In this document: piece after piece, positions 1-64,000 of the stretch
Numbering within the stretch: the first letter of the stretch is position 1
How the letters are laid out: each line of letters begins with the position of its first letter
Assembly: GCA_964562525.1 (NCBI GenBank)
Contig: CAZLTL010000006.1
Coordinates: forward strand, 31,187 to 95,186
Direction of reading: 5' to 3'
Source: an uncultured bacterium
GTDB taxonomy: Bacteria > Omnitrophota > Omnitrophia > Omnitrophales > Aquincolibacteriaceae
DNA length: 64,000 bases
Made by a program: the position numbers and the translations under genes
The notes under the pieces: model-generated
Told to the model about the DNA's origin: nothing
What the model saw: only the letters and a program-made list of their open reading frames with translations
Database searches by the model: none

Positions 1-159
1 AGTCCTCGAATTGGAAAAACAGCTCTCTCGGGGTATTATGTAGCTAATGGTTATTATCGATGCGGTATTTTGGTTGCGGTGTATGTCGGGGAGCTTTTGG
101 CACAGCTGATGCTGTCAAAACGGGTTCCTCAAAAGTTAAGGCCTTTTGCAGTAAATTAA
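1..159 (+). CDS. 3' end of an upstream gene running off the left edge (C-terminus ...GILVAVYVGELLAQLMLSKRVPQKLRPFAVN*)
   Basis: Frame 1 is open from base 1 to TAA at 157-159, 10 nt before the next ATG. There is no start in the window, so function is unknown. Confidence 0.3.
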   Translation, partial: SPRIGKTALSGYYVANGYYRCGILVAVYVGELLAQLMLSKRVPQKLRPFAVN

Positions 160-169
160 AGGAGTTGGC

Positions 170-844
170 ATGAAAGTTTTGATTGTTGAAGACGAATTGA
201 AAATGTCGAGTTTTCTTGAACGTGGATTGAAAGAGGAAGGCTATGAAGTTACGGTCGCGGCCGATGGCGCGCGAGGCTGGCAGCTTGCCTCCGAATCGCA
301 TTATGACCTTTTTATTCTGGATTGGATGGTTCCGCAAATTTCCGGCGTGGAGCTTTGCCGTAAAATCCGTGAGTTGGGGGTCAAAGTTCCTATCATTGTT
401 CTTACCGCGAAAGATTCAACCGAAGACAAGGTTTCCGGATTGGATGCCGGTGCGGATGATTATGTGACCAAGCCTTTCAGCTTTGAAGAGTTGCTTGCGC
501 GTATCCGCGCTTTGATGCGTCGTCCCGCCAAAGTTCAGGAAGATACTCACTTGGAATCCGGTAAACTGAAGCTGGATCTTTTACGTCGGCATGTTTATAT
601 CGGTTCCGAGAAAGTCACGCTTTCTCAGAAAGAATTCAAGCTGCTTGAGTTTTTGCTGCGGAATAAAGAAAATCCGGTTTCACGAACCCAAATTGCGGAG
701 CAGGTTTGGGATCTGCAGTTTGATCCGATGAGCAACACCATCGATGTGTATGTTAACTTTTTGCGAAAGAAAGTGGATCCTGCCAAGTCGGGATGCCGGA
801 TTGAGACGGTACGCGGGATCGGCTACCGCCTGATTGATGCGTGA
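170..844 (+). CDS. OmpR-family response regulator (CusR/CopR-like)
   Basis: 224-aa ORF. Receiver domain (MKVLIVEDE..., LFILDWMVP, VLTAKDS, YVTKPF) plus a winged-helix output domain (TVRGIGYRL). AGGAG lies 5 nt upstream of the ATG. Confidence 0.93.
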   Translation: MKVLIVEDELKMSSFLERGLKEEGYEVTVAADGARGWQLASESHYDLFILDWMVPQISGVELCRKIRELGVKVPIIVLTAKDSTEDKVSGLDAGADDYVTKPFSFEELLARIRALMRRPAKVQEDTHLESGKLKLDLLRRHVYIGSEKVTLSQKEFKLLEFLLRNKENPVSRTQIAEQVWDLQFDPMSNTIDVYVNFLRKKVDPAKSGCRIETVRGIGYRLIDA

Positions 845-936
845 GCGGTATGCTAGCTGTTTTATTTTTCTCTGGGCTTGTAGCCCAACCGGCAATTGAA
901 TTAAGCCATTTATAAATTGATTGGGGCTAAAGCGGT

Positions 937-2433
937 ATGATCCGTCTTCAATCAGTTAAAGTTAGGCTGACGCTTTGGTATGCGCTTGTCTTAAGCGTTT
1001 TTCTCGCCATTTTTTCATTCATGATGTACGCGGAGCTGGCCCGCGCGCTTTATCATGATGCCGAGAAAAATTTAGCTTGGTCGGTTCAAAAAGCGGAAGA
1101 AGCCCTTCAAGCGAAACTGACGGCTCAGCCGAAACTGCTTTCATCTCTTGCAAGGACCTCCCAAGAAGCACTTAAACCTTTTTCGCCGGAAACAGATCAA
1201 GCTCTTCGAAATATCATTTTAGAATGGGAAAAGCAGTCTCTTTTTTTGGCGCGCAGTCAGCACATGTTGCGGATTGTGAATTTTGCGCACGAGGATATTG
1301 TTTCGAATCTCAAAGAATGGGAAAAGGAAATTATCTTTCCCAACTTTGAGCGCGATTCTTTCTTTATGGAATCCGGCGCTTCTTATCAGACCATTCATTT
1401 CAAGAACAAACCTTTCCGTTTGTATTACAAAATGCTGCGAGTTGCGGGGAATCCCGTTGCCGTCGTACAGTCCGCCTACGCGCTTTACGAAACTGAAAAA
1501 ACACTCAAACAGCTTGCGGGGATGATCGCGATTGGTATTCCCTTGGCGGTGCTTTGCGCTTGCTTTGCGGGTTGGTTTTTGGCGCGCCGATTTTTTAAAC
1601 CTGTTGATAGCATGACGAAAGAAGCGAAGCAAATTACCGCCGCGCATCTGGATAGCCGTTTGCCGCGAACCTACATGGGGGATGAAATTGACCGTCTGGC
1701 CGAAACGCTGAATGAGATGATCGACCGTCTTGAGCATTCGACGCGCGCCATGCGTGAATTCAGCTCGGACGTTTCGCATGAGCTTAAAACGCCGCTGGCG
1801 ATTATTCGCGGCGAACTTGATTTGGCGGCGCGCAAGACTCGATCGCGCGAAGAAATTGATAAAATGCTCTTGGTGATCAGTGAAGAAACCGACGAAATGA
1901 TCCGATTGGTCAACGACCTGATGATTTTGGTGCGCAGTGATGCCCGTCAGCTCCGCTTAGATAAGCAGAATCTTCATCTTTTAGAAGTTTTGGAGCCGCT
2001 CGTGGAGCGTTTTCAGGAAAGAGCCCGGCAAAAAGGGATTAAGCTTATTTGGAGTCCTTTGGGGGATGGGGTAATTGAGGCGGATGAAGGCCATTTTAAG
2101 CGGGTGATGAATAATTTAATCGATAATGCTTTAAAGTTTACCGATACCGGCGGAGAAGTGATCGTGGCTTTAGGGCTGCAGGATGATATGGCGATCATTG
2201 AAGTCAAAGACTCCGGTATTGGAATCAGCCCTGAAAATCAGCCAAAAATTTTTATGCGGTTTTTCCGTGACGAATTGGCAAGGTCACGTGAGGGGTCCGG
2301 ATTGGGGCTCAGTATTGTGAAGGCGATTTGCGATGCTCATTTATGGCAAATTGGTTTAGAGAGTGTTCCCGGGCAAGGGACGCTCATTCGTCTTTTTATA
2401 CCCGTGACCCAAACGGCCACTTCATTGAGCTAG
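937..2433 (+). CDS. Sensor histidine kinase (heavy-metal-sensor-like, CusS-type layout)
   Basis: 498 aa. N-terminal RLTLWYALVL TM segment, a second TM plus HAMP, H-box SHELKTPLA, N-box NLIDNALKF, G-boxes DSGIGI and GSGLGLSIV. Adjacent to the response regulator. Confidence 0.92.
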   Translation: MIRLQSVKVRLTLWYALVLSVFLAIFSFMMYAELARALYHDAEKNLAWSVQKAEEALQAKLTAQPKLLSSLARTSQEALKPFSPETDQALRNIILEWEKQSLFLARSQHMLRIVNFAHEDIVSNLKEWEKEIIFPNFERDSFFMESGASYQTIHFKNKPFRLYYKMLRVAGNPVAVVQSAYALYETEKTLKQLAGMIAIGIPLAVLCACFAGWFLARRFFKPVDSMTKEAKQITAAHLDSRLPRTYMGDEIDRLAETLNEMIDRLEHSTRAMREFSSDVSHELKTPLAIIRGELDLAARKTRSREEIDKMLLVISEETDEMIRLVNDLMILVRSDARQLRLDKQNLHLLEVLEPLVERFQERARQKGIKLIWSPLGDGVIEADEGHFKRVMNNLIDNALKFTDTGGEVIVALGLQDDMAIIEVKDSGIGISPENQPKIFMRFFRDELARSREGSGLGLSIVKAICDAHLWQIGLESVPGQGTLIRLFIPVTQTATSLS

Positions 2434-2473
2434 AATCCCTTTACTTTTTCGCTGGGAAGCCGATACTTGCCTT

Positions 2474-2830
2474 ATGGAAAACATACAGTCTCAGCTTATT
2501 AAGCCCTTCGTCGAGAAGATGGAAAAAGAGTGGCAAGCTCTTTACGACAAAATTAGCCAGGAAAAGTCGCAAGAGTCTGATAAGCTCCGCCCCGAAGTCG
2601 AAGACCATCTCGCCAAACTAAAAAAACTCCGCAGTAACGAAGAAATCTCCATGAAGTTATCCTCGACGGGAGAGGAAGCTATTCATGAATTTGTTCGGCA
2701 GTCTAAAATGGAATTTAGGGTGGCTGAGCGCCGCTGGCAACGACATATAGTGTCCCGTGAGCGAGTTAAAACCCGCGCTTCAAATCAATCCGCTAAGTTT
2801 TTGAGCCGCGAAACACCAACAAAAAAATAA
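2474..2830 (+). CDS. Hypothetical charged/helical protein (118 aa)
   Basis: ORF only. Lys/Glu-rich, no recognisable motif, weak RBS. Confidence 0.35.
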   Translation: MENIQSQLIKPFVEKMEKEWQALYDKISQEKSQESDKLRPEVEDHLAKLKKLRSNEEISMKLSSTGEEAIHEFVRQSKMEFRVAERRWQRHIVSRERVKTRASNQSAKFLSRETPTKK

Positions 2831-3012
2831 AAATCAAGCGGTTTTTTTTGTCGCCGCCTGGCTCGTCCTCTTTTTGCTTGCCAACGGAATACTTCATTGT
2901 AAGATAACGCCCAAGGTCGGCTGCTTTTTCTGTTATTTTCTATTTTTTTACATCTTTTTTACCGAGAGCCGTCCTCCCTTTATTACTTTTTTTGAGGGAA
3001 GGATTATCATTC

Positions 3013-4689
3013 ATGACGGTTTTAAACCGCGATCAAATTAGCGCTCGTTTGCTGAAGCGTGCTGAAGATTTTGGACGGGGATACCGCCAAAATTTGGCGT
3101 TGCTCGGACGGGTAGGGCTTGGCAAGACGAAGTTGATTGCCAAATTCACGGAAGCCGTCCGCGCGCGTGACTTTCCAATTCTCACAGTGCTCATTGATCT
3201 TGCGCCGGTTTCATCCAGCCAAATCACTTTTTATTGGATACGCTGCCTTTTATCTTCAGCGCTGCACTTACCGGACTCTTCTCTTGATGTTCTCTTGGAG
3301 ACTGCGGATGCCCAAGTTCCCAAAACGGCCAAAGCCGCGCGGCATATTTTAAAATTGTATAAGCAGGGCAATGCCGCTTTGGCCGTGCGCGAGTTGTTTG
3401 CTTTGAGCGGGCAATTAGCCGAAGAAACGGCTCGGAAAGTGGTTTTAATTCTGGATGAGTTTCTCGGTCTTGAGAAATTTGGGGTTCATGATGTTTATTC
3501 CATTTTCGGCAACCGGATGATGATGGAAAAAGAAGTTCTCTTTGTCGTGACCAGCTCGGAGTCCAAAAAATCCCGCGCTATTTTTTCAGAAAAACTCTCT
3601 TTGCTTTTCAGCAACTTTGAAACCATGGATTTACAGTCCTTCGGTTTTAAAGAAATGAATGTCCACATTGACGGACGAGCCTGCGCTTCTTACCTTTCTT
3701 TGCCGGCAAGGCGATTCTTGTTCCGTTTAACGGACGGGGAACCGCGTTATTTGGACGCGATGCTTCGCGCTTTAGATGATTTGGTTTGCACTGATCCGAA
3801 GCGTCAGCTGGGAATTGCCACTTTGTTTGAAACGGTTATGCGGGAAGTGCTTGAGTCGGATGGCCGTATTTCACTTTTGTTTCAAAAAAAAGTGGAGTCG
3901 CTTCCGCGGGGGCTTCGTGAGAGCGAGCATGTTTTGTCCGAAGCGGTGGCTTTGCTCAGCACGGGTCGTGTGAAGCCCGGTGCTTTAGCCGCTGCGCTGG
4001 GACTTAAAATTCCGGAAGCAAAGAAAATGATTACCCGCATGGAAGACGCAGGATGGCTGGTTTCAGGCGGAGCTTCTTATTCATTACGCGATCCGCTTTT
4101 CAGATTTTGGGCGCATGAAGTCTTGCTTCCAAACTGCCAGGGACAGCTTCTTGACGATAAAGCACGCCGCGGCCGCTGGATGCGTCTCTTAGGTTCTATT
4201 TATGAAATGGGATGTGAATCGGATTCCGCTAAAATTGTGACCCAGGTAGAGTCTTTGCTGAAGCAATTTCGCGCCGGAACAACGCAATTAGAAGGGCGCA
4301 AGGTTTACGGAGCCCATTTTCAGGAAATTGCCTGGTCGGTTGTGCAGGAGGGCTGCTGGAGTTTGCGGGCGATTTCGTCTAAAGAGAACCACTTTTATCT
4401 GGCTTCCTGCAGAGAGCTGACGGAAGCGGATATTGAGGAATTTAAAGCCTCCTCGGGCCGCCAAAAGAAGCGTGTTCGCCGGATTTTGGTCGTTGCGGGC
4501 GGGATTGAACAAAATGCCCGTCTTTTGGCCCAACAGTATAAAATGGATATCTGGGATTTGAGGTTCTTTAACCTCCTGCTTGATTTTTACGGCCTCTCTA
4601 AAATTATTGTGGAGAAACGTAATTCGTTGTGGGACAGCGACGGAGCGTGGGCAGGATCCGAAAGTTTGTTTAGTTCGGTTACACAATAA
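3013..4689 (+). CDS. AAA-type ATPase (archaeal-ATPase/ORC-like P-loop protein)
   Basis: Walker A GRVGLGKTKL and Walker B VVLILDEF. I prefer the ATG at 3013, which has GAGGGAAGGA just upstream, over the TTG at 2992 used by the ORF track. Confidence 0.75.
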   Translation: MTVLNRDQISARLLKRAEDFGRGYRQNLALLGRVGLGKTKLIAKFTEAVRARDFPILTVLIDLAPVSSSQITFYWIRCLLSSALHLPDSSLDVLLETADAQVPKTAKAARHILKLYKQGNAALAVRELFALSGQLAEETARKVVLILDEFLGLEKFGVHDVYSIFGNRMMMEKEVLFVVTSSESKKSRAIFSEKLSLLFSNFETMDLQSFGFKEMNVHIDGRACASYLSLPARRFLFRLTDGEPRYLDAMLRALDDLVCTDPKRQLGIATLFETVMREVLESDGRISLLFQKKVESLPRGLRESEHVLSEAVALLSTGRVKPGALAAALGLKIPEAKKMITRMEDAGWLVSGGASYSLRDPLFRFWAHEVLLPNCQGQLLDDKARRGRWMRLLGSIYEMGCESDSAKIVTQVESLLKQFRAGTTQLEGRKVYGAHFQEIAWSVVQEGCWSLRAISSKENHFYLASCRELTEADIEEFKASSGRQKKRVRRILVVAGGIEQNARLLAQQYKMDIWDLRFFNLLLDFYGLSKIIVEKRNSLWDSDGAWAGSESLFSSVTQ

Positions 4690-4707
4690 TGGGATGGTCT
4701 TCGTAAG

Positions 4708-6309
4708 ATGAGTCAGAAACTGGCCGCTGCGAAAAAAAATCAAAGTGTTATTGAGAAGTATTTACTGACCCACACCGACTGGAATGAAGGGTTCCGCGAG
4801 TTCAGCCGCTTGATGAAACGGCCTGATTTTTGGATTTATATTGCCCCTTCTACTTCCGAATCCAAATTAATTCCTCTCGACCGCAAAGGATCGGCCTCTT
4901 CGCTTTCTGTGCTTCAAAGCGATAAAGCTTCAACGGGTGCATTTTTAAAAAAATTCGCGGATCAATGGCTTGAAAGTTCAGAGATGCGTAAACCCTTGCC
5001 CGCATTTTTCAGGACAAACCGCAGCCGGATGGGGCTGATGCTGGGGCTAAGCCATTTGGGTAATTACAAAGGCTTTATTTTCTTAACGGAGTTTTCCTCC
5101 GGCAATGAAATGCGGGTTCGTGGTGAGCTTGAACCCTATCTCAAGCCGTTTCAGTTTTTTGCGCAGGCTCAACTGGAAATTGCTTATAAAAACTTTGAAT
5201 TGAATAATTTTTATGAAACAGTGCATCCGCGCGCGTTGGCTTTGTCGACGATGCATTCGGTGCATCGCGTTATCAGCGCGTCTTTGCGCTTAAAAGACTT
5301 GCTGCCGCGGATCGGCCGCTTAAGTGCGCAGATTTTAAAAGCCCAAGGCTGTTCCATTTTGTTAATGGACGAAGATGGTCAGCATTTGATCCCGTTCTTC
5401 GCTTTGGGCGCTCATAAACGGTATGTTCATCACCACCGCGTTCGCGTTGGAAGAGGCGTGGAGGGACGGATTGCGGATACCGGCGAGTTTCGTCTTTCTC
5501 CCAGCTGCATCGGCGTGCCTTTTATTGAGCATGATGTCGTTGGTGTGATTATGCTTTGGGATAAAGTGGACGGACAGGCCTTTACGGCAACGGACCTTGA
5601 AATTCTCAAGTCTCTTTCTGAACAAGCGGTGGTTGCCATTAAAAACGCCCAGCTTTATGAGCGCACGGAAGAGTTGACCATGGGCAGTATCCGCACCATT
5701 ACGGGCTTACTTGAGCGTCAATTCGGTAAAGACCGATCACATCTTGAGCTTGTTGCCGAAATTAGTTTGGAAGTAGGACGCCAAATGGGATTGAGAGGCA
5801 ACGATATTGTGAATTTAGAACGCGGTATTTTACTTTTGGACGCGGGGCAGTTGGTGCACCCTGAATTGACGCTGGAAAAGAAAGAGCGGCTCAGTAAGAA
5901 AGAGTTTCAGGCATTGCGTTCGCTTCCGATTAAAGCCGCGAATTTACTCAAATCGATTTCTTCTTTGAAACCGGCTTTGCCGATTATTTTGTACCGCCAC
6001 GAAAGGTTTGACGGACGGGGTTATCCGGAAGGGCTGAAGGGCGAGCAAATTCCGATCGGAGCGAGGATTGTGTCTGTTGTGGATTCGTTTACGGCCATGC
6101 TTTCAAAAAGGCATTATCGGAGGCCAAAATCGGTTTTGGAAGCTTTGCATGAGATCGAACTGCATAAACTATCTCAGTTTGACCCTCAGGTTGTGGACAC
6201 CTTCTTGAAAGTTGTCAAAAACGATGTTATTTTAGGCAAAATTCAAAACTTGGCTTTGCGGGCCGGCAGTGAAATTCGACTGCCGGTTGCCATGAAGTCT
6301 GCGGAGTAA
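4708..6309 (+). CDS. GAF domain / HD-GYP-type domain protein (HD residues degenerate)
   Basis: GAF-like core (GCSILLMDEDG...VGVIMLWDKVDG...AIKNAQLYE). C-terminal HERFDGRGYPEGLKGEQIPIGARIVSVVDSFTAM matches the HD-GYP signature, but LHDIGK is replaced by LLDAGQ and HHE by RHE. Confidence 0.8.
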   Translation: MSQKLAAAKKNQSVIEKYLLTHTDWNEGFREFSRLMKRPDFWIYIAPSTSESKLIPLDRKGSASSLSVLQSDKASTGAFLKKFADQWLESSEMRKPLPAFFRTNRSRMGLMLGLSHLGNYKGFIFLTEFSSGNEMRVRGELEPYLKPFQFFAQAQLEIAYKNFELNNFYETVHPRALALSTMHSVHRVISASLRLKDLLPRIGRLSAQILKAQGCSILLMDEDGQHLIPFFALGAHKRYVHHHRVRVGRGVEGRIADTGEFRLSPSCIGVPFIEHDVVGVIMLWDKVDGQAFTATDLEILKSLSEQAVVAIKNAQLYERTEELTMGSIRTITGLLERQFGKDRSHLELVAEISLEVGRQMGLRGNDIVNLERGILLLDAGQLVHPELTLEKKERLSKKEFQALRSLPIKAANLLKSISSLKPALPIILYRHERFDGRGYPEGLKGEQIPIGARIVSVVDSFTAMLSKRHYRRPKSVLEALHEIELHKLSQFDPQVVDTFLKVVKNDVILGKIQNLALRAGSEIRLPVAMKSAE

Positions 6310-6312
6310 AAA

Positions 6313-6492
6313 ATGGCAAAAGGCATTCAAATCAAAAAACCGGATCATGTGGCTGAAGCCAAGCCGATTTTGGAGCCCTTGGAACAAAATCAAGCACCGT
6401 TGATGTCGCCGCTCTTGTATTTGATGTTGATCGTTTCTTTTCCCGCTGCCCTTGTCGCGTTTTATTTTTTTATTCAGACTCGCTCCGCTTAA
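6313..6492 (+). CDS. Possible 59-aa small membrane protein (below the ORF-track length cutoff)
   Basis: ATG at 6313, 4 nt after the previous stop. Translation is MAKGIQIKKPDHVAEAKPILEPLEQNQAPLMSPLLYLMLIVSFPAALVAFYFFIQTRSA*, with one C-terminal TM helix. Confidence 0.3.
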   Translation: MAKGIQIKKPDHVAEAKPILEPLEQNQAPLMSPLLYLMLIVSFPAALVAFYFFIQTRSA

Positions 6493-6531
6493 ACGGCTGA
6501 GCGTGCTTCTGGTTTCTGACGTAATTGAAAA

Positions 6532-7002
6532 ATGATCCGCACTTTAAAGTTCCTTCTTATTTTTTTGTTGCTCGCCGTTTCTGCGTGGGTTGTTTTTATC
6601 AGCGCGTTACCCGTCCTTTTTATCCGGCAAATGGAGCATAAATACGCGATCATTTTGAAAGGGGAGCGCGATCTTGTGTTATTCACACCCCGGTTTAAAG
6701 TCAAAAATGCTTCTTTTGTTTGGAATGACAAAGTGGAATTGCTTCAGGGAAACTTTGACATTCAATTGGATCCGTTGGCGTGGATTCGTGACCGAGTTTG
6801 GGCCATGTCGCTTCAGGGGGACGGCTCCAAACTCCGCTTTTTAGGGGAGTGGCTAAAAAAAACGGGAGTCAGCGAAATTCAGACGACAAAGCTGCGGTTG
6901 GCGCTTGATTTTTACGACGGGGATATTCGTGAAATCCATCAGGTTGAAGTGGTCGCGCCGGATTATCAATTTCAAATTCAAAGCCGTGTCGTACCCCAAT
7001 GA
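6532..7002 (+). CDS. Hypothetical N-terminally membrane-anchored protein (156 aa), translationally coupled to murE
   Basis: TM helix (LKFLLIFLLLAVSAWVVFISALPVLF) followed by a beta-rich domain. Its stop overlaps the murE start (ATGA at 6999-7002). It occupies the slot where ftsL/ftsI usually lie. Confidence 0.55.
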   Translation: MIRTLKFLLIFLLLAVSAWVVFISALPVLFIRQMEHKYAIILKGERDLVLFTPRFKVKNASFVWNDKVELLQGNFDIQLDPLAWIRDRVWAMSLQGDGSKLRFLGEWLKKTGVSEIQTTKLRLALDFYDGDIREIHQVEVVAPDYQFQIQSRVVPQ

Positions 7003-8456
7003 TGAATTTAGAGGGTTTGTTTCAAGCGCTGAATTGCATAGAGAAAAAAAATTGGAATGGGCAAGTTTGTCTCGGAAAAATCACGAAGGATTCGCGTCAA
7101 GTTCAGCTCGGGGATCTTTTCGTGGCTTGCCGCGGACCCCAATCCGATGGGCATGATTTTATTTCTGAAGTTATCGCTAAGGGCGCGGCTGCGGTTGTTT
7201 ATGAAAACGCGAACGTGATACTTCCTACCTCGGTTGTTGGGGTTCGGGTTCAGGATTGCCAGCAAATTTTTCCCGAACTATTGAAACGTGTTTATGACTT
7301 TCATTCCGATTCGTTGAGCCTGATCGGTGTGACCGGCACAAACGGAAAAACTACGATTACCCAGCTTTTTTATAAACTTTTGACATCCCACTTTAAAGCC
7401 GGCACGATCGGAACTTTGTCGTATGAACTTCCTTCCGGAAGCCGTGAGTCTGGAAATACCACACCAGGGCCTGAGACCTTAATTCCTTTATTGGCTGAGA
7501 TGGCTGAGCAAGGAGCAAAGTATGTCTCGATGGAAGTGTCTTCTCACGCGTTGGACCAAAAAAGGGTTGTTGGGCTTGATTTTGAATTGGCTGTTTTTAC
7601 TCAGTTGACTCAAGACCATTTGGATTATCACAAGAATTTAGAAGATTACTTTCAAGCCAAGCGTCGGCTTTTCGAGGAATATCAACCGAAGCATATGCTG
7701 ATCAATCGCGACTGTCCTTTTGGCCGGCGTCTGCTGGCGGAATTTCCGCGCGCGAAATCATTCAGCACCGAAGCCAAAGCGGATTATCAAGCCGTGAATA
7801 TTCAAGAGTCGCTTCATGGCTGTGACTTTGAATTAGCTTTTCGCGGAAAAAATATTCCGGTGCATATCCGGCTCCCATTACATTACAACATTTCCAATTG
7901 CACGGCAGTTTTGGCAGGGTTAGATCTATTGGGGCTCAAACTAGAAGACTATCTGCCGGTTTTGGCAACCATTCCTTTTATTCCCGGCCGCATGGAACGG
8001 GTTCCGCATCCTTCGATTCATTTTTTTGTGGATTACGCGCATACTCCCGACGCATTTGTGCAGGTGTTGAAACATGTGCGTCTGCAGAAACCGAAAAAAA
8101 TTATCACTGTTTTCGGCTGTGGCGGCGATCGTGACCGGACCAAGCGCCCCAAAATGACGCGGGCCGCGGCGGATGACTCGGATGTGCTTGTGATGACTTC
8201 CGACAACCCTAGGACTGAAAATCCCCAAACTATTATGGATGAAATGAAAGCCGGATTAACCGCGCATGACCTCAATAAAATTCAAATTGTGGAAGAGTTA
8301 GATAGAAAGAAAGCAATTTACCGCGCGGTCCAGGCAGCTCAGCCCGGCGACGCAGTTTTGATTTTAGGTAAAGGGCATGAAGATTATCAAATCATCGGTA
8401 AAGAAAAGCATCATTTCAGCGACCGCGAAACTGTTTTAGAAGCGTTGGGACAATGA
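6999..8456 (+). CDS. murE: UDP-MurNAc-L-Ala-D-Glu--2,6-diaminopimelate ligase
   Basis: Mur ligase P-loop GVTGTNGKTT. The DNPR motif (TSDNPRTE) is typical of meso-DAP-adding MurE. Position in the dcw cluster. Confidence 0.95.
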   Translation: MMNLEGLFQALNCIEKKNWNGQVCLGKITKDSRQVQLGDLFVACRGPQSDGHDFISEVIAKGAAAVVYENANVILPTSVVGVRVQDCQQIFPELLKRVYDFHSDSLSLIGVTGTNGKTTITQLFYKLLTSHFKAGTIGTLSYELPSGSRESGNTTPGPETLIPLLAEMAEQGAKYVSMEVSSHALDQKRVVGLDFELAVFTQLTQDHLDYHKNLEDYFQAKRRLFEEYQPKHMLINRDCPFGRRLLAEFPRAKSFSTEAKADYQAVNIQESLHGCDFELAFRGKNIPVHIRLPLHYNISNCTAVLAGLDLLGLKLEDYLPVLATIPFIPGRMERVPHPSIHFFVDYAHTPDAFVQVLKHVRLQKPKKIITVFGCGGDRDRTKRPKMTRAAADDSDVLVMTSDNPRTENPQTIMDEMKAGLTAHDLNKIQIVEELDRKKAIYRAVQAAQPGDAVLILGKGHEDYQIIGKEKHHFSDRETVLEALGQ

Positions 8457-9751
8457 ATCCATTTTCGATTGATACACGCACGATTCAATCGGGTGATCTT
8501 TTTATTGCTTTGGATGGAACCCAACAAAAAGGGTATTCGTTTTTGCCCGAAGCTTTCAAAAAGGGCGCCGCTTCAGCTTTATGCGCGGAAAGCTATCGCG
8601 CGCAAGTCTCTCCTGAATGGATTCAGCGGGTGAGGTTTGTTCCGGATCCCGTTTTGGAAATGGCAAATTTAGCGCGGGAGCATCGCAAGCAATTCGATAT
8701 TCCCGTGATCGGGGTTGTCGGTAGCGTGGGTAAAACATCCACCAAGCAGTTTCTGTCCTATTTGCTTTCAAGACATTTTAGAGTTTTAGCCACCACGGGA
8801 AATTTAAATAATCAGCTCGGTCTTCCGATGATGCTGAGCCGACTCAATCCAGAGCACCAAAAGGCTGTTTTGGAAATGGGCGCGGATCATGTGGGAGATC
8901 TTGCTAACTTAGTCAGCATTGCAGCGCCCGACAAGGCTGTTTTGACTCCCATTGCACCCGAACATTTATTGGGGTTTGGTTCTTTAGCGGGAGTTTATGA
9001 CGGAGAACTTGAGATTTTACTTTCACCTCGACTTAAAACAATCGTCACCGTCGCGGGCGACAAGGAGCTTGACCGCCGTTTGAGTGGATGGTCCGGAAAA
9101 GTGATTCGCGTTGGATTTTCCAAAGAAGCGGATGTGGTGATATCTGATGTTTGTATCGAAAACGGAAAGACTCTTTTCAGAGTTCAGGGTCAGCAGGTGA
9201 CTTTACCAACTACGGCATCCTTTTTGGCGCTAAATGCGGGGCTTGCCGCGGCTATGGCAGTTGAGGCGGGACTTCAGTTGTCGGATATTGGCGGAGAATG
9301 GAATCCGGAATTGCCGAAGGGGCGTTATGCCGCGCGTAATATCGCTCGAGATATTACGGTGATTGACGATACATACAACTCAAGTCCCAAAGCTTTTTCC
9401 GCCGCGTTGGACGCGTTTAAAAAAATAAATTTTAAACGAAAATGGATTATTTTTTCTGATATGCTTGAGCTGGGAGCGGAATCGGCGCATTGGCATGATG
9501 TTTTGGCGGAGGATATCGCTCAATCGGGTGTTCACGCCGCTTGGGCTTTCGGCACTGAAGCTAAACGAACGATTCATCGATTAGAAAAGCGGGCCGGCAC
9601 TATCAATAGCCGTTGGTTCCAGAATGCTGAAAGCTTGGCGGAAGAATTGGTGCTGTGCGTTGAACCCGGAGATGGAATTTTGTTTAAGGGGTCGCGCGGT
9701 ATGCGGGTTGAAAAAGTTTTAGAGATTTTAGAGAAAAAGATCGCTGTTTAA
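8453..9751 (+). CDS. murF: UDP-MurNAc-tripeptide--D-Ala-D-Ala ligase
   Basis: Mur ligase P-loop GVVGSVGKTSTK. 4-nt overlap with murE. Order in the dcw cluster. Confidence 0.93.
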   Translation: MNPFSIDTRTIQSGDLFIALDGTQQKGYSFLPEAFKKGAASALCAESYRAQVSPEWIQRVRFVPDPVLEMANLAREHRKQFDIPVIGVVGSVGKTSTKQFLSYLLSRHFRVLATTGNLNNQLGLPMMLSRLNPEHQKAVLEMGADHVGDLANLVSIAAPDKAVLTPIAPEHLLGFGSLAGVYDGELEILLSPRLKTIVTVAGDKELDRRLSGWSGKVIRVGFSKEADVVISDVCIENGKTLFRVQGQQVTLPTTASFLALNAGLAAAMAVEAGLQLSDIGGEWNPELPKGRYAARNIARDITVIDDTYNSSPKAFSAALDAFKKINFKRKWIIFSDMLELGAESAHWHDVLAEDIAQSGVHAAWAFGTEAKRTIHRLEKRAGTINSRWFQNAESLAEELVLCVEPGDGILFKGSRGMRVEKVLEILEKKIAV

Positions 9752-9771
9752 GTTTTTTTACGGAGTCATCC

Positions 9772-10857
9772 ATGCTTTATTTTTTGCATCAATTTGCATC
9801 AGAATCGATTGTTTTTAACCTTTTTCGGTACATTACTTTCCGCGCTGCCGCTGCCGCGGTTTGCGCTTTTCTTTTCAGTTTGCTTTGGGGACCGCGCTTA
9901 ATTCAGGATTTAAAAGCCTTGAAAGCGATTGCTAATAACCAGCGCGAACACGCTGAGTCCATTCATCACCTTTATGCTGATAAGAAAAATATTCCGACCA
10001 TGGGTGGCGTGCTGATTGTGCTGAGTGTTCTGTTTTCTACTTTGTTTTGGGCGAATTTAACCAACCTTTATGTTTGGCTTTTGATCGCGGTTTTGATCGG
10101 ATTCGGCTTTGTAGGGTTTCTCGATGATTGGCTGAAACTGCGGTATCAGAATTCTAAGGGGTTGCATGGTCGGCTTAAACTTCTCGGACAAATTTTGACG
10201 GGGCTTTTAATTGCTTGGGTTTTGTATCACTCCGATACTTTTGGACGCATGCTTTACTTTCCATTTTTAAAGCAGCCGATTTTGAATCTTGGAATTTTGT
10301 TTATTCCTTTCGTGATTTTTGTTTTGGTCGGAACTTCCAACGCGCTCAATTTGACGGATGGTTTGGATGGCTTAGCGATTGGATGCGCGTTTTTTACGGC
10401 ATCGACATTCGCGGTATTAGCTTATGTGACAGGCCGCCAAGATTTTACGGCTTATCTTTCAATACCTTATTTACCGGGCGCGGGTGAAATCACCGTTTTT
10501 TGCGCCGCTTTGGCCGGAGCTTGCGCGGGGTTTCTTTGGTATAACGCTTATCCTTGTCAAATTATGATGGGCGATACTGGCTCCCTTTCGCTGGGCGGCG
10601 TCATCGGTACGGTGGCTGTCCTTTTGAAAAAAGAATTTGTACTTGTGATTGTCGGCGGTATTTTTGTTTGGGAAGCCCTTTCCGTGATTATTCAGGTGAC
10701 GAGCTTTAAGCTGACGGGGAAGCGAGTTTTTTTAATGTCGCCGTTTCATCATCATTTGCAGAAATTGGGATGGCCTGAGAATAAAATTGTAATTCGCTTC
10801 TGGATTATTGCTTTTATGCTCGCCATCGTCGGTCTCGCTACGCTGAAAGTCCGATAA
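9772..10857 (+). CDS. mraY: Phospho-N-acetylmuramoyl-pentapeptide transferase
   Basis: Polytopic membrane protein with NLTDGLDGLA and MGDTGSLSLGG motifs and a C-terminal HHHLQ. Confidence 0.96.
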   Translation: MLYFLHQFASESIVFNLFRYITFRAAAAAVCAFLFSLLWGPRLIQDLKALKAIANNQREHAESIHHLYADKKNIPTMGGVLIVLSVLFSTLFWANLTNLYVWLLIAVLIGFGFVGFLDDWLKLRYQNSKGLHGRLKLLGQILTGLLIAWVLYHSDTFGRMLYFPFLKQPILNLGILFIPFVIFVLVGTSNALNLTDGLDGLAIGCAFFTASTFAVLAYVTGRQDFTAYLSIPYLPGAGEITVFCAALAGACAGFLWYNAYPCQIMMGDTGSLSLGGVIGTVAVLLKKEFVLVIVGGIFVWEALSVIIQVTSFKLTGKRVFLMSPFHHHLQKLGWPENKIVIRFWIIAFMLAIVGLATLKVR

Positions 10858-10861
10858 AAAA

Positions 10862-10977
10862 ATCAGAAATCAGAAATCAAAAATCAGAAATCAAAGCCAT
10901 AACTTAGAATTCAAAGATGTTCGAGCATCTAAATGTATTTAATCTATGGTTCTGAGCTCTGATTTCTAAGCTCTAAA
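10862..10977. repeat. Intergenic heptanucleotide tandem-repeat element with an inverted distal arm (mraY-murD spacer)
   Basis: Five tandem heptamers, ATCAGAA ATCAGAA ATCAAAA ATCAGAA ATCAAAG, at 10862-10896. The distal arm TTCTGAGCTCTGAT TTCTAAGCTCTAAA at 10950-10977 has a reverse complement that again reads ...ATCAGAG CTCAGAA. The imperfect dyad is centred near 10920. Confidence 0.8.
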
Positions 10978-10983
10978 CTTATT

Positions 10984-12237
10984 ATGAATAATCTTCCTCC
11001 GGATATCGGAAAAAATGTGGTCGTTCTTGGTTTGGGTGAAAGCGGCTATCAAAGCGCGCTTGAGCTTCAAAAGCTGGGTTTTGATGTTTTTGCCACGGAT
11101 AAATCCGATACGCAAATTTTAAGAGAACGGGTCGATGCTTTGTCACGGAAAGGCGTTCAAGCGGAATGCGGAAAGCATACTTTTGACCGCGTCCAGTCAG
11201 CTGACTGGGTTTTAATTTCTCCCGGTATTCCGCCGCAATCAGAAATTTATCAGGCGCTTTTAAAATGGAAAAAGCCGGTTTACAGCGAAATTGAAGCAGC
11301 CAGTTGGTTTTGCCCTTCAAAAAATATTGTTGCGGTGACGGGCTCATGCGGAAAAACTACCACCGTGACCCTCATTCAAAGAATTTTAAAAGAAGCCGGC
11401 CGTGATGTGGTGTTATGCGGCAATATCGGCAATCCTTGGATCGGAGAATTGTCCAAAATCAAGCCTGAAACTTGGGTCGTTTTGGAAGTCAGTTCTTTTC
11501 AGCTTAAACATTGCCGCAAATTCAAACCCCATATCGGAGTCTTGCTTAATATTCATGCCAACCATCTTGATTGGCATCCTTCTCTTGAAGACTATGCTCA
11601 TTCAAAGTTGAAAATATTTGAAAATTTAGTCAAGCATGACTGGATGCTGCTTCAACAATCAGATGAAAAGCAATATGGTCCGATTCGTTCTTCCTCGACC
11701 AAGCATTATTTAAACCCGGTTGGGCAGGAGAGTTTGCTTGAAAATGCCGCGCGCCAAGTTGCTGAAATTGCGGATATTTCGTTTTCGGTGGTGGAGCATG
11801 TGTTTCGCAACTTTGAAGGGCTTGAGCATCGGCTTGAAAAGTTTTGGGAAAGTGACGGCGTTCAAGCCGTGAATGATTCCAAGTCCACGACACCCGCTTC
11901 GCTCATTTGGGCTTTAGGGCGTTATCCTGATCAGAGTGTGGTCTTGATTACGGGCGGCAGAGTTAAAACGCCCTCTTTCGTGGAGTGTTTGCCCGCGCTT
12001 AAGGCGAAAGCAAAAAAAATTGTTGTGATCGGTGAAGCACAGCCTATGATGCTTCAAGAGTGGGCCGAGCTGAATCCTCATTCCGCCGAGTCGCTTGCCG
12101 CTGCTTGCAAAACCGCATTGGCTTCTGCCCAAAAAGGGGATACGGTCCTTTTTTCACCCGCTTGCTCCAGCTTCGACATGTTCAAAAGCTACATCGACCG
12201 CGGTAATCAGTTTAAATCCCTCATTCGCCAAAGATAA
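10984..12237 (+). CDS. murD: UDP-MurNAc-L-alanine--D-glutamate ligase
   Basis: N-terminal Rossmann VVVLGLGESG and Mur ligase P-loop VTGSCGKTT. Order in the dcw cluster. Confidence 0.94.
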   Translation: MNNLPPDIGKNVVVLGLGESGYQSALELQKLGFDVFATDKSDTQILRERVDALSRKGVQAECGKHTFDRVQSADWVLISPGIPPQSEIYQALLKWKKPVYSEIEAASWFCPSKNIVAVTGSCGKTTTVTLIQRILKEAGRDVVLCGNIGNPWIGELSKIKPETWVVLEVSSFQLKHCRKFKPHIGVLLNIHANHLDWHPSLEDYAHSKLKIFENLVKHDWMLLQQSDEKQYGPIRSSSTKHYLNPVGQESLLENAARQVAEIADISFSVVEHVFRNFEGLEHRLEKFWESDGVQAVNDSKSTTPASLIWALGRYPDQSVVLITGGRVKTPSFVECLPALKAKAKKIVVIGEAQPMMLQEWAELNPHSAESLAAACKTALASAQKGDTVLFSPACSSFDMFKSYIDRGNQFKSLIRQR

Positions 12238-12434
12238 ACTGTTCCTTACTATTCTCAGACCTGTGATCTAGGATCTGAGCCTTCAATGCTATGATTTGCT
12301 ATAAATGCTAGCTGTTGCTATGCACAATGAATAAAAAGTCATTAAAGATAGCTGTAAATATTGTAATTATTTAATCTTCTAGGTAGCTTTCTATAGGAAG
12401 AACAGACTTTCTAATATGAAAAAAAACTAAATTC

Positions 12435-14013
12435 ATGAATAGAGTCCCGAGAATTTACAAGCTAATCGCAGTGTTTACCGCACTTTGCTTAGAGTGCACG
12501 TCCATCTCCATTCCCACTTTGCATGCTCAAACAGTTCCGCAAAATATTCTTTCTGTAAAAAAACTGAATCCTGAGATTCTTAAATTACCGGAAAAGTTTG
12601 GTGAGGTGGTGGAAAGCCATGCGGGAAATGGAAATGTGATTGTGGTGCAGGACGCGCACGCAATTCCGGATGCGCAGAAGAATATCGCGAATGTGATCAA
12701 GTATATGCAGCAAGAGTATGGCGTGGGAACCGTTGCACTTGAAGGTGCGAGCGGCGATCTCGATCCGCAAATCTTCCGCAGTTTTCCTGATAAGAAGCTG
12801 CTGCGAGAAGTGATGAACGGGTACATGAATTCGGGTGAAATCGCGGGCGGTACGGCTGCTGCGATTTTCGACGAAACCACAACGAAGTATGTCGGGGTAG
12901 AAGATTGGGATGTTTATGAAGAAGGTTTGGGGCTTTATCTCTCCGCGATGGATAAGACCGCAGCCATTGAAGCTCAGCTATCTGCTTTGCGTGAAAAGTT
13001 AAACAAGGAAAAAGAAGCGATTTATCCGCGGGCGTTACTTGAAGTTGATCACGAGATCGAAAAGTTTTATGAAAATGCCGCGCAGCTAACGGAACTGATT
13101 AAAGTGTTGGGAGCGATTCAAGCCCCTAAGGCAGGCAGTGAACTTGAAGCGGTGTGGAAGGAAGTTTCGAAAGCCCACAGTCCGGCGACCGGAGGCGAGA
13201 GAAAGGACATAGAGGTTCGTGCTTTAGCAGCGAAGGTCGAAAAGGTGTTAAAGAGCCCAGGGGCGGTGAAAGCGTTTAACAGCCGTAAACAAGAATGGAT
13301 GACAGGTCAGATCAGCGCAGAAGCCTTTGCACTCAATTTGAAAGAGTTTGCTGATCAAAGCGGACTTAATCTTGAGATGTCCTCCGATTTGCTCGGAATG
13401 GTACGAGACCAGCAAACGTTAAAGGGGCTTGAAGGAACCAAGCTGTTTCGGGACTTAGAGATTTATATCCGTGAAGTGAAGATGCAGTTAACGCAAAGAC
13501 AACAGACGGATGTTTCGGTTAGCGGTGTGAATGCTGAGATGTCAGCGATTCGGGCGTTGGATGAACGGACGAATTCACTGCGTGTATTAACGAAGCTATC
13601 AAAACTTGAGTTGTCCCGCCAAGAGTGGACGAATTTATCGGGGAATTTGGTGTTTGAGGCCTTTGCGGCATTGGGATTAAAACAAGAAGACTTTCTGTTC
13701 CACCTCGCTTTTTATCTGAATGCTGAAGAACGCGACCAAATCTTTTTCGATAATCTCAAAGCTTCGGTCACCGGCCTCCGGCCTTCCGTGATTGTGGCCG
13801 GTGGTTTTCACGCGGAAGGAATCACGAGCCGCCTCAAAGAGGCGGGAATGGGCTATGCGCTTGTGATGCCGAAGATCAATCACATTCCTGAAAATAACTC
13901 GTACAAAGCGCAGATGCGCGGGGAAGTGTCGTGGAAAGATTATTTTGAAGTTGAGAACGGTCGCATCCATCTTTACAAGGCGTTTGTGCGCGCAACGCGC
14001 GACAAGCTTGTCG
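12435..14013 (+). other. ORF A head module: signal peptide plus split TraB/TIKI/ChaN-like domain
   Basis: The signal-like N-terminus is [11 protein letters not shown]...[41 protein letters not shown] and [12 protein letters not shown] resemble the GTxH...VE and GxGHxxG motifs of TraB/GumN/TIKI-fold proteins. The same motifs occur in ORFs B and C. Confidence 0.5.
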
Positions 14014-17000
14014 CAGACCGGAGACCGGAGGTCGGAGGGCAGAGTGACTCAGAGCTCCGGACCCCGGACTTAGGCCTATTAAAAGCTTGGCGCGATCAAA
14101 TCATCCGTGATTTATCGGATATGGGGAAGGTGAATCGCGCGGCCTGGTACACACGGTTTATGGATGAAGTGGTGGACGAAAGCCTGAAGCACACCGATGC
14201 CGACAAGCTGATGATCAAAGTCGACAATTTTATCCGCGGTTTGCGCGGACTTGAGAAGAACAATCAAATTGATCAGGCAAATATAGCGGATTTACTCAAG
14301 GCAAGTATGGCGTCACCTGCTGTTACTTCCCCAGCTGTTGTCGGTACCCCGCTGTCGTTTCCGGTTAATCCCGCAAGTGAAGTTACCATGCAAGAAGCAT
14401 GGGCTAGCGTCCGGGAGTCTCTTCCTGTCGCCATAATTAATGCTTCTCCAGCAGATAATACGCAGTTGCAAGAGCAGGTGACGACGATTCAGGCAAATGA
14501 GCCAATTAATTACAGTGGACTCTCAGCTGAGTTTGATGCAGCAGCTATTAAGCAAACGGCCTTACTTAGCAATTTGGTTCGGCGGGTCTCAAGTATTACC
14601 GATGCAGATTTGGAGTATGAGTGGAATGAAATGGGACGACTTCTTCGTTTGGTGAACGGGATGAAAGGAGAGCCCGACCCGCGAGATCCGGAAGCAATTT
14701 TTGGTTCTGAAGAGCGCAATTTTAAACTACCGGTTGCAATGCGTTCCAAAATTGTGCGCAGTTTGAGTGAGCGAATTCAGTTTAAGTTGGCATGGACGCA
14801 TGCTGTAAATACATTTTTGAACGATGCTGAAGGTGTATCCAAGTTGGCAAGCCGGGCTGCCCCTGCATTAAGAGAGAGTAATGATGAGGGCGCGGCTGTT
14901 GAATTTGAAGTTTTGTCTCCTGGACAATTAACGGACGAAGAATTCTACCGTACTCTTTTGGGCGACAACGGAACCGTGAGCAATGGGTTGATTGGTTCGG
15001 GAAATTTAGTAGCAGCTTTTCGACTTGTTACTCAGAAAATGGCCGTCATGATCAAGGCCGGACCCGAAGGAGTTCCCGGTGGATCAAGAGAGCTAATCAA
15101 GCGCGTTCATGCCTTAGATGGAGTCGCTAAAATGATCCGCGATGAAATTACAACAATGCAGCGCTCCGAAGCGCGGGTTAATGAAAATGCGCCGACAGAT
15201 CAGGCGGCACGGGAGGAAGCGCTTGCAACTGATGAGAAGCTGAAAAGGCTTGATGTCACGACTTTCTTTAAAGAGATCCTTAAATCGGAATGGAAGTGGT
15301 TGTTGGTTGGTTTTGTTTTATTAATTTTGAGCACCATGCTCTACGACTTAGTCGCTGTTACTACGGTCGCGCAATTTTTTTTAAAATCTCTGGGGGTGGG
15401 TGTTGGTTTCTCTTGGGGTGCGATTTTGCTGTTCAATCCTTTGACAGTGCTTACCCATGAATTAGGGCATTTTCTAACCTACCGATTAGTTGGCGGTAAA
15501 TCCGATAACACGTTTGGTTTTAATAGGCACTCCTACTTTTTCAATGCAGATGACATATATAAACTCCCCATATGGAAAGTTCGGATTGTGGATATGGGTG
15601 GGCTTGTGATCAACACAGCTATTTTTGCCACAATTGGTCTTATTTCGTATCTTACTTTGGGCGCGACCCCTGTTCTTATTGCTCTCGCTGGACTTCAACT
15701 TGCTGAATTTATAATGGCTTCCGGTGATTATGAGAAATTCTTCAATGCCAGAGGGTATCAGGCTTTGAGCCTTGATATTGCAAAGTTTCAGGAAGAGATC
15801 AAAAATTACAAACCTGAATTTCATGCAGATGGCACGCGAATATCGGCTGAAGCTGATCGCCCTTTGGATGAGCAAACTCAACGCGAAGCACGGGTGGATA
15901 AAACAGAAGAGGCTTTGAGAAGTGGGGCGTTAACAGTTGAAGGGAAAACGGCGGTTTTTGGCCCTCAGGCGAATAAAGATTTTGCGATAGGAGTAAGCCC
16001 GGAAGTTTCATTTGTGGATTTAGATAAAGCCGATTTTGTAACGAAAGCAGAAACATTTCTCTTTCAATCGCTTTTCTTTGCGGCGGCTTTTTTAAAAATC
16101 CCTGTTGGGAAAGAGCAGAAATTAAATACTTACAAGGAAGTATTTGAAGCGCTTCAAAATGCCAAAGCCGCGGTCAAAAATGCCGGTGGCTTAAGCTTGT
16201 ATGCTGCCCAAGAAAAATTAAAAGAAGCCCAAGCTGAAAAAGATGAGTTTGTGGCTGAAGCTCAAAAGAGAGGTTTTGCCGAGTTTTTGCTTCCGGGTGG
16301 AATTCTAAGCCGCCGCATGGAGATTTTTGTTCCCAATGAAAATCAGCGCGAACGGCTTTTAAAGTATTTAACCTTAACTTTTGTAGGGCAAAGTAAGGAA
16401 TCGCTGCTCTCAGACATTCTGAAAGTGCAGCAAAAATTAGGAGTCACTTTTGATCCGGCGGTTCTTGAGCAGCTTTTAGCCGAGTTTGAATCAAAGCGCA
16501 GCTTCATGTTTCCCGGGGGAGTTTTTGCCGGGAAAATGGATGCAGAGATTCAAGATATTTTTGGTCAATTTATTCAGGTGAAAGTTTTAAGTCAAACCCA
16601 AAGTGTTTCAAGCCCCTCAGTTGGAAATATTCAGCTCAATCTTTCAGGTGCGTTGGTTATGGGGGCAGGCCAATCTGAAGTCGCTGTGGATTGGGATCAA
16701 GTTTTACAGTCAGGAGAATTGGCTCCGGCATGGTCTGAAGCTTTTACTGCACAGCTCAAGAAGGCGCTCATCTTTAAAGATGGGAAACTGCGTGTGTTTA
16801 ATCTCGGGACAGGCGACCCCACCCCGTTTAGCCAGAATCAAGATTACACACATATGGCATTTATTGTGAATGGGAAAATGATTGTTACCGATCCGTCCAT
16901 TCGCAGTATTCGTAATCTTGAGCGTTTGGGATTTTTGGAAAAAGTTGAGGCAATTCATCTGACCCATGTTCACTTTGACCATGTAGGTGGCATTTTAGAT

Positions 17001-20000
17001 ATAGCGCGCCGTAAACTCAAAAAATCGGAATCCTTGCCTAAGCTTAAGCTGGTTATGCCGACTGTTGTTGCGCTGCAACTCGAAAGAACTCTTGCTTATA
17101 ACTTTTCCACGATGGCTGATGATTCAAATTATGATTTCAGCCAGCTTGCGCTGGTCAGCGAACTTTTCGATTATCGGGGACCTGAGAAAATCAATAAAAC
17201 GATAGAAATTTCCCAATTACAAGAATCTGCAGAGTTTAAAGGTGTTCAAATTGAACTTGCACCAACGTTTGGACACCCGATTCCAACCTACGGAGTCAAA
17301 TTGATTACTCAAGAGGGTTTGAAGATAGCCTATTTGTCCGATTCAGTGATGCCAACCCCAACGATTAAAGCAGCGGATGGAAAGGCAATCCCTAATCCTC
17401 GATATTCGGAGTTTGTAAGTTACTATGCGGATTCAGATATATTGATTGCTGAAAATGGCGTGCCGGGCGTGCATATTACTCCCGAGCAGCTTGCCGAGGC
17501 TTTCCCTGAGCATATTAATAACGGAACTCTGTTTACTGTTCATTCGTCGGGTCCCCAAGCTCAAAAAGGGTTAATTCGATTTATGCCGGGCATGATCTTG
17601 TCTCCGCTTCAATCGAATCAAAGAAAGCAAGATGTTCAGCAAAGTGCAGCGACGCTCATTGAGAATGAAGCTATTCGAGATTTTTTAAAGTTAAATTTAG
17701 AGTTAGCCCAAGAACTTTCGAGTATGGGAACGAAGGTTTCATTTTCTGAGGGGGAAGTTCTTTTTCAGCAAGGCAACCCGGTTTATGACTTTGATCATGT
17801 TTATATTTCTTTATCCGGCGAAACAATCGTTGAGGGGCCCGGTGCAAAGCGGCTTCCTTCGATTGGAGCTGGGAGATTAATCGGTGAAATGGCGCTTTTG
17901 ACTAAGGCTTTGACGCAAGAACAATATGACCAGATCATGGTAGCCATCGGGAAGGGTAAGGATACGGCAGCGCTCGATTTTTTTGGGAGAGTGACTTACG
18001 ATTTGGTAATCGAAGGGCAGCCTCCTTATCGCATTGTGAATCCAAGTTTTGACTTAGAAATAGAAGCGAAGGAATTGACGGAGGATCAAAAATCAAAGTT
18101 AAAGCCTGTCTTTGATATTGCAAAGTCAGGTAAACCCATTCCGCGATCGGTAACGGTTCGGGCAGGTGCGGGAGCAACTTATTTAGCGATTCCCAAAGAT
18201 GCTTTTTTACAGTTTTTAACACGAATTGATGCGTCAAAAATCGATTCGAGTCGACAAGCATTCATTTCAGCTATTTACGCACAAATTGGCATCAATCTTG
18301 ATTCTCGAAAAAAGATGAGTGAGTTAGCCACTCCCACTCAGAACGAAACAGATGTGGTAAAGGCATCAGCTGATACGTCAGTTCGCTCCGAAGCGCGCGC
18401 GGATGTTGAATGGTTTAACTGGCGCGTGGACAAACAAGGCAATCCAGTTTCGAATGCCGGGCCTATGAGCGAGCTTGTCACTTTGAATGTTGGTGACAGT
18501 ATCTACTTTGAGGTTCCAAAAAATAAGCCGGGTTTGATCGACTATTACTACCAAGTCGGAATGGAGGGCGAGAATTTTACTTTTCAGCGCTATGAACAAA
18601 GCGGGTCTGTTGCTCAACCTGCTGGTAAGAAAATCGAAATTCCCCGATCACTGCAAACGGATAAGGCCGCTAAAAACAGTGATAACTATCTATTTAGTTT
18701 TCAAGTTAATAATGGAAAACTAATGGTGAGTTCAGGCCAGAAATATGGCTTGCTAAAAAGTAAGGTTAAAAAAGACGGAGCGATTGGTGATAGTAAACCG
18801 AGCGTGCGACGAAAAAAATTTGACGATGCCGCTCGGTCTTATCGTGAAGCATTATCAAAAACAGATTTCCCCAGGTTGAGAAGTTTGTCAGCTGAATTAG
18901 ATGAAAAAATGGACGAAATTTTGGGGGTGGCTACGAATGGTTTATTTCTAATACCGCTTGGTTGGCTTGAAGGACGAATCAAAGAAATGGATGCGGGGTT
19001 GCGTCGAATTGAGAGACATGAGTTATCGGGTCAGGGTAAAGAAGCTTTGGGCTGGGCGATGCAGGTGCTGACGGAACAAATCAATCATTTTCGAAATTCT
19101 GTTGTTGCTGTTAATTTAGAACTCAATCTTTTGACCCAAGGAGAGAAAATTAATTACGATGTTTTTAGTGAGTTGATAGAGAGCTTTCTTCAAACCAACA
19201 GCTTATTTGCATTATCTCAAGAGTTGAATGTTCGCATGCAGTCCTACCCTGAGACAATTGAGTTCAGTTTAAAAAATGTCGATGCCGATTCAAAGATTTC
19301 TGCGCTTAAAAGGCGAATTTTCGATTATGGGCAAGCAACGGCTACTTTGACGCGTCTTGAAGACGCTCGAATATTTTTTGAGAACAGCTGGAAATTGTAT
19401 GATGATCTTGTTGGGTTGATTCAGCAAATGGCATTAGAAATTCAAAGACGTGATGAAACCGAAATGACGATTGAAAGAGGTGCTGAGGCAGCAAAAGAAC
19501 AGCGCAATCAGCTTTGGCGGAGTATTGATTATTATGAAGTGCTAGGTGTTTCTCGAGATGCTTCTCTAGGGGACATAAAAAATGCTTATCGCAGTTTAGT
19601 TCGCGCGGGTAATCATCCGGATAAGGTCGCAGGCGACTCTGCTACGCTAAAAGCAGCTGAAGAGAGATTTAAAGAAATAGGACCGGCATATGAGGTCTTA
19701 AGTAATGAAGTAGACCGCGCTGAATATGACAAAATTCATTTTGCCCGTTCCGAAGCTCGTTCGGTAGACTCAGGGCAAGCGCGGGACTCGTATGAGCGCT
19801 ACAAGCTTTTATCAGGGACTTTGGCAGATTTACCTGACCCTGTATTTGTCAACGATGGGGAAACGATTACTTTGCGGATTCCGCATGATGAAGTCGAAGG
19901 TAGTCAGCCCGAGCTTGATCTTTTGGTTGTATTCAAAAAATTTAATGGGAAGGTGTTTTTTGCCCACCTAGATTCATTTTCAGACTTATCAATGCTTGAT

Positions 20001-23000
20001 GAATATTACCGTTCTGCTGATCCTCTTCAGGAAGGTTCTCGAATCAAATGGGAAGAGGTGAACGAGACTTCAGAAGTTGAGATTATAGGTCGTGAGGAGG
20101 AAATGGATAGTGAGGGTACCAAGGTCAAGATTGTTTTTAGTGAACAGGGTTTTACGATTGCCAATGCCTCGATCTCGGATGTTTATTATTTTGAGGGTAA
20201 GCCCGGTCCGGAAATTATTGCTTCCGCTCTTCGGGATAGTTATCTTTCAAGTGCGAGCACAGGTTTGCCCATAGCCACCGAGCCAATTTTTATTGCCGGG
20301 GAGGATGCAACTGAAATTTTTAACTTGGTCACTGAGTTTATTAATCAGGGTCCGTATGTTCCTGCTGCAGGCGAAACCGCTCTCTACACAAAGGTGAAAC
20401 AACAAATTAGGTTGATTACCGAAAGAACCGGCGAAAAGTATCGATTCAACCCGATGATTCAAATAAATGCCTTAAGTGATACTTATAGAGCTTTAAACAA
20501 TTTTCTCATGAATCGATTTACTGACCTGGAAGGCTTGGAAAAAGGTGTGGTCATTCTCAAGCGAATTCCTAATCTTGAGAAGCTGATCGAAGTTTTAAGA
20601 CATTTAATATCAGCTTACGAGCTGGCTTTTAATCACCTTGAGAATTCAACTATTGAGATCGAGGTGGATGAAAAAGAAAACCATCGGCGTCATGCCTTGC
20701 AAATGCTGGTTGAGTTAAAAAAGATTGTTAATTCATATGATTCAATTCCTCCTGCCGAACGACCGCGGGCTGAAATCCAAGGAGAAGTTCGAATGGCAAG
20801 GTTGCCCAGCCAAAAAAACTTTTCCGAGTTCATTTCTTACAATGGCGATAAAATTCCACTTTGGGCAATTAAAAGAATTTATCTGCCGGATAATAGGGTT
20901 ATTCAATTTGGTGAGATTTCTCAGGCTAATAACGAGGATGGTGTGTATGATCGGGAGGATCGCACGAGAGACGTTAGGAATGCCTTGTCACCATTTCCAG
21001 AGAGTGCGGAGATCGTTTTTGAGCTGCAAGATGGCGTTTTATTAAAGCGAATTTTGGAAGCGGAAGAGTATGAGACGATAACGGCAGTCTATCCGGTTGA
21101 TTTTGACCCCAAAGAATTTAGCAGGCTTCCGCACGGAATAGATTTACCGGAGCGGCGGTTTATAAATGCAGTTAACGTGAACGGGTTTATTACCACCCTT
21201 TATGAGTTGGAATCTCTTTTGCCTGAGACTGGGTTAGCCGGCAGGACAGTGACTTTTTTCTATTCCGCGAATAACCATCTTCAAGCCTTCAAAATCAGTG
21301 ATGAAGCTAAACCTCAGTCTGAGCAATATGTTTACTCTCAGTTTCGAAATTCAAGCAATGTTCAGCCTATGTCCGCGCCTTTTTCTGCTCAGGAAACTCA
21401 AGAAATTGCAAAAAAGGATTTGGTTGACCTATTTGCGGATCTCTTTAATCGCCGTGCGTTGACCTCCGCGCAGAGGGTGGTTCCGTTGAGCGCGCTTATT
21501 CTTCAATTTTTGGCTGTCTCGCTTAACGCTAAGGCTGTTTCAGATTGGGCTCAGGAAGGCAAAGTTCCGCTGTTTGAAGTTGAGTTGGCGAACGAACAAA
21601 CCATTTCATTCAGCGGGCTTAATCCTGCTTTACATCACGATGATGCCGTGCGGATTGAAAGACTGCTATCTCAGATTGACGGGGGATTGGATGCCGCTTC
21701 TTTTCGAATTGTTTTGGCGCCTGCTGGACCGGCTACCCAGTCGAATCAAGCGGGGCAATTTTTTGATCGACCCGGGCGTGGTTTGGATGAGTTCAATGCC
21801 TGGCATAAGTTATCTGATGTCTTGGAACTGTTTTTTCTGTCAGTGGGCGAAACTGGCAAAGACAAGAAATTGGATGCTGCGTCAAAACAAAAACTTTTAG
21901 ATAAACTCGCCGTGCTTGTTGAGGCGATAGCCATGATTCATCCTTCAGTAACAGGAAGTGAAATTTATCATACTTTATATGCTGTCATGGATGCTTCAAT
22001 GTTTAGGGCTAAAAAACTAGATACAGGCAGCAGAATCAATGTTTTGATTAATTTGGCGCGCCAAATCAGAGCCGCTGCGCCTCAAGATCCTCAACAGAGC
22101 ATTTATGTGCAAGGTGAGTTTGAATCAAAATTAAAGACCCCAAACTTAGATCTAAATGAATTGGCAAAAGAGACTGCCCGCTCCGAAGCCCGTTCGGCAG
22201 ACTCAGGGCAAGCGCGGGAGGCTGAGGCGGTTGCGGGAGATGTGTTTGGCTTTTTTAAATCGCCCGCGGATTATTCTGCAGACCAGATAAATACTTTGGC
22301 AGATGAAATTGATACATTGGCTGATAAACAAGGGCTTGATGTTTTTGTGAATCTCTTGCGATCGATAGCTCGAGACTTAGCTGTCGTTAGTGTTCAGGGG
22401 AGCGAAAATATTTTAAGCAAAGAAGCGACAAGTTTTGCCGTGAAACTTTTTGTTGGACGCATGATGGCAGCAAAGCGGCAGTCGACTTTAATAGATGTAA
22501 AAATCGAGAAGCCAACCATTGCTTTAGCATTAAAATTGAATGATGCCCAAAAAGCTTCTCTGGGAGATAAGTTGTCCAGCGAATTGGCTGAAATTCTGGG
22601 TGCGGTTCAGATTGAGGCCAAAGATTTTAAAGAATTAGGTGCGTTTTTTAAGAGCGTAGGGGTTTTAGTGACAACGATTGATCCCGATCTAGCAAACGCA
22701 GTTGTATTAGAAAGTTTTGGTGCGGATTGGAGTGGTTTACCTGCCGTGGGTGTCTTAGAAGAATCGCAGCAATTTGATTCGGAGTTAGAAGGGATGCGTA
22801 TTTATTTGCAGCTTTTGATCGCGGCTTATTTAGCTCGGAGCTTTCCGGATAAGAAAGTAATTTTGACACCCGAGATTGTTGGCGAGATTAATAAGCTGCT
22901 GTTTCAATCTGATGCAGGGCAAGAAGGAATTGTGCAGATACAAAATGGTCAGTTAGTTGTTAAACGAAGCAGTCTGCTGGCATATATTCAAACCTTATTC

Positions 23001-23033
23001 GCGGCGCAATCTGCCGTTGCAGTCGCCGCGTAA
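12435..23033 (+). CDS. Giant modular protein A (3,532 aa): signal peptide, head module, multi-enzyme cargo, tail module
   Basis: Uninterrupted 10.6-kb ORF. Recognisable in-frame motifs occur along its whole length (see the domain sub-features). Its N- and C-terminal modules are paralogous to the ORFs at 41847 and 45438. Confidence 0.85.
13179..13199 (+). repeat. In-frame heptamer triplet AGTCCGG CGACCGG AGGCGAG (encodes SPATGGE)
   Basis: Three 7-nt units (21 nt) inside the ORF A head module. Confidence 0.55.
14015..14070 (+). repeat. In-frame heptamer repeat with inverted arm (AGACCGG AGACCGG AGGTCGG ... CCGGACC CCGGACT)
   Basis: Direct reading of the sequence. The arms match as reverse complements at 11 of 14 positions. 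It encodes [18 protein letters not shown] at the end of the head module. Confidence 0.75.
15291..15755 (+). other. ORF A cargo: M50/S2P-like intramembrane metalloprotease-like module
   Basis: Several hydrophobic helices. HELGH (15456-15470) lies within a predicted TM segment ([18 protein letters not shown]), as in site-2 protease/M50 families. A downstream MASGDYEKF may supply the acidic ligand. Confidence 0.55.
16786..17560 (+). other. ORF A cargo: metallo-beta-lactamase-fold hydrolase domain
   Basis: The HxHxDH signature [10 protein letters not shown] is at 16965-16982. Downstream are His/Asp positions (TFGHP, YLSDS, TVHSS). Confidence 0.75.
17650..18230 (+). other. ORF A cargo: cyclic-nucleotide-binding (CAP_ED-like) domain with a large internal insertion
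   Basis: [30 protein letters not shown]...[12 protein letters not shown], then about 75 aa, then [26 protein letters not shown]. Confidence 0.65.
19527..19742 (+). other. ORF A cargo: J-domain (DnaJ N-terminal domain)
   Basis: [34 protein letters not shown]...[23 protein letters not shown], with the HPD tripeptide at 19614-19622. Confidence 0.85.
22179..23030 (+). other. ORF A tail module (shared with ORFs B and C)
   Basis: It starts at the last RSEAR motif and ends ...[38 protein letters not shown]. Compare B ...EDGIEKAGKNWRITKPSLSRLKDIWQRFQAALQVMQSA* and C ...EQEGVGRYKLTNNSLVLYLETILADIEALLATAQSA*. Confidence 0.6.
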
Positions 23034-23073
23034 TCTTTTCCTTATCAGCACCACAAGTCCCGGGTTGGTTTTG

Positions 23074-23108
23074 GTCGTTGGTCTCTAGTCGTTAGTCTTT
23101 AGTCTGTG
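23074..23108. repeat. Intergenic heptamer tandem array (GTCGTTG GTCTCTA GTCGTTA GTCTTTA GTCTGTG) between ORF A and ftsW
   Basis: Five 7-nt units. The reverse-complement units (TAACGAC, CAACGAC) are the same unit seen in frame at 42670 and 46658. Confidence 0.75.
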
Positions 23109-23122
23109 GTATTATCTGCTCC

Positions 23123-24229
23123 ATGTCACGCGAAGGCCGTCTTCTTTTTTGGGCTTCTTTTATCCTTGTCGGATTTGGTTTGGTCATGGTTTATAGCTCC
23201 AGCGCCGTTGTTGCTGCTGAGCAATACAAACATGCTTCCTATTATCTGACACGCCAGGCTTTATTTGCCGGTTTGGGAGTAATGGCTTTCTTTCTCGTTG
23301 CCTCCATTCCGCTGAGTTTTTATAAAGATCACGCGCGCACAATTATGTTTTGCGCCATCGGACTGACTTTGCTTGTCTTCGTTCCTGGTTTGGGCCGTTC
23401 AGCGGGTGGTGCGCGCCGCTGGATTACTTTGGGCGGATTTAATATTCAGCCCGCTGAGTTTGTAAAGCTGGCTGCTTGTATTTATTTAGCCAACTACTTA
23501 TCCCGAAAAGTAACCGTCGTTCAAAAGGGAACTTTAAGTGTTTATATTCCACCCGCAATTTTGATCGGATTGGTGTGCCTCTTGGTTTTGGTTCAGCCCG
23601 ACTTGGGTTCTTTCGCTTTTCTTGTGATTTTGACCAGTTTGGCATTTTTCGTGACTGGTCTTCCGGTCCGCTTCGTTGCTATTGCTTTGGGTGTTTTGAT
23701 TCCTGCGTTTTATTTCCTGATTGTGCGTGTGCCTTATCGTATGAAGCGCCTCGAAGCCTATCTTAATCCTTGGGATGATCCGCAAGGCAAAGGTTTCCAG
23801 ATTATTCAGTCTTTGCTTTCTTTTGCTTTGGGCGGAACCACCGGTGCGGGGCTTGGGCAGGGAACTCAGAAACTTTATTATCTGCCGTCAGGGCACAATG
23901 ACTTTATCTTTGCTGTAATCGGCGAAGAGTTGGGGCTTTTCGGGACTTGTTTTGTTTTGGCCGCTTTTTTGGTGATTTTTTACGCCGTCGTGAAGATCGC
24001 TTCCCGGCGTCAGCAGATTTTTGAAAAACTTCTCGTTTTGCTTTTAGGCTATTACCTCGTTATTCAAGCGATGATTCATATGATGGTGTGCACCGGTTTA
24101 GTCCCTACAAAAGGCTTGCCGCTTCCTTTCATTAGTTATGGTGGCAGTGCTTTAATTGCGAATATGGTGGCGGTGGGGTTGATTATTGCGTGTGACAGAC
24201 ATACCCGAGTCGAATGGAAACCGCAATAA
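23123..24229 (+). CDS. ftsW: SEDS-family lipid II flippase/peptidoglycan glycosyltransferase
   Basis: Polytopic membrane protein with the FtsW/RodA signature (...GLVPTKGLPLPFISYGGSA). Located in the dcw cluster upstream of murG. Confidence 0.92.
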   Translation: MSREGRLLFWASFILVGFGLVMVYSSSAVVAAEQYKHASYYLTRQALFAGLGVMAFFLVASIPLSFYKDHARTIMFCAIGLTLLVFVPGLGRSAGGARRWITLGGFNIQPAEFVKLAACIYLANYLSRKVTVVQKGTLSVYIPPAILIGLVCLLVLVQPDLGSFAFLVILTSLAFFVTGLPVRFVAIALGVLIPAFYFLIVRVPYRMKRLEAYLNPWDDPQGKGFQIIQSLLSFALGGTTGAGLGQGTQKLYYLPSGHNDFIFAVIGEELGLFGTCFVLAAFLVIFYAVVKIASRRQQIFEKLLVLLLGYYLVIQAMIHMMVCTGLVPTKGLPLPFISYGGSALIANMVAVGLIIACDRHTRVEWKPQ

Positions 24230-24233
24230 CCCG

Positions 24234-25340
24234 ATGAAGACGATTGTTGTTTTTTCTGGTCCGTCGGGGGGGCATTTATTTCCGGCGCAGGCATTTGCGG
24301 AAGTTGCTCATGCGGAATCTGCTGATTTTAAAATTATTTTGGTGACCAGCGTTCGGGCTCGGGGACTTTGCGCAAAATTTCCTGCGGATATTTTTTCTGA
24401 AATTATTTATCTCCCGGAATTCGGCTCGCCGATTGGCTTTTCCTGGGCCGGCTTCAAGGCGCTGCTCAATATTCCCGTTGCGATGGTTCAAAGCTGGATT
24501 TTGCTTTCTCGTTTAAAACCGGATTTGTGCGTTGGCTTTGGCAGTTTCGTTTCGTATTTTGGGATGCTTTTCGCTGCATGGCGGGGAATTCCGACTTTAA
24601 TTCATGAACAAAATCAAATGCCTGGCAAAGCAACGCGCATGCTGCAAGGGTGGGTCAAAACCGTCGCAGTTTCATTTCCTGAAACGCATTTTCGTAAAAA
24701 ACCACACGAAGTGATTGTGACCGGGTTGCCAATTAGGCGTGCAATTCGAGAAAACCGCATTGATTTTGACAAAAAACAAGGGCATCCGTTCACGGTTTTG
24801 GTTTGTGGCGGCTCGCAAGGTTCGGCTTTTTTAAACCGGGCGGTTCTATCCGCATTTTCTGGTTTTTCCGCTGAAGAACGTGCGAAATTTGCCGTTATAC
24901 ATATCACGGGAAATTCGGCTGAAAATTTGGTTCGCGAAACTTACGCGAAGTTAGGGATTTCCGCCGAAGTTTATTCCTTCTTTGAAAAAATGCACGTTTT
25001 GTACAACCGGGCGAATATGGCTGTTTCAAGGGCAGGAGCCAATAGCTCGTTTGAACAGGCTTTGTACGGTATTCCAACGGTGTTCATTCCGTATCCTTTC
25101 GCGGAAGGGCATCAAAATGATAATGCAAAGTACTTTGTTGATCATGGTGCAGCAATCATAGTGCCTCAGGATGAGCAGGCTGGTAAGCAAGTCGGGGCTT
25201 TGATTCAGGCTTGGTCTGAGCGGTCGGCTGAATACCATGAGGCGGTCAAAAAAATGATCTCGGTGAGCTTTGAAAATGGGGACATTCGTCTCTGGAATAT
25301 TGCCAAAAATATGTTAAAACTTAACACATGCAATTCTTAA
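24234..25340 (+). CDS. murG: UDP-GlcNAc:lipid I N-acetylglucosaminyltransferase
   Basis: N-terminal GPSGGHLFPA, a GGSQGS motif and the C-terminal GT28 region. I prefer the ATG at 24234 (MKTIVVFSG...) to the ORF-track start at 24186, which overlaps ftsW. Confidence 0.92.
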   Translation: MKTIVVFSGPSGGHLFPAQAFAEVAHAESADFKIILVTSVRARGLCAKFPADIFSEIIYLPEFGSPIGFSWAGFKALLNIPVAMVQSWILLSRLKPDLCVGFGSFVSYFGMLFAAWRGIPTLIHEQNQMPGKATRMLQGWVKTVAVSFPETHFRKKPHEVIVTGLPIRRAIRENRIDFDKKQGHPFTVLVCGGSQGSAFLNRAVLSAFSGFSAEERAKFAVIHITGNSAENLVRETYAKLGISAEVYSFFEKMHVLYNRANMAVSRAGANSSFEQALYGIPTVFIPYPFAEGHQNDNAKYFVDHGAAIIVPQDEQAGKQVGALIQAWSERSAEYHEAVKKMISVSFENGDIRLWNIAKNMLKLNTCNS

Positions 25341-26740
25341 ATTCGGAATATCAAAATTTGTTCGGAAAAGTCCGCTCAGTTTACCTTGTCGGTATTGGCG
25401 GAGCGGGTATGAGCGGGTTAGCACGCATCTTAAAAACACAGGGTTTTGATGTTTCAGGCTCTGACCGCAAAGCGACTCCCATTCTTGAGCAATTACAGGC
25501 CGAAGGCATTCAGATTCATGTCGGTCAGCAATCTCCTGGATTTACGCAAACAGACTTGGTGATTTATTCGACGGCCATTGCTCCCGACCATATTGAAATG
25601 AAGCAGGCCCGTGAAAAGGGAATTCGCACCTGTCATCGCGCTGAAGCTTTAGCCGCAGTGTTCAACCAAGCTGAAACGTCGATTGCGATTACCGGAACGC
25701 ATGGCAAAACAACCACTTCCGCGATGGTTTCATTTTTACTCGCCAAGCTGGGTAAGTCCCCAACGAGTTTTGTCGGCAGTGAAATGCTGAATTTTGGAAG
25801 CAATGTTTTATCCGGTTCCGCGAATAATTATTTTGTTGCGGAAGTGGATGAAAGCGATCGGACGCATGAGCTTTTTTCTCCGAATTACGCGATTATTACC
25901 AATCTGGAAATGGATCACCACGAGAGTTATGAATCGATGGAAGTGCTTGGCGATTCATTCCGAAAATTTTTAAGCCGTTTTCATTTTCCGGGGCTCGCAG
26001 TGCATTGCGGTGATGACGCTTTTCTGCATCAGGTGGTTAAAAGCTCCGGTAAACCCAGCCTGAGTTACGGCCTTCAGCCGCAAAATGATTTTTCGGCCCG
26101 TAATATTGAGTTTCGCTCTTTCGGATCCGAGTTTGACTGGTATGAGGGAGATTTCTTTCTGACGCGTGTTCGGCTTTCAATACCGGGCGTTCATAATATT
26201 TATAACTCGATGGGTGCGCTGATTGTGTGCCTACAGCTGGGATTTGATCTCGAAGCTTTAAAAGCCGCCATTTTTGAATTCCGCGGAACTCGCCGCCGCC
26301 TCGAAATAAAATATGACTGTGATGCGATGACGGTTGTGGATGATTATGCGCATCACCCGACGGAAATTACGGCTTCATTGCGGGCGCTTCAGTCTTCGGG
26401 CCGGAAAGTTTTGACAGTGTTTCAGCCGCATCGTTATTCGCGTGTTCGGCATCTCTTTAAAGAATTTGCCGGCGCTTTGGGTGAAGCGCAGGAAGTGTAT
26501 CTGACTGATATTTATGCCGCGGGCGAGCAGAATCCTGATAACGTCAGTATTCAAATGATTTACGAAGAAGCGCAGAAACACGGCATTCATCGAATTACGA
26601 TGGTGAAAAAACAAGATTTGGTTCCAACCTTGCTTCGGCGGCGTGTTGCCAACGAAGTGATTGCTTTTTTAGGCGCGGGAGATATTGGAGAAGTAGCGGA
26701 TGAATTTGTCAGCAGTTACCGATCTCAAAATCAGGCGTAA
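25328..26740 (+). CDS. murC: UDP-N-acetylmuramate--L-alanine ligase
   Basis: VGIGGAGMSGLARIL...VSGSD and P-loop GTHGKTTTS. Confidence 0.95.
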   Translation: MQFLNSEYQNLFGKVRSVYLVGIGGAGMSGLARILKTQGFDVSGSDRKATPILEQLQAEGIQIHVGQQSPGFTQTDLVIYSTAIAPDHIEMKQAREKGIRTCHRAEALAAVFNQAETSIAITGTHGKTTTSAMVSFLLAKLGKSPTSFVGSEMLNFGSNVLSGSANNYFVAEVDESDRTHELFSPNYAIITNLEMDHHESYESMEVLGDSFRKFLSRFHFPGLAVHCGDDAFLHQVVKSSGKPSLSYGLQPQNDFSARNIEFRSFGSEFDWYEGDFFLTRVRLSIPGVHNIYNSMGALIVCLQLGFDLEALKAAIFEFRGTRRRLEIKYDCDAMTVVDDYAHHPTEITASLRALQSSGRKVLTVFQPHRYSRVRHLFKEFAGALGEAQEVYLTDIYAAGEQNPDNVSIQMIYEEAQKHGIHRITMVKKQDLVPTLLRRRVANEVIAFLGAGDIGEVADEFVSSYRSQNQA

Positions 26741-27611
26741 TGTCGCTCTTTCCGGTTTTGTAACCATGCAAACCGGGGGACGCGCGAATTATTTCGCGGA
26801 ACCGACCGCGACAGAGGATTTGTCTGCCGTTTTGAGCTGGGCGCAGGAGGAAAAGATTCCTTACTTTATTTTGGGTAAGGGATCTAATGTTGTTTTTGAT
26901 GACGAGGGTTTTGACGGCTTGATTATTTCGATGCTGCGTTTCCGCAGTGAAGACCTCCGGCGCGAAGGTAATGAAGTGATCGCGGGCGCGGGTGTTCATC
27001 TTTACCGCTTGGCGAAGTATTGCTGTAATCAGGGACTTGCCGGGGGCGAGTTTTTTGCGAATATTCCGGGCACGGTGGGCGGAGCGGTTTATATGAACGC
27101 GGGATTTAGCCGTATTGCCGGTAAGAAAAATGAAACCGCTGATGTTTTAAAAGAAGTTCGTCTTCTTGACGCGCACGGTAAGGAAAAGCTGTATAAGCGT
27201 GATGAATTGGTTTTTGAATACCGCAAGTCGAAGCTTCCGCCCAAATCGTTTGTTGTTGAAGCGCGCTTTGGCTTTCAGCCCGGAACTCAGGCGGAAATCA
27301 CCGCTGAGATGCAGGCTAATTTTGATTACCGCAACACCAAACAAGATTTAAAGTTTCCGAGCTCCGGATCCATTTTTAAAAACCCTTCGCCGCCTTCGCC
27401 TTCCGCAGGTTTATTGATTGATCGAAACGGTTTAAAGGGCAAGCGTGTCGGCGGTATGATGGTTTCTGAAAAGCATGGAAATTATTTCATCAATGTGGGA
27501 AAGGGGACATGCCGCGATTTAAAAACCCTCATTGAAGAAGTTCAGACTGTCATTTTTGTTTCTGAAGGAATTCGGCTCGAACCCGAAGTCCGTATTATCG
27601 CTTCCAAGTAA
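26700..27611 (+). CDS. murB: UDP-N-acetylenolpyruvoylglucosamine reductase
   Basis: FAD-binding N-terminus (MQTGGRANYF, GKGSNVVF) and SGSIFKNP in the C-terminal domain. Confidence 0.92.
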   Translation: MNLSAVTDLKIRRNVALSGFVTMQTGGRANYFAEPTATEDLSAVLSWAQEEKIPYFILGKGSNVVFDDEGFDGLIISMLRFRSEDLRREGNEVIAGAGVHLYRLAKYCCNQGLAGGEFFANIPGTVGGAVYMNAGFSRIAGKKNETADVLKEVRLLDAHGKEKLYKRDELVFEYRKSKLPPKSFVVEARFGFQPGTQAEITAEMQANFDYRNTKQDLKFPSSGSIFKNPSPPSPSAGLLIDRNGLKGKRVGGMMVSEKHGNYFINVGKGTCRDLKTLIEEVQTVIFVSEGIRLEPEVRIIASK

Positions 27612-27621
27612 TTTATTTTTT

Positions 27622-28542
27622 GTGAATTTATCCTCTTATAAGATTGGCGTACTCATGGGCGGTTTTTCATCCGAGCGCCCGATTTCGATTAAATCCGGAA
27701 CGGCTGTTCTTGAATCTATGAAACGCAGCGGTCTTCGGGCCGTTGCGATTGATCCCCGCGCAAAAAACTTCGATAAAAAATTAGCCCAGGTGGACGCTGT
27801 TTTTATCGCGCTTCACGGCGAATTCGGTGAAGACGGACAAATCCAGCAAATTCTTGAAAAGAAAAAAATTCCTTACGCGGGCTCGCAGACGGTGGGTATG
27901 CGAATCAGCTTTGATAAGCTCAAAACGAAGCAGATTTTAAAGCGCAAAGGGTTGCCGACACCGCCTTTTTGGATTCTCACCAAGTCGAATTGGAAGCGAA
28001 TTGCTTCAAAAATTCAGGGTTCTTTTTTTATTAAACCTCTTACGGAAGGTTCCAGTGTCGGAGTTGAACTGATTGAAAGTTTTGAAAAAAATGCCGATAT
28101 TATCCGGAAGTCGGTAGCGCGCTATGGAAAAATTCTGGCGGAAGCGAAGGTCACGGGGCGGGAAGTGACAGCGGGAATTTTGGGCAGTAAAAAGCTTCCC
28201 GTTGTTGAGATTCGGACATCCCGGGCTTTTTATGATTACACGGCTAAGTACACTCCCGGGCACACAGAATATGTGACGGAACATGGGCTTCCGGAGAAAC
28301 AGGTTAAACGCATTCAGAATACCGCGCTGAAAGTCTTTAAAGCTTTGAAGATGCGGGATTTTGGCCGCGTCGATATGATGTTGGATGAGCAGGGGCGGCC
28401 TTTTGTTTTGGAAGCGAACAGCATTCCGGGCTTAACCGCCATGAGCTTGCTGCCGAAAGCCGCTCAAAAGGCGGGCATTTCGTTTGATGAACTTATTTTG
28501 ACAATTATTGGCATGGCCGCGAAACGGCTTAAGAAAAAATAA
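27622..28542 (+). CDS. ddl: D-alanine--D-alanine ligase
   Basis: IGVLMGGFSSERPISIKSG, an ATP-grasp core and EANSIPGLT. A GTG at 27622 avoids overlap with murB. The ORF-track start at 27532 lies inside murB. Confidence 0.92.
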   Translation: MNLSSYKIGVLMGGFSSERPISIKSGTAVLESMKRSGLRAVAIDPRAKNFDKKLAQVDAVFIALHGEFGEDGQIQQILEKKKIPYAGSQTVGMRISFDKLKTKQILKRKGLPTPPFWILTKSNWKRIASKIQGSFFIKPLTEGSSVGVELIESFEKNADIIRKSVARYGKILAEAKVTGREVTAGILGSKKLPVVEIRTSRAFYDYTAKYTPGHTEYVTEHGLPEKQVKRIQNTALKVFKALKMRDFGRVDMMLDEQGRPFVLEANSIPGLTAMSLLPKAAQKAGISFDELILTIIGMAAKRLKKK

Positions 28543-28586
28543 ATACGAGGAGCTCCGACTGCGGTTTGCGGGAGTGGGATTGAAAA

Positions 28587-29429
28587 ATGGCTAAACGAAA
28601 AAACAATGTTTCAACTCGAAAAAAGTTTAAATGGGGTTCGCTTTATGACTGGGTGCCCAGCGCGCTTGTGCAATCCTTCGCATGGGTTGTCTTAATTTTG
28701 TTTTTGGCGGGCTCAGGGATGGGCGTTCGCGAAATGCTTTATGCTGACCCTGCTTTGCAATTGCGCCAAATCAAGGTTTATCCTCCTGACGCGATGTCGA
28801 TGGCGAAATTGGAATCTTTGCAGAAGAAATACTTCGGTCAAAACACGGCTGAAATTGATTTAAAAGCCATATCGAAAGATTTGGAAACCGACCATCAAAT
28901 ACTCAAAGCGGAAGTCCGCCGCGATTTACCCAATCAGCTTGAAATTCATGTTGAGCGCCGCGTACCTTTTGCCTCGGTTCATTTCGGTCGCAACGGTAAA
29001 TGGGCCCTGGTTTCGCGCGACGCGGTTGTGATTGATTTGATCCAACAGCCGTCCGAAGGGTTGTACGTAGTTGAAGATGATTTGCTGGCGAGCCAAAAAC
29101 CTAAAGTGGGATTGAGATTGTCGCGCGACATTTTAGATTTAGTCCGCACGACGGACGCATTTAAGAAACATCCCGCGGTGCAGAATGAGAAGATCAATTC
29201 AATTCAAATGCTGCCGAATGACGCGGCCATTTTGAACCTGAGTGATCTGTATTTAAAAGTCAGCTTGAATGATCCGGATCCGTCGGAAGCTTTCAGTAAA
29301 TTTCAATATTTACTTGAAACGGAGAGCCGTGCCGTGATCGAATATGTCGATTTGAGATTTAACCGCGTTATTTTAAAGCGCAAAGCAGAAAAAAAAGAAG
29401 ATGAACCCCGGCGAAATAAGAAAAGGTAA
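28587..29429 (+). CDS. ftsQ: Cell division protein FtsQ/DivIB (TM plus POTRA)
   Basis: Basic N-terminus, one TM (FAWVVLILFLAGSG), a POTRA-like segment (LRQIKVYPP...EIHVERRVPFA). Positioned between ddl and ftsA. Confidence 0.8.
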   Translation: MAKRKNNVSTRKKFKWGSLYDWVPSALVQSFAWVVLILFLAGSGMGVREMLYADPALQLRQIKVYPPDAMSMAKLESLQKKYFGQNTAEIDLKAISKDLETDHQILKAEVRRDLPNQLEIHVERRVPFASVHFGRNGKWALVSRDAVVIDLIQQPSEGLYVVEDDLLASQKPKVGLRLSRDILDLVRTTDAFKKHPAVQNEKINSIQMLPNDAAILNLSDLYLKVSLNDPDPSEAFSKFQYLLETESRAVIEYVDLRFNRVILKRKAEKKEDEPRRNKKR

Positions 29430-30645
29430 GTCGATTGTCGTTTATATTGGCGGCAGGCGCATTGTCGCAATTTTAGGTTCGACTGATGCTGCGGTACCCA
29501 GTGTTTTACGTTTTCAGGAGCGCAAATTTCCCGACGGCTTAACGAACGGTCTCGTTACTAACTTACAAAACGCAACCAACTCCATTGAAAAGGTGCTGAG
29601 CGATTTAGCACCTCTTTCTGAATTGGAAAAGACGCCCGTTTACGTTGTTTTGGGAAACGCGTCTTTGCGCCAGCATCGCTTTGAAAGTTCCCAATATTAT
29701 TCTGCAACACGCACGATTACTGCGGAGGATGTGCGCGCGGTGATTCAGCAAACTCGCAGCGTCGCGACTTTGCCCTTAGCGGAGACTGTTCTTACCGCGT
29801 TGCCGGAATCATTCGTGGTAAATGATATGGGGGGCGTTAAAAATCCGATTGATTTGGAAGCCCAAAGACTGGGCGCTCAGGTGCAATTGTTTTCCATGGA
29901 TTATCAAAGTCTCCGCAATATTGTCAAAATATTCGAAGGCTTGGACCTTGAGGTGAAAGGTTTTTTTCCTAAGACTCTGACTGTTTCTGAAGCGGTTCTG
30001 AAGCCGGAACATAAACAGAATGGGTCGGTTGTGATCGATATTTCCGACCGTTCCACCGAGGTGATGGTTTGGAAAGATCAAAAGCTGGTTGTCTCTAAAT
30101 TTATTCCCGTCGGAGGAAGCTGGCTGACTGAAAAGATATCCTCCCGCTATAAGCTTGACCCCGCGGCCGCGGAAAGTTTGAAAGAGAAATATGGTTCTGT
30201 CGACAGCGATATCAAGGCAGATGAACTTATTCCGCTTTGGTCAAAGTCGGAGCAGTCGCGTGAGATGATCCGCCGGGGCGATTTTCAAGCTGTTTGGCTT
30301 GAGCTTGTTAAAGAGTGGATGACTTTGATTCATAAAGAAGTGGAACAAGTACTCAACGAAGCGAATGTTTTTCATCCGGAGACTTTCTTTACGGGAGGCC
30401 CGGTTCAAATGGACGGTTTTTTAGAGTGGATGCAGCGTGAGTTTAAAATAGAGGGGAAGATAGGCCTTTCTCATCAGCTGGATACGACGCCTGAAATTCT
30501 TCGCAGCCCGGTTTTGGTGCCTGCCTTAGGAATGCTGCATTGGATTGATTATTTTAAGCGGGAACTCGAACCGCTTTATGTTCCGCGCGGCGTTCTTGAA
30601 AAATCTATTTTGACAGCGAAGACTTGGTTCGCGAATTACTTTTAG
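29401..30645 (+). CDS. ftsA: Cell division protein FtsA (actin-like ATPase)
   Basis: FtsA-like blocks: ITAEDVRAVIQQ, PESFVVNDMGGVKNPIDLEAQRLG, SVVIDISDRSTEVMVW, IPVGGSWLTEKI. The phosphate-1 motif is divergent (VVYIGGRRIV). Confidence 0.82.
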   Translation: MNPGEIRKGKSIVVYIGGRRIVAILGSTDAAVPSVLRFQERKFPDGLTNGLVTNLQNATNSIEKVLSDLAPLSELEKTPVYVVLGNASLRQHRFESSQYYSATRTITAEDVRAVIQQTRSVATLPLAETVLTALPESFVVNDMGGVKNPIDLEAQRLGAQVQLFSMDYQSLRNIVKIFEGLDLEVKGFFPKTLTVSEAVLKPEHKQNGSVVIDISDRSTEVMVWKDQKLVVSKFIPVGGSWLTEKISSRYKLDPAAAESLKEKYGSVDSDIKADELIPLWSKSEQSREMIRRGDFQAVWLELVKEWMTLIHKEVEQVLNEANVFHPETFFTGGPVQMDGFLEWMQREFKIEGKIGLSHQLDTTPEILRSPVLVPALGMLHWIDYFKRELEPLYVPRGVLEKSILTAKTWFANYF

Positions 30646-30667
30646 AGTCTACTTTTTTGGAGCTTTC

Positions 30668-31285
30668 ATGAAAAAAAATATCATAGCTTTAAATTCATTA
30701 CTTTTAATCATTGCCATGTCTTTTTCGATGCCGGGATCGGCGCAGGAGCTTTCAGCCCAGCAAGGGGTCGAAGCCTTTTTGAACACGATTCGTTCAATGG
30801 ATTTTCCCGTTAAAGATGCCGCGCTGCATGATCAGAAAACTCAGCAGGCCGCGGCCTTTCTCGATCTTCAGGCTATGGGGCAGAAAGCTCTCGGCGCGAA
30901 TTGGACCGCAATGACCGCGGATCAGCAGAAGCAATTTATGGAATTGCTTTGGAAGCTGATTGAAAACATTGCTTATCCGCGCACCAAGAGTTTTTTAGGC
31001 GAGCAGAAAATTACTTATACCGATACAAAACAAGTTGAGCAGGGCGCCGAAGTGTCCAGCTTGGTGCATGATAGTGAAGCCGCGCTGGATGTTCCGATTG
31101 TTTATCATCTCTACCAAGACGGCACGCAATGGAAAATCAAAGATATTTTTATGGACGGTGTTTCCATGACAGAAGATTTGCAGTATCAATTCGATAAAAT
31201 GATCCAAGATGGATCCATCCAAACGCTGCTGGACCGCATGAGTGAACGTTTAGTTCAGGCTCAAAAAGAAACAACGGGCGCTTAA
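30668..31285 (+). CDS. MlaC/Ttg2D-family periplasmic lipid-binding protein (HpnM-like)
   Basis: Signal peptide (...MPGSAQE). Family-typical blocks: FLDLQAMGQKALGANW, QQKQFMELLWKLIENIAYP, WKIKDIFMDGVSM. Confidence 0.75.
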   Translation: MKKNIIALNSLLLIIAMSFSMPGSAQELSAQQGVEAFLNTIRSMDFPVKDAALHDQKTQQAAAFLDLQAMGQKALGANWTAMTADQQKQFMELLWKLIENIAYPRTKSFLGEQKITYTDTKQVEQGAEVSSLVHDSEAALDVPIVYHLYQDGTQWKIKDIFMDGVSMTEDLQYQFDKMIQDGSIQTLLDRMSERLVQAQKETTGA

Positions 31286-31287
31286 TT

Positions 31288-33684
31288 TTGTCCCGCCGCT
31301 TTAGTTTTGTTCATAGTCAGGCGCGGTTAATCAACCGCTATGCTTTCGGAATTTTATTGGCGCTCACGCTCGTCACGGTTCTTTTGTTCCCGGCTGCCGC
31401 TCAATTAAAAATCAAAGCCAATTTTCTGTCTCTTCTTCCTTCCTCAGCGGCTAGTGTCAAAAGTCTCGAAAAACTCATCGATAAAATCGGCGGAACGAGC
31501 TACATCATCGTCGCTGTCGAATCGGAAGATGAAGAAAGCGCGCGGATTGCGGCGGAAAAGCTGGCGGCTGCGGCGAAGTCTTTTGATCAGGTTGAGTCAG
31601 CTGACAACCGAAGCAGTATTCCCGAATATGCCAAGCGGCATATGCTTTTTTTTAGCCTGGAAAGTTTAAAAAAATTTGAGAAAGAGATTCAGAGCTTTAT
31701 TGATTTTCAGCGCCGTAAAAACAGCCCTTTTTCATTGGACTTGATTCAGGAAGATGAGCCGAAAGTTGATGCGGACGCGCTCGATTTTGAAGAAAAAGTT
31801 TACAGTATCGGTGCCTTTCCAAAAAATGAGAGCGGAACGGCGATGCGGATTGTTTTGATTAAGCCGCATTTTCAAGTCGGAGACTTTGTTCCTTCCAAAC
31901 AAATGTTTGACCGGATTGATACTGCTTTTGCCGAAATCGCGCGGATGGTTCCGGAACCGGTGACCTATGGAATCACGGGGCCTTACAAGACCCGTTACGA
32001 TGAATACCATACCATTACTCAAGATTTGAAACTGACAACCGGCGTGACTTTGTTTTTAATCGGCGTTTGCCTTATTTTAGGGTTTCGGACTTTGCGGTCG
32101 CTTTTATTGGGATTTTTGCCTTTGGGCATTGGGATGGTTTGGATGTGCGCGTTTGCCACTTTTGCCGTGGGGTATCTCAACTTGATTTCCGGTTTTCTGC
32201 TCGGAATTATGACAGGGATGGGGATTGACTATAGTTTGCATATGTTGGTCGATTTGGAAGAGGAGCGTTCCAAGACGAAAAGCACATATAAAGCCGTTGA
32301 GCGCACCATCCGCTCTCTCGGAATGCCGCTTTTTACAAGTGTTTTAACTACGGTTATCGCTTTTTTGACGCTGACGATAAGTGGTTTTGAGGGTTATCGC
32401 CATTTTGGATTGATTGCGGGGGTGGGGTTGGTACTTTGCGCTGTTACCATTTTTTATGGATTACCCAGTCTTTTGGTGGTGGGCGAAAAATTCAAATTAT
32501 TCCGCTGGAACGGAACTCCTTCGAGCATGCATTTGCGCGAACCGCGTCGTGGGCCCGTGTTAGTCATTGCCGGAGCGGGAATTCTTTTCTCTATTATTTG
32601 CTTTTTCCAATTACCTCGGGTTCAATTCGAGTTTGACTTTACCAAACTTCAAGAGCGCGATGCGCCCGCTATGGATCTCGCGCAAAGAATCGGTGATCAT
32701 TTCGGAGTAGTCCTTAATCCGGTTGCTATTCTGACGCCCAATCTTGAGCGTGCGGGAGAGGTTTCAAAGCGGATCAATGAACACGTTGCCGCGAATTCTA
32801 ACAGCCATATCGATTTTTCGGCCTCGCTCATGACCCAGGTTCCTAAGCAGCAGGAAGAAAAAATCGTAGTTCTGCAGTCCATCCGTTCGAAATTGGATCG
32901 CTATAACCGGCTGATTCAGTCCTTGGATGCGGATACCCGAAAAAAAATATCGGATTTGCGTGAACAGCTTGAACCGGAAATTTTGACTTTGGACCGTTTG
33001 CCGGAGACCGTGAAAGAACAGTATGAAGGCAAAACAGGCGAGCTTTCCGCCGTTTTTGTTTATCCGAATCAGAGCATTATGGATGGACGATTCGCGCAAA
33101 AATTTGTCAAAGAAGTGGAAAGCTTGAATTTACCGTCCGATGTCGAGCTTGCCGGAGAGCCCATGATTTATGTCGAAATTTTGTCGATGCTCGAGCGTGA
33201 CACACCACGCGCGGTGGGGCTGAGCTTGATCGTGATCATTGTATTGCTTTTTATTCACTTCCGAAATCCTTTGGACGTGATGTGGGTTTTGCTTCCGATT
33301 TTAACCGGGTTTCTCTGGATGTGCGGCACCGCGGCCATTTTAGGAGTGAACTTCAACTATATGAATATGTCGATTTTGCCCTGCATTTTGGGTGTGGGTA
33401 TTGATAGCGGTGTTTATATTTTTCACCGCTATAAAAAAGAGAAAAAATCAACGATGGCTCAAATTCTGGATAAAACCGGAAAAGCCGTCATTTTGTCTTC
33501 ACTAACCACGATGTGCGCGTTCGGCAGTTTGTTCTTGGCGAAGCATCAGGGGATGTCGTCCATGGGGGCGCTGGGGTTTATTGGATTTGGCTGCTGTATG
33601 CTGGCATCGGTGGCTTTTGTCCCGGCGCTGATGGAAATATTAGCGATGAAATATTGGCGCCCTTTCGGACATTCCGTGAAATAG
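31288..33684 (+). CDS. MMPL/RND-superfamily exporter (HpnN-like)
   Basis: 798 aa with two 6-TM bundles, each preceded by a large loop. Contains MMPL-type motifs (GMGIDYSLHM; GVGIDSGVYIFHRY). TTG start. Confidence 0.85.
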   Translation: MSRRFSFVHSQARLINRYAFGILLALTLVTVLLFPAAAQLKIKANFLSLLPSSAASVKSLEKLIDKIGGTSYIIVAVESEDEESARIAAEKLAAAAKSFDQVESADNRSSIPEYAKRHMLFFSLESLKKFEKEIQSFIDFQRRKNSPFSLDLIQEDEPKVDADALDFEEKVYSIGAFPKNESGTAMRIVLIKPHFQVGDFVPSKQMFDRIDTAFAEIARMVPEPVTYGITGPYKTRYDEYHTITQDLKLTTGVTLFLIGVCLILGFRTLRSLLLGFLPLGIGMVWMCAFATFAVGYLNLISGFLLGIMTGMGIDYSLHMLVDLEEERSKTKSTYKAVERTIRSLGMPLFTSVLTTVIAFLTLTISGFEGYRHFGLIAGVGLVLCAVTIFYGLPSLLVVGEKFKLFRWNGTPSSMHLREPRRGPVLVIAGAGILFSIICFFQLPRVQFEFDFTKLQERDAPAMDLAQRIGDHFGVVLNPVAILTPNLERAGEVSKRINEHVAANSNSHIDFSASLMTQVPKQQEEKIVVLQSIRSKLDRYNRLIQSLDADTRKKISDLREQLEPEILTLDRLPETVKEQYEGKTGELSAVFVYPNQSIMDGRFAQKFVKEVESLNLPSDVELAGEPMIYVEILSMLERDTPRAVGLSLIVIIVLLFIHFRNPLDVMWVLLPILTGFLWMCGTAAILGVNFNYMNMSILPCILGVGIDSGVYIFHRYKKEKKSTMAQILDKTGKAVILSSLTTMCAFGSLFLAKHQGMSSMGALGFIGFGCCMLASVAFVPALMEILAMKYWRPFGHSVK

Positions 33685-33700
33685 CTGTTTAAGAAACAGC
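33684..33700. terminator. Hairpin between convergent genes (GCTGTTT-AAG-AAACAGC)
   Basis: Perfect 7-bp inverted repeat with a 3-nt loop, spanning both stop codons. The stem is AT-rich and the U-tracts are weak. Confidence 0.35.
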
Positions 33701-34165
33701 CTTCATTTTCTCTTCTAGCAAGTCGAGCTCATTCAGTAAAACATTATAAGCAACCTGCACGGAACCATCGGGATACTTGACCAAAAGCAGTTCTTTTTTA
33801 CCTTCCGATCTTAGAACGTATTTTTTAAGAAAAGTGCGCGTGTCCTGACCTTTTTCATAACGGTTCCGGACAAGCCACATTCCGCCGCGATACGCTTCAA
33901 CCCAGCTATACCAGTTACCATCGTAGTAATACTGTAAATCTTTCGGGGCCTCTTTAAGACGTTGAAAGAAGTATTGCTGCTCCTGCACCGGACCTCGTTG
34001 GCTTTGGGCGAAGGTTTTAAACGCTTCGGTGTTTTCAATCGGGACCGGTCCTAAATAGACTTTGCTGCCTTCCGGGGTGACACCCTTGAGGTAAGGAGTT
34101 GTGGCGCAAGCGGTCAGTCCCGCAATAAAGATCAAAGTTAAAATGGAACGTATTGAAAGTTTCAT
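33689..34165 (-). CDS. Hypothetical lipoprotein (158 aa)
   Basis: Signal peptide with lipobox (IAGLTAC). No recognisable domain. Confidence 0.7.
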   Translation of the reverse strand: MKLSIRSILTLIFIAGLTACATTPYLKGVTPEGSKVYLGPVPIENTEAFKTFAQSQRGPVQEQQYFFQRLKEAPKDLQYYYDGNWYSWVEAYRGGMWLVRNRYEKGQDTRTFLKKYVLRSEGKKELLLVKYPDGSVQVAYNVLLNELDLLEEKMKAVS

Positions 34166-34259
34166 GATTAAAGCCCTCAGGGTTGATATTCGGCATTATA
34201 AAAGAGGACAACAGCAGCACCAAGCCCAAAAAAGAAATAGAAAAAGCTGCGGTGACTGC

Positions 34260-34288
34260 TTGTCCGTGTTGGATTGTCCCGATATAAT
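34260..34288 (+). promoter_or_regulatory. Candidate sigma70-type promoter for the gcv operon
   Basis: TTGTCC (34260-34265), a 17-nt spacer, then TATAAT (34283-34288), about 36 nt upstream of the gcvT ATG. Confidence 0.4.
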
Positions 34289-34324
34289 CACGGCTCATTC
34301 TTCTAATTTGAAAGGGCTTTTTTT

Positions 34325-35416
34325 ATGTCATCCACTTCCGCTGCTGTTCGTCGGTTACCTTTACACGCCCGTCATGTAGAGAAAAACGCCCGTATCGGCC
34401 AATTCGGTAATTGGGAAGTTCCGCTTTATTACACCAGCATTCTTCAAGAGCATCATGCCGTCCGTCAAAAGGCGGGGGTGTTTGATATTTCGCATATGGG
34501 CGAGTTTTTTGTTTCCGGCCCCGCGGCTTGCGAGTATCTCAATAAAATTTTACCGCGTTCGATTGAAAAAATGCTGCCGGGTCAGGCATGGTATGTGCCA
34601 CTTTTAAATGATCAGGGTGGTTTGGTTGACGACATCATTGTTTACGCCAAAGCTCATAATGATTATTTAGTGATTGTGAACGCGGGCAATGTAGATAAAG
34701 ATCGCGCTTGGTTTGAAAAAAATTTGATCCCCGGTGTTACTTTTAAAGATCGTTCGGATGAATTTGGGTTGCTCGCGATTCAGGGGCCTGCCAGTGTTGC
34801 CGTGCTTCAAGATGCGTTCGGGCAATTTTATATCGGCTTAAAAAATTATTCTTTTGCTTCTTTCGGCGGAGGCATGATTGCGCGCACGGGCTACACGGGG
34901 GAAGACGGCTTTGAAATTATGGTGCCCACGGCGAAGCTGGATGAAATCTGGCAAACTCTCATGCGTGCCGGCGCAAAACATGGATTGGTACCGGTCGGGT
35001 TCGGCGCACGCGATACTTTGCGTCTTGAAGCCGCCATGCCGCTTTATGGGCATGAATTGAACGATGAAATCTCACCCGTTGAAGCCGGGCTTTCGATGTT
35101 TATTGATTGGATGAAAACGGGCGATACGGCTCGCGCTCAAATGAATGCGATTAAGCAGGCCGGCCCTAAGCGTAAACGGGTTGGGTTTGAGTTAGTTGGG
35201 CGTGGTATTGCGCGCGAAGGAGCCGAAGTGACCGTCAACGGCCAAAAAGTGGGCTGGGTGACGAGCGGAGCCCCTTCGCCGACGCTTGGGAAGACGATTG
35301 GCATGGCTTATGTCTCGGCGGATTTAGCGGTTTTAGATGGAGTTATAGATATTATGATTCGTGGCTCGGCCGTGCCAGCTAAAATCGTAAAACTTCCATT
35401 TTACAAACGCAAGTAA
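34325..35416 (+). CDS. gcvT: Glycine cleavage system aminomethyltransferase (T protein)
   Basis: VFDISHMGEF and RTGYTGEDGFEI motifs. 363 aa. Operon context. Confidence 0.95.
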   Translation: MSSTSAAVRRLPLHARHVEKNARIGQFGNWEVPLYYTSILQEHHAVRQKAGVFDISHMGEFFVSGPAACEYLNKILPRSIEKMLPGQAWYVPLLNDQGGLVDDIIVYAKAHNDYLVIVNAGNVDKDRAWFEKNLIPGVTFKDRSDEFGLLAIQGPASVAVLQDAFGQFYIGLKNYSFASFGGGMIARTGYTGEDGFEIMVPTAKLDEIWQTLMRAGAKHGLVPVGFGARDTLRLEAAMPLYGHELNDEISPVEAGLSMFIDWMKTGDTARAQMNAIKQAGPKRKRVGFELVGRGIAREGAEVTVNGQKVGWVTSGAPSPTLGKTIGMAYVSADLAVLDGVIDIMIRGSAVPAKIVKLPFYKRK

Positions 35417-35435
35417 TGGAATATAATCTGCGTCT

Positions 35436-35458
35436 CTGCGCTACCCGTAGCGCGGTTT
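35436..35458 (+). terminator. Intra-operon stem-loop followed by a T-rich stretch (gcvT-gcvH spacer)
   Basis: CTGCGCTA-CCCG-TAGCGCGG (8 bp including one G-U pair), followed by TTTACTCGTTTTAATTCCTTTTGTTTTTT. Confidence 0.4.
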
Positions 35459-35504
35459 ACTCGTTTTAATTCCTTTTGTTTTTTACGGCTTATAAGGAGC
35501 TTTC

Positions 35505-35894
35505 ATGAACTTTCCTGAAAATTTGAAATACACCAAAACGCATGAATGGATTTCCGTGAACGGCTCTACGGCCAAAGTCGGAATTACCGAGTACGCACAA
35601 AAAGAAATTTCAGACGTGGTGTTTGTGGAGTTGCCTAAAGTTGCTTTCGGAGCCATCAAAGAAAAAGGCGCTGCGGTAGTTGAGTCCGTGAAAGCAGCTT
35701 TTGATATTTATGCTCCCGTGTCAGGCACGGTGACCTCGATCAATAAAGAACTCGAATCGAACCCCGGACTTGTTAATCAAGATTGCTATGGCACGGGCTG
35801 GTTCTTTGAAATGCAGTTGTCGGATCCCGCTCAAGTCAACACTTTGATGTCTGCCAAAGATTACGCCGCGCATATTCAAAGCGCTGCGCATTAA
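35505..35894 (+). CDS. gcvH: Glycine cleavage system H protein (lipoyl carrier)
   Basis: 129 aa. Lipoyl-lysine motif VVESVKAAFDIYAPVSG. Confidence 0.96.
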   Translation: MNFPENLKYTKTHEWISVNGSTAKVGITEYAQKEISDVVFVELPKVAFGAIKEKGAAVVESVKAAFDIYAPVSGTVTSINKELESNPGLVNQDCYGTGWFFEMQLSDPAQVNTLMSAKDYAAHIQSAAH

Positions 35895-35906
35895 TCGGGC
35901 GGGTTT

Positions 35907-37244
35907 ATGCAATACCATCCGATTACTGCCGACGACGAAGCAAAAATTCTTGAGGCCGCAGGCGTTGCTTCTTTCGATGATTTAGTCAAAGGCATTCCTG
36001 CATCTCTGCGCAATCCCAAGTTGAATTTGCCTGCGGGCATGAACGAGATGGATGTTCAAAATCTCATCCGCTCATTTGGCACTAAAAATCAATCCACTAA
36101 AACTGTTTCTTCGTTTTTAGGCGCAGGCAGTTATGAGCATTTTGTACCTTCTGTGGTTTTTGAAATTCTCGCGCGCAGCGAATTTTTAACCGCGTATACG
36201 CCTTATCAGCCGGAAGCTTCACAGGGAACTTTGCAGGCTGTTTTTGAGTACCAAAGTTTGATTGCTGAATTGACCGGCTTGGATGTTTCCAACGCGTCGC
36301 ATTATGACGGAGCGACGTCGCTCGCCGAAGCCTGCATTTTAGCCGCGCGCCATACAGGGAAGAGCCGCATTGTTGCCGCGTCTTCTCTTCATCCGGATTA
36401 CCGCGAAGTCTTGGAAACTTATCTTTTATCCGCTTCATTTCAACTTGATTCTTTTGCTTATCAAGCCAATTTGTCTTTGGATCGTGCCGCGCTTTTAAAA
36501 TCGCTTACGCCGGATACTGCAGCTGTTGTGATTCAAACTCCGAATTATTTTGGAATTGTTGAAGATCTGACCGGTCTTGCGGATGAATTACACGCGAAAG
36601 GGATTTTGCTGATTCTTGCTTCTAACCCGATTTCCATGGGCGTCTTGAAAACTCCGGGCGAATGGGGCGCGGATATTGCGGTGGGCGAAGGTCAGCCTTT
36701 GGGTGTGCCAATGAGCTATGGCGGACCGTACTTGGGTTATTTTGCCGTAACGAAAGAATTGATGCGTAAAATTCCGGGACGCATCGCAGGTTTAACCGAA
36801 GACTCCAACGGCAACCGTGCCTTTGTTTTGACGCTTCAGGCGCGCGAGCAGCATATTCGCCGTGAAAAAGCGATGTCCAATATTTGTACAAACCAAGCTT
36901 TGATCGCACTTGCGGCCACGGTTTATATGACATTGATGGGTAAGGCCGGTATTCGCGAAGTAGGCGAACTTAATTTGGACCGCGCAAATTATTTGCGCGA
37001 ACAAATTTCGAAAATTAAAGGCTTCCGTGTTGATTTGACACAGCCCATTTTCAATGAATTTGTGGTGACAGCTGATAAACCGTTTGCCGAGATCGAAGCA
37101 ACCATGCTTAAAAAAGGATTTTTTGTCGGTGTTCCCCTTGAGAAACATTTTCCGCAGCTGAAAAACTCTTTTTTGGTTTGCGCGACGGAAACGAAATCGA
37201 AAGCTGATTTGGACGCTTTTGTGGAAGGGTTGAAACAATGTTAA
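35907..37244 (+). CDS. gcvPA: Glycine dehydrogenase (decarboxylating) subunit 1
   Basis: 445 aa. Split-type P-protein alpha subunit (YTPYQPEASQGTLQ). Operon context. Confidence 0.94.
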   Translation: MQYHPITADDEAKILEAAGVASFDDLVKGIPASLRNPKLNLPAGMNEMDVQNLIRSFGTKNQSTKTVSSFLGAGSYEHFVPSVVFEILARSEFLTAYTPYQPEASQGTLQAVFEYQSLIAELTGLDVSNASHYDGATSLAEACILAARHTGKSRIVAASSLHPDYREVLETYLLSASFQLDSFAYQANLSLDRAALLKSLTPDTAAVVIQTPNYFGIVEDLTGLADELHAKGILLILASNPISMGVLKTPGEWGADIAVGEGQPLGVPMSYGGPYLGYFAVTKELMRKIPGRIAGLTEDSNGNRAFVLTLQAREQHIRREKAMSNICTNQALIALAATVYMTLMGKAGIREVGELNLDRANYLREQISKIKGFRVDLTQPIFNEFVVTADKPFAEIEATMLKKGFFVGVPLEKHFPQLKNSFLVCATETKSKADLDAFVEGLKQC

Positions 37245-38734
37245 TCTCAAATGACTCCCGTCTCAGTTTTGAAAAAAGCCGTCCCGGCCGTCGCGGAGCT
37301 TTGTTGCCGACCGACCGATTAACGCAAAGCAAATTACCGCAGAATTTGAAGCGAGCCACACCGCTCGCTTTTCCTGAAATCTCTGAACCCGAAGCGATGC
37401 GCCATTTTGTTAATTTGTCGCGCAAGAACTTTTCTATCGATACTCATTTTTATCCGCTTGGAAGCTGTACGATGAAGTACAACCCTAAGGTGAATGAATG
37501 GGCGGCACGCCACCGTAAATTTGCATCATTGCATCCGCTTCAGCCGATTTCCACTGTGCAGGGCATGCTTCGTACCATGGTTGAACTTGAAGAAGGTTTG
37601 ATGACCATTGCCGGCATGGACCGTTTTACTCTTCAGCCTGCGGCTGGTGCGCACGGTGAATTAACCGGTTTGATGATTGTGCATGCATACCACAAAGCTC
37701 GCGGCGATAATCATCGCCGTAAAGTTTTGGTTCCTGACTCCAGTCACGGCACGAATCCAGCGACTGCGGCTTTAGTGGGTTATGAAGTGGTGCAAATGAA
37801 ATCCAATGAACGCGGCCGTTTGTCGGTAGCCGAACTCGAAAAACATTTGGATGATAATGTTGCGTGTTTAATGCTTACTAACCCTAATACGCTAGGGCTT
37901 TTTGAAGAAGATATTTTGGAAGTCGCCAAACGCGTGCATGCCAAGGGTGGTTTGCTGTATTACGACGGAGCGAATTTAAACGCTCTTCTTGGTTTGGCGC
38001 GTCCCGGCGATATGGGTTTTGATATCGTGCATATCAATTTGCATAAAACTTTTTCCACTCCGCATGGCGGCGGCGGTCCCGGTTCAGGTCCTGTCGGTGT
38101 AAAAAAGCATTTGATTCCATTTTTGCCGCATCCTTTGGTTGAGAAAAAAGGGGATTCGTATGTTTTTTCCGAAAAGTCACCGCAATCAATCGGCCGCGTG
38201 AAAGCGTTTCATGGCAATGCCGGAACTTTATTACGCGCTTTTGTTTATCTCCGTTCGCTTGGCTTGGAAGGAATCAAAAAAACCGGCCGTGACGCGGTTT
38301 TGAACGCGAATTATGTGCGTGTGAAACTGCGCGATTCTTTTAAACCCGCGGTGGATGAGCCTTGTATGCATGAATTTGTTTTGACCTTGAAGCCCGAACA
38401 AGCCGCTCAGCATCTGCATGCGTCTGATATCGGTAAGCGCCTTTTGGACTATGGGTTTCACGCGCCGACGGTTCATTTTCCGCTCGTGGTTCCGGATTCA
38501 ATTATGATTGAGCCGACGGAATCGGAAAGCTTAGAAACTTTGGATAATTTCATCACGGCTATGAAAGAGATTGCCGATGAAATTGCAAATGAACCGGATA
38601 AGGTTCGTTTGGCGCCGCATCATTTGCCGATTCGCCGTCCCAATGAAGTTCTCGCGGCTCGCAAGCCGATTTTGACCTACAAGGATTATCTGCGCGAGAA
38701 CGCTCCGGCGGAGCCCGCTGTTTTAGCGAAGTGA
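37238..38734 (+). CDS. gcvPB: Glycine dehydrogenase (decarboxylating) subunit 2
   Basis: 498 aa. PLP-lysine region NLHKTFSTPHGGGGPG. Overlaps gcvPA by 7 nt. Confidence 0.95.
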   Translation: MLISNDSRLSFEKSRPGRRGALLPTDRLTQSKLPQNLKRATPLAFPEISEPEAMRHFVNLSRKNFSIDTHFYPLGSCTMKYNPKVNEWAARHRKFASLHPLQPISTVQGMLRTMVELEEGLMTIAGMDRFTLQPAAGAHGELTGLMIVHAYHKARGDNHRRKVLVPDSSHGTNPATAALVGYEVVQMKSNERGRLSVAELEKHLDDNVACLMLTNPNTLGLFEEDILEVAKRVHAKGGLLYYDGANLNALLGLARPGDMGFDIVHINLHKTFSTPHGGGGPGSGPVGVKKHLIPFLPHPLVEKKGDSYVFSEKSPQSIGRVKAFHGNAGTLLRAFVYLRSLGLEGIKKTGRDAVLNANYVRVKLRDSFKPAVDEPCMHEFVLTLKPEQAAQHLHASDIGKRLLDYGFHAPTVHFPLVVPDSIMIEPTESESLETLDNFITAMKEIADEIANEPDKVRLAPHHLPIRRPNEVLAARKPILTYKDYLRENAPAEPAVLAK

Positions 38735-39462
38735 CGACTTGGAATCTTTTTCCAACTTTGTCGGCGCCAATGCCGCTGCAAATGGCGATCGACCGTCTTC
38801 TATTTGAGCAACATCATCGTGGTTGCGCCGACGGCGCAGAGCCAAGACCCATACTGCGTATTTTTTATTCGTCTGAGCCTTGGTGCTCGGTGGGATATGC
38901 CGCTGAAAAGAAATCAGGTTATTTTTTAGAATCTTCCCGGCATGCGCTTCAAACTTTGCCGGTTTGCCGAAGAGTGACGGGAGGCGGAACCGTGATACAC
39001 GGACAAGATCTCATTTTTGCTCTTTGCGCACGCAAAGAAGACGACCCGGTCAAATTTGAAAGTGTTGAAACCAGCTACCGCCATTTGCATGAAGCCGTCA
39101 AAATTGCTTTTGAAAAGCTGGGCATGAAGCCTGAGTTTTATCGCGATCAGCGTCTACAAACGGGCCGCGATTGTTTCTTGTTTCCTGTCGAAACTGATTT
39201 GCGTTTGGAGGGAAAAAAGATTGCCGGTGGTGCTCAGAAACGATCGGGGACAGTGTTTTTACATGAAGAGTCGATTCAGCCGCCCGAGGAAATTTCGCTC
39301 GTCAAACTGGAAGCGGAAATTCTCAATGCTTTTGAAAATTATTTTAACATTAAAATGGAACGAATTTTGATTGATCCCGAGCTCATCGCGGAAGCGGAAA
39401 AAATTGCACCCGATTCTGTACTTAAGGTCTCCGAGCTCAATATTTGGAATTCCGCGGTATAA
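38731..39462 (+). CDS. Lipoate-protein ligase / octanoyltransferase-like protein (BPL_LplA_LipB fold)
   Basis: RRVTGGGTVIHGQDL and GKKIAGGAQKR motifs. 4-nt overlap with gcvPB, which fits lipoylation of GcvH. Confidence 0.75.
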   Translation: MTTWNLFPTLSAPMPLQMAIDRLLFEQHHRGCADGAEPRPILRIFYSSEPWCSVGYAAEKKSGYFLESSRHALQTLPVCRRVTGGGTVIHGQDLIFALCARKEDDPVKFESVETSYRHLHEAVKIAFEKLGMKPEFYRDQRLQTGRDCFLFPVETDLRLEGKKIAGGAQKRSGTVFLHEESIQPPEEISLVKLEAEILNAFENYFNIKMERILIDPELIAEAEKIAPDSVLKVSELNIWNSAV

Positions 39463-39467
39463 ATTCC

Positions 39468-41564
39468 ATGAGTGATTTGCTTAAGAACTTAAATCCGGCT
39501 CAGTTTGAGGCCGTGACTTGGCCTAAAGACAAACCGCTTTTGATTGTCGCCGGCGCCGGCAGCGGCAAAACCCGTATTTTGACTCATCGCATTGCTTGGC
39601 TTATCCAACAGGGGGTTCCGGCTTACAGTATTTTGGGTGTTACTTTTACCAATAAAGCTGCCAAAGAAATGCAAAGCCGCATTGAACGGCTCGTTTCCCA
39701 ACGGGTTTGGATCAGCACTTTCCACAGTACTTGCCTTAAAATTTTACGTATGGATGGTGCGGCTATTGGAATAGACCCACTCTTTACGATTTTGGATGAA
39801 CAAGATCAGCTTTCGAATATCAAGGAATGTCTGGCAGCTTTGCAAATGAATGAAAAGCAAGTTCATCCCAAAGCCGTGCGCGAGCGCATTCAGCGTGCTA
39901 AAGATTATGTGATTGGTCCGGCGCAATATCGTGCGGATGCCCAAGAGTATTTTGAAGAGCAAGTTGCCAAAGTCTACGCGCTGTATGAGCAACGCCTTGA
40001 AAAACAAAAAGCACTCGATTTTGGTGATTTGATTATGCGTACGGTGCTTTTGTTTCAGCAGGCACCGCAAGTTTTGGAAGCATGGCGTTCCCGTTTCCGC
40101 ACGGTGTTGATTGATGAGTATCAGGACACGAACCATGCGCAGTATAAGCTGATTCACTTGATCGCTTCGGCAACCAATCAAATTACTGCGGTGGGTGACC
40201 CGGATCAATCGATTTACTCTTGGCGAGGGGCGGATATTCAAAATATTTTACGATTTGAACATGATTATCCGGGCGCGGGTCATATCCGCATGGAACAAAA
40301 TTATCGCTCGAGCCCCGTTATTTTGGATTCGGCGAACACTTTGATTCGAAACAATGTGAATCGTAAGCCGAAAGAACTTTGGACGGAGCGGAAAGATAAT
40401 GATCCGATTGAAGTTTATCAGGCATCGGATGAAATGGATGAGGCGCAGTTTGTCGCGGGAAGGGTACAAGCTTATCGCCGTGAGGGAATTGAGCTTGCGC
40501 ATCAGGTTATTTTCTATCGTACGCATGCCCAGTCGCGTGCGATTGAAGACGTGCTGATGAAAATGAATATTCCGTACAAGATTGTGGGCGGTGTACGTTT
40601 TTATGACCGTAAAGAAATCAAAGATATTGTGGCTTATCTCAAAGTGATTGCGAATGCCGCCGATGAAACGAGTCTTAAACGCATTATCAATGTGCCCGCG
40701 CGCGGCATTAGCAAAAAAACCGTCGAAGAAATTGAAGAGTTGGCTCGTATTTCGAATGTGAGTTGGGATGCCGCTTTGCGCCGAGTGAATTCGATTCCGG
40801 ATTTAATGCCTAAAGCTAAAAAAGCTGTAACGAGTTTGGTTTATTGGCTTGATAGCATGCGCTCGAAGCATCAGCTGATCACCTTACGAGCTTTGGTTGA
40901 AAAGATGTTGCAGGACACGGGCTACTTATCCGCTCTGGAAGCCGAAAAAACGTCCGAGTCTTTGGCTCGCATTGAAAATATCGAAGAATTTTTTAGTGTT
41001 ATTGACCACTTTGAAGAATCTTACATCGCATCCGGCGGTGCTTCCGAGCTTGATAAGAATATGCCGATGAATAATCCTGCTGAACAAAAAGAACTGTTGC
41101 CGCCTCCTTCCAAGCTGCACGCTTTTTTGGAACAAATTTCTTTGGTGACGGATTTAGACAAATGGGAAGCCGGCACCAATGCCTTAACTATGATGACTTT
41201 GCATACCGCGAAAGGTTTGGAGTTTCCGGTGGTGTATATGGTTGGTTTGGAAGAGGGGATTTTTCCGCATAATAATTCGATGGGTGCTGACACCGAAGAA
41301 CTCGAAGAAGAACGCCGTCTTTGCTATGTCGGCATGACGCGCGCGGAGAAAAAACTGCATTTGTCATTTGCGAATTGCCGCCGTCTGTTTGGTTCGATTC
41401 AGCACAATTTGCCTTCCCGCTTTCTAACAGAAATTCCAACCGAGCATATTCATTCCGCATCCGGTATGCGTTCCACTTACGGCTCTAAATCATCCTCTTT
41501 TCGCGATGAACTTGTCGCCGAAGATATTTTCGACGATCTCCAAATTCCCGACTTCGACAACTAA
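39468..41564 (+). CDS. pcrA: ATP-dependent DNA helicase, UvrD/PcrA family
   Basis: Motifs AGAGSGKTR, TFTNKAA, DEYQDTN, GDPDQSIYSWRGA, QNYRS, VGMTRAEKKL. I prefer the ATG at 39468 over the TTG at 39444, which overlaps the upstream gene. Confidence 0.93.
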   Translation: MSDLLKNLNPAQFEAVTWPKDKPLLIVAGAGSGKTRILTHRIAWLIQQGVPAYSILGVTFTNKAAKEMQSRIERLVSQRVWISTFHSTCLKILRMDGAAIGIDPLFTILDEQDQLSNIKECLAALQMNEKQVHPKAVRERIQRAKDYVIGPAQYRADAQEYFEEQVAKVYALYEQRLEKQKALDFGDLIMRTVLLFQQAPQVLEAWRSRFRTVLIDEYQDTNHAQYKLIHLIASATNQITAVGDPDQSIYSWRGADIQNILRFEHDYPGAGHIRMEQNYRSSPVILDSANTLIRNNVNRKPKELWTERKDNDPIEVYQASDEMDEAQFVAGRVQAYRREGIELAHQVIFYRTHAQSRAIEDVLMKMNIPYKIVGGVRFYDRKEIKDIVAYLKVIANAADETSLKRIINVPARGISKKTVEEIEELARISNVSWDAALRRVNSIPDLMPKAKKAVTSLVYWLDSMRSKHQLITLRALVEKMLQDTGYLSALEAEKTSESLARIENIEEFFSVIDHFEESYIASGGASELDKNMPMNNPAEQKELLPPPSKLHAFLEQISLVTDLDKWEAGTNALTMMTLHTAKGLEFPVVYMVGLEEGIFPHNNSMGADTEELEEERRLCYVGMTRAEKKLHLSFANCRRLFGSIQHNLPSRFLTEIPTEHIHSASGMRSTYGSKSSSFRDELVAEDIFDDLQIPDFDN

Positions 41565-41846
41565 CCACACTTGGCTACGGGTGGTGGGACCAATTTAATT
41601 CTGCATTAGTTTATTTATTTTTACCCGGAATTGGTTTAAATAATAAATATATTATTTAAATGCATATCTCTTCCTCAGAATGCCTTCGATCTTCGCAATC
41701 ATGTACGCAAAAAATACTCCTGACCTGATTTGTAAGATCGAGACTGTCTTTATATAGCAAAAACTATCATTTATGACTTTAAAATTGCTTTAAAAAACTT
41801 TAATGTTAAATTTATTTTAGGTGAGGAGTGTATAGAGAAAAAAACT

Positions 41847-44800
41847 ATGAGATCAGTTAAGCACAAAAGTAAACGGTGGGTAGCGCTTGGAGCGTGTATT
41901 TGCTTTGTTGCCACGCTCTTTCCCGACGCTCATGCCGCGCTGCCTTCGATTGACATGGCGGTTAAGGCCGAAACTCCTCGTGTTCTTAATATTGACATTC
42001 CCACTGAATTAGCCACAGTCGATGAGTGGTATCAGGCTCCTTCAAAATCCAAGCCGAAACTGATTGTGCATATTCAGGATGCTCACGCGAATTATGAAGC
42101 TCAAACCAAGATTCGTGATGTGATTAAGTATCTCAATACGAATTACGGTTTTAAAACAATTCTCGTTGAAGGCGCGGCAAGTGAGCTGGACCCGAATATT
42201 CTTAAGCTTTTTCCGGATCAAGACCGCAATTTAAAACTTGTCGACGAGCTTGCCAAAATCGGTGAGGTCACCGGCGCGGAAATGTTTTTGGTTGAAAACA
42301 GTGATGCCGCAAAAGGGATGGGGATTGAGAAGCCGGAGCTTTATCGCAAGAATTTTGACGCGCTTCAAAAAGTTTATTCCGAAGATGAGTTTGTCAGCGG
42401 ATTTTTCGAAGCTTATGAAAAAAAATTAGGACAAATTTCATCGCGAAGTTTTGGCCCGCGCATGATCCAAGCTTTGGCCGAATGGCGTAAATTTGAGAGC
42501 GGGCATCGTGATTTTTTACCATTTGTATCTAAGCTGGCGGAGCTTTCCAAGAAAGTTTTAGAGATGGATCTCGGTGTTCTTTACTCGCAGATTGAGTGGC
42601 CGCAATTAACACGTTTGTTGGTTCTGCAGCGTGTTGAAAAAGAATTAGAGCAGACTCATGACAGACGACCAACGACTGACGTCGAAGAAGGTGCTCAGCG
42701 TTCAGCCCTTAGTGTCAAACAACAAGCGGAACTGGAAAAACAGAACATCATCGATTTGATGAAAGTTGCTCAGTCGCCGGAAGGATTGATTCGAGGACTG
42801 GAGAACTTTAATGAGAAATCAGCTAATCTCAACCGCATTGGATCTTCCGAAGTTCGCCAGGCAAGTGCGCCGCGCGCTTTGATGGAGGCGTTGGTGGAAG
42901 AGGGTGCTAAGTTCGGTTTGAACATTCGCGATTATCCTGCTTTTGCCAAATACGCTGGCTATTTGATTCTTCGCGGCGAAATTGTGCCCGCAGAGTTATT
43001 TGAAGAAATTAAAAAGCTATTTGACCTCATTCTTGAATCTCTCGTGAAAGAAGCACCTTCTGCAGCAATGGAGTCAACGGATGATTTAGCCGCTCGCAAA
43101 CGTCTGCTTTTACTGCATCGTGATGAAATGCTGGCGCGCAAACTCCTTAAGCTTGAATTAACCCACGACGAGTGGCTGGCGGTGCTGAATAGACAAGATC
43201 GCTTTTATCCTGATGATTTGAATCGCCGTATGCTTGAACAACTGGGACAAAATACCCGAGTTAAAGAAACCGGCGGGGAAGAAGCCTCGCAAATGAAAAA
43301 ACTCAATGAAGCCTTTCGTGCCGCATTCACTTTCTATTCCGCTGCGGTGAATCGTGACACTTTCTTCTTTCAGCGTACGCAAGAAGTTTTAGCGCAAACC
43401 GACAAAGCCATTTTGATTACCGGAGGTTTTCACGCGGAGGGAATGAAGTATTTCTTTAGAAAATATGACATCAATTACGGAACTCTCACTCCACGCATTA
43501 CCCAAGAGTTCACCAACGAACAATACCGTAAGGTGATGATGACCGGCGTCGAGAAAAACAAAGCGGAGATTACGCAGCAGCTACAGGAAGGATCTTCAGC
43601 GGTGGAGGAGAGCGACACTCCAAAGTCTAAAAAAGCTGCGAAAGAAAACTATCTTGGTGCGGAAAGTCTTATTGATCCTCTAAGTGATGGTTTAGTTGGT
43701 GGGACAAGATCTGAAGTGCGGAGAAATATAGTTCAAATGTTAGCGGTTTCATTGGGCTTACCGAAAATTCAACAAGAAACCTCTTTAGCTGCGCCCGCGC
43801 AGGTGGCCGTTTCACGTCAGCCGAGATCGATCGCAGTACGATTCGAAAGTGTTTCTGCTCCTCAGGGCTTTTTATCTGTCCTAGAGGGGCAGCGAGCTTT
43901 AATTGGTGCGGGTATTGGGATTTTTGGTCTGGTTGCAGCGTATTTAGCCGCGTTATCCTCTCCAATTTTGTTGATTCTGGCGATTCCTTTTACTGCCAGT
44001 GGAATGATTTATGGATTCGATCAATATTTTAAAGCGCAATATTTGATTTCGAATGCCACCAAAGCCGGAAGTGTTGAATTAACCGATAGGCTTGCTACTT
44101 CTAGTCAAACAGAGGTTCCAGTTGTTGTGCAGCGAACGGAGGTTGCGCAAGTGGATGCGGAGCCGCTCACTTTCACTTCTGTTTTAACAGAGTTGGAAGT
44201 TGAAAGAGCGAAGTCTGAGCCAGATGCAGCGCGTTTGGCTGATTTGGTTGCCCAGTTGGTTGATTTAGCCGGTGACATTGAAGAGGCTAAACAAGCTCAG
44301 AATGTACTACGAGATTTAAGAGTTAAATACAAGAATCAGTTGAATCCGTCGCAATCAACCAACCTGATCATGAAAGTAGCACAACTCGCTGTGAAGTTGA
44401 ATCAATTCCAACAAGCTCAAAAATTATATGAGAGGGAGGAGATTGTTGTAACAGCGAAAGCTCCGCGCGAAGCTATTTTTGCAGCTCTTTCTCCGGAGGA
44501 CAGAGGGATTTTAAAGAGGATGGCGTTTGATGATTTAGAGAATCAAATTATTGACGCAAAAGACTTGTCCGCATCGCAAGCTGTGGCTATTTTGATTACT
44601 TACGGATTTATTTCCGATAAGGACCGCAATGCCGCCAAAAACTTAGCGATATTGGCTTCACTGGCTGTCACCAAGATTGCGCCTCAAAGGGTTTCGGAAT
44701 TGGCGGAAATGGTACGAGCCTTTTTCCCGGAAATGGTCTCATCGGACTTGGGTTATTTAGGCCGAATTATTGATGCGAATGGCATCGGAAACAAGTTAGA

Positions 44801-45272
44801 TACGATGCGGATGCAAGCTGTTTTAAATCCAAAAATGGAATTTGAAGTTGTTGTGTTTGGAGAGCGCGGCCCGATGGTTGAAGATAAGGCTCTTTCTAAT
44901 TTGCGTATTCGTTATGCCAAAGATTTTAATTCAGCTGCTAGTTTAGTTACCAGCAAAGGCGCTATGGAGAAATTTAAAATAGGCACCAAAGTATTGATGG
45001 TTGTGCCGGAAGGTAAAGATTTTAGAAAACTAGCTTCTCAGCTCAACTTGCAAATTGTTCAGGAAGAAAATAACCATGAGAAAAATTTAGAGGCGAGTGT
45101 TGCTATGGTTGTTGGAGCTCAGAATCTTGCCAGAAATGTTGAGGCATCCGTTGATGAGGACGGTATTGAAAAAGCAGGCAAGAACTGGCGCATTACAAAG
45201 CCCTCTTTATCAAGGCTAAAGGATATTTGGCAAAGGTTTCAAGCTGCTTTGCAGGTTATGCAATCAGCGTAA
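41847..45272 (+). CDS. Modular protein B (1,141 aa): head module, RSEVR, TM hairpin, tail module (cargo-less family member)
   Basis: Signal peptide (...FPDAHA/ALP). The head aligns closely with ORF C (HIQDAHANYEAQTKIRDVIKYLNTNYGFKTILVEGA; EWRKFESGHRDFLPFV; LLVLQRVEKEL; AILITGGFHAEGM). The tail ends ...ALQVMQSA*. Confidence 0.85.
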   Translation: MRSVKHKSKRWVALGACICFVATLFPDAHAALPSIDMAVKAETPRVLNIDIPTELATVDEWYQAPSKSKPKLIVHIQDAHANYEAQTKIRDVIKYLNTNYGFKTILVEGAASELDPNILKLFPDQDRNLKLVDELAKIGEVTGAEMFLVENSDAAKGMGIEKPELYRKNFDALQKVYSEDEFVSGFFEAYEKKLGQISSRSFGPRMIQALAEWRKFESGHRDFLPFVSKLAELSKKVLEMDLGVLYSQIEWPQLTRLLVLQRVEKELEQTHDRRPTTDVEEGAQRSALSVKQQAELEKQNIIDLMKVAQSPEGLIRGLENFNEKSANLNRIGSSEVRQASAPRALMEALVEEGAKFGLNIRDYPAFAKYAGYLILRGEIVPAELFEEIKKLFDLILESLVKEAPSAAMESTDDLAARKRLLLLHRDEMLARKLLKLELTHDEWLAVLNRQDRFYPDDLNRRMLEQLGQNTRVKETGGEEASQMKKLNEAFRAAFTFYSAAVNRDTFFFQRTQEVLAQTDKAILITGGFHAEGMKYFFRKYDINYGTLTPRITQEFTNEQYRKVMMTGVEKNKAEITQQLQEGSSAVEESDTPKSKKAAKENYLGAESLIDPLSDGLVGGTRSEVRRNIVQMLAVSLGLPKIQQETSLAAPAQVAVSRQPRSIAVRFESVSAPQGFLSVLEGQRALIGAGIGIFGLVAAYLAALSSPILLILAIPFTASGMIYGFDQYFKAQYLISNATKAGSVELTDRLATSSQTEVPVVVQRTEVAQVDAEPLTFTSVLTELEVERAKSEPDAARLADLVAQLVDLAGDIEEAKQAQNVLRDLRVKYKNQLNPSQSTNLIMKVAQLAVKLNQFQQAQKLYEREEIVVTAKAPREAIFAALSPEDRGILKRMAFDDLENQIIDAKDLSASQAVAILITYGFISDKDRNAAKNLAILASLAVTKIAPQRVSELAEMVRAFFPEMVSSDLGYLGRIIDANGIGNKLDTMRMQAVLNPKMEFEVVVFGERGPMVEDKALSNLRIRYAKDFNSAASLVTSKGAMEKFKIGTKVLMVVPEGKDFRKLASQLNLQIVQEENNHEKNLEASVAMVVGAQNLARNVEASVDEDGIEKAGKNWRITKPSLSRLKDIWQRFQAALQVMQSA
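42663..42718 (+). repeat. In-frame heptamer triplet AGACGAC CAACGAC TGACGTC plus an imperfect inverted arm
   Basis: Directly follows the codons for LLVLQRVEKEL(EQTH). Encodes DRRPTTDVEEGAQRSALSV. Confidence 0.65.
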
Positions 45273-45283
45273 TGTTGTTACCC

Positions 45284-45310
45284 CCATCCCGGATCCCGTA
45301 TCTGGGATGG
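45284..45310 (+). terminator. Stem-loop after ORF B (CCATCCCGGAT-CCCGT-ATCTGGGATGG)
   Basis: 11-bp stem with one G-U pair, 12 nt after the ORF B stop. No clear U-tract follows, so it may be an RNA-stability or processing hairpin rather than an intrinsic terminator. Confidence 0.4.
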
Positions 45311-45437
45311 AGGGAGCATTGGCGAGCAGAATATAACAGAGGGAAGCGTTTCTAATGGCTGTAGGAATGTTTGTTTGATTTACAAATTTTAATAATGTAT
45401 TGTTCTCAGAAAATTATAGAGGTTTATAAAGGTTTTA

Positions 45438-48400
45438 ATGCGTAACTCGTCCTGGCTTAAATTCACCGCTGGTGTATTTACGTTTCTTTTCGTTTTAAAC
45501 GACATTGGGCAAGCTGCGCCTGCGCTTGACTTTGCGGCGTCGTTGCGTTCAGAAATTCCGCGCGTATCCCATATTGAAATTCCACCTGAAATGGCAACTC
45601 TGGAAGATTGGTATGAATCGCCGAACGTAGGAGATACGCGGCTTATGCTTCACATTCAAGATGCTCACGCTCAGCCTGAAGCGCAAGCACGAATCCGTGA
45701 TCTCATCCACTATTTAAATAAACAGTATGGTTTTAAAACAGTTTTTGTTGAAGGTGCAGCGGAACAACTTGATGTGAAGTGGCTGCATCCATTTAAAAAT
45801 TCTGAACAAAACAAAAAGTGGATTGAAGAAAAAACATCTTCAGGCGAAATGTCGGGCGTTGATTTGGCATTGCTTGATGGCGTTGCCGGGCTCAAGGCTT
45901 TGCCAATTGAAACAATTGAAGGCTATCGGGATGGTTATCAAAAACTGCACGCGGTTTATACCGCTGAACCAGAGGTGAACGAGTTTATTAATTTTTTTGA
46001 CTCCAAGCTCGATTCAGCGGCATCCAAGATTTTGAATGAAAAAACAAGACGTATTCTTTCTGAGTGGAAAAAGTTTGAGTCTGGACATCGTGATTTTCTG
46101 CCTTTTGTTGAAAAATTAGCCGCGCTTGCGAAAGAGGATCTCAAGCTTGATTTAGACGCTCTCTACTCCCAAATCGAATGGCCACAACTGAGTCGGCTAC
46201 TTGTTCTTCAGCGAGTTGAGAAAGAACTCGCTGAAGCGGTGCCGACAGGGCAAAGGTCAAAAGTCAAAGGTCAAAGCCATAACTCAAAGCCGGTTAGCTG
46301 GAGAGAACAAGCGCTCGATGAAAAGGAAATAGTTCTCAATTTGCTAAAAGACGAACAAGCTAGCTCGGGATTGATCCATGGTCTCGAGCGGTTTGACGAG
46401 AAACATCTCAACTTAAACCGTATTACTGTCGGCGATGGAAGGCAATTTTCGAGCCCGCGCGCTTTAGTTGAGCAGTTAGTTGAAGAAACTCGCAAATTTG
46501 AGATTGATTTGCGAGATTATCTCGCTTTTTTGAAATACGCCGGATATTTGATTTTACGCGGCGAACTTCAGCCTTCTTTGCTTTTCAAGGAAATAGAGCG
46601 CCTTTTTGAGAAATTCCTCGAGAAGACTAACGACCCTTCGGCTGAGCTCAGGGCAAGCCAACGACTAACGACTAACGCCGGAGAAGATGTTCAGCGTGAA
46701 GCGCAGAGCGTTAAGCTGATCGAGATCTACCGCGATTCATTTCTTTTAAAAAAGTTGCTTAATCTTGAGCTTTCTCGCGAGGAGTGGCGAAAAGCGCTTG
46801 CGAAGCGGGAGGAGCTTGAACCGCAAAAGATTTTAGGGAGACTAAAGAATCTTGGAGCCGCGGTCCACGGTCCACGAGCCACGGCAAACGAAAAAAAGAT
46901 CACGAATCTTGAACCTCGAACTACGGAAAATCAGGACGTGGAGCGCACGTTTGAGAATGCCTTTGATTTTTATGATGCCGCGTTAGCGCGTGAAGATATT
47001 TTCTTTGAGAAAATTAGTTCGTCTTTGGCTCAAAACGATAAAGCGATTTTGATAACGGGCGGTTTTCATAGCGAAGGAATGAATGCGTTTTTTCGTGAAA
47101 AAGAAATTTCTTACGGAACCTTAACGCCGCGTATTACCAATCTTGCGCCCACTTCTTTGTACCGCAGCGCGATGATGCAAGCGACAAATTTGTCTAAAGT
47201 TTCGTCTCAGCCCACCCCAGCCTTGGCACAGCCGCTCGAGACTATTGCCGCCATGACTGCTTTGAGCGTGGTTGCAGTTCGTTCTGAAAGCCGACTTCAG
47301 ACTGAAGCTGCCGATTTTGTTCAATGGGTTGAGGATTTGAAATTAGTTCGGGATCCAAATAATGCCGCTGAAATCGAAACTGTTTTGCTTCGCCATCGAG
47401 ATCTTTTTAAGCATAGACCCGATGAATTTCCTGAAGAGTCGGTTAGCTTTCGCGGAAGAAATTTGCAGAAGATTCCTTCTCGTTTGATTCATCAGCTTGA
47501 TCTTACTTGGCTTAATGGCCGAAATTCTGATGCCAAACCGATTACAAGAAATGACTTGTTTCAGTTGGTATTTGACCGGCCTTTGGATGAAAACGAAGCT
47601 AAGGGGTTTGCCGGGTATGACAACATACAAAGTTTGCGTGATTTGTTCTATTTTTTGATTACTAAAGAGCATGGCAGAAGTTTGCAGCTTTTTGCAGAGC
47701 AGTATTTTGCTTTGGACTCCGGACAACGAGAGCTTTTTTTGGAGCAAGCATTTGATATTCATCAAATTACTCAGTATTTGATGGGGCAGATGGCTCGTAA
47801 CGATGATTATGAAGTTTCTGATGAGATTTTAACGGCTTACGCGAAAGCATGGCCAATTGTCATTCAATTTGGAGAGGCAGAGCTTCAATCGGGCGGGATA
47901 TTAAAGCGGTTAAAGACCGTTCCGGATTTGCCGGTTGACATCGATTTGCGCTCAAATCAGGATTCGGGGCAAGAAGTAATTTTAGAAGATTGGGAGCGAG
48001 CCCTTTTGCTGCTTGAGAACTATGTTGAGATCGGAGATGAGTCGATTGATACTCAAATCGGAGTGGTTTCATTGGGATTAAGGAGTTTGGCGGGGGATCA
48101 GGCAACGGAGGTTCGCTGGTCTCGTGCATCATCACTGGAACGGGCTGTGGCAGTTCGTCTGGAAGGAACTTTGCCTCTATCTCGCGAGGAAGCGAATCGA
48201 TATTTGCGATGGCTTGAAGTTGCGGATAGCGATTTGAATGGATTGGATCAAGCCAAACTTTTTGAGCCGAATCGTCTGGTCTTGATCGGCAAAATTGCCA
48301 GTTTGCGTGAACAGATAGTTGCTCGTCAGCTGCAGTCTGAATCTCGAGAGGATGAGCGTGATAGGGGAATGGCTCGATCAGAATTACGTACCGTTGAAAT

Positions 48401-51400
48401 TGACGGAGTCACTGCGAACTGGGAAATTGTGGAAAACCTGCTGCTGGGAGACCCCGGAAAATTTGATGCGGCATTCGAGTTTGAAAAAGACGAAGAGGTT
48501 TACTTAAAAATAAAACCCGCCAACTTCAAACAGCAGCAAGATTTGACTGAAGCGGGTTTTGAGTCTGAAAATCCGAATTGGGTTAAGAGTTTAGTGGATG
48601 ATGCGCAGCTGCTTACTTATGTGGTTGGAGCTCAGCCCAAGATCCGTGCTTATCTTGTCCAAGATAAATCAAGAAATACGACCGGCTTAAATCAAATCGA
48701 GTTTGATGCGGGCGGAGTTGTTCGGCCGAAGGGTGATAAGGGTATTTCTGCAAGCCGGTTGAATGAAGCTGGCCAACTAATTACTTTTATACCGCAGGTT
48801 TTTGTTTTAACGAAAGCCGGAGTTTTGCCCGGCAGATTTAAAACTTTATCAGAAAAAGATGAAATAGAACGTGTTGCGGCTGAAAGATTGGCTGCTGAGC
48901 AAGAAAATCTGCGGGCAGTTCAGCGTTCAACTGCCGCATTAAAAGAAATTCAAGACCGCATGAGTGCGCTCGCGGCATCGATGGAAAGTGAGTCTGCGTG
49001 GTCTTTTGTTCCTCAAAGCATTCCTAATATTGATCGTGAGGAAATTGCGGATAGCGATGACCTTAAGTTGATTCGAGCGCGCAGTCAGATGATTTCTGAA
49101 GATTTGAATTCTTTACGAATAGCTTGGCAGCAGGCGACGGATACACAAAAGAAATGGGACAGGCTGCTCCGAGATTGGGCTTCTGCTTACGATAAAATCA
49201 ACAAAGAAAGCAGTAAGCTTGCCGGCTTAAATTTTCAATCGATTGCGGTGAATCTGCAAAGCCGCCGTGAGGCATTGAATAAAATAGAAACGTATCTTGA
49301 AAGTTTGGTCAGAATAATGGGCTCGTTTCAAGCCAAAAAAGCTGAATTTGAAAGCAAATTACAGGCTGAGAAAGAAAGAAAAAGAGCGGAAATAGAGCGA
49401 GTTCGGTTCGAATCTTCTCAGAGGCGTGGTGCTTTTTGGGATAGGGTTAACCGTTGGGGGCCGTTTGGTTTGATCGCTTTTGCTGCAATGGCTCTGATTT
49501 GGTTTTTGGGGATACGCGAAAAAACTGTCGCACCTGAAGTTCGTTTGTCGCAACCGGAAATGATGGATTATTCTTTACAGGGCTTGCCCCAAGGGATTTT
49601 GGACGCAATGCAGCGAAATCGGCAGAATTTGAAATGGACCCCGCAAGAGGTTCTTTTACAGCTGCAGACTCTTATATCAAAGCATGTCACAGATGAGCTG
49701 GATTTGGGGCCAATGACAATTGCTGGTTTTCCAAAAGATTTCGATCAGCTTGAAGTTGTAAACCCGCCCAAGGATGCTTACTCGATTGTTATTCCGGGAG
49801 TGCAATTTTACCAAGCCGAGTTCATTCCGAAGCTGAATAACAAACCGATTAAGCAATTTCAGCAAATGGTTGTTTCAGTAGAAACAGTTCGCGGTGCGAA
49901 AGTATTTTATGCACAAGATACGATTGTGCAGGTGGGCGAATGGCTGCTTTCTTTAGCGGGCGATTCGATTTCTTCAGCGGAGAGTTTGCGGATGGGTGCC
50001 TACATTGCCCAGGAGTTTGCCGGCACCACCTTTGGTTTAGAGCAAATTGATCATTGGCTTGCGAAAAACGGTGCCTCGCAGGCTCCGAGTCCATTGCTGC
50101 GAGGGCAAGTCGATTTGCCGGTAACGTATTTTATCGCTAAAGAACTTGAGGGATTGCTGTCATCAGACTCTCCGTTTGTTGAGCCGTTTCGGGAGCTGGA
50201 GAAGCAATTAAACGGAGGGCAGGGGAATGTTTCCGCTTCCGGTAAGATTTTGACAGCACTCATAATCAGCGTTTACGCAGACTCTAAGCTCTATCTTGAA
50301 AAAATTAGCGTGGATGAGCAAAAGAAAATATTTGATGCATTATCAAGAGAGCTTGTCCCGCTGGTAAATCAGAATGGCGTTGGCGTTGAGGTTGCGGCGC
50401 TTGAGCGCCTGCGCGGTTCGATCACTTTTCGAATGGCGTCGCAAACTCAAATGCTTTCGGCAGGTTTAAGAAATGGTTCAATTACCTCCGAACAAGCAGT
50501 CTTGCTGTGGAATCAGCTGATGGGGTTGGAGGAGGAAAACATTTTAGCGATTGTTGGATATTTAAATCAGAAAAATATTCCTCAGGCCGCCAAGCTTTCT
50601 GGGTTTGTCAAAAGTTACTTTGAGAATGCCCGTGCTCTTAGCCAAGACCCTGATGGGGTAAGGTATATTCGCGAGCAAGTTGAATTAAGAATGAGAATGG
50701 GAACAGAGCTACTGCACAAATCTGAGCAGACAAAACCGGCCGGTCGTTCTGAAATGCGGGAGTTTGGTGAGCTGGTTGAACGTGTTATTTCGCACACTCA
50801 TTCGGATGGTGCGAACAAAGATCAACGGAAAAACCTTGTTGATTTTTTTAGGATGATGTCGCGAGGATATCAGCAAGAGTTTCTTGCGGAGCTTCAGCAT
50901 CAAGCGCAAGGACAGCCTGCAAGGAAAAAAATAAAAATTGTTTTAAGTCATGAAAATCCTGACCCCGACGCGATCATTAGCGTGATCGGCGAAGCATACG
51001 CTCAGTGGGCGGCATTAAGCGATCAAGAAAAAGATAAAACCTTGGTGATGCCTTTGCTTTACGGCGAGGTTCCGGCAAACACCTTGTATTTGATTCAAAT
51101 GCTGGAACGTCTGCTTAAGAATGATACGGTTCCGGATGAACAGGAATATGGCGGAATGCTCATGCTTCGTGGTCCACCTGCAATTTCTGGAAAGACGGCT
51201 CCCGGAACGATTCTAGATTTATTACTTATAATTAGCACTAACGCTTCTCAGCAGGACTTATTTCAGCCGTCCGGAGCGATAGAGCTAACCTTGATCGATT
51301 TTAACCCTTCTATTGCTCCAAAAGATTTGGATCCTCTTATGCCTGCGATTGTCCGAACCCTGGATCATCACATCCAAAATGTTGAAAAAGCACCGAATAT

Positions 51401-54400
51401 GACTGCGGAGGAAACTTTTATTTTTAAGAATGGCTCAGCCTCAACATTAGCCGCATTGCGCGCCGCAGGCTTAGGGACATACTTAAGTCGCTCAGATTTA
51501 TTTACGCAGCAAAATGTTTCGGCCAATTCTTTTGCAGAGGAACGCGAAAAAATGGAATCAGCTATGTCGGCAATTCCACTGCCGTTACGCCTTTTGTTCT
51601 TGCTGGCAATCATGATTGATACCGATAACTTTAAAAACGACAGTACGGTTAAACCTGTTGATATTTTGGTTTATGAGAGTTTACAGAAGTCTTTATCCGC
51701 CGGGCTGGTTTCCTTTTCTGAATTGATTCCTTACCGTGATCTTATTAAAGATTTTTTGTCGAATTATCACCTCAAAAAAGATTTTTTGCAGGATGATTCC
51801 GCTCGTTCAGTCGCAGAGGTCGATGCTCACAATCGCAAGGCCCTCGTGGACTTAATTTTAAAAGGGGATAAGAAGAAATTTCTCACAGCGGATGGGCAGC
51901 CTTTTCTTTTTTCGAGCATTGATCTTTCTTCTGTTTCTGACCTTCCGAGGATTCGTACTGTGCTTGAACTTGCCCTTCAGGATGTGTTTAACCAAGTTAT
52001 TCGTAATTATGGAACAGGTCAAGATGGCAGCTCAGCTGGGGCGGAGCAATATGCTTTTGTCGTAGTTCGTTTTGCTTTTTGGGGCGATCAAAAGGTTGAA
52101 ATTCACACCATGCGAAAAAACTTAACCGCAAATCAACCGGGGATAGATGGGCAGGCTTTGGCAAACTTTATGCAGGCCGCGATGACGACGAATGGCCAAC
52201 CACCCCTTTCAGGCACTTCGCACAAACATGGTTTTGTTTTGCTCCCGGCGACATGGATGCAGCGTAAGCAACTTTCCGGTTTATTGGAAAATTATAAAAA
52301 CCCTGAAAAAGAGACTCGCCGTTCTGAAAGCCGCGCCGGTTATATTTCGAGAAGAACTGCGATTTTTGGGGGATTGATGGCATTGTCCTCTTATTTTGTT
52401 CCTTCGTCATTAGTGGCAGAGCAAAATGCGCAAAAATGGCGTGATGGCGAAAGGCTCATGCACGGTTTAGGCGCTTGGGGTGTTGTCGCGGGCGAGTACG
52501 GCGACACCGATGCTAGTCACATGATTTATCGCGGCCAATCTTTATCTGAAATTAAAATTAGTTTTGATACAAGACGAGGACATGCTCCGCAGGCCGTAAG
52601 CATCAATGCGAATGGCGCCATTCGCGGGCATGCGGTGCAACCAGGAAGAAACGACGGTCTTGCCTCTACTTTTTATCTTCTTCGGTATCACGATGAAAAG
52701 GGCGTTTTACATGACAGCGCTTTGATTCAGAAATTGTTAGGAGTTAAAACACAAGAAGGAAAGCTTGTGTTGGATGTTGAGTTAGGCGACCGCGAAAAGG
52801 GTGCCTCCCGTTGGAAGACTATGAATGCCCAAATTGTTATTTATCCTCCCGATCGTGTTGATGGGACGTTGCGGATGGATATCCACCGCTCTGCTCCTCA
52901 GGGTTTGAAAGTGTCTCAAGAAAAATTAGGTTTAATGGAAGGTCTCATGACGGAATTTATCGCTACGAACCATAGCGGTGCGGATTCTGACTTTGATGGC
53001 AGAGAGTATTCAGATGCTCAGGCAGCTCAATTTTATGATGACAAAGGAAAACTTGTTCTCGATCGAGATTTGAAAAAGGCGCGTGATGAGGTTCCTTCTG
53101 ATTCGGGTTTCAGACTTATAACCGCGGAAGGGGATGATTGGATGCCGAAGAAAATAGGGGGTATAGCGGCTTTTGCGGTGGTAAGTGAAAAACATTCACC
53201 GGCGCACCAATTTAAGCGCATGCCTATTCCTCCGACGATGTTGGTTGTGCCGCATCAAGGATTTTATTTGGCATCAGGTGCGGTGACTTATCGGAAAGGC
53301 GAAACCAATTTTAATTCGGATAATGTGAATGTTACGGTTCAACCCGAAGATGTTGAGGCGGCTTTAAGTAAACCATCATCGGTTTCGGTTTTCTTTATGC
53401 CCGGCGCGACACCTGAATCAGAGAAGCGTATTCCGGCTATGATTCAGTCTGTGCGTCGCTCCGAAGTTCGAGGGGATCAGGACAGGCAATTGGGTGGAGC
53501 AATTTCATTTCCGATTATTATTGGTTTGCTAGGTTCGTTCACCGCCGGCGTTTATGTTTCGATGCTTACACCCGCAATCGCCGGACTCGCTGCGGCGGCC
53601 CTATTCTTTTTACCGATTTATGCTGGCGCACGCTTTTTTTGGCGGACGGTTGTGGAGGGAAAGAATTTTCCATTTCAAAATCTTCAAGACGCCTTTTTGT
53701 GGGAATCGAAACTATTGGCACGCGTTTTATCAAAGAATTGGTCTGAGATTAAACTTTGGATTTTTATGCGAAAAACGCTTTCCGCCGAAGAGATGAGGAA
53801 TCAATTTGATGAGCTCAGCTCTTGGGGGTTAATCCAATCGGACGTGGATGCTTCCTTTTCGGATTCTAAAGATTCTCTCAAGATTCGATTTAAGCTTTTA
53901 AGCTTAGATTCGGAAGAATCGGCCGCAACATCGTCTCATAGCTTGAGTATATCGCGCATTTTTGCCGATGGTGAGCGCGTTTATTTTGAATATTACGATG
54001 ATTCACAATCTCCGGCACGCTACCGCTATCGTATTTTTGATCAAAGCAATTTAAAGAGTGCTGCCGAAGATTTAAGCGCAAACGACTATCGCGCCCAATA
54101 TCGTTCAATTGCCGCACTACATCGATCTGTTCCAACAAGTTTTCTGGATGTCATGAATGATCATAATGAGAGCCCGAGACGCTGGAGCCTTTTGTTTTAT
54201 CCGCTTGTGATTGCGTTTGCAGTATTTGCAGGCTATCAGTATGTGGGAGCTGATGTGATGGACTGGATTTCGCTCTGGCATGATGTGCGATCATCTTATG
54301 TGAAGTTGTTATCGCCGCTTTCCGTTGAAGCGGTGATGGGTATTGGGGTTTTATCTTTGGCAGGTATTGTTCTAGCTTTATTCATTGTTGATCGGGTTTT

Positions 54401-57400
54401 TCTTTTTCTTCAAACATTGATATTTATGATTGCCTCGCTTCCGGCAACTTTGGTCTATGCACTTATTTATTATTCGCGCGTTCCCGATTTAATTTATTTT
54501 GCGTTTTCAAAAAGTGGCAAGCTCAAGCCGACACTTCTGAATAAGCTGGTTAATTTATCGGTTGGTTTGGATGAAATGGAACCCGAGGAACCTGAGTTCG
54601 GAGAAGAGGAAAAATCTGCCCTGATTCGTGAGCAAATAACTCAAACACTTTCAAGTTACGAGATTGGCGTTGATGATCAAATTACTTATTTTGGGAATGA
54701 TCGCCGCTTGGCAAATGAGTTGGCAGCATTTCAGCCCGATACCTATGTTGTTATTTCTCCTGAAAGTGAAAATCTCTCCCAAATTGAAATTGATTTAACG
54801 GCCCCATTTGATGGCGAGGGCATTTGGGAAAGAGCGACCGATAAAACAATTGTTTTTTTTGATGATCACGCCCAAGAAACATTTACCTTTGTGAATGAAT
54901 TGGATTTTAGCCGCGACCAGGTTGTGATTATCGACCCGGACGTTGAAGTGACTTGGGATGAACTGAATGCCTTTTTAACTCAGACGACAGGGACTGGTCT
55001 GATCGTTGGTCATCGCAGTTCCTTTCCGGAAAACTGGGAAAATTTGCTGGGGGATGACGAGCGTTTTGAGGTGCTTGAGGCTGATGATATTGTCACTATT
55101 CACATGAACGATATCAATCGTTCTGAAACACGTTTACAAAAAGCATCATTGCAAATCGTTGACGCGCTTCAAGGCTACGCAAATTGGCTTTCAACATCAG
55201 AGTATGATTTAAGCGCTTCCGCGGTGCGCAAGCAACCTCAACGACTGCGTGAAATAGGTGCTTTTATGGTTTTAGGCAATCCGGATGCTAAAACATTTAT
55301 TGAGTTTGCTAAAGGCTGGTATGAGATTGCTCAAAAAGTTCAGCGCCAAATTCCGATTGTCATAGCCGGAGGCATTGGCAGGGGAACAATAGGTTTGATT
55401 GATACGACGCTTGAGCACTATAGGCAATTAGGACGTTTGAATCCCGCAGAGGAAAAACTTTTGCTCAAAATGCGTTCTCAGGTTGAAAGTTATCTTGAAG
55501 CGAAGGCGTCTGCCGCGATTGCCCGATCAAAACAGCCTGAACATCCCGGTGTGACGGAAAAAAATGTCATCATGTTTATTTTTGCCAAAGAAGGTGTTGG
55601 GCGTTTTGCGTCTCAGCCAGGCAAAGTCGAAGCTTTTGACCCCAGACAGAATTACACCGGGGCTCCGGTGTATTTTGAAAATGGAAACTCGACAAACACT
55701 CCTGAGAACTTTGAGTTTTCCAAGCCTGTTTTTGAATCATTGGTTCAAGAGGGTTTGATTCTGCCTAATCAGAAAACTGTCATTGTGACCGAACCCGCGC
55801 TTTTGGCGAGAATTAAACCTACTTTGCTTTATGTTGCAAAGGAAAAGGGCTGGCAAGGAGATATGAATTGGCCGCGCGCGCGGGTTTATCCGCTTGATTT
55901 AAAAAAGCTGTTTAAGCCGAATAGCATGACTGCGGAAAACGCACAGCGGTTGCTGGATAAAATTCTTTATTGGGCCGGGCCCTCTAAGCGCATGATCGAA
56001 ATGTTTCCCGACTCCGCAAAGAATGTGAGTGAGCTTAAAAAATATGCAGACCAGTATTGGGGGGCTATTTCTGATGGCGGGCTTGACTTTAAAGTGCCCG
56101 TAGAAAAGCTGCGTGAGCGCGTGCCTGAGTACTCAGCTGCGGAAGGCTTGATTCAATCCACATTGATGGCAACCGATGAGTTTCTAGATGCTTTGAGTGA
56201 AGCCAGTTACAAAATTGAATTCGATACGTTGAACCGCACTTTTACGGTCACCGCCCGATCTGAGTCGCGAATGCTTGGAAAAGATAGTTTAATCACCACC
56301 GCAAAAATGACTTTTGAGAATGCTTTGGCCATGGTGAAGCGACGCGGTTCGGATGCGATTACAGATGAGACAGTGAGATTAGCCGAAAACTATCATCGTA
56401 CCCCAGAAGCATGGATCATTGCGAATGAAGAGGAACGCCGCTATGCCGAGCGGCTCTCTTCGATGACTTTGGCGGAAATGAAGGAACATGCTGAAGACAA
56501 AACAAATCCGATTTACGGAGAATTAAACAAATACCGAGGCTTCGATTCAATTGTCAATTATCTCAGTAACGTTCAGGCCCGTCGCGGCGGACAATCGCTT
56601 TCCATTGCGCAACGCTGGATCGATATCCTTACCCAAAGTAACCCGGAAGTTATGGCACAATTTTTTGAGGGTGACCCCGATAATAAGGCGTTGCAAAACT
56701 TGCGTTTTTACCGAGCGTTTTTGCGTGAAATGATTTACCGTTGGGACACCAATGAGAAACCGCGTTCCGCAGAATTGTTTAATGCTCGTTCCGAAATGCG
56801 TTTAGCGGACGAAGATCGCGCTGCCCTTGAGCAATCACTTTCGGAGCTGATGAAATATTTGTCGCAAGGACGCGTTTACCGCATGACACCGGGAATGAAA
56901 GCCTTTGAAATGGACGAGTCATCACGGCCAATGGCTTGGGATGAAATCGCTAATTTGCCTGAGGACTATTTGCCGGATGCAGTTTTATATTTTGGCAGCC
57001 GTGATGATCAGGTTCCGCAGCTTTCGATACCGGTTTTACAAAAAATGATCGCGCGTAAACCTGATTTGAAGATTGTGACCACCGGCAAATGGAGTGATAC
57101 GCATACGGAACTGGCCGGAAACTTCAAAGATGAGTCCGGCGCGCGGATTTCCGAGGCTGAGCATTTTGCCCGCATTCTCGAAAGAGAGTTGGCAATTCAA
57201 GTCGAGCGCGAATCCAATTCAACCAATACCGGACAAAATATTTCGATGGGGCGGGAAAAGTTGACCCAAGCCGGAGTTGATACAAAAAATATTAAACTAT
57301 TGGTTGTCGCTCAGCCGGCGCATCAGCGCCGTGTCGGCGCTTCGGTGTTGAAGCAATGGCTGAAGCCCGAAGAGCTTGCGGGAGGAGACTATCAATTGCA

Positions 57401-59639
57401 TGTGATTTCGGCAACACCGCGAGAGTTAGAGAAAAAAGATATCGAGATGCTCACGGATGATGAGCTTTTGGCGTTAACTGAGATTGCTTTGGGGGAAATC
57501 AAGCGAATTTATAATTATCCCGCTTCCGGATTTACGGTGCCTGTGGATGTTCCTGCGGAAGTGAATGGGGCTGAAACCAATTTAAATCTGCTGGTGGCAA
57601 AAGTCGGAAGACTGAGTCAGCGTGCTGAGCTGCCCAAGCCGACGCTTGATTTTGAATCTTTAAAGACCGAGGTTAATCAAGGCACTTATAACGCGCTTTC
57701 CGATATTCGTGACGCAATTCAAACGACGAATCTGCCTCTCGAAATGATTCTTTTTGGGTCTTATGCGGATGGGTATCAAATATCCGGCAGCGATTTAGAT
57801 TTAATGTTTAATGCCTCCATCCGCGGGTATGAGTCACAGGCAGAATCTGTCAGTCGTCGAATCATAGATCATTTGATGCAGCTTGGTTATCGGTTTGATT
57901 TGAAGCATCATGCTGCGGGCGGTGTGCTGCCATCCGTTATGCATACGACGCCCGCTGATTTTGTTGAGGCGCGCGGTCCCGGAAAATTTTTCCGTAAGGA
58001 AGAAAATAAAACCGCGTGGATTGTTTCTGCTTCTTCCGTCCGCCGCATTAATTTATTGAACGGCGATGTTCAGATTTATCAGTTTGCCCGCTCCGAAATG
58101 CGGGATGTGCCCAATTGGAAGGCGCTCGGTGCGGCGGAACAAGTTAAAACGCTTTTGTATCCCGGCAGCGGAGTTGATTTTTCCGCGGGATTGAGTTTAG
58201 CGCTGCAGCTGCCGAACCTGACTGATATTTATTATGTTGATCCCGCGTATTCAAGCCAGCAATTGCCTGAACGAAAGGCTGAAAAAGGTTATCACTATTA
58301 TCTTTATGATATTTTGGCGAATGTGGATTCGCGATATTTCTTTTCTGCCCGTGAACCGTTCTCAATGGAGGAAATTATAGCGTTTCAAAAGCAATTTGCT
58401 CAAACCGGTAAGGTCGCTATACCTATTATCTTGCCTGATTCGGGCGGACGAACGATCAATATTCATCTTGTCGCAAGTCTGTTTGAGACGGGATTTCAGT
58501 CCAAAATAGGTATTCCGGAGCAGGTTGATTTTATTCTTGTGAAAAACCCGGGTACGAATCGTCGATTGAGCCAAGAGCCTTCTTATTGGAATCAAGTTGT
58601 TGAATCTGTGCAGCCGAATGGAATTGTGGCGGTGACTTTTGCCGAGATTCCGGGTCAGGGAGTTGATTTTAAGCCGGTTCGTGATGCTCTTGGCGAGCCT
58701 CTTTTTAAATCAAGTGAATTTTCGGGACAAGGTTTGGTTTGGGCGGGACAGTGGGTTGTTTATCAGAAAAAAGACACCCGGACTGAGATTCGACGGTCAG
58801 AATTAACATTGGGAACTCGGATACAGGTACCAACTCCTGAGTTATCCCCAGCTTTTGAGAAGGTGTATGAAGCGTTGATGCTGAAGTTGAATGAACTGAC
58901 TACTGTCGAAGAAACGGCGGCGGTGATTGCTTATGGCTTTACAAACTCATCCCTCGGCCGCGAAAAGCAAGTTGCTATGTTAACTGCCCTCGTAGGACTT
59001 ATCGGCGTGAGCCGTTTCGAGATAATACAGAAGGTGATGCGTGAAAAGCATGCCGATGCTTGGGGCCGCCTGCAATCCATGGTTCGCTCGCCATCTAAAA
59101 ACCGTGTCATCTATCGAACGATTGATGCGGCGCAATTATCCGATGCGAAACTTCGTGAAGCATTGTTGAACGGAATGAAAGCCGTGTGGCTTGTGAACCC
59201 CAATCAAAAATTTCATTTACTTGCGGATGCCGATGTTTCGCAAGACGTTTTGAATCGGTTGGATTCAGATGTTAAGTCTTGGAAGTCTCAACTCGAAATC
59301 AAAGCGGATAATTTTGGTATTCAAGCTCGCGCTGATTTTGCTCTAAAGGCGAATGCGGATAGTTTTGTTTTTAGTACGACACGAGAAGAATTGCTCAATG
59401 ACCGCATGGCTTTGCCGGTGCATGAGTCTTTTTCGCAAAATGAACCTGATTATCTTGAAGCCGCGATTTTAGCTTTGGCAAATCTAGCTCAACAAGGTTC
59501 GCTGGTTGATCGCTTACTGCCCGGATTTGAGCAAGAGGGGGTAGGGCGTTATAAGTTAACCAATAATAGTCTTGTTCTTTATCTTGAAACAATTTTGGCT
59601 GATATCGAAGCGCTTCTGGCAACAGCCCAATCCGCTTAG
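45438..59639 (+). CDS. Giant modular protein C (4,733 aa): signal peptide, head module, long multi-enzyme cargo, tail module
   Basis: Uninterrupted 14.2-kb ORF with in-frame domain motifs throughout. The head is paralogous to ORFs A and B. The tail ends ...LLATAQSA*. Confidence 0.85.
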   Translation: MRNSSWLKFTAGVFTFLFVLNDIGQAAPALDFAASLRSEIPRVSHIEIPPEMATLEDWYESPNVGDTRLMLHIQDAHAQPEAQARIRDLIHYLNKQYGFKTVFVEGAAEQLDVKWLHPFKNSEQNKKWIEEKTSSGEMSGVDLALLDGVAGLKALPIETIEGYRDGYQKLHAVYTAEPEVNEFINFFDSKLDSAASKILNEKTRRILSEWKKFESGHRDFLPFVEKLAALAKEDLKLDLDALYSQIEWPQLSRLLVLQRVEKELAEAVPTGQRSKVKGQSHNSKPVSWREQALDEKEIVLNLLKDEQASSGLIHGLERFDEKHLNLNRITVGDGRQFSSPRALVEQLVEETRKFEIDLRDYLAFLKYAGYLILRGELQPSLLFKEIERLFEKFLEKTNDPSAELRASQRLTTNAGEDVQREAQSVKLIEIYRDSFLLKKLLNLELSREEWRKALAKREELEPQKILGRLKNLGAAVHGPRATANEKKITNLEPRTTENQDVERTFENAFDFYDAALAREDIFFEKISSSLAQNDKAILITGGFHSEGMNAFFREKEISYGTLTPRITNLAPTSLYRSAMMQATNLSKVSSQPTPALAQPLETIAAMTALSVVAVRSESRLQTEAADFVQWVEDLKLVRDPNNAAEIETVLLRHRDLFKHRPDEFPEESVSFRGRNLQKIPSRLIHQLDLTWLNGRNSDAKPITRNDLFQLVFDRPLDENEAKGFAGYDNIQSLRDLFYFLITKEHGRSLQLFAEQYFALDSGQRELFLEQAFDIHQITQYLMGQMARNDDYEVSDEILTAYAKAWPIVIQFGEAELQSGGILKRLKTVPDLPVDIDLRSNQDSGQEVILEDWERALLLLENYVEIGDESIDTQIGVVSLGLRSLAGDQATEVRWSRASSLERAVAVRLEGTLPLSREEANRYLRWLEVADSDLNGLDQAKLFEPNRLVLIGKIASLREQIVARQLQSESREDERDRGMARSELRTVEIDGVTANWEIVENLLLGDPGKFDAAFEFEKDEEVYLKIKPANFKQQQDLTEAGFESENPNWVKSLVDDAQLLTYVVGAQPKIRAYLVQDKSRNTTGLNQIEFDAGGVVRPKGDKGISASRLNEAGQLITFIPQVFVLTKAGVLPGRFKTLSEKDEIERVAAERLAAEQENLRAVQRSTAALKEIQDRMSALAASMESESAWSFVPQSIPNIDREEIADSDDLKLIRARSQMISEDLNSLRIAWQQATDTQKKWDRLLRDWASAYDKINKESSKLAGLNFQSIAVNLQSRREALNKIETYLESLVRIMGSFQAKKAEFESKLQAEKERKRAEIERVRFESSQRRGAFWDRVNRWGPFGLIAFAAMALIWFLGIREKTVAPEVRLSQPEMMDYSLQGLPQGILDAMQRNRQNLKWTPQEVLLQLQTLISKHVTDELDLGPMTIAGFPKDFDQLEVVNPPKDAYSIVIPGVQFYQAEFIPKLNNKPIKQFQQMVVSVETVRGAKVFYAQDTIVQVGEWLLSLAGDSISSAESLRMGAYIAQEFAGTTFGLEQIDHWLAKNGASQAPSPLLRGQVDLPVTYFIAKELEGLLSSDSPFVEPFRELEKQLNGGQGNVSASGKILTALIISVYADSKLYLEKISVDEQKKIFDALSRELVPLVNQNGVGVEVAALERLRGSITFRMASQTQMLSAGLRNGSITSEQAVLLWNQLMGLEEENILAIVGYLNQKNIPQAAKLSGFVKSYFENARALSQDPDGVRYIREQVELRMRMGTELLHKSEQTKPAGRSEMREFGELVERVISHTHSDGANKDQRKNLVDFFRMMSRGYQQEFLAELQHQAQGQPARKKIKIVLSHENPDPDAIISVIGEAYAQWAALSDQEKDKTLVMPLLYGEVPANTLYLIQMLERLLKNDTVPDEQEYGGMLMLRGPPAISGKTAPGTILDLLLIISTNASQQDLFQPSGAIELTLIDFNPSIAPKDLDPLMPAIVRTLDHHIQNVEKAPNMTAEETFIFKNGSASTLAALRAAGLGTYLSRSDLFTQQNVSANSFAEEREKMESAMSAIPLPLRLLFLLAIMIDTDNFKNDSTVKPVDILVYESLQKSLSAGLVSFSELIPYRDLIKDFLSNYHLKKDFLQDDSARSVAEVDAHNRKALVDLILKGDKKKFLTADGQPFLFSSIDLSSVSDLPRIRTVLELALQDVFNQVIRNYGTGQDGSSAGAEQYAFVVVRFAFWGDQKVEIHTMRKNLTANQPGIDGQALANFMQAAMTTNGQPPLSGTSHKHGFVLLPATWMQRKQLSGLLENYKNPEKETRRSESRAGYISRRTAIFGGLMALSSYFVPSSLVAEQNAQKWRDGERLMHGLGAWGVVAGEYGDTDASHMIYRGQSLSEIKISFDTRRGHAPQAVSINANGAIRGHAVQPGRNDGLASTFYLLRYHDEKGVLHDSALIQKLLGVKTQEGKLVLDVELGDREKGASRWKTMNAQIVIYPPDRVDGTLRMDIHRSAPQGLKVSQEKLGLMEGLMTEFIATNHSGADSDFDGREYSDAQAAQFYDDKGKLVLDRDLKKARDEVPSDSGFRLITAEGDDWMPKKIGGIAAFAVVSEKHSPAHQFKRMPIPPTMLVVPHQGFYLASGAVTYRKGETNFNSDNVNVTVQPEDVEAALSKPSSVSVFFMPGATPESEKRIPAMIQSVRRSEVRGDQDRQLGGAISFPIIIGLLGSFTAGVYVSMLTPAIAGLAAAALFFLPIYAGARFFWRTVVEGKNFPFQNLQDAFLWESKLLARVLSKNWSEIKLWIFMRKTLSAEEMRNQFDELSSWGLIQSDVDASFSDSKDSLKIRFKLLSLDSEESAATSSHSLSISRIFADGERVYFEYYDDSQSPARYRYRIFDQSNLKSAAEDLSANDYRAQYRSIAALHRSVPTSFLDVMNDHNESPRRWSLLFYPLVIAFAVFAGYQYVGADVMDWISLWHDVRSSYVKLLSPLSVEAVMGIGVLSLAGIVLALFIVDRVFLFLQTLIFMIASLPATLVYALIYYSRVPDLIYFAFSKSGKLKPTLLNKLVNLSVGLDEMEPEEPEFGEEEKSALIREQITQTLSSYEIGVDDQITYFGNDRRLANELAAFQPDTYVVISPESENLSQIEIDLTAPFDGEGIWERATDKTIVFFDDHAQETFTFVNELDFSRDQVVIIDPDVEVTWDELNAFLTQTTGTGLIVGHRSSFPENWENLLGDDERFEVLEADDIVTIHMNDINRSETRLQKASLQIVDALQGYANWLSTSEYDLSASAVRKQPQRLREIGAFMVLGNPDAKTFIEFAKGWYEIAQKVQRQIPIVIAGGIGRGTIGLIDTTLEHYRQLGRLNPAEEKLLLKMRSQVESYLEAKASAAIARSKQPEHPGVTEKNVIMFIFAKEGVGRFASQPGKVEAFDPRQNYTGAPVYFENGNSTNTPENFEFSKPVFESLVQEGLILPNQKTVIVTEPALLARIKPTLLYVAKEKGWQGDMNWPRARVYPLDLKKLFKPNSMTAENAQRLLDKILYWAGPSKRMIEMFPDSAKNVSELKKYADQYWGAISDGGLDFKVPVEKLRERVPEYSAAEGLIQSTLMATDEFLDALSEASYKIEFDTLNRTFTVTARSESRMLGKDSLITTAKMTFENALAMVKRRGSDAITDETVRLAENYHRTPEAWIIANEEERRYAERLSSMTLAEMKEHAEDKTNPIYGELNKYRGFDSIVNYLSNVQARRGGQSLSIAQRWIDILTQSNPEVMAQFFEGDPDNKALQNLRFYRAFLREMIYRWDTNEKPRSAELFNARSEMRLADEDRAALEQSLSELMKYLSQGRVYRMTPGMKAFEMDESSRPMAWDEIANLPEDYLPDAVLYFGSRDDQVPQLSIPVLQKMIARKPDLKIVTTGKWSDTHTELAGNFKDESGARISEAEHFARILERELAIQVERESNSTNTGQNISMGREKLTQAGVDTKNIKLLVVAQPAHQRRVGASVLKQWLKPEELAGGDYQLHVISATPRELEKKDIEMLTDDELLALTEIALGEIKRIYNYPASGFTVPVDVPAEVNGAETNLNLLVAKVGRLSQRAELPKPTLDFESLKTEVNQGTYNALSDIRDAIQTTNLPLEMILFGSYADGYQISGSDLDLMFNASIRGYESQAESVSRRIIDHLMQLGYRFDLKHHAAGGVLPSVMHTTPADFVEARGPGKFFRKEENKTAWIVSASSVRRINLLNGDVQIYQFARSEMRDVPNWKALGAAEQVKTLLYPGSGVDFSAGLSLALQLPNLTDIYYVDPAYSSQQLPERKAEKGYHYYLYDILANVDSRYFFSAREPFSMEEIIAFQKQFAQTGKVAIPIILPDSGGRTINIHLVASLFETGFQSKIGIPEQVDFILVKNPGTNRRLSQEPSYWNQVVESVQPNGIVAVTFAEIPGQGVDFKPVRDALGEPLFKSSEFSGQGLVWAGQWVVYQKKDTRTEIRRSELTLGTRIQVPTPELSPAFEKVYEALMLKLNELTTVEETAAVIAYGFTNSSLGREKQVAMLTALVGLIGVSRFEIIQKVMREKHADAWGRLQSMVRSPSKNRVIYRTIDAAQLSDAKLREALLNGMKAVWLVNPNQKFHLLADADVSQDVLNRLDSDVKSWKSQLEIKADNFGIQARADFALKANADSFVFSTTREELLNDRMALPVHESFSQNEPDYLEAAILALANLAQQGSLVDRLLPGFEQEGVGRYKLTNNSLVLYLETILADIEALLATAQSA
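46255..46284 (+). repeat. In-frame heptamer triplet GGTCAAA AGTCAAA GGTCAAA followed by GCCATAACT
   Basis: Directly follows LLVLQRVEKEL(AEAVPTGQ). TCAAAGCCATAACT (46271-46284) is identical to 10891-10904 in the mraY-murD spacer element. Confidence 0.75.
46658..46678 (+). repeat. In-frame heptamer triplet CCAACGA CTAACGA CTAACGC
   Basis: Encodes QRLTTNA. It lies in a segment absent from the ORF B head at the equivalent position. Confidence 0.7.
46862..46882 (+). repeat. In-frame heptamer triplet GGTCCAC GGTCCAC GAGCCAC
   Basis: Encodes VHGPRAT. It lies in a segment absent from the ORF B head at the equivalent position. Confidence 0.7.
50925..51665 (+). other. ORF C cargo: DHH-family [15 protein letters not shown] domain
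   Basis: Motif I SHENPDPDAI, motif II LIDFNPS, motif III LDHH (DHH at 51363-51371), motif IV MIDTDNF. Confidence 0.75.
55260..55820 (+). other. ORF C cargo: DUF218/YdcF-like module 1
   Basis: FMVLGNPD...IVIAGGIGRG...ENGNSTNTPENF...VIVTEPALLARI follows the DUF218 pattern (VLG...sGG...E..S.nT.eN...lVT..H..R). The final His is not conserved. Confidence 0.45.
56979..57355 (+). other. ORF C cargo: DUF218/YdcF-like module 2
   Basis: VLYFGSRDD...IVTTGKW...SEAEHFARIL...ERESNSTNTGQNI...LLVVAQPAHQRRV closely follows the DUF218 signature. Confidence 0.6.
57738..57818 (+). other. ORF C cargo: Pol-beta-superfamily nucleotidyltransferase core motif
   Basis: LEMILFGSYADGYQISGSDLDLMFNAS matches hG[GS]x9-13 D-h-[DE]-h. 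Confidence 0.65.
58794..59636 (+). other. ORF C tail module (shared with A and B)
   Basis: It starts at the degenerate motif RRSELT. AAVIAYGFTNSS...MLTALVGL parallels B AVAILITYGFISD...LAILASLAV. The C-terminal approximately 40 aa follow the pattern EGhx...SL...QSA*. Confidence 0.6.
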
Positions 59640-59651
59640 TCTTATCGCGAC

Positions 59652-60320
59652 TTAAGCTTTCAGAGTTCTGAGACGGGCTTCCATTTTGCGTTGGGTCATC
59701 ATGTCGCCTTTTTTATCCGCGACCGCGATACCTTGCTTGTAAATTTCGACAGCTTTTTCTTGATTGCCCAAAGCTTCCCACGCTTGTCCTAAACCATAAT
59801 AGGAAGAGGAGTGATCGGGGTCTACTTGAACCGCCTTCTCAAACGTTTGGCGGGCGAGATCTTTTTTATAGGCGTCAAGGTAAGCGTTTCCCAAACTGAA
59901 ATAACCCAATACATCATTAGGATCGAGCTCAATCACTTTTTTGAAACGCTCAATTTTTTCGAAATTATCGTTGGCAGCCGGTTCAACCTGAGGTTTTAAC
60001 CCTGCGGCTTGGCGCCAGCCCAGCGTAGCGGCCTTGGCTTGGGCTTCCTCAGCCTCAGGAATCTTACCCTGGCGCATGAGGCAGCGAGAGAGGTTGGTAT
60101 AAGCCATGACGGCATTGGGATTGATTTTGAGCCATTCGGCGATGATTTGAACGGCTTCGCTGATTTTGTCTTGATTGATTAAAATAACTGCAAGCGCTTC
60201 GTACCCGTTTTCAAACTTGGAATCAATTTCAATTGTATGCGAAAGTTTTTTACAGGCTTCTTCGGTTTGACCATTTTTGAAGTGGAGAAGTGCTTGCTTG
60301 AATAATTCTTCTGGTTTCAT
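59652..60320 (-). CDS. Tetratricopeptide-repeat protein (222 aa)
   Basis: Several 34-aa TPR units (e.g. AYTNLSRCLMRQGKIPEAEEAQAKA; GYFSLGNAYLDAYKKDLARQTFEKAVQVDP; YYGLGQAWEALGNQEKAVEIYKQGI). Confidence 0.85.
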   Translation of the reverse strand: MKPEELFKQALLHFKNGQTEEACKKLSHTIEIDSKFENGYEALAVILINQDKISEAVQIIAEWLKINPNAVMAYTNLSRCLMRQGKIPEAEEAQAKAATLGWRQAAGLKPQVEPAANDNFEKIERFKKVIELDPNDVLGYFSLGNAYLDAYKKDLARQTFEKAVQVDPDHSSSYYGLGQAWEALGNQEKAVEIYKQGIAVADKKGDMMTQRKMEARLRTLKA

Positions 60321-60388
60321 GGCGTAAGTATAACAGCTGTGTCTATGGGATGTTATTTAAGGGGGATTCTCTGATATAATTCTCGCTT

Positions 60389-61162
60389 ATGAAATCAGCC
60401 AAAAAAGACGCTTCAGCTTGGGTTGCTATTCCGATTTCTTGCATCACTTGGGCGGGGGCGGTTATTTTTACCATCCTCTATGTTTTGATCGGATTTATTG
60501 TTTTTTTTCCGATCACGCTCATTCAGCGTGATTTGTCGCGCCGGTTAATTCATTGGAGTGCAATTCTTTGGGCGCGATCTATTATTGCTATCACGCCGGT
60601 TTGGAAAATGCAGGCAGAGGGGATTACGAATATCGATCCCAAAAAAACCTATTTGATTGTCTGCAATCACCAAAGCATGCTCGATATTTTGATTGTCGCA
60701 GCGAAATTACCGGTATTGTTTAAGTTTTTGGCGAAGAAGGAGTTGTTCGATATTCCGGTTTTGGGCTGGCATATGAAGCTGGCAAAATATATTCCTGTCG
60801 ATCGCTCCAACCGCACCAGCCGCCATCAAGCTTTAGTTGATTTATCGGATTGGCTGAAAAAAGGTGCCAGCGTACTCTTTTTTCCCGAAGGAACGCGCAG
60901 TTTAGACGGCGAGATTCACGAGTTTCGCGCAGCCGCTTTTAAAATTGCGCGCGATGCCGGTGTGGAAATTTTACCCGTGGTGGTGGACGGAACAGGCGAT
61001 GCTTTACCGAAACATTCTTGGCTTTTGAAAAAGCACGTTGAGTTTCAATTAAGTGTGCTGCCGTCGATTGATATGAAGGCTGTTTCCGACGATGAAATGG
61101 ATGCTGTGAAGGATCGCGTGCGCGAAAGCATGATCGCAAAACTGAAAGAACTCCGTGCTTAG
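60389..61162 (+). CDS. plsC: 1-acyl-sn-glycerol-3-phosphate acyltransferase
   Basis: HX4D motif NHQSMLDI, FPEGTRS, and an N-terminal TM segment. Confidence 0.88.
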   Translation: MKSAKKDASAWVAIPISCITWAGAVIFTILYVLIGFIVFFPITLIQRDLSRRLIHWSAILWARSIIAITPVWKMQAEGITNIDPKKTYLIVCNHQSMLDILIVAAKLPVLFKFLAKKELFDIPVLGWHMKLAKYIPVDRSNRTSRHQALVDLSDWLKKGASVLFFPEGTRSLDGEIHEFRAAAFKIARDAGVEILPVVVDGTGDALPKHSWLLKKHVEFQLSVLPSIDMKAVSDDEMDAVKDRVRESMIAKLKELRA

Positions 61163-61907
61163 ACTGTTGACGCTCAACACTTGGCAGGAGCGCGGTCCCT
61201 GGCGCGAACGTTGGGAATTAATTTTTGCCGGACTCAAATTTTATTTGCCTGATATTGTCGCTTTTCAGGAAGTCTTTAACATGGATTGGGCGGATGAAAT
61301 TCAGAAACGTAGCGGATTTCCTTATTTATCCAAGAGTGGACAAAACTCCGGGCTCATTTTTCTATCCAAGCATCCCATATTAAAATCTGAGTGTCTGACT
61401 TATAAAACAAAATCACCGAATGAAGACTACAACCGCTACGCGCATTTCGTGCTGTTCCAAGTCGGGCGTCAAAGGATTGCAGTGTTCAACACCCACCTTT
61501 CATGGCTTTTGCCCGAAGATGATATTCGATTAGGGCAAACGCGCGAATTACTTGGGTTTATGCGTCAAAAATCACGGCGTTGGCTTGGTTTAGGGGGCAG
61601 TTACCCTTCCTTTCTCACGGGAGATTTGAATTCTGACCCGAATAAGCCTTCCGTGGAAGCCGTCAAAAAGATAATGACAGACACTTATGCGGAACTTAAC
61701 CCAGGGCAGCCGGGTATCACTTGGGATTATAAGAATCCCTTTGCTGAACGCGCGCGCGATCGCATGCCTGAGCGCAGGCTGGATTACATTTTTACCCGCG
61801 GCATGAAAGGGAAGACCAAAAGCTCGGAAATCGTCTTTAATCAGCCGGACGCGAATGGCACTTTTCCGTCCGATCATTTGGGCGTGATGACGGAGATACA
61901 GTTATGA
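61155..61907 (+). CDS. Endonuclease/exonuclease/phosphatase (EEP) family protein
   Basis: LLTLNTW...DIVAFQEV at the N-terminus, GDLNSDP, and C-terminal PSDHLGV. Confidence 0.82.
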   Translation: MLRLLTLNTWQERGPWRERWELIFAGLKFYLPDIVAFQEVFNMDWADEIQKRSGFPYLSKSGQNSGLIFLSKHPILKSECLTYKTKSPNEDYNRYAHFVLFQVGRQRIAVFNTHLSWLLPEDDIRLGQTRELLGFMRQKSRRWLGLGGSYPSFLTGDLNSDPNKPSVEAVKKIMTDTYAELNPGQPGITWDYKNPFAERARDRMPERRLDYIFTRGMKGKTKSSEIVFNQPDANGTFPSDHLGVMTEIQL

Positions 61908-63028
61908 CAGACCGGAGACCGGAGGCCGTAAGATCGGGCGGCGCTAAAGAGTATCAGCGGATTAAAAAAACGCTTTCGCTAGTTCATTTATTTTTAACGC
62001 CCGCGTTATTGGCTTTGTGGATTTTTACTCCGCTCTCCATCATGGTACAAGAGTTCGCAGTGTCAGCTTCGGATATTGCTTTCTTGCAAGTTGCTTTGTT
62101 TTTTCTTCTTTTTTCTTTGTTCTTTTTTATTATTGATTTGCCTTTGTCGTTTTATTCTGGGTTTGTAATTGAGCACCGCTTTCAGGTTTCTAATTTAACT
62201 TTCTTAGGTTGGCTGCGCGAAAATGGGAAACGCTCCTTACTTTCATTTGTTTTCTCGCTGGTGTTAATTCAGGGATTGTATTTTTTGATTGAGCGCCGTA
62301 CTTCAGATTGGTGGTTATGGGCTTGGGCGGCTTATGCCGGCGTGAGTTTTATTATGGGCAAGCTTTTTCCGGTATTTATCGTGCCGCTTTTTTATAAATA
62401 TCAGCCTTTGCCCGAAGGTGAGTTAAAAGACAGAATCTTGGCGTTGCTTAAACGGTTTGGGTTGCCGGCTGCGAATCTTTTTTCAATTAATTTAAGCAAG
62501 ACAACTAAAAAAGCGAATGCGGCTTTTATGGGGTTAGGGAAAACGAAGCGTGTTGTGTTGAGCGATACTTTACTTGAGAATTTTACTCCCGCCGAAATCG
62601 AGCAAGTAGTCGCGCATGAGCTTGGACATTTTAAACATCAGGACATCTGGAAACAGCTTGGGTTGGGACTTTCTATTTCTTTGATTTGTTTTTATCTTGG
62701 GTACCAGGGTGTTGAAAATATGCTTTCGGTTGCCGGGCTTGAGACAGCGGCGGATGTGGCGGGGTTACCGCTTTTGATGCTGATTTTTTTGGGTGTGTCT
62801 TATGTCAGTATGCCAATTACGAATGGCTTTTCGCGGAGCTGTGAATTCGCGGCGGATCGGTTTGCCTTGGATGCTTGTCGCGATCGCGATACGTTTATTT
62901 CAATGATGAATAAGCTGGGAAAACTCAATTTGTCGGACCCCGATCCTGCGCCATGGTATGAGTTTATTTTTTACAGTCATCCTTCGAATAAGAAAAGAAT
63001 CGCTGCTGCGCAGAGTTGGAAATCATGA
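61904..63028 (+). CDS. M48-family (Ste24/HtpX-like) membrane zinc metallopeptidase
   Basis: Multiple TM helices, HELGHFKH, and a downstream EFAADRFA. The N-terminus (MTDRRPEAVRSG) is encoded by a heptamer repeat. Confidence 0.85.
   Translation: MTDRRPEAVRSGGAKEYQRIKKTLSLVHLFLTPALLALWIFTPLSIMVQEFAVSASDIAFLQVALFFLLFSLFFFIIDLPLSFYSGFVIEHRFQVSNLTFLGWLRENGKRSLLSFVFSLVLIQGLYFLIERRTSDWWLWAWAAYAGVSFIMGKLFPVFIVPLFYKYQPLPEGELKDRILALLKRFGLPAANLFSINLSKTTKKANAAFMGLGKTKRVVLSDTLLENFTPAEIEQVVAHELGHFKHQDIWKQLGLGLSISLICFYLGYQGVENMLSVAGLETAADVAGLPLLMLIFLGVSYVSMPITNGFSRSCEFAADRFALDACRDRDTFISMMNKLGKLNLSDPDPAPWYEFIFYSHPSNKKRIAAAQSWKS
61909..61929 (+). repeat. In-frame heptamer triplet AGACCGG AGACCGG AGGCCGT at the 5' end of the M48 peptidase gene
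   Basis: CAGACCGGAGACCGGAGG (61908-61925) is identical over 18 nt to 14014-14031 inside ORF A. Confidence 0.8.
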
Positions 63029-64000
63029 AATTAAAACGAAGTAGATGCAATAATCTTTTGAGTGCATGGACAGTCTTGGGTCTATTGTCTTTGGTCTGTT
63101 GTCCCGCGCTTTGCGCTGCGGAACAAAGTTTTGCCGAGAAACGTGAGCAAACCCAATATGAACGCCGTCTCCAGATGCTGGCTCAGCGTTATCAGCGTGC
63201 GCCTGCCGGAACCGTGGACTTTCCGCAAGAGCTGATGGCTGTTGATTACATCAATGAAGGTTATAAGCTTTTTGAAAAAAATCAATATGACTTAGCGCTC
63301 AAAGCCGCACAAGAAGCTCTGAAATATGACAAAAAAAGCCCCGTTGCGCATGAGTTGAGCGGAGATGTTTATTATTTGCGGCAAGATCTCACCAAAGCGA
63401 ATGAGCATTACCGCGAAGCGTTTAAATTGGAACCTGTTTCCCGGCTTAAAGATAAGCTTGAAAAATTAGGCAGGGAAACAAATGTTGAACAAAGTTTTGA
63501 AACGGTGGAAGAAGAGCATTTTCTAATTAAATATAACGGTAACCAAAGCGATTATGAGGGCTTTGAGCTCAAAACGATGCTGCGTGAAACCTACTTAGCC
63601 ATCGCCAAAGAAATTGCGCATTATTTGAATCATAAAACGACCGTCCTTTTTTATGACGCGGGAAACTTTCATTCTGTTGCGAATTTATCGCATTGGATTG
63701 GCGGGCTTTACGACGGAAAAGTCAGGCTCCCGGTTCATCCGCGGGGATTCGGGGAAAAGCAATTGCGCGCGGTGGCGCGGCACGAATTAACCCATGTGTT
63801 TTTGGATGACTTGGGTAAAAAGAAAACTCCGGTTTGGCTGCATGAAGGATTCGCCGTGTATCAGCAGAATAAAGTCGAGCCTTTGCCTGCGTCGTCGCTT
63901 TTTGTTTTACGGGATGAGAAAAACCTCATTCCTCTGCATAGTCTTTTCAATTCAGCGACATTTGAAAGCCACAAAAATGATGAGGCCTGGATGAGTTTGT
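63025..64000 (+). CDS. Secreted TPR plus MA-clan zinc-peptidase-like protein (partial, runs off the right edge)
   Basis: The ATG at 63025 overlaps the M48 stop (ATGA). The frame stays open to base 64000, so the ORF is absent from the track. Signal peptide MKLKRSRCNNLLSAWTVLGLLSLVCCPALCAAEQ, TPR-like segment, then ARHELTHVF...WLHEGFAVY (HExxH plus E). Confidence 0.7.
   Translation, partial: MKLKRSRCNNLLSAWTVLGLLSLVCCPALCAAEQSFAEKREQTQYERRLQMLAQRYQRAPAGTVDFPQELMAVDYINEGYKLFEKNQYDLALKAAQEALKYDKKSPVAHELSGDVYYLRQDLTKANEHYREAFKLEPVSRLKDKLEKLGRETNVEQSFETVEEEHFLIKYNGNQSDYEGFELKTMLRETYLAIAKEIAHYLNHKTTVLFYDAGNFHSVANLSHWIGGLYDGKVRLPVHPRGFGEKQLRAVARHELTHVFLDDLGKKKTPVWLHEGFAVYQQNKVEPLPASSLFVLRDEKNLIPLHSLFNSATFESHKNDEAWMSL

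Follow-up and report, generated by a model that had tools for sequence, protein, structure and literature searches.

Are the long, multi-domain proteins encoded by a stretch of Omnitrophota DNA used as single chains, or are they precursors that are cut at a short motif recurring between their domains? Giant proteins are on record for this phylum, namely the 'Archaeovorins', dockerin-type giants and a multi-enzyme class (bioRxiv 10.1101/2023.11.21.568195; 10.64898/2026.06.07.730766). Their authors ask if the chains are cleaved and call the cleavage points unknown, and C39 or S8 peptidase domains have been proposed as the processing enzymes (10.1101/2023.11.21.568195; 10.64898/2026.06.07.730766). 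The stretch analysed here, 64,000 nucleotides from an uncultured bacterium and in the following called the window, encodes three such proteins, A, B and C, in which the pentapeptide R-S-E-x-R (RSExR) returns again and again. An initial annotation, made from the DNA letters, had proposed that this pentapeptide is either a polyprotein processing site or a conserved inter-module linker.

The pentapeptide in the window

Translation of A, B and C recovered all 14 exact copies of RSExR at the first nucleotides at which they had been reported (Table 1). The reported degenerate copies are present as well, namely DSELR at 14046, RSELT at 58794 and QREAR near 15876, and a closer one, RTEIR at 58779, had been overlooked five codons upstream of RSELT. 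The claim that the motif is rare elsewhere was borne out: no exact copy occurs among the 10,391 aa of the window's remaining 26 ORFs, the RSEDLR of MurB, named as the nearest match, is found at 26943, and six-frame translation adds a single RSExR at 14029, in a frame different from those of A, B and C. The chance expectation, roughly estimated before at 0.1 copies, is 0.17 from composition, compared with the 14 observed in A, B and C together; 2000 shuffles gave a mean of 0.19 and a maximum of 3. RSE.R is also the most over-represented gapped 5-mer in the three proteins, with 14 copies against five for the runner-up.

Table 1. Coordinates in the window of the three ORFs, their heads and the motif copies.
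Feature	Position (nt)	Strand	Description
ORF A	12435-23033	+	3532 aa; signal peptide, head, 4 further modules bounded by RSEAR
ORF B	41847-45272	+	1141 aa; signal peptide, head, RSEVR linker, TM hairpin, tail
ORF C	45438-59639	+	4733 aa; signal peptide, head, 9 further modules bounded by RSExR
Head of A	12435-13950	+	putative catalytic H75 (12657-12659), E103 (12741-12743), H459 (13809-13811)
Head of B	41847-43601	+	putative catalytic H80 (42084-42086), E108 (42168-42170), H529 (43431-43433)
Head of C	45438-47192	+	aa 1-585; confident model aa 41-580
Head of C, putative catalytic residues		+	H77 (45666-45668), E105 (45750-45752), invariant E158, H544 (47067-47069)
DSELR, degenerate	14046	+	just past head of A
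RSEAR	15162-15176	+	A aa 910
RSEAR	18384-18398	+	A aa 1984
RSEAR	19746-19760	+	A aa 2438; 6 aa past DnaJ domain end
RSEAR	22179-22193	+	A aa 3249
RSEVR	43707-43721	+	B aa 621; end of disordered linker 586-621, short helix begins there
RSESR	47280-47294	+	C aa 615; within pLDDT<50 linker 584-625
RSELR	48375-48389	+	C aa 980
RSEMR	50745-50759	+	C aa 1770
RSESR	52320-52334	+	C aa 2295
RSEVR	53457-53471	+	C aa 2674
RSETR	55119-55133	+	C aa 3228
RSESR	56256-56270	+	C aa 3607
RSEMR	56787-56801	+	C aa 3784
RSEMR	58089-58103	+	C aa 4218
RTEIR-RSELT, degenerate doublet	58779-58808	+	C aa 4448-4457

The copies had been described as lying between recognizable domains, and Pfam searches of the inter-motif segments largely agree. 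In A, one copy directly follows the DnaJ domain (aa 2365-2432), and another precedes the zincin or M50-like module, which is itself a weak match (DUF3267, about aa 1004-1099, E = 0.011). A copy lies 157 aa downstream of the cNMP-binding domain, and the one placed after the NTase module is likewise found there. Less secure are the copies placed before DHH and DUF218 modules, as the DHH match is weak (E = 0.007) and only one of the DUF218 matches is good (aa 3878-3978, E = 4.5e-7), the other being weak. The segment 2295-2673 of C has no Pfam match. A copy was further said to lie 65-115 aa after the GGFHxEG of each head, which is true of B (95 aa) and C (74 aa), whereas A has only the degenerate DSELR.

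The motif had also been held to be conserved as a peptide, with variable codons. The codons do vary, but not entirely at random: CGY encodes the first Arg in 79% of the copies (background 43%) and TCN the Ser in 92% (background 66%), whereas the codons for Glu and the last Arg match background usage. This bias, together with the position of the motif at recombination-like module borders, would suit a DNA footprint of module-shuffling recombination, or a passive linker element such as a helix cap or salt-bridge staple. We nevertheless consider such an origin very improbable. The information at synonymous positions is no more than 0.2-0.36 bit and there is none in the DNA on either side, and a DNA-level repeat was rejected as the main signal; Arg is not replaced by Lys nor Glu by Asp, a strictness beyond what linker physics needs; and the motif is kept between heads with as little as about 25% identity.

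A family of head-bearing proteins and its junction motifs

A, B and C are members of an undescribed and very large family of Omnitrophota proteins that are exported and built of many modules; its defining feature is an N-terminal head of about 560 aa with a signal peptide, which all three possess. A word-indexed homologue search with the head of C returned only three proteins; it was a genome scan and an exhaustive profile search that exposed the family, which comprises 9,304 cluster representatives. All 80 retrieved genome loci are from Omnitrophota or uncultured bacteria, and a hydrophobic region resembling a signal peptide is present in 104 of the 116 N-termini that are complete. We found no earlier description of either the motif or the head in the literature. 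In the window, A is inserted between murD and ftsW. B, whose own sequence is not on record (exact look-up), belongs to a conserved group of relatives of roughly 1000-1250 aa with a head and one short tail; its head (aa 45-585) is followed by a disordered linker with RSEVR, a TM hairpin (aa 679-739) and an alpha/beta-domain tail.

Across this family, RSExR recurs in large numbers: 151 representatives (390k aa) contain 493 copies, nearly all of them downstream of the head, and 67 head-bearing ORFs from the genome loci and the window contain 180, against 3.0 expected. This is the case even though the heads of motif proteins share only 25-45% identity with one another. The motif is essentially confined to head-bearing proteins, with 293 sites in 186k aa of head-bearing ORFs compared with about 2 in some 31k aa of headless ORFs of at least 700 aa, of which several of 1700-3200 aa have none. 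Many B-type members lack the motif and keep the invariant residues of the head.

The consensus, R-[S>A>P]-E-[AVLSMT]-R, is strict at its first and third positions, which accept only Arg and only Glu, respectively; the Lys and Asp variants stay at background. The second position is Ser, Ala (43 copies against 4.3 expected) or, in some cases, Pro. One family member, P0124, has 15 copies of RAExR and none of RSExR, and this replacement of Ser by Ala throughout whole proteins makes it unlikely that the Ser is an autoproteolytic nucleophile. The residue x is never charged, aromatic or Pro, and we rejected the notion that it serves as an internal start codon, as Ala, Ser and Thr are as common there as Met, Val and Leu. 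The 20 residues on either side of the motif carry almost no information.

RSExR is a short linear motif in flexible linkers at module joints. BLAST matches between different family members span 87 sites, compared with 230 +/- 12 under random placement, which supports the assignment to module junctions made earlier; sites that a match does cross are usually kept in the partner, and a quarter of all match starts fall within 11 aa downstream of a site. Modules of A are found again in family member P0096, in swapped order and with their borders at the sites. In AlphaFold models of B and C, the first site ends a stretch of 35-40 aa with pLDDT below 50, straight after the head, which is folded with confidence. 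Hydrophobic content drops only within about 10 aa of the sites.

One head clade without RSExR carries a different pentapeptide, [AG]-[ASQ]-S-L-G ([AG]xSLG), in 67 copies against 2.6 expected. Its first copy lies at about aa 590-620, directly past the head, and more follow at module-scale spacing. RSExR and [AG]xSLG are mutually exclusive across the head dendrogram, and the type of motif tracks the head clade. The junction motif co-varies with the linked head, as in a polyprotein with its cognate protease, with organismal lineage as a possible confounder: since no sampled genome carried both motif types, the effects of head clade and of organism lineage are inseparable in this sample. No head column with at least 75% conservation in both clades separates them cleanly. 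The acidic residues E60, D114, E240 and E321 (C numbering) are conserved only in the RSExR clade.

Strict residues between uninformative flanks would fit any short linear binding motif, and RSExR might be left uncut, offering each module of the intact chain a docking site for a partner (the head, a chaperone, for instance the neighbouring TPR protein, or export or sorting machinery) in the ordered folding, translocation or assembly of the giant protein. Several observations are consistent with this: at a median site-to-site spacing of 243 aa, 43 of 542 gaps are no longer than 25 aa, and such close doublets could raise avidity; a short helix begins at or just past the site in both models; and a TPR protein is a conserved neighbour. 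A pure docking motif, however, needs no exact position at the borders of shuffled modules, and the unrelated pentapeptide at the same positions in the sister clade is the pattern of a protease and its site, even if a co-evolving binder could mimic it. We therefore regard docking as quite unlikely.

Fold and candidate active site of the head

In the model of the C head, a helical insertion, some 370 aa long, splits a six-stranded alpha/beta core. The parallel beta-sheet of this core resembles solved members of the [20 protein letters not shown]/ChaN/TraB/TIKI superfamily, to which we assign the fold, and the model of B gives the same set. On the basis of these models, the head is shown to have a TIKI/Ere/ChaN-type fold. 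This superfamily is typified by two GxxH motifs. The second motif of the head, G-G-F-H, is of this type, whereas its first, Q-[DN]-x-H, lacks the Gly and differs from the G-x-x-H or E-x-H of the superfamily.

No fewer than 150 of the 151 heads have each of the residues H77, E105, E158 and H544 (C numbering), which form a set of two His and two Glu, as is found in active members of the superfamily (PMC6254334). In A, B and C alike, His77 and Glu105 or their counterparts lie 28 residues apart, as do the catalytic His-Glu pairs of RRSP (H3902/E3930) and Bcr135 (H85/E113) (PMC6254334). The superfamily includes sequence-specific endopeptidases, namely RRSP and Tiki (PMC6254334). As in the TIKI/TraB/PrgY/ChaN superfamily, the catalytic-type residues of the head follow beta-strands; the equivalence of positions was derived from spacing and strand ends, and the second Glu, E158, sits on a different strand from E3900 of RRSP.

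The head also departs from the superfamily in the insertion that splits its core, in its fusion ahead of multi-module chains and in its sequence, which has no detectable profile similarity: neither the full head nor a core-only profile without the helical insertion gave a meaningful match to Pfam or PDB sequences. A Foldseek search of the PDB with the full model of B returned no significant match, probably because the split core defeats local alignment. In neither AlphaFold model is the motif docked into the head, and the site region is of low confidence in both. Esterases and haem-binding proteins belong to the superfamily as well, so a protease does not follow from the fold; judged from the models and the conserved residues, the head is a plausible site-specific hydrolase.

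Proposed polyprotein processing and candidate proteases

Given the strict residues between uninformative flanks, the flexible linkers, the restriction to head-bearing proteins and the sister-clade motif at the same positions, a processing site is the most likely explanation for the features of the motif. What we infer beyond them is cleavage itself, the bond concerned and the role of the head as the cutter. With a probability of roughly 0.55, these proteins are secreted polyproteins that are cut at the motif by a sequence-specific endopeptidase, for which the head is the most likely candidate. The precursor would be exported via its Sec-type signal peptide, with the head leading a variable string of unrelated modules, and the endopeptidase would recognize or cut the motif in the linkers and thereby release the modules. 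If the head is this protease, it could cut the chain to which it belongs (in cis) or that of a paralogue (in trans), as would be the case if a membrane-anchored protein of the B type processed the giant C that is encoded beside B.

The initial annotation had listed the M50-like module, the head, and the M48 and MA peptidases downstream of C as candidate proteases. Of these, the head has gained support through its TIKI/Ere/ChaN fold and its invariant two His and two Glu. The M50-like module of A was rejected as a general protease, as the family at large does not share it. The M48/HtpX-like and MA-clan peptidases, or another envelope protease, might instead process the motif in trans, in which case the head would serve some other purpose: as an esterase or hydrolase it might attack prey or envelope material, or it might function in export or anchoring. 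The order PcrA, head protein(s), TPR, PlsC, EEP, M48, MA_2 is indeed kept in at least seven loci, not all members of the Ere/ChaN/TraB fold are proteases, many B-type proteins without the motif retain the invariant head residues, and the agreement of motif type with head clade might simply reflect organism phylogeny. Yet this synteny is found only beside the B/C-type locus of fairly close relatives and is absent from most of the 80 loci, and a general trans protease would not explain why the motif is essentially restricted to proteins with a head in cis, while large headless neighbouring ORFs have none. We consider a separate trans protease unlikely and favour processing by the head, for which self-processing would not be the sole role, given that B-type members without the motif keep its invariant residues.

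The compartment in which processing would take place also needs consideration. The DnaJ, cNMP-binding, metallo-beta-lactamase and NTase modules are typical cytoplasmic domains, and several sites in A and C lie beyond predicted TM segments; therefore, the sites may not all share a compartment with the exported head. For 40-55% of the sites, no TM segment is predicted between head and site. A parity test for single-compartment sites, based on crude TM prediction, found no bias relative to random positions.

More tentatively, and with somewhat less than an even chance of being right, the scheme may extend to a phylum-wide polyprotein system of Omnitrophota, in which an exported N-terminal protease of TIKI/Ere fold releases shuffled enzyme modules at strict pentapeptides that differ by clade, with most lineages using RSExR and another [AG]xSLG.

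A, C and their relatives combine a module array with a junction motif in linkers. Like the MARTX toxins of Vibrio, A and C are giant exported chains of unrelated enzyme modules with a shuffled repertoire, and the in-chain processing enzyme of MARTX, an internal cysteine protease, and its linker sites between modules have candidate equivalents here. The candidate protease of the present family, however, is N-terminal and of TIKI/Ere fold, and Pfam detected neither a C80 cysteine protease domain nor RTX repeats in A, B, C or any inter-motif segment. The processing sites of MARTX toxins come after a Leu and are less strictly defined, whereas the sites described here conform to a strict pentapeptide; the hosts are uncultured Omnitrophota, and no activation by a host factor is known. 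The polyproteins of picornaviruses and nidoviruses, processed by 3C-like enzymes, share with our proteins the single short conserved motif per junction, the junctions in linkers and a motif that varies by clade along with the linked enzyme domain. They differ in that the putative cleavage described here would take place in a cellular organism, in the products of hundreds of paralogous and orthologous genes, and would release shuffled metabolic and signalling enzymes instead of a fixed replication set.

If the head is the protease, it would be a new sequence-specific endopeptidase of the TIKI/Ere superfamily with a five-residue site, and its use would be a polyprotein strategy new to cellular life. 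The phylum-wide system, if real, would be the bacterial equivalent of what viruses do with their polyproteins, across thousands of gene families. Such a protease and its site could serve as a tool, and the switch of motif between clades would allow protease-substrate co-evolution to be studied as a natural experiment.

For the giants of Omnitrophota, where a single chain or cut pieces is an explicit question, RSExR is the first concrete candidate cut point and, if processing is confirmed, would provide the missing rule for cutting them into functional units. The junction motif also offers a rule for splitting giants into modules for structure prediction, and head and motif together are a simple mark by which the family can be recognized. 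The proteins of this study come from the same phylum and are of the same signal-peptide-bearing, multi-enzyme, long-protein kind as those of the two preprints, neither of which describes the head or the junction motif (10.1101/2023.11.21.568195; 10.64898/2026.06.07.730766). They are shorter, with 0.5-7.5 kaa compared with >10-80 kaa.

The RSExR motif in and beyond the window

The three giant open reading frames of the window, A, B and C, share homology only in their first 500–590 residues, a common N-terminal domain that we refer to as the head and that is preceded in all three by a typical Sec signal peptide. Their translation gives exactly the 14 copies of the pentapeptide RSExR that the initial annotation had read by eye, at identical nucleotides. 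The claimed enrichment holds, with composition predicting 0.17 copies and 2000 shuffles yielding a mean of 0.19 and a maximum of 3, as does the claimed absence from the remaining 26 ORFs (10,391 aa), in which no copy was found. RSE.R is, by a wide margin, the top gapped 5-mer of the three proteins. The reported degenerate copies (DSELR, RSELT and QREAR) and the RSEDLR of MurB are likewise real, and a closer degenerate copy, RTEIR, stands immediately before RSELT.

Coordinates of the features discussed (window positions; residues in protein numbering)
Feature	Position	Strand	Length or residues
dcw cluster around ORF A	10984-24229		
murD	10984-12237		
ORF A	12435-23033	+	3532 aa
DSELR	14046		
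DUF3267/M50-like match (weak)	15444-15731		A aa 1004-1099
QREAR	near 15876		
Metallo-beta-lactamase domain	16845-17915		A aa 1471-1827
ftsW	23123-24229		
dcw region with ftsQ, ftsA	28587-33684		
MlaC-family gene	30668-31285		
HpnN-like RND transporter gene	31288-33684		
ORF B	41847-45272	+	1141 aa
ORF C	45438-59639	+	4733 aa
RTEIR	58779		
RSELT	58794		
Conserved gene order	59652-64000		
Last ORF	63025-64000		

The observation is upheld, and it holds far outside the window too: 67 head-bearing ORFs from the window and the fetched genome loci of relatives contain 180 copies, versus 3.0 expected, and 151 representatives of the head family contain 493. Almost all copies lie downstream of the head, the first usually 55–250 aa past its GGFH motif. 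Position 1 is exclusively Arg, position 3 exclusively Glu and position 5 Arg, while the Ser at position 2 can clearly be replaced by Ala (43 copies versus 4.3 expected) and, to a weak extent, by Pro; in some proteins every copy is RAExR (15 in P0124, 13 in P0090), and P0044 uses RPExR. The variable position accepts A, V, L, S, M or T; charged or aromatic residues and Pro do not occur there, nor is it Gly-rich. The 20 residues on each side carry essentially no information. Because its residues are strict and its flanks uninformative, RSExR bears the signature of a short linear motif that is read by a macromolecular partner, and not of a part of a folded domain. Such a partner might cut at the motif, or the motif might serve as a non-proteolytic docking site. 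A third reading, in which it is a passive linker or a recombination footprint, is disfavoured by a peptide sequence that is strict and a DNA-level signal that is weak.

Module junctions and linkers

The motif had been proposed to fall between recognizable domains, and a Pfam scan of every inter-motif segment bears out most of these placements. In A, the DnaJ domain ends 6 aa before the site at residue 2438, and cNMP-binding and metallo-beta-lactamase domains precede that at 1984; in C, an NTase precedes residue 4218. The site said to stand before an M50-like module (A 910) is indeed followed by a zincin/M50-like match, albeit a weak one. The placement before each DUF218 module stands in part: DUF218 follows C 3784 and, as a weak match, C 3228, while segment C 2295–2673 is without a match.

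That the motif marks inter-module junctions is also shown statistically across the family. When the post-head regions of different members are compared by BLAST, the matches contain 87 sites, versus 230 ± 12 if the same matches are placed at random; where a match crosses a site, the partner usually has one no more than about 10 aa from the aligned position, and a quarter of the matches start at most 11 aa downstream of a site. The family member P0096 has modules of A in reversed order, with alignments starting or stopping at sites in both proteins. Inter-site spacing is domain-sized (median 243 aa). Close doublets (gap of at most 25 aa) account for 43 of 542 inter-site gaps, and a copy lies 3–13 residues from the C-terminus in P0121, P0024, P0025, P0143, P0030 and a protein of locus L007 (aa 3818 of 3831), some of these proteins possibly being truncated at contig ends.

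For full-length B, AlphaFold models the head (aa 45–585) with a pLDDT above 90 and residues 586–621 with one below 50; RSEVR (621–625) begins a short helix, which is followed by a further disordered stretch. In the model of C 1–680, RSESR (615–619) lies within a low-confidence stretch (584–625). Across 636 sites, hydrophobic content drops only in the immediate neighbourhood of the motif (about 10 aa).

The head domain and its possible role in processing

Invariant motifs of the head are Q-[DN]-x-H, V-E-G-A and G-G-F-H-x-E-G. When one genome per GTDB species was scanned with a degenerate pattern, more than 500 relatives emerged; the best 80 loci all belong to Omnitrophota or uncultured bacteria, often with several per genome. 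Among 1.84 billion cluster representatives searched exhaustively with a profile, 9,304 head proteins reached E ≤ 1e-3, and 5,801 reached E ≤ 1e-30. In the 150 family matches listed, proteins of about 480 to 7,500 aa, the head occupies the N-terminus or lies close to it. Of 116 complete sequences, 104 begin with a signal-peptide-like region, and databases annotate the relatives only as "hypothetical" or "DnaJ domain-containing protein".

Presence of the motif is coupled to that of the head. In the fetched loci, head-bearing ORFs of at least 700 aa contain 293 R[SA]ExR sites in 186k aa and headless ORFs of this size about 2 in about 31k aa, a count from which two ORFs truncated at the 5' end of the locus are excluded as probable tails of head proteins further upstream; several headless neighbours of 1,700–3,200 aa have none. 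In large members without RSExR, de novo pattern counting revealed another motif, [AG]-[ASQ]-S-L-G (SLG), with 67 copies versus 2.6 expected. Its first copy lies directly behind the head (around aa 590–620), and later copies follow at module-scale spacing. In a head dendrogram, its users (P0104–P0111, P0117, P0119, P0123, P0137, P0138 and P0145; loci L055 and L080) are one contiguous clade with zero RSExR, whereas RSExR users have SLG at background only. This match between motif type and head clade would be expected from a protease and its sites, and also from lineage-specific trans factors; none of the sampled genomes has both motif types, by which the two origins could be told apart. A separate protease acting in trans could be sought among the M48 and MA-clan peptidases encoded downstream, which are syntenic in at least seven loci, but this synteny is not general.

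The head has no sequence match in Pfam or the PDB, even with its central helical insertion removed. Its structural relatives (scores in brackets) are 2rad (Ere family, Bcr136-type; 9.8), 6xcq (EreC; 9.2), 8bqs_DQ (TraB family protein; 9.1), 2g5g (ChaN; 9.0), 5t09 (HopBA1; 8.9), 2qgm (Ere family; 8.7), 5w6l (RRSP, rank 10; 7.8) and 2ebf (PMT; 6.7). These are structures listed as the TIKI superfamily in the RRSP paper (PMC6254334), which defines a catalytic 2His/2Glu set and equates the pair His3902/Glu3930 of RRSP with His85/Glu113 of Bcr135. The RRSP pair is 28 residues apart, and exactly this distance separates the first invariant His of A, B and C from the invariant Glu in V-E-G. Each of the putative catalytic residues (H77, E105, E158 and H544 in C) occurs in at least 150 of 151 heads and is predicted to lie at the end of a core strand; strands 4 and 5 are separated by a helical insertion of about 370 aa. 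The nearest structural relatives, the TIKI/TraB/ChaN/Ere proteins, belong to a superfamily that includes the site-specific endopeptidases RRSP and Tiki; esterases and haem binders also have this fold. That the head is itself the processing enzyme is a tentative proposal, to which we give somewhat less than even odds.

We consider proteolytic processing at the motif the most likely and best-supported mechanism, with a probability of about 0.55. The precursor would be exported via Sec and its head would fold; the head would then recognize and cut the flexible RSExR linkers, in cis or in trans between paralogues, and single enzyme modules would be set free. The conserved core of the family is formed by B-type proteins, which consist of a head, a TM hairpin and one tail and in which the motif is often missing. 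They could act as membrane-anchored enzymes that process giant paralogues, among them C, whose gene lies directly downstream of B. Weak points are that the DnaJ, cNMP-binding, metallo-beta-lactamase and NTase modules look cytoplasmic and that some sites in A and C lie beyond predicted TM segments. Across the family, TM segments are sparse, and 40–55% of sites have none between themselves and the head.

The nearest functional analogues are MARTX toxins, which combine an effector array with an in-chain protease, and viral polyproteins, in which a single motif marks each junction and co-varies with the protease. A, B and C are not MARTX toxins, because they contain neither a C80 domain nor RTX repeats. 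Two preprints (bioRxiv 10.1101/2023.11.21.568195, 10.64898/2026.06.07.730766) and a Nature Microbiology paper describe Omnitrophota giants as possibly cleaved by C39 or S8 domains, state that the cleavage points are unknown, and mention neither the head nor a junction motif; in the literature searched, no paper was found that joins Omnitrophota and "polyprotein". From comparison with these systems, the TIKI relatives and the prior work, we therefore rate the kind of architecture, an in-chain-protease polyprotein or multi-effector, as known, and the head family and site motifs as new. The finding puts the open question of giant-protein cleavage within direct experimental reach.

Genomic surroundings and embedded modules

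The 10.6-kb ORF A lies inside a cell-wall/division (dcw) cluster, flanked by murD and ftsW. The cluster extends through ftsQ and ftsA, after which come an MlaC-family gene and an HpnN-like RND transporter; no ftsZ follows ftsA within the window. At the window's end and in loci L001, L006, L010, L014, L030, L031 and L034, we observe a conserved order of PcrA, head protein(s), an opposite-strand TPR protein, a PlsC-type acyltransferase, Exo_endo_phos, an M48 peptidase and a homologue of the last window ORF, the L001 copy of which matches Peptidase_MA_2, while the window copy shows TPR repeats only. The slot after PcrA is a hot spot of module gain and loss, and its head proteins range from 935 to more than 3800 aa. 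PcrA at locus UBA2337 is 96% identical to that of the window, which assigns the window to this species or to one closely related.

Within A, the weak match to DUF3267 (putative zincin)/M50 immediately follows the first RSEAR, within a stretch embedded in the membrane; this module is not a general feature of the family. The metallo-beta-lactamase domain adjoins the cNMP-binding domain within one module and weakly matches the anti-Pycsar cyclic-nucleotide [17 protein letters not shown] Apyc1 (E = 2.5e-4, below the Pfam cut-off). Finally, codon usage at the motif is biased (14 window sites and 240 in loci L003–L082): the first Arg is CGY in 79% (background 43%) and AGR in 3% (background 23%), and Ser is TCN in 92%, with TCC in 50% (background 22%), while the Glu and last Arg codons follow background usage.

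Follow-up and report, generated by a model that had tools for sequence, protein, structure and literature searches.

The giant open reading frame studied here, ORF A, raises the question of whether a multi-domain protein encoded within a cell-wall and division gene cluster carries an intramembrane protease of its own, and in what capacity that segment now serves. M50/site-2 proteases (S2Ps) are known as free-standing membrane enzymes, some of which carry PDZ or CBS domains. In the window (the whole 64,000-nucleotide stretch of Omnitrophota DNA that was analyzed), ORF A separates murD from ftsW as an insertion specific to its lineage, flanked by murE, murF, mraY, and murD to one side and by ftsW, murG, murC, murB, ddl, ftsQ, and ftsA to the other (Table 1). 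A public NCBI singleton protein (P0001) was found to be 3,532 amino acids long as well and identical over the M50-like module, and an exact look-up of the ORF A sequence returned no record in assemblies. Scanning for promoters and terminators across ORF A gave counts that were not above those of shuffled sequences. No radical-SAM or ABC transporter domains were present among the scanned window ORFs of at least 150 amino acids, and no phage or conjugation genes were present among the window ORFs scanned. With PADLOC, the M50-like module had no match, and the whole of ORF A showed only a weak cNMP-binding similarity to Pycsar TIR effectors. An antisense ORF of 131 amino acids (15486-15881) was taken as spurious because it had no Pfam match and is nested in a long sense ORF.

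Table 1. Coordinates, within the window, of ORF A, its neighbors and the features discussed in the text.
Feature	Position	Strand	Remarks
murD	10984-12237		ORF A neighbor
ORF A	12435-23033	+	3,532 aa; giant lineage-specific gene between murD and ftsW
N-terminal signal-like hydrophobic segment	12435-12527	+	hydropathy; putative cleavage before Q, inferred from sequence
M50-like module	15162-15893	+	aa 910-1153; profile comparisons, alignment, models
RSEAR junction motif (CGCTCCGAAGCGCGG)	15162-15176	+	aa 910-914; 5' module boundary
First hydrophobic helical stretch	15294-15389	+	aa 954-985; hydropathy and models
HExxH-bearing helix	15414-15488	+	aa 994-1018; aligned with M50 family HExGH helix
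HELGH (H1008, E1009, H1012)	15456-15470	+	aligned with family-invariant H184, E185, G187, H188
Beta-hairpin TFGFNRHS	15516-15539	+	aa 1028-1035, after HExxH helix; corresponds to family IGFGxY hairpin
GG helix	15570-15659	+	aa 1046-1075; counterpart of family R-x-IVNLGG helix
Last hydrophobic helix and amphipathic continuation	15669-15806	+	aa 1079-1124; hydropathy and alignment-guided model
Degenerate third-ligand motif	15726-15755	+	aa 1098-1107; aligned with family NLNPFFRFDG; Arg1106 = AGA, 15750-15752
QREAR (CAACGCGAAGCACGG)	15879-15893	+	degenerate junction motif, 10/15 nt as consensus; 3' module boundary
Metallo-beta-lactamase (MBL)-fold domain	16845-17366	+	aa 1471-1644; weak Apyc1-like match
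Cyclic-nucleotide (cNMP)-binding domain	17736-17915	+	aa 1768-1827; weak PADLOC PycTIR-like match, same region
RSEAR junction motif	18384-18398	+	sequence motif
J domain (DnaJ)	19527-19730	+	aa 2365-2432; stops shortly before next RSEAR
RSEAR junction motif	19746-19760	+	within 45-nt repeat 19742-19786
RSEAR junction motif	22179-22193	+	within 45-nt repeat 22175-22219
ftsW	23123-24229		ORF A neighbor

A preliminary description of this DNA had proposed that ORF A is a multi-TM giant in which a compact module, bounded by RSEAR and a degenerate QREAR, carries an HELGH motif inside a helix. The boundaries were found where they had been placed, with QREAR at residues 1149-1153 and 239 amino acids separating it from RSEAR. 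The HELGH motif (residues 1008-1012) was indeed helical in both AlphaFold models, the helix extending over residues 991-1019 when modeled from the single sequence and over 994-1018 when an alignment guided the model, and the motif sits toward the C terminus, in the final third of a helix whose start is hydrophobic. The first hydrophobic stretch, residues 954-985, was modeled as one long helix from the single sequence and as two helices (954-965 and 968-985) under guidance of the alignment. The description of a multi-TM giant does not apply outside the module, however, since hydropathy across the whole protein revealed strongly hydrophobic segments only at residues 7-28 (signal-like), ~954-1006, and 1049-1096, leaving the module as the sole TM cluster of ORF A once the N-terminal segment is set aside. 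ORF A has no HExxH other than HELGH; by composition, 0.04 occurrences would be expected over the full protein and 0.002 within the hydrophobic cluster, and an HExxH fell within residues 946-1100 in just 4 of 5,000 shuffles.

The relationship between the module and the M50 proteases was explored with profile comparisons. The NCBIfam model for the YydH/LiaK intramembrane metalloprotease (NF058609) matched the module with an E value of 1.5e-7 and 31.4 bits, a score that falls short of the 225-bit equivalog cut-off, and the match spanned profile positions 55-182 of 246, leaving the C-terminal part with the third ligand unaligned. Mutation of HELGH gave 17 bits, none of four local shuffles produced a match, and one of three HELGH-preserving shuffles reached 17.7 bits, so that the score of the module was 14 bits above the best control. 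The Pfam family DUF3267 (PF11667, 'putative zincin peptidase') matched the module alone with an E value of 8.6e-4 and 20.1 bits (gathering score 27.1), aligning profile positions 4-94 of 108 with module residues 95-190, and Peptidase_M50 (PF02163) matched with an E value of 0.027 and 14.2 bits (gathering score 27.2) over profile positions 8-43 only. Weak tblastn matches were also obtained in plasmids, five of the eight lying under genes annotated as M50, S2P, or RseP, three of them being the same plasmid sequence.

A 104-member family, chosen as the best weak tblastn match, was used for profile–profile comparison. This family is bona fide M50, scoring 35.6 bits with PF02163, 95-115 bits with the NCBIfam daptide_HExxH model, and 44-65 bits with YydH/LiaK. 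Alignment of the module to it by hhalign returned a probability of 95.6%, an E value of 1.1e-8, and a score of 60 over 110 columns, at an identity of only about 25%. Sixty HELGH-preserving local shuffles scored 35.7 +/- 4.0 (maximum 45.9), placing the real score ~6 SD higher, and with HELGH mutated the module still scored 32.6 against 17.1 +/- 3.8 in plain local shuffles. TM segments taken from the paralogues and from a sister giant protein reached probabilities of 1.1% or less against the same family. As judged at the level of sequence, these comparisons show that the module descends, as a very distant and orphan relative, from an M50/site-2-protease-type intramembrane metalloprotease, and its profile scores place it nearest to the ribosomal-peptide-maturing subgroup, comprising the YydH/LiaK and daptide proteases. 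The earlier assignment as M50/S2P-type is therefore upheld as far as profile and profile–profile kinship go; on the other side, the third-ligand Asp is lost and the Pfam M50 gathering threshold was missed.

The state of the active site was then considered residue by residue. The HExxH helix, the subsequent beta-hairpin, and the GG helix, which together make up the N-terminal half of the active site, are all kept, and the four invariant residues of the family HExGH are intact despite the low overall identity, which may mean that the metal site is still under selection. The C-terminal half is different. A missing third metal ligand had been named in advance as evidence against the assignment, and this is partly the case, as the family's invariant Asp of NxxPxxxxDG lies opposite Arg1106, with the Asn opposite D1098 and the Pro opposite K1101, while G1107 and Y1108 are kept. 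The register was identical in hhalign and MAFFT --add, and the hhalign confidence digits were 5-9 across the stretch and high over FFNARGY vs FFRFDGY. A change from Asp (GAY) to AGA alters all three codon positions and is therefore not one recent mutation. The residue D1053, within an IVDMGG sequence that resembles LDGG, was tried as a third ligand and rejected, as it aligns with the family VN/DLGG helix, where Asn and Asp alternate (some members read VD-x-GG at the R-x-IVNLGG helix), and not with the ligand motif. Mutation of the Asp at the third-ligand position inactivates characterized S2Ps. One of the nearby acidic residues D1098 and D1114, or else H1031, could act as a stand-in for the lost Asp. 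Canonical zinc-dependent proteolysis by the module nevertheless seems unlikely, and what is retained may be peptide or metal binding at most. The M50-like module thus appears to be real, with its catalytic competence doubtful.

It is judged an even chance that this M50-derived module, its canonical third ligand lost, is now chiefly a membrane anchor and hinge of a giant Omnitrophota protein. An anchor role is proposed because the module is the only TM cluster of ORF A, because paralogues B and C share the same N-terminal head and have plain TM segments without HExxH, and because J and cNMP-binding domains are cytoplasmic. In such an arrangement, a head of ~900 amino acids would be exported after the signal-like N terminus, and the module would link it to a cytoplasmic tail of ~2,400 amino acids bearing the MBL-fold, cNMP-binding, and J domains. 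Hydropathy and domain logic would give five spans in an N-out/C-in orientation, with the HELGH motif on the cytoplasmic side of the membrane, the placement it has in RseP. If true, the fold would have a new architectural use, with an M50-derived segment spanning the membrane as the sole hinge of a multi-enzyme protein of 3.5 kaa, and the half-preserved active site would represent a possible pseudo-protease in the making.

Tentatively, the module could instead be an active, noncanonical M50-type peptidase, in which the HExxH and one of the three substitute ligands named above hold zinc, and which cuts at the cytoplasmic membrane face either its own linkers (ORF A would then be a polyprotein that processes itself, with the RSEAR junctions as obvious candidates) or different substrates, for example paralogues B and C. 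Retention of all of H, E, G, and H in the motif would fit such an enzyme, as would the nature of its closest relatives, which are leader peptidases of ribosomally synthesized peptides (RiPPs); these cut soluble peptides at short recognition sequences and not TM helices (for the role of YydH, see PMC7026026). Processing by an embedded peptidase has been proposed both for giant Omnitrophota proteins (bioRxiv 10.1101/2023.11.21.568195) and for polyvalent proteins (PMC5512222). The distribution of RSEAR, which stands at boundaries between modules, can be read both ways. ORF A contains the exact motif four times, where 0.005 copies would be expected, and translation of the window in all six frames shows no further copy; as an inter-module motif, RSEAR is present in three genomes. 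The sister giant protein of L002 contains eight RSEAR sites, yet no HExxH in the 3,233 amino acids available, and no HExxH was found in the L001 ORFs either. The junctions are, moreover, conserved at the nucleotide level (CGCTCCGAAGCGCGG, 15 nt), and this codon conservation exceeds what the peptide would need, which suggests that a cause at the DNA level, or common descent, is at work and not a protease site alone. The lack of HExxH in the available L002 sequence and the codon conservation, like the replacement of Asp, Asn, and Pro in NxxPxxxxDG, speak against an active peptidase, and any processing of the giant protein or its paralogues by the module is speculation.

The same junctions bear on how the gene was built. 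Two independent short-read Logan contigs break within RSEAR motifs, L083 terminating at 15175 and L084 beginning at 22190, and the modules of ORF A are permuted in the giant gene of the sister genome. A hairpin read by eye in the RSEAR nucleotides (GCGC...GCGC) was discarded, as the stem is lost in variant copies, and a literature search for 'RSEAR' returned unrelated words only. Though this seems rather unlikely, ORF A and its sister counterparts may be a cassette-built, recombining polyprotein gene inside the cell-division cluster, with CGCTCCGAAGCGCGG as the site of module exchange or permutation, and maybe also a cut site, and with the M50-like segment as a membrane-insertion and possibly processing cassette. 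If true, this would be a previously undescribed way to diversify a giant bacterial protein, and the giant proteins of Omnitrophota would have their first candidates for points of cleavage or junction.

Relatives of the module and structural matches were sought more widely. An exhaustive phmmer search of 1.84 billion representative proteins returned no homologues of the module beyond the self match; a eukaryotic chitin-binding repeat protein that it also listed (P0002) was set aside as spurious, being of low complexity on reading the sequence. A k-mer-indexed search with the module (246 amino acids) and with its core (161 amino acids, E up to 10) found no match, not even the self match, and neither did a PDB sequence search with E up to 10. 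No relatives turned up in metagenomes, whether the module or the conserved C-terminal domain served as the query. The Foldseek comparison that had been suggested as a check did not bear out the assignment, the alignment-guided model, which was the better one, having no match in the PDB under an E value of 8, and no S2P was matched by the model built from the single sequence (pLDDT 51). A structural match of the alignment-guided model to S2P is partly circular because the guiding alignment consists of M50 proteins. Although these empty searches of the PDB, by Foldseek, and of the representative proteins, the subthreshold Pfam scores for DUF3267 and M50, and the one HELGH-preserving shuffle that still scored against YydH/LiaK could all be expected of a generic multi-helix membrane anchor in which HELGH and the weak profile matches are coincidences of hydrophobic composition, such a coincidence is very improbable given the margins over the NCBIfam and hhalign controls, a similarity that survives HELGH mutation, an alignment that takes in the hairpin, the GG helix, and FF-x-x-x-GY, the failure of other TM segments of the same gene family to match, and the rarity of an HExxH in the cluster among shuffles.

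The M50-derived anchor and hinge can be set beside several known systems. Among the families of RiPP maturation, the module shares with YydH/LiaK (NF058609), the daptide protease (NF041824), and the 'putative peptide zinc metalloprotease' family (alignment A1) an HExGH in a membrane helix. This is followed in both by hairpin residues G-x-K-x-x-N-x-FGF, by a next helix opened by W-K-x-R-I-V-[ND]-x-GG, by two hydrophobic helices, and then by FF-x-x-x-GY, with equal order and spacing of the elements, and these are the best-scoring known families. The differences are the score of 31 bits against the cut-off of 225 bits and the loss of Asp, Asn, and Pro from NxxPxxxxDG. In addition, the RiPP-maturation enzymes are free-standing proteins of about 250-420 amino acids, whereas the module is an internal segment of a 3,532-residue protein, and a yydFGHIJ-type operon encodes a precursor peptide, a radical-SAM epimerase, and an ABC transporter, whereas the neighbors of ORF A are dcw cell-wall and division genes.

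The canonical S2Ps SpoIVFB (8vjl), RseP (9j83, 7w6z), and MjS2P (3b4r) resemble the module in placing HExxH where a TM helix ends on the cytoplasmic side, with basic residues and a small hairpin coming next. Unlike them, the module is not accompanied by a PDZ or CBS domain, its third ligand is not conserved, and it has no recognizable partner substrate of the anti-sigma or pro-sigma factor type.

The polyvalent proteins of phages and conjugative elements (Iyer et al. 2017) are like ORF A in that many unrelated enzymatic domains are present in one polypeptide and their content varies among relatives. In those proteins, an HExxH peptidase domain has been proposed to free the other domains by autoproteolysis (Iyer et al. 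2017, PMC5512222). Their MPTases are, however, soluble zincins with a Glu as third ligand, whereas the module is membrane-embedded and M50-like, and they are encoded by mobile elements, whereas ORF A lies in a chromosomal cell-division cluster.

Finally, the giant Omnitrophota proteins of West-Roberts et al. come from the same phylum and, like ORF A, are very long, multi-domain, and membrane-associated, with an internal peptidase-like domain. Those proteins carry a C39 or S8 peptidase and measure 30-85 kaa, whereas ORF A has an M50-like module, is 3.5 kaa long, and lies inside the dcw cluster. The cleavage points of giant Omnitrophota proteins have been stated to be unknown, in a report with no mention of M50 or ftsW (bioRxiv 10.1101/2023.11.21.568195). 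The module bears on whether and where such proteins are cut, and the RSEAR junction, the permuted modules, the assembly breaks at junctions, and the insertion between murD and ftsW provide concrete, testable starting points for studying how genes of this kind are assembled and become diverse.

ORF A, the giant gene of the window, contains HELGH as its only HExxH sequence, and the motif lies exactly where the preliminary description had placed it. Composition predicts 0.04 HExxH motifs for the whole ORF and 0.002 for the hydrophobic cluster, and such a motif fell inside aa 946-1100 in just 4 of 5,000 shuffles. In both AlphaFold models HELGH is contained in a long helix. The surrounding module (aa 910-1153), described earlier as embedded in a multi-TM giant protein, is itself the transmembrane region of ORF A, because the only other hydrophobic segment is the signal-like N-terminus. 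Among public NCBI proteins there is one, a singleton on a 104-kb contig, that equals ORF A in length (3,532 aa) and has an identical module. Downstream, the MBL-fold and adjoining cNMP-binding domains together cover 16845-17915 (aa 1471-1827) and show weak likeness to the anti-Pycsar nuclease Apyc1 and to the sensor of Pycsar TIR effectors, respectively, a hint that cyclic nucleotides are a common theme of the cytoplasmic tail.

Positions of ORF A, its motifs and domains, the other giant ORFs and the exact RSEAR copies
Feature	Position	ORF A residues (aa)	Strand	Remark
ORF A	12435-23033		+	3,532 aa
RSEAR, module start	15162-15176	910-914	+	
HELGH	15456-15470	1008-1012	+	
QREAR, module end	15879-15893	1149-1153	+	degenerate
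MBL fold		1471-1644		downstream of module
cNMP-binding domain		1768-1827		downstream of module
J domain		2365-2432		downstream of module
Giant ORF	41847-45272			1,141 aa; signal-like N-terminus
Giant ORF	45438-59639			4,733 aa; signal-like N-terminus
RSEAR, window	15162-15176, 18384-18398, 19746-19760, 22179-22193			
RSEAR, L002	1346, 3107, 4802, 4991, 5978, 6623, 7664, 8798			
RSEAR, L001	2969			

A k-mer search with the module gave no homologue, a PDB sequence search no match and two metagenome scans no relative. An exhaustive phmmer search of 1.84 billion representatives returned nothing beyond the module's own protein and one repeat protein, which was rejected as spurious. Among profiles, Pfam DUF3267 ('putative zincin peptidase', E 8.6e-4) and Peptidase_M50 (E 0.027) matched under their gathering scores, and the NCBIfam YydH/LiaK intramembrane metalloprotease profile matched at E 1.5e-7 (31.4 bits). 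The YydH/LiaK match persisted over the same range at 17 bits when HELGH was changed to AALGA; it was seen neither with the reversed module nor in any of four hydropathy-keeping local shuffles, and one of three shuffles with HELGH held in place reached 17.7 bits. Searching plasmids by tblastn gave eight matches, each insignificant singly, five of them under genes annotated M50, S2P or RseP (three of these five being one plasmid sequence). The best, a bona fide Peptidase_M50 protein of Chondrinema (35.6 bits), was used to seed a 104-member comparison family that NCBIfam groups with daptide and YydH/LiaK RiPP-maturation proteases.

Alignment of the module with this family by hhalign gave a probability of 95.6% (E 1.1e-8, score 60, 110 columns), against scores of 35.7 +/- 4.0 (maximum 45.9) for 60 HELGH-preserving local shuffles and 17.1 +/- 3.8 for plain local shuffles; the HELGH mutant of the module retained 32.6. 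The TM segments of paralogues B and C, large ORFs with an ORF A-like N-terminal head, and of the giant protein of Omnitrophota UBA2337 (L002) reached probabilities of at most 1.1%. An AlphaFold model guided by the family alignment (pLDDT 74, pTM 0.70) placed two helices, the HExxH helix, a beta-hairpin and two long helices in the order expected, a result that is partly circular because the alignment consists of M50 proteins. The single-sequence model was too poor to help, and Foldseek found nothing. All evidence combined, descent of the module from the M50 superfamily is highly probable.

The residues invariant in the family (family numbering) are H184, E185, G187, H188, G235, D284, Y286, W287 and D291, and its motif N276-x-x-P279-x-x-x-x-D284-G285 is the classical NxxPxxxxDG, the Asp of which is the third zinc ligand of M50 enzymes. 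Both hhalign and MAFFT --add aligned this motif to the module in the same way, with N at D1098, P at K1101 and D at R1106. G1107 and Y1108 are retained, and hhalign assigns high per-column confidence (digits 5-9) to the pairing of FFNARGY with FFRFDGY. The codon of Arg1106 is AGA, which differs from GAY at all three positions, so one recent slip does not account for the substitution. D1053 (in IVDMGG, LDGG-like) was rejected as a ligand motif, as its counterpart in the alignment is the V[ND]LGG stretch that opens the preceding helix. D1098, D1114 and H1031 are possible candidates for a substitute third ligand. The module, with a probably M50-derived fold, has HExxH intact and the canonical Asp lost; it therefore has the HExxH half of the site without the canonical other half. 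The M50/S2P reading of the preliminary description holds for ancestry and probably for fold, but the second motif it proposed to look for, a downstream Asp, has R1106 at the aligned position, and catalysis is not established because this defining third ligand is absent from its canonical place.

We put the chance at even that the module is an anchor with a crippled site. It would then be both anchor and hinge, joining an exported head to a cytoplasmic tail. The N-terminus of ORF A is signal-like, and its head domain, which precedes the first RSEAR, is common to ORFs B and C, whose TM segments are plain ones. The MBL-fold, cNMP-binding and J domains that follow the module are of cytoplasmic type. 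A five-span, N-out/C-in topology would satisfy both the signal peptide and a cytoplasmic J domain, and would give the HExxH helix an RseP-like out-to-in orientation, with basic residues after the helix. A still-active, non-canonical peptidase is a more doubtful, though plausible, reading. The peptidases most closely related to the module are believed to act in RiPP maturation by trimming short ribosomal peptides, so linker cleavage is conceivable. Self-processing at RSEAR, along the lines first proposed for this module, would be a special case of this reading and is speculation; the L002 protein, however, carries eight RSEAR sites, and its available 3,233 aa contain no HExxH. That the M50 likeness is coincidence is improbable when set beside the shuffled controls.

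The RSEAR junction is conserved as nucleotides (consensus CGCTCCGAAGCGCGG), and the 13 exact copies (4 in ORF A, 8 in L002 and 1 in L001, an uncultured Omnitrophota isolate) differ at wobble positions only. AGR/AGY codons occur in 0/13 copies, Ser is TCC in 12 of the 13 (against 11% of Ser codons gene-wide) and the first Arg is CGC in 10. This uniformity exceeds the need of a peptide motif alone. A blind direct-repeat search of ORF A returned the RSEAR motif as its top family. A 45-nt direct repeat (19742-19786 and 22175-22219; 93% identity), encoding ARSEARS[VA]DSGQAR, lies at two module junctions.

Between ORF A and L002, homologous modules are reordered, with breaks at RSEAR or its decayed forms RSEMR and RSESR: ORF A aa 1974-2606 reads X, gap, J domain, RSEAR, Y, and aa 1995-2562 of the L002 giant ORF reads RSEAR, Y, gap, X, J domain. 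The giant genes have no detectable nucleotide similarity, against 78-85% DNA identity in the flanking genes, and the enzymes of the sister proteins differ (2H-SAK in L002; in L001, domains of the HAD and SLOG/LSDAT types). In two independent Logan short-read contigs, each from a different sample, one end falls within an RSEAR-coding motif: the first is 100% identical to the window and ends at 15175 (L083, SRR13355622), the second is 98.8% identical and starts at 22190 (L084, ERR15459718), a pattern suggestive of branching, repeats or heterogeneity where modules join. At the first RSEAR, GC3 drops from 0.49 in the head (12435-15161) to 0.37-0.42 in every later module (15162-23030); murD and ftsW, at 0.455-0.46, are similar to the head. 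One interpretation suggested by these data is that the gene is built from cassettes, with RSEAR at its recombination or assembly junctions.

ORF A is preceded by murE, murF, mraY and murD and followed by ftsW, murG, murC, murB, ddl, ftsQ and ftsA. With FtsW as anchor, the closest related genome was L002 (98% aa, 85% nt), followed by L001 (86% aa). In all other retrieved Omnitrophota loci (L003-L011, L018) murD and ftsW are adjacent, with a gap of 19-108 nt, as they are in nearly all other phyla (loci L001-L080 compared). Only the window (12238-23122), L002 and L001 have a giant gene or large ORFs at this place, which makes ORF A an insertion into the division and cell-wall cluster that is specific to its lineage.

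Elsewhere in the cluster, the place after ftsA is taken by an MlaC-family gene and an MMPL transporter and not by ftsZ (29401-31285), and no FtsZ/tubulin domain was detected among the scanned window ORFs, all 150 aa or longer. Slightly upstream of murE, and separated from it by a small unannotated ORF (6532-7002), is a 565-aa ORF (2992-4689) that matches no Pfam family at E <=1e-5; dcw clusters usually have a penicillin-binding/FtsI-type gene at roughly this place. The two other giant ORFs of the window lack Pfam domains, RSEAR and HExxH alike. Common to both is a head domain (43% identity along about 570 aa) that is weakly similar to ORF A aa 18-244 and 418-494. Near the window end, a conventional membrane metalloprotease (Peptidase_M48/Ste24-like, 118 bits; 61904-63028) is encoded that has no relationship to the M50-like module. 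Taken as a whole, the locus merits a closer look.

Giant Omnitrophota proteins with C39 and S8 peptidase domains were described by West-Roberts et al. (bioRxiv 10.1101/2023.11.21.568195), who proposed cleavage into pieces, called the cleavage points unknown and made no mention of M50 or ftsW. For polyvalent proteins, soluble zincin MPTases were proposed to release other domains (Iyer et al., PMC5512222). The ORF A module differs from both systems in its peptidase class and in its genomic setting.

Follow-up and report, generated by a model that had tools for sequence, protein, structure and literature searches.

The 2.4-kb block framed by two near-identical 42-nt segments of ORF A, a gene for a giant modular protein that interrupts the dcw cluster between murD and ftsW in the 64,000-nt stretch of Omnitrophota DNA analysed here (the window), is probably a module cassette that was recently swapped between two lineages by recombination inside the junction repeats bordering it, a reading to which a probability of about three in four is assigned. 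The two segments are themselves two RSExR junctions that carry the same extra 8-residue extension, SxDSGQAR, and the RSEAR core within them is no recombination scar but a junction motif of the whole family, conserved chiefly as a peptide. The features concerned are collected in Table 1.

Table 1. Coordinates of the three head-bearing ORFs of the window and of their parts
Feature	Position (nt)	Strand	Basis or remark
ORF A, modular giant protein, 3532 aa	12435..23033	+	ORF call, Pfam
Head domain of ORF A: signal peptide (aa 1-32) and TIKI/TraB/ChaN/Ere-fold domain	12435..14366	+	
RSEAR junction 1 (aa 910)	15162..15176	+	Logan contig L163 ends inside
Membrane HExxH metalloprotease-like segment, YydH/LiaK-like	15300..15674	+	Weak match, E 1.2e-5, below cut-off
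Metallo-beta-lactamase-fold domain, weakly Apyc1-like	16845..17366	+	Pfam
Cyclic-nucleotide-binding domain	17736..17915	+	Pfam
RSEAR junction 2 (aa 1984)	18384..18398	+	Homology with P0002 ends here
J (DnaJ) domain, closes module 3	19527..19730	+	Pfam, E 2e-17
Repeat copy 1, junction 3: RSEAR with extension SVDSGQAR	19746..19787	+	Sequence, repeat search, L082 comparison
Cassette block, ~797 aa, no known domain	19788..22178	+	L082 comparison, Pfam
Repeat copy 2, junction 4: RSEAR with extension SADSGQAR	22179..22220	+	Sequence, repeat search, L082 comparison
Conserved C-terminal tail module, ends ...AVAVAA	22221..23033	+	Homology to other tails
ORF B, 1141-aa paralog with head and tail	41847..45272	+	One RSEVR at 43707-43721
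ORF C, 4733-aa paralog with head	45438..59639	+	Nine RSExR junctions
RSExR starts in ORF C	47280, 48375, 50745, 52320, 53457, 55119, 56256, 56787, 58089	+	

The repeated segments and the block between them

Both copies lie in frame within ORF A, and a sequence-only reading of the window had given their sequence and coordinates exactly. The match extends to 45 nt (19742-19786 versus 22175-22219, 42 of 45 positions identical) and is by far the longest direct repeat that a repeat search found within ORF A. The exact 21-mer said to be common to both copies, AGACTCAGGGCAAGCGCGGGA, has these two matches and no others in the window with up to three mismatches allowed, and none of 100 shuffles gave a match. 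The surroundings are also as that reading described them: copy 1 directly follows the J-domain, starting six residues past the Pfam DnaJ domain (aa 2365-2432), copy 2 opens a C-terminal tail of ~284 aa whose homologues form the tails of other proteins, and the block between them is devoid of recognisable domains, with no Pfam match even at E ≤ 0.1 over the 811 aa searched. The CCGAA-N5-TTCGG dyad that it had remarked on is present, but is treated as probably incidental because the S-E-A-R-S codons dictate it and its last base is lost in the related contig L082 (TTCGA); with arms of 5 bp, it was rejected as a functional site. A role of the segments at the RNA level was likewise rejected, since the codons differ between the copies and no Rfam family was found in the window.

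L082 is a syntenic Omnitrophota contig assembled at k=31 from one metagenome sample. Its dcw genes are 86.0-86.5% identical to those of the window (blastn), and dS of the flanking murG, ftsA, mraY, murB and murD lies between 0.66 and 0.94. Over exactly 19746-22219, blastn aligns the two at 98.3% without gaps, and a mismatch map delimits a near-identical tract at 19767-22196 with 98.7% nucleotide identity; dS of the block is 0.031, with dN/dS ~0.4. Copy 1 over its outer 21 nt and copy 2 over its outer 24 nt have five mismatches each. Both ends of the tract lie inside the repeats and at the same relative position: the host backbone extends over the first 21 nt of copy 1, and the exchanged tract runs from 19767 on, stopping at ~22196 in copy 2. 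Its length of 2430 nt is roughly the repeat period of 2433 nt, and within either genome the two copies agree completely over one half of the repeat. Beyond the tract, the two proteins have unrelated upstream modules and tails that are only ~37% identical in amino acids. A high-identity tract ending inside repeats amid divergent flanks points to a recently exchanged module cassette.

The dS contrast and the position of the tract ends therefore support the earlier proposal that recombination had moved the block between its repeats. The same reading had named two observations that would speak against it, namely an extended motif occurring once in homologs and saturated synonymous sites; the extended motif occurs twice in L082, and the low dS of the block is far from saturation. 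Of the variants that it had suggested looking for, none with another cargo framed by these extended repeats was found among the homologs, and no variant lacking the block, or empty site, was found either. The exchange rests on a single sequence pair, because only L082 among the relatives carries the block. A second case is provided by L160, in which a ~75-nt junction repeat is found at two junctions 7.3 kb apart, and there are a few mosaics among the metagenomic genes (L083/L084, L110/L134, L122/L125), too few to generalise on breakpoints.

The SxDSGQA extension occurs in the two block-carrying genomes, twice in each, and none of the other junctions examined has it. No matches to a degenerate RSEARSxDSGQA-coding DNA pattern came up in a metagenome scan, suggesting that the extended junction is rare. 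Neither ORF A nor ORF B has an exact match on record; clusters at 90% identity were singletons throughout, and thus no length variants are visible there. A homologue search with aa 2360-3532 of ORF A and with a tail alignment gave no matches, its word index being seemingly swamped, and a scan of genome contigs with block and tail found no relatives.

The transfer would have taken place between lineages whose housekeeping genes are ~86% identical, by homologous recombination with both crossovers within the 42-nt junction repeats. Either of two routes would account for it equally well: a Campbell-type insertion of a 2433-nt circle bearing one junction copy, or a double crossover limited to the sole sequence that both genes have in common there.

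RSExR junctions in a family of giant proteins

ORFs A, B and C are large ORFs with a common N-terminal head domain, and ORF A belongs to an Omnitrophota family that has an exported TIKI-fold head, a variable string of ~300-aa modules and a conserved C-terminal tail, with R-S-E-(V/L/M/A/T/I/S)-R as the separator between consecutive modules. The window has 14 in-frame RSExR, all of them in these three ORFs and none in another real gene, against a composition-based expectation of ~0.01-0.02 RSE[AS]R per ORF; ORF A has RSEAR four times (nt 15162, 18384, 19746 and 22179), a recurrence that the sequence-only reading had missed. Among metagenomic relatives (80 head-bearing ORFs, 189,325 aa), 198 RSExR were observed where 4.7 are expected, a ~40-fold excess, with V, L, M, A, T, I or S as the variable residue in 196 of them. 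Related large ORFs adjoining ftsW carry ten RSExR in L003 and three in L002. A literature search found no published description of the motif, RSEAR, RSESR and RSEMR included.

The motif coincides with the boundaries of homology blocks, and is for this reason taken to mark module junctions: 48% of the non-head homology blocks start between -5 and +25 aa from it, versus 5% for random positions. The module after junction 2 of ORF A is homologous to the one that follows RSEMR in L003, and module order differs between these two proteins, with RSExR at the borders. The flanks are linker-like, with small residues at -3 to +1 and then an acidic stretch poor in hydrophobic residues, and the median spacing of the motif is 305 aa. 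The variable residue shows greater uniformity inside genes than across them (0.387 versus 0.209, a difference reached in 0 of 2000 shuffles), and the mean flank identity of junctions within genes is about equal to that between genes. Codons at the motif are biased (CGY-TCC at R1-S2, CGG at R5), suggesting that some DNA-level force also acts and that an explanation at the peptide level only is too simple. The core would be retained for a protein-level reason, while the junction DNA may serve as a recombination handle.

Alternative explanations for the shared block

Were the two copies merely the same functional linker or recognition peptide, kept by constraint on the protein without recombination or mobility, the core should be conserved as a peptide while its codons vary and should recur at many junctions without flanking similarity, as it does; the copies, however, share 42 of 45 nt including synonymous positions, the 8-residue extension was found at no other junction examined, and a block dS of 0.03 beside flanks at 0.66-0.94, in an identity tract that ends in the repeats, largely refutes this account, which is considered very improbable. 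Vertical inheritance of a slow-evolving orthologous block, with the junctions homogenised within each genome by intragenic gene conversion, is also very unlikely. Some concerted evolution is indeed indicated by the within-gene uniformity of the variable residue and by the half-repeat identity between the copies in each genome, but purifying selection is unable to lower dS 20- to 30-fold relative to adjacent essential genes, the dN/dS of the block is not that of an unusually constrained sequence, and the module immediately upstream is wholly different between the window and L082. A discrete block flanked by direct repeats with a small dyad, and a tract that matches the repeat period, would also suit a site-specific mobile cassette, in which the repeats are attachment sites with the dyad as core and a dedicated recombinase acts as in an integron or IS element. 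Such an element is extremely improbable here, as it would form an in-frame part of a protein, Pfam detected no integrase or transposase in the block and its neighbours are dcw genes, and the dyad is the short, codon-set and imperfect one described above.

A different objection is that the recombinant genome is not real and that an assembler, switching strains at shared junction k-mers, produced a 98%-in-86% mosaic. Both sequences are metagenome assemblies, L082 being one contig from one sample, and the assembly graph does branch at RSEAR sites: two independent short-read Logan contigs break exactly at such sites of ORF A (L163, and L001, which starts at 22190, inside copy 2). These breaks also count in favour of the cassette reading, and two further contig breaks, inside ORF C and away from motifs, count against it. 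An artefact is nevertheless judged improbable. The two copies in L082 share only ~20 nt of exact mutual identity, too short for merging at k=31; a strain switch would need the same extended junction in the other strain, which in itself implies shared junction handles; and the resulting ORF of L082 is intact and in frame (3501 aa). Moreover, an independent sample (L001, 98.8%) confirms the join of copy 2, tail and ftsW in the window, and a block identity of 98.7%, not 100%, shows that the block has another source than the window strain itself. Recent exchange of the cassette between lineages is thus the preferred reading.

Head domain, possible processing and related systems

The head has a TIKI/TraB/ChaN/Ere fold, of the alpha/beta type and built on a core of parallel beta-sheet, and carries conserved His and Glu. 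Its invariant residues are H75, E103, E156, R433 and GG-x-H459 (H75, E103, E156 and H459 do not vary in 52 sequences), forming the set D-x-H...E...E...GG-x-H. The two His and two Glu are candidates for the 2His/2Glu catalytic set conserved in the superfamily. The TIKI/TraB/ChaN/Ere superfamily includes RRSP of MARTX, a sequence-specific endopeptidase, and the spacing of 28 between H75 and E103 is that found in Bcr135 (H85/E113) and RRSP (H3902/E3930) (PMC6254334). Unlike the members of that superfamily, the head contains a helical insertion of ~290 residues; PF04187 matched only 3 of the 52 heads, with a best E of 1e-3 that is below the cut-off, and there is no Pfam membership at threshold. 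Sequence-profile searches of the PDB with the full head and with its core gave no matches. Head homologues retrieved by a protein homologue search are named Ca. Omnitrophota, and FtsW of the locus is 98% identical to that of Ca. Omnitrophica UBA2337.

The best guess for the protein-level role of RSExR, at slightly less than even odds, is that of a processing site at which modules are released. The TIKI-like head is one candidate protease for it, albeit an unlikely one. The head is predicted to be exported and the J, cyclic-nucleotide-binding and metallo-beta-lactamase modules look cytoplasmic, a topology that speaks against cleavage of all junctions in cis by the head. More tentatively, giant proteins of a widespread Omnitrophota class might be polyproteins with RSE-phi-R as their processing code, cut into protein-sized modules at each RSExR, possibly by their own TIKI-fold head, with the junction DNA doubling as a recombination handle for in-frame swaps between lineages; under a polyprotein reading, modules such as a J-domain or a cyclic-nucleotide hydrolase could be effectors. 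Viral and other polyproteins have in common with this arrangement a short strict motif, with small residues on both sides, between protein-sized units, but the present genes lie on a cellular chromosome and cleavage at RSExR is putative.

In polymorphic toxins (VENN in CdiA, PxxxxDPxGL in Rhs), a short peptide and its coding DNA border a variable module, and recombination swaps modules there. No VENN, PxxxxDPxGL, Rhs or FHA features and no Pfam repeats were found here, and what lies downstream is ftsW and not an immunity gene; in contrast to CdiA and Rhs, there are many junctions per protein instead of one, and the variable modules are internal, followed by a conserved C-terminal tail. MARTX toxins, of Vibrio and others, are very large single polypeptides in which both ends are conserved and the centre is a mosaic of effector modules, which vary between strains through in-frame recombination, including gain and loss of whole modules (PMC4468845). 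Modules are probably exchanged in frame by recombination here too, a similarity of working and not of membership: of the glycine-rich RTX repeat regions that MARTX toxins have at both ends there was no sign, with no RTX/hemolysin-type Pfam match in ORFs A and C and no GGxGxD nonapeptide cores, and the search for MARTX features gave neither a cysteine protease domain (Peptidase C80; Pfam and NCBIfam) nor T1SS genes. MARTX modules are released by processing between them, whereas here processing is a candidate; the strict RSExR pentapeptide at the junctions, the TIKI-fold N-terminal domain and the phylum also set this family apart.

Giant proteins of the Archaeovorin and Dockerin types have been described in Omnitrophota, and are probably cleaved at points that are unknown, which blocks further analysis (bioRxiv 10.1101/2023.11.21.568195). 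ORFs A-C resemble them as very long multi-domain Omnitrophota ORFs suspected of cleavage, but those giants exceed 30 kaa, whereas the present family spans 1-5 kaa and is defined by its TIKI-fold head, its RSExR junctions and a tail ending in [AS]-A; Pfam found no dockerin, C39 peptidase or SecA-like domains in ORFs A-C.

In assembly practice, the junction motifs are places where assemblies break or could turn chimeric. The giant genes of Omnitrophota are a current puzzle, and RSExR offers testable cuts into units for structure prediction, proteomics and biochemistry; if true, an RSE-phi-R processing code would supply the cleavage points missing from earlier work on these genes. The cassette exchange would illustrate a route of diversification in which whole modules move in frame between lineages via ~20-40 nt of junction homology, similar to that of polymorphic and MARTX toxins, though here the phylum is uncultured and probably depends on hosts.

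The repeat pair of ORF A and the history of its block

ORF A, one of the three modular giant proteins of the window with an N-terminal TIKI-fold head, contains the two near-identical segments described by the sequence-only reading (copy 1 and copy 2), in which the pentapeptide RSEAR is followed by an extension, SxDSGQAR. A repeat search identified them as a 45-nt direct repeat, the longest in this ORF, with 42/45 identical positions and a spacing of 2433 nt. The exact 21-mer has 2 matches in the 64-kb window even at 3 mismatches, and 0 in shuffled sequences. The arrangement proposed from the sequence was also borne out: copy 1 lies behind a J-domain, copy 2 opens the tail (the last 284 residues), and the intervening block of 811 aa matches nothing in Pfam, even when hits up to E 0.1 are admitted.

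Features of ORFs A, B and C (window positions)
Feature	Position (nt)	Residues (aa)	Remarks
ORF A	12435-23033	3532 in total	both copies in frame
HExxH protease-like segment, ORF A	15300-15674	956-1080	NF058609, E 1e-5, below cut-off
MBL-fold domain and cNMP-binding domain, ORF A	16845-17915	1471-1827	next to each other
DnaJ domain, ORF A		2365-2432	Pfam, E 2e-17; copy 1 comes after
Copy 1	19746-19787
Block	19788-22178
Copy 2	22179-22220
45-nt direct repeat	19742-19786 / 22175-22219
ORF B	41847-45272	1141 in total	one RSExR
ORF C	45438-59639	4733 in total	nine RSExR
RSESR and following segment, ORF C	52320-52420	2295-2328

ORF A is located between murD and ftsW, inside the cell-division/cell-wall (dcw) cluster of a bacterial chromosome (45.7% GC) whose FtsW shares 98% identity with its counterpart in Candidatus Omnitrophica UBA2337 (locus L003), the remaining close matches being from Omnitrophota. 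Because murD directly adjoins ftsW in more distant Omnitrophota (L004-L010), the giant gene at this site is an insertion particular to this lineage. It interrupts an otherwise canonical cluster at 10984-24229 of the window and at 2528-15679 of the metagenome contig L082, and a giant gene is also found upstream of ftsW in L003 and in a further related locus, L002. In 29401-33684 of the window, a 205-aa MlaC-like ORF and an MMPL transporter come behind ftsA, and ftsZ is missing from its usual place there.

An exhaustive representative search for relatives of residues 2420-3532 yielded only six, including ORF A itself and the 3501-aa protein P0002, encoded in L082 (a 36.6-kb Logan contig) with the same murF-mraY-murD-giant-ftsW synteny as in the window. 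In blastn of L082 against the window, identity is 86.0% and 86.5% for the flanking dcw genes and 76% for murD plus the head; the middle has almost no match, and an alignment covering exactly 19746-22219 has 98.3% identity and no gaps. Nei-Gojobori estimates for the block were dS 0.031 and dN 0.013 (protein identity ~97-98%), and dS was 0.66-0.94 for murG, ftsA, mraY, murB and murD. Before copy 1 the sequences are unrelated (the window has the J-domain module there and L082 another module), and after copy 2 protein identity falls to ~37%. Over 19767-22196 there are 32 mismatches (98.7% identity), and the opening 21 nt of copy 1 and the closing 24 nt of copy 2 have 5 each; each end of the tract therefore falls within a repeat, at a matching point between RSEARS and xDSGQAR. 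The exchanged tract is 2430 nt long, roughly the repeat period (2433 nt). Within each genome the two copies agree fully over one half of the repeat, namely its 3' 21 nt in the window and its 5' 18-20 nt in L082, as would be left by a crossover resolved in that stretch. The extension, SxDSGQA(R/Q), was found only in the two block-carrying genomes, twice in each, and is an insertion between RSEAR and the module start relative to the related sequences L003, P0004 and L002b.

The block between the extended junctions has a history unlike that of its surroundings, with its borders in the repeats, which supports the earlier suggestion of recombination between them. The main uncertainty of this cassette exchange is that the comparator is one contig, of metagenomic origin. 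The cassette was very probably moved by homologous recombination through the junction-coding DNA. This could have occurred by Campbell-type integration of a circle with a single junction or by a double crossover confined to the sole available homology, two routes that fit equally.

Two short-read (k=31) contigs, independent and derived from other runs, terminate at junctions: L163, 100% identical to the window, ends at 15175, within the codons of the first RSEAR, and L001, 98.8% identical, starts at 22190, within copy 2. ORF C holds two further contig ends, neither of them at a motif. Since motifs cover ~1.5% of the giant-ORF sequence, two of four ends at motifs are unlikely by chance, although this is only suggestive of graph branching, i.e. 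variant continuations, at junctions. It hints that strain variants diverge there and that assemblies of such genes are liable to come out fragmented or chimeric.

RSExR as a junction motif

ORF A has four RSEAR (aa 910, 1984, 2438 and 3249), and among the real reading frames of the window RSExR is confined to ORFs A, B and C; composition predicts ~0.01-0.02 RSE[AS]R per ORF. ORFs A, B and C share a head of ~600 aa with a signal peptide and a C-terminal tail ending in small residues plus Ala. The neighbouring ORFs B and C (41847-59639) have heads 42.6% identical, and these two adjacent paralogs bring the family to at least three members within 64 kb. Upstream of ftsW, the giant ORF of L003 carries ten RSExR, one of them after its J-domain exactly as in ORF A, and the ORFs of L002 carry three. 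In 80 loci from a metagenome scan with head alignment, head-bearing ORFs contain 198 RSExR in 189,325 residues (4.7 expected), x being V (64), L (55), M (29), A (17), T (15), I (10), S (6), Q (1) or N (1). The other ORFs of these loci contain 34 in 139,382 residues, mostly within further very large ORFs. For this giant-protein family, RSExR is a junction motif that is both specific and strongly enriched.

The first RSExR is usually right behind the head, and the median motif-to-motif spacing is 305 aa. Small residues are enriched from -3 to +1, and positions +2 to +9 are acidic, hydrophobic-poor and linker-like. In an all-against-all BLASTP of 65 members, 48% of non-head alignment starts fall -5 to +25 residues from RSExR, versus 5% at random positions. 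The tail homology of ORF A with P0004 and with L002b starts at RSE[AS]R, and its homology with P0002 at aa 1168-1988 ends at RSEAR. Relative to ORF A, L003 has the J-module and the block's first domain in reverse order, with RSExR bounding each. Judged from these alignments, RSExR marks module borders. Another mosaic is formed by L083 (9998-11880) and L084 (93-1975), whose heads are 97.9% identical over 1883 nt and then diverge completely, the breakpoint being at the head end and not at RSExR.

All Arg and Ser codons are represented at RSExR, and what is conserved is therefore the peptide. The codons are also skewed: CGY at R1 (80% versus 40% background), TCC at S (54% versus 19%) and CGG at R5 (42% versus 20%). 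In head-bearing ORFs of L083-L162 they lean to CGY-TCC-GAR-NNN-CGG relative to the same genes, with a gene-specific x. The uniformity of x is 0.387 within genes versus 0.209 between genes (0/2000 shuffles), which suggests that junctions share descent or undergo gene conversion, on top of selection on the peptide. The skew and the gene-specific x imply that a process at the DNA level, be it descent, gene conversion or a nucleotide signal, acts alongside peptide selection. Junction flanks are on average no more similar within a gene than between genes, so the 42-nt likeness of copies 1 and 2 is exceptional, not the rule. In L160, a repeat of ~75 nt (RAEV.PKSDDFGTS.NL.TGRSEVR) is present at two junctions 7.3 kb apart (4930-5015 and 12223-12308), and L100 (6366-6500) contains three tandem 60-nt RSEMR units.

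Putative processing, module topology and relation to known systems

The RSExR core may well have been kept because it is recognised in the protein, most simply by a module-separating protease; in keeping with this, its context resembles a linker, its spacing is protein-sized, and some RSExR are immediately followed by signal-peptide-like or transmembrane segments. This module processing, a putative cleavage, is a main uncertainty. In ORF C, RSESR is directly followed by a twin-arginine-like signal or transmembrane segment (SRRTAIFGGLMALSS), and it looks as if a new exported protein started there. Nearly all complete members (ORFs A, B and C included; e.g. L085, L095 and L111) end in [A/S]-A, several of them in RSExR-I-x-x-[A/S]-A; this extreme C-terminus is conserved and reminiscent of an ssrA-like or secretion tag. 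The weak point of the mechanism is topology: with the head exported and the J, cNMP-binding and MBL modules apparently cytoplasmic, the membrane would lie between them, unless the protein as a whole is delivered elsewhere.

Ten residues are invariant in 52 heads (A74, H75, E103, G104, E156, Y161, R433, G456, G457 and H459), which have only weak ChaN/Tiki matches in Pfam (PF04187, 3/52, E 1e-3). An AlphaFold model from 24 sequences (pLDDT 85, pTM 0.74) predicts a beta-alpha-beta core broken by a helical insertion of ~290 residues. The membrane-embedded HExxH segment of ORF A weakly resembles YydH/LiaK and peptide-maturation metalloproteases of the M50 type, and it is a second candidate for a protease in cis. 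The MBL-fold domain of ORF A has a weak match to Apyc1 (anti-Pycsar; PF23023, E 2.5e-4, below cut-off), and together with its cNMP-binding neighbour it may be a cyclic-nucleotide-degrading effector module.

MARTX toxins lose modules by recombination and release them by autoprocessing (PMC4468845). The ORF A family works like these and like polymorphic toxins, which have constant ends, in-frame modules that can be swapped, and a short conserved border at which recombination acts, but the family lacks the RTX repeats, CPD and T1SS genes of the former and the VENN or Rhs features and immunity gene of the latter. Membership in either group was rejected on the absence of these defining features. 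The Archaeovorin and Dockerin classes of Omnitrophota giants were rejected by size and domains, and an integron or transposon because the locus has no sign of either.

The first preprint on Omnitrophota giant proteins gives their cleavage points as unknown (bioRxiv 10.1101/2023.11.21.568195), and the second has no matches for cleavage, motif or recombination. RSExR is named in neither, and a full-text search of the literature yielded no paper naming it. The recombination finding leads on to an apparently undescribed junction code across a widespread family of Omnitrophota giant proteins.

Follow-up and report, generated by a model that had tools for sequence, protein, structure and literature searches.

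A family of Omnitrophota proteins, giants among them, that share an N-terminal domain and an end-anchored C-terminal element

Results

Three related genes and their domains

The window, that is, the whole stretch of 64,000 nucleotides analysed here, holds 31 genes of a Candidatus Omnitrophota genome, and the homologues that our searches matched are likewise named Candidatus Omnitrophota, a phylum known for the longest predicted proteins in biology. Three of the genes encode the proteins A, B and C (Table 1), and only these three end in the tail motif described below. The gene for A sits between murD and ftsW. A Pfam scan found MBL, cNMP-binding and DnaJ domains in A and none in C; at E<=0.001 neither B nor C was assigned a Pfam family, nor was the tail of A.

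Table 1. Coordinates of the three genes and their features in the window
Feature	Position	Strand	Description
Protein A	ORF 12435..23033	+	3532 aa; A-type family member
N-terminal conserved domain of A	12528..13994	+	aa ~32-520, after signal peptide aa 1-31
Tail of A	22893..23030	+	last 46 aa, from translation
End-anchored helix of A	22968-23030	+	last 21 aa
Protein B	ORF 41847..45272	+	1141 aa; syntenic core member of the family
N-terminal domain of B	41937..43571	+	aa 31-575; Erythromycin esterase/ChaN/TraB/TIKI-like fold
Hydrophobic stretch of B	43896..44018	+	41 aa (aa 684-724), read as two-helix membrane hairpin
C-terminal Rossmann-like alpha/beta domain of B	44715..45269	+	aa 957-1141
Tail of B	45132..45269	+	last 46 aa; ORF end ...ALQVMQSA
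Protein C	ORF 45438..59639	+	4733 aa; giant tandem paralogue of B
N-terminal conserved domain of C	45513..47207	+	aa ~26-590, BLASTP to B
C-terminal domain of C	59166..59636	+	last ~157 aa; homologous to C-terminal domain of B
Tail of C	59499..59636	+	last 46 aa, ending ...LLATAQSA

The three proteins are paralogues within one uncharacterised, Omnitrophota-restricted family of Sec-exported envelope proteins, built on a chassis of signal peptide, N-terminal domain of ~550 aa (N-domain), hypervariable middle and C-terminal alpha/beta domain of ~150-185 aa (C-domain). We are confident of this account of the family, that is, of the paralogy, the fixed chassis and the tail as closing element of the C-domain. 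By BLASTP, the N-domains of B and C are 43% identical (E 3e-134), and that of A matches those of C (E 5e-14) and B (E 3e-17), while the length and content of the middle region vary widely among relatives. The preliminary description had reported a conserved C-terminus on otherwise divergent large proteins; this is borne out, but the proteins have the homologous ~550-aa N-domain in common as well.

Structural comparison identified in the family N-domain the alpha/beta fold of the Erythromycin esterase/ChaN/TraB/TIKI superfamily. Some 150-160 residues superpose at 11-17% identity, and the N-domain differs from Erythromycin esterase, ChaN, TraB/PrgY and TIKI proteins in a large helical insertion of ~350 aa. 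Searches of Pfam, NCBIfam and PDB sequences with the N-domain found no match to the superfamily, even at E<=10, and Foldseek returned nothing significant. The invariant residues are Q72, H75, E103, G104 and G456-H459 in A, and H80, E108 and GGFH529 are invariant in the family; judging from the fold alone, the invariant His/Glu/His may be catalytic.

Sec-type signal peptides are present in all members by inspection, and B-type members are probably exported. A hydropathy screen found hydrophobic stretches of 41-46 aa in homologues P0001-P0007, while no stretch passed in P0008-P0013 or P0016-P0018. Export of the proteins agrees with the signal peptides and with the distant B orthologues, which have a signal peptide and no stretch passing the transmembrane screen. 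The model of B places helices 680-704 and 706-739 at its hydrophobic stretch, and close B orthologues appear to be held at the inner membrane by a two-helix hairpin, with the chain returning outside. For A and C, membrane helices were counted from hydropathy, a crude method.

Relatives and gene order

The homologue search yielded P0002-P0018 as B orthologues. The gene order uvrD, B-like gene, acyltransferase-EEP-M48 is kept in loci L003 and L148, and its upstream half is seen in L001 and L002; at some loci an intervening giant, or TPR and FeS-assembly genes, precede acyltransferase-EEP-M48. The A-like giants found by alignment-based search were mostly N-terminal fragments that lacked C-termini, and anchoring on the acyltransferase across metagenome contigs gave one useful locus, L087. 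In split versions of the family, the N-domain and the tail-bearing part lie in neighbouring genes, which overlap in L005 and L006 and are 161 nt apart in L004.

In nucleotide sequence, the regions flanking A and C share 76-85% identity with L008 and L087. The genes for the giants are unalignable as nucleotides, and still the relatives end in ...AAAVSA (L008) and ...AYATAA (L087). Both giant loci therefore diverge much faster than their flanks. In the six closer B orthologues, identity was 37-70% in the tail and 22-51% in the rest of the C-domain; in five of the six it was 15-40% in the middle.

An end-anchored C-terminal element

On translation, the positions and sequences of the three tails proved to be as first described. 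The likeness among them was harder to establish. Pairwise tests on the last 40 aa gave z=7.1 for A-C (0/1000 shuffles attained the score), z=4.3 for B-C and z=-0.1 for A-B, and full-protein BLASTP among A, B and C did not report the tails. When members were defined by the N-domain alone, however, 23/31 ended in SA or AA against 54/2223 background ORFs (2.4%; binomial P ~5e-31), and 17/25 did so once near-identical tails were removed. The distant N-domain relatives P0024 and P0027 have no such end.

Twenty-nine tails could be aligned from their ends without a gap. The last residue was Ala in 29/29, the position before it (P-1) Ser or Ala in 27/29 and P-14 Ile, Leu or Val in 28/29, with hydrophobic positions spaced every 3-4 residues and a variable, often polar or basic, P-2. 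Across 22 full-length sequences, A1141 was the sole invariant column outside the N-domain, where the tail was also the top-conserved 45-aa window. What is conserved is an amphipathic helix whose register is fixed relative to the free C-terminus, hydrophobic-x-[S/A]-A-COOH, and not the "QSA" in which all three tails had been said to end. A fits this motif through its end, ...AVAVAA, and its QSA lies 5-7 residues upstream; the A-type relatives at L007, L008 and L005 end in QHATAVAA, QAAAVSA and QVTQQAA, so that QSA is not kept and A aligns by its end. The QSA within the tail of A is, to judge from these sequences, coincidental. What stands of the original observation is the shared, end-anchored terminus.

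Profile-profile comparison (hhalign) of the last 200 aa, with sequences grouped as A-type, B-close, B-distant and C-type, gave E values from 2e-9 to the order of 1e-6 among the latter three groups. B-close and C-type aligned end to end over 145 columns (E 7.6e-6), and B-distant and C-type over exactly the last 41 columns (E 1.2e-6); by this comparison the tails of B and C are formally homologous. The A-type group matched no other significantly (best E 0.012). An HMM of the B-type C-domain built without C found C, aligned to the very end (E 1.1e-4). With a leave-out HMM made from the 50-aa tails of distant B orthologues, B was matched at its extreme C-terminus (E 1.8e-4), but A and C were missed. 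Gapped short profiles are too weak for these tails, whereas an ungapped, end-anchored matrix of 21 residues succeeded, even though its training set held no A- or C-type sequence. On this matrix the terminus of A scored 24.9 bits, the best of 3512 positions in A (the highest internal score being 7.6), and outscored all non-family termini among 5180 ORFs; the terminus of C ranked 1 of 4713 positions in C, and the L087 tail fitted weakly (rank 42 of 2226). A window-scan control also supports the homology of A.

The similarity is hence significant for B and C by hhalign and for A by way of the end-anchored matrix, but it fails for A and B directly and for the A-type group in hhalign. Chance or composition as its source is excluded by the SA/AA counts against background and by the end-anchored matrix. 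Nor is the conserved tail confined to some 40 residues, as first supposed: the terminus is indeed conserved, but in B and C the likeness spans a domain of ~150 aa. The likeness of the tails, as closing elements of the C-domain, reflects common descent and strong constraint, not a portable tag grafted onto unrelated proteins.

The tail within a folded domain

AlphaFold2 predicted the C-domain of B as a globular, three-layer alpha/beta, Rossmann-like fold (pLDDT 82.7, pTM 0.82), in which the tail forms the final beta-hairpin and helix (pLDDT 75-90). The tail of B runs from a DEDGI loop through a beta-hairpin (WRIT) and a short helix (PSLSR) to a terminal amphipathic helix ending VMQSA. In the full-length model of B, pLDDT was 54 at residues 1131-1140 and 36 at the final residue, a fall at the tip that stems from shallow alignments (18-22 sequences). 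No relevant match to the C-domain was found in Pfam or NCBIfam at permissive thresholds, or among PDB sequences. As modelled, the tail is the closing element of the C-domain and not a detachable peptide.

Discussion

Is the tail a sorting signal?

The preliminary description had taken the tail for a secretion, sorting or anchoring signal, and had expected its profile on further proteins and a sorting enzyme or transporter alongside. Beyond conservation itself we obtained no positive evidence for this. The tail profile, searched against 1.84 billion representatives, matched 17 proteins at E<=1e-3, of which 16 are family members or fragments and the last is a weak, multi-stretch, internal match, and this search identified no unrelated cargo bearing the tail. 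No gene for a sortase, exosortase, rhombosortase, T9SS, T1SS or other transporter recurred beside family members at the loci whose gene content was examined. Structure prediction gave a confident domain, and the idea of a sorting tag gains nothing from it, with the tail lying inside a Rossmann-like fold.

The terminus had also been said to match none of the LPXTG, PEP-CTERM, GlyGly-CTERM and T9SS CTD patterns, and we agree: there was no Pfam match to the tails, and NCBIfam models, scanned at E<=1 over the final 200 aa of each protein, gave no relevant match, nor any to signals of the exosortase, rhombosortase or archaeosortase type. The modules of these four systems are likewise found at the extreme C-terminus of large, exported, variable proteins, and the T9SS CTD, like the family module, is no bare peptide but a folded domain. 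The family tails differ from PEP-CTERM and GlyGly-CTERM in having no signature motif, no hydrophobic stretch of at least 17 residues and no Arg/Lys cluster, the helix being amphipathic with polar residues. An LPXTG-like motif, hydrophobic segment and positive tail, as in sortase substrates, are absent from the translated tails, and the T9SS CTD is a beta-sandwich of ~80-100 aa, in contrast to the Rossmann-like fold of the family, which gave no Por_Secre_tail-type match. The tail occurs, moreover, in a single family, whose members have an N-domain in common as well.

It may still be that the C-domain and tail direct the exported protein onward, for example across or onto the outer membrane or wall. 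At loci that outpace their flanks in divergence, a hypervariable "cargo" is enclosed by conserved modules at the N- and C-termini, which resembles surface proteins under diversifying selection; folded C-terminal domains do serve as signals in type IX secretion; and since the proteins are exported and match no known sorting model, the type would be new. We regard such a role as improbable, given a tail confined to one family apart from the one weak match, the lack of recurring machinery nearby, the absence of a transmembrane helix with basic cluster or of a beta-sandwich, and close B orthologues apparently tethered to the inner membrane by a hairpin. An uncleaved signal of the type I secretion kind is disfavoured to the point that we give it hardly any credence. 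Substrates of the HlyA type have an amphipathic helix and a small or hydroxylated extreme terminus, and by general comparison with HlyA and HasA a helix of a ~50-aa region ending in -SA or -AA would resemble such a signal. Unlike type I substrates, however, all family members carry N-terminal Sec-type signal peptides, Pfam reveals no RTX or other repeats, no ABC, MFP or TolC genes lie nearby, and the tail is folded into a domain.

How the terminus may work

The invariant final Ala suggests that something reads the free protein end. We favour a docking terminus on an invariant C-terminal "handle": the family would have a folded C-terminal module of its own, and a partner would recognise its free end. 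Taken as a whole, we consider this about as likely as not. The terminal helix would pack onto the domain sheet through its hydrophobic face, and the last few residues would protrude as a small, uncharged free terminus, to be read as a C-terminal peptide by a partner in the envelope. The partner that best fits an exported -SA or -AA end would be a PDZ-type C-terminal-processing (tail-specific) protease such as Prc or CtpA, which would set the processing or lifetime of the family proteins; this particular step is tentative and less likely than not. In substrates of Prc/Tsp and CtpA, and in the SsrA tag (...LAA), small, uncharged C-terminal residues are read as a free terminus; the family ends in residues of this kind and would likewise lie outside the cytoplasm. 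The family terminus is -[S/A]-A with hydrophobic residues at P-3 and P-4, B-type members are probably exported and the model loses confidence at the tip; the motif departs from those substrates at P-1, which is Ser/Ala, and at P-2, which varies and is often polar or basic, and recognition is putative. No PDZ or S41 protease gene is present in the window, and none recurs beside family genes at the loci examined. This absence, the weak matrix fit of L087 and the failure of the leave-out HMM to find A and C count against this explanation. DnaJ and cNMP-binding domains are normally cytoplasmic, and their presence in A counts against a periplasmic reader for all members: if the C-terminus of A is cytoplasmic, such a reader cannot serve every one of them.

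The main competitor, which we judge possible but clearly behind a partner of some kind, is purely structural: the tail would be needed only to fold the C-domain, with the small residues serving packing or the carboxylate ion-paired inside, and nothing would read the terminus. AlphaFold2 puts the tail inside a confident globular domain, the hydrophobic periodicity suits a helix lying against a sheet, neither the window nor the loci examined yielded a partner gene, and a buried, ion-paired C-terminus could by itself explain the invariance. Yet terminal helices usually fray at their ends and differ in length, whereas here no position outside the N-domain is invariant except the last residue, the register runs gap-free to the terminus in subfamilies otherwise barely alignable, and pLDDT falls at the tip.

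Alternatively, the free C-terminus or C-domain might bind the N-domain of the same protein or of a paralogue, as substrate, pseudo-substrate or latch, which would close the giant into a loop or regulate a hydrolase. Only the N-domain and the tail are conserved throughout the family, both are present in every complete member with an SA or AA end, split versions keep both in adjacent genes (L004, L005 and L006), and the N-domain has the fold of TIKI, TraB/PrgY and RRSP relatives, which are peptidases. Against this, P0024 and P0027 have the N-domain and no SA/AA end, and the catalytic His/Glu/His is proposed from the fold; we think this docking unlikely.

The low-molecular-weight PBPs (PBP5/6) are exported and anchored to the membrane by a C-terminal amphipathic helix, and family members likewise are exported proteins ending in one. 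The family helix differs in being predicted to pack against a sheet and in a polar face that is not markedly basic, and this parallel leaves the terminal Ala unaccounted for.

Four further candidates were considered. A cytoplasmic degron of the ClpXP/SsrA kind was rejected for B-type members on account of their export. For the Ste24-like M48 peptidase, which is conserved at least 3 genes downstream, CAAX-type processing is at odds with tails that have no Cys, and the neighbourhood is conserved housekeeping synteny. The residue at position -3 is not small, as a signal-peptidase AxA site would have it. As for recognition by the convergent TPR protein (59652-60320), that protein has no signal peptide and is therefore cytoplasmic.

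Significance

Giant proteins of Omnitrophota have been described by West-Roberts et al. 2023 (10.1101/2023.11.21.568195) and in a 2026 complete-genome survey (10.64898/2026.06.07.730766). These giants are like the present ones in phylum, in great length, in belonging to a signal-peptide-plus-transmembrane class and in having cytoplasmic-type enzyme domains in membrane-associated giants. The passages matched by term searches describe C39 and S8 peptidase, SecA-like and dockerin-type content and type II secretion-like neighbours, whereas A, B and C are without those domains or neighbours. In the same searches of both texts, neither a conserved C-terminal tail nor a location in the dcw cluster was mentioned.

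The family offers a small, tractable model for the export, positioning and turnover of Omnitrophota giants, for B orthologues of ~1000 aa, soluble and with a signal peptide only, share their constant ends with giants of 3.5 to 4.7 kaa. By the end-anchored motif and the domains at either terminus, complete members can be recognised in fragmented metagenomes and the limits of the hypervariable cargo can be set, and hypotheses of terminus recognition become open to tests with peptides and point mutants; if the tail is purely structural, its practical value is limited to annotation. On a broader and speculative view, to which we assign little likelihood, the invariant terminus on its Rossmann-like domain and the TIKI/TraB/Ere-like N-domain would form a two-handle system, hitherto undescribed and peculiar to Omnitrophota. 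The free C-terminus would be read by a dedicated receptor or by the N-terminal hydrolase of the same protein, so that very long envelope proteins are placed, latched or processed, and the interior could then diversify exceptionally fast, also in the copy embedded in the cell-division and cell-wall (dcw) gene cluster. The fast-diverging giant loci, one of them between murD and ftsW, are of interest for host or prey interaction.

A protein family conserved at both ends

The three long proteins A, B and C are homologous over their N-terminal ~550 amino acids (the N-domain), which follow a signal-peptide-like N-terminus: BLASTP of the whole proteins aligned B with C at 43% identity over this region (E 3e-134), with E values of 5e-14 for A and C and 3e-17 for A and B. 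They are therefore paralogues, and not unrelated proteins sharing a tail by chance. Their homologues are named as Candidatus Omnitrophota, and the GC content of the window is 45.7%. The N-domain had no match in Pfam or NCBIfam, even at permissive thresholds, only weak matches to PDB sequences, unrelated to the Ere/ChaN/TraB/TIKI fold, and no significant match by Foldseek. Given its invariant H80, E108 and G526-G527-F528-H529, which would be putative catalytic residues, we read it most readily as belonging, in divergent form, to the Ere/ChaN/TraB/TIKI fold group, with a large helical insertion. RRSP belongs to the TIKI fold group. TIKI is mentioned 27 times in an RRSP structural paper (PMC6254334).

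A preliminary description had reported a C-terminal tail of about 40 residues ending in QSA in A, B and C, and its three transcribed C-termini matched the translated ORFs exactly. Family members were picked independently of this tail, by a homologue search with full-length B. Alignments to distant B orthologues (P0008 onward, 37-41% identity) were limited to the N-domain, 45-50% of the query, and those to closer orthologues extended further along the protein. Nearly all apparently complete homologues close with an amphipathic helix and then x-[S/A]-A (MQSA, MRSA, SRSA, AKSA, AVSA, AKAA, AAAA, QASA and SRAA, for example). An SA or AA ending was found in 23 of 31 members, compared with 2.4% (54 of 2223) of background ORFs 200 aa or longer (binomial P ~5e-31), and in 17 of 25 once similar tails were collapsed (P ~3e-22); of the exceptions, at least two are labelled partial at their source. 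Outside the N-domain, a full-length alignment of 22 members has a single invariant column, the C-terminal Ala, and no 45-aa window there is better conserved than the last. Identity in six closer B orthologues was 61-86% in the N-domain, 37-70% in the tail and 22-51% in the rest of the C-terminal domain; the middle, 378 to 927 aa long, was least conserved in five of the six (15-24%), with 40% in P0003.

Homology of the tails

Taken alone, the three tails scored unevenly when their last 40 aa were compared by Smith-Waterman with 1000 shuffles as control (z=7.1 for A and C, 4.3 for B and C, -0.1 for A and B), and BLASTP of the whole proteins did not report the tails. Subfamily alignments of the last 200 aa, compared profile to profile, linked close to distant B orthologues (96% probability, E 2.3e-9, 148 columns), close B orthologues to the C-type subfamily end to end (84%, E 7.6e-6, 145 columns), and distant B orthologues to the C-type over exactly the last 41 columns (91%, E 1.2e-6). 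The A-type subfamily matched none of the others significantly (best E 0.012), its best alignment being also end-anchored. A B-type C-terminal-domain HMM built with C left out matched the last 157 aa of C (E 1.1e-4 among 735 window ORFs).

For A, the decisive step was an ungapped comparison, counted back from the C-terminus, of 29 tails from all subfamilies. All 29 have Ala as the last residue (P0), 27 have Ser or Ala at P-1, 20 have Ala at P-8 and 28 have Ile, Leu or Val at P-14; hydrophobic residues recur at P-3/-4, P-7/-8, P-10, P-13/-14 and P-17/-18. This pattern is that of a predicted amphipathic helix in constant register with the free C-terminal end. In a 21-position end-anchored log-odds matrix trained on B-type and distant members only, the terminal 21-mer of A scored 24.9 bits, against at most 7.6 for any internal position, which places it first among the 3512 21-mers of A; it also lies above every non-family terminus among 5180 ORFs. 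The terminus of C ranked first of 4713 positions, and those of A-type relatives first of 736 (L007), first of 1216 (L005) and third of 3213 (L008); the C-type relative in L087 ranked only 42nd of 2226. A gapped-profile window-scan control agreed with the matrix. Hence A does share the tail, by its very end (final 12 residues) but not by QSA, whose three residues occupy P-7 to P-5 in A and give way to others in A-type relatives (...FKAQHATAVAA in L007, ...IQASQAAAVSA in L008, ...ATQVTQQAA in L005 and L006). Together, these comparisons establish the family, its architecture and its end-anchored motif.

Predicted structure of the C-terminal domain

In the AlphaFold2 model of full-length B (22 sequences), the N-domain is confident (pLDDT 75-90), the hydrophobic stretch of 41 residues is spanned by two long helices, and residues ~965-1141 make up a C-terminal alpha/beta domain (pLDDT 70-88), in which confidence fell to pLDDT 54 at residues 1131-1140 and 36 at the final residue. 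The last 185 aa of B alone (18 sequences; pLDDT 82.7, pTM 0.82) were predicted as strand-helix-strand-strand-helix-strand-helix-strand-helix, beta-hairpin, short helix and terminal helix. The pattern of the preliminary description fits this model: a loop holds its acidic residue and [ED]G[IV], the hairpin (WRIT in B) corresponds to its "beta-like stretch", the short helix opens with SL and the amphipathic helix is the last of the domain. Since its elements map onto the predicted C-terminal domain, the tail is integral to a folded domain and not a free peptide. A purely structural role of the tail within that domain is possible but less likely than not: ordinary helix ends fray and vary, and here the last residue is constant.

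Is the tail a sorting signal?

The tail had also been read as a secretion, sorting or anchoring signal. A 51-position profile, of limited sensitivity because it is short, gave 17 matches at E<=1e-3 among 1.84 billion representative proteins; 16 were family members or their C-terminal fragments, always matched at the extreme C-terminus, and the other was a 5013-aa protein with weak internal matches in five stretches. Among the 31 window genes, the tail-type ending is limited to A, B and C. In line with the preliminary description, no NCBIfam sorting-signal model matched, and no sorting enzyme or transporter recurs around family members at loci L001-L006, L087 and L146-L148, which lie in conserved housekeeping synteny (L001, L002, L003, L087, L148) or among unrelated genes (L004, L005, L006, L146, L147). 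With the tail found essentially in its own family, and with neither sorting model, enzyme nor transporter, a portable sorting tag is not supported. That the C-terminal domain is instead a sorting, targeting or anchoring module specific to this family seems unlikely, and a type I-like signal highly improbable.

Genomic context

Gene A sits within a division and cell-wall (dcw) cluster, in the order murE, murF, mraY, murD, A, ftsW, murG, murC, murB, ddl, ftsQ, ftsA. This cluster is atypical: murE is preceded not by mraZ, rsmH or ftsI but by genes for an AAA ATPase, a GAF-HD protein and an unknown 156-aa protein, and ftsA is followed in the window not by ftsZ but by MlaC and an MMPL/RND-like transporter. 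In L148, mraZ, rsmH and ftsI lie close upstream of a B-like gene, with two glutathione-synthesis-type genes in between. B adjoins C, and upstream of the pair are gcvT (with a gcvH-like frame in the gap after it), gcvP genes, a lipoate-protein ligase gene and uvrD. Downstream lie a convergent TPR gene and genes for a PlsC-like acyltransferase, an EEP-family protein and an M48 (Ste24-like) peptidase. The TPR gene overlaps the end of the last family gene by 4 nt in two loci; its product is ~96% identical between the window and L087 and, lacking a signal peptide, is probably cytoplasmic. The acyltransferase-EEP-M48 trio recurs in L003 and L148, its peptidase having the five-helix N-terminal domain. 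We give it no functional link to the tail, because the tails have no CAAX-like Cys.

Positions of the family genes and associated features in the window and at related loci (L numbers)
Feature	Position	Strand	Remarks
ORF A	window 12435-23033	+	3532 aa
ORF B	window 41847-45272	+	1141 aa
ORF C	window 45438-59639	+	4733 aa
Atypical dcw cluster	window 2992-12237 and 29401-33684		
HELGH region of A	window about 15303-15713		A aa 957-1093
Giant between murD and ftsW	window 12435-23033; L007 2516-4783; L008 2-9700		otherwise only in the two nearest relatives, L007 and L008
C and L087 giant, regions compared	window 45438-59651; L087 20-6760		
Giant after B orthologue P0004	L001 15179-25019		4944 aa
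Convergent TPR gene	window 59652-60320; L087 6757-7425; L148 13189-13872	-	222-227 aa; abuts 3' end of last family gene
Acyltransferase-EEP-M48 trio	window 60389-63028; L003 13271-15994; L148 14429-17066; L087 7494-10109		follows last family gene; L087 ORFs matched on size and position
Split family genes	L005 10001-15368; L006 1410-6777; L004 10001-22613		

Divergence of the giant loci

FtsW in L007 and in L008 (genome UBA2337) is 86% and 98% identical to that of the window, and murD abuts ftsW directly in nine of ten other Omnitrophota-like loci checked. The flanks of the window and L008 share 78-85% nucleotide identity; the giants between them are unalignable as nucleotides and share three short protein matches (32-38% identity). 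Against L087, 76% nucleotide identity starts at 59651, 12 bases past the C stop and at the TPR gene boundary, and C shares only 27% identity over 158 aa with the L087 giant. These divergent giants keep their tail endings (...AAAVSA in L008, ...AYATAA in L087), and both giant loci behave as hypervariable islands in conserved core synteny. The giant in L001, whose available sequence stops short of the C-terminus, has His_Phos_1 and weak Radical_SAM matches, whereas C has no Pfam domain, so that C-type cargo differs between relatives.

Some family genes are split. Loci L005 and L006 have a gene for the N-domain alone (P0040, 562 aa) in a 32-nt overlap with a tail-bearing 1236-aa gene without a signal peptide, and in L004 an 870-aa N-domain gene precedes one of >3315 aa. 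Such pairs, and the co-conservation of the two protein ends, favour docking of the terminus onto the family's own N-terminal TIKI/TraB-like domain; the pairs may be genuine or may stem from frameshifts or errors of assembly, and we consider such docking rather improbable.

Export and membrane topology

All members carry, by inspection, a Sec-type signal peptide (basic residues, hydrophobic core, AxA-like site). No further hydrophobic stretch passed a hydropathy screen in P0008-P0013 and P0016-P0018 (~1000 aa; P0008, 1614 aa), and P0014 and P0015 had one weak stretch apiece, so the distant B orthologues should be exported, tail included. Close B orthologues have a single uncharged stretch of 41-46 residues, which we read as a putative two-helix hairpin returning the chain to the outside. 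By a crude hydropathy count, A apparently has two hairpins, with a HELGH motif between helices, and C about seven hydrophobic segments. The HELGH region weakly matched DUF3267, "putative zincin peptidase" (E 9e-4, below cutoff), and Peptidase_M50 (E 0.03); the giant may here contain a metalloprotease module embedded in the membrane. The Pfam scan found metallo-beta-lactamase, cNMP-binding and DnaJ domains in A and none in B or C. DnaJ and cNMP-binding domains are normally cytoplasmic, in tension with the signal peptide of A, and the C-termini of A and C may lie on either side of the membrane. The same tension is noted for Omnitrophota giants in general in a 2026 preprint (10.64898/2026.06.07.730766).

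Possible role of the free C-terminus

It may be that the free C-terminus is read by a partner, because the last residue is invariant, because the helix reaches the terminus over the same length even in subfamilies that can otherwise hardly be aligned, and because model confidence drops at the tip. Among readers of small uncharged termini on exported proteins, the PDZ domains of C-terminal-processing proteases are the best characterised, and we would put such a protease forward as a tentative candidate.

A term search of two papers on Omnitrophota giant proteins (10.1101/2023.11.21.568195; 10.64898/2026.06.07.730766) returned neither a conserved C-terminal tail nor a dcw-cluster location, and neither terminal domain is covered by a curated model; the family and its motif are previously undescribed. 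By type, however, this is a terminal module kept constant on exported proteins that otherwise vary, and it is built from common folds. The strongest argument that both terminal modules would be functionally required is the combination of constant ends with a hypervariable interior.
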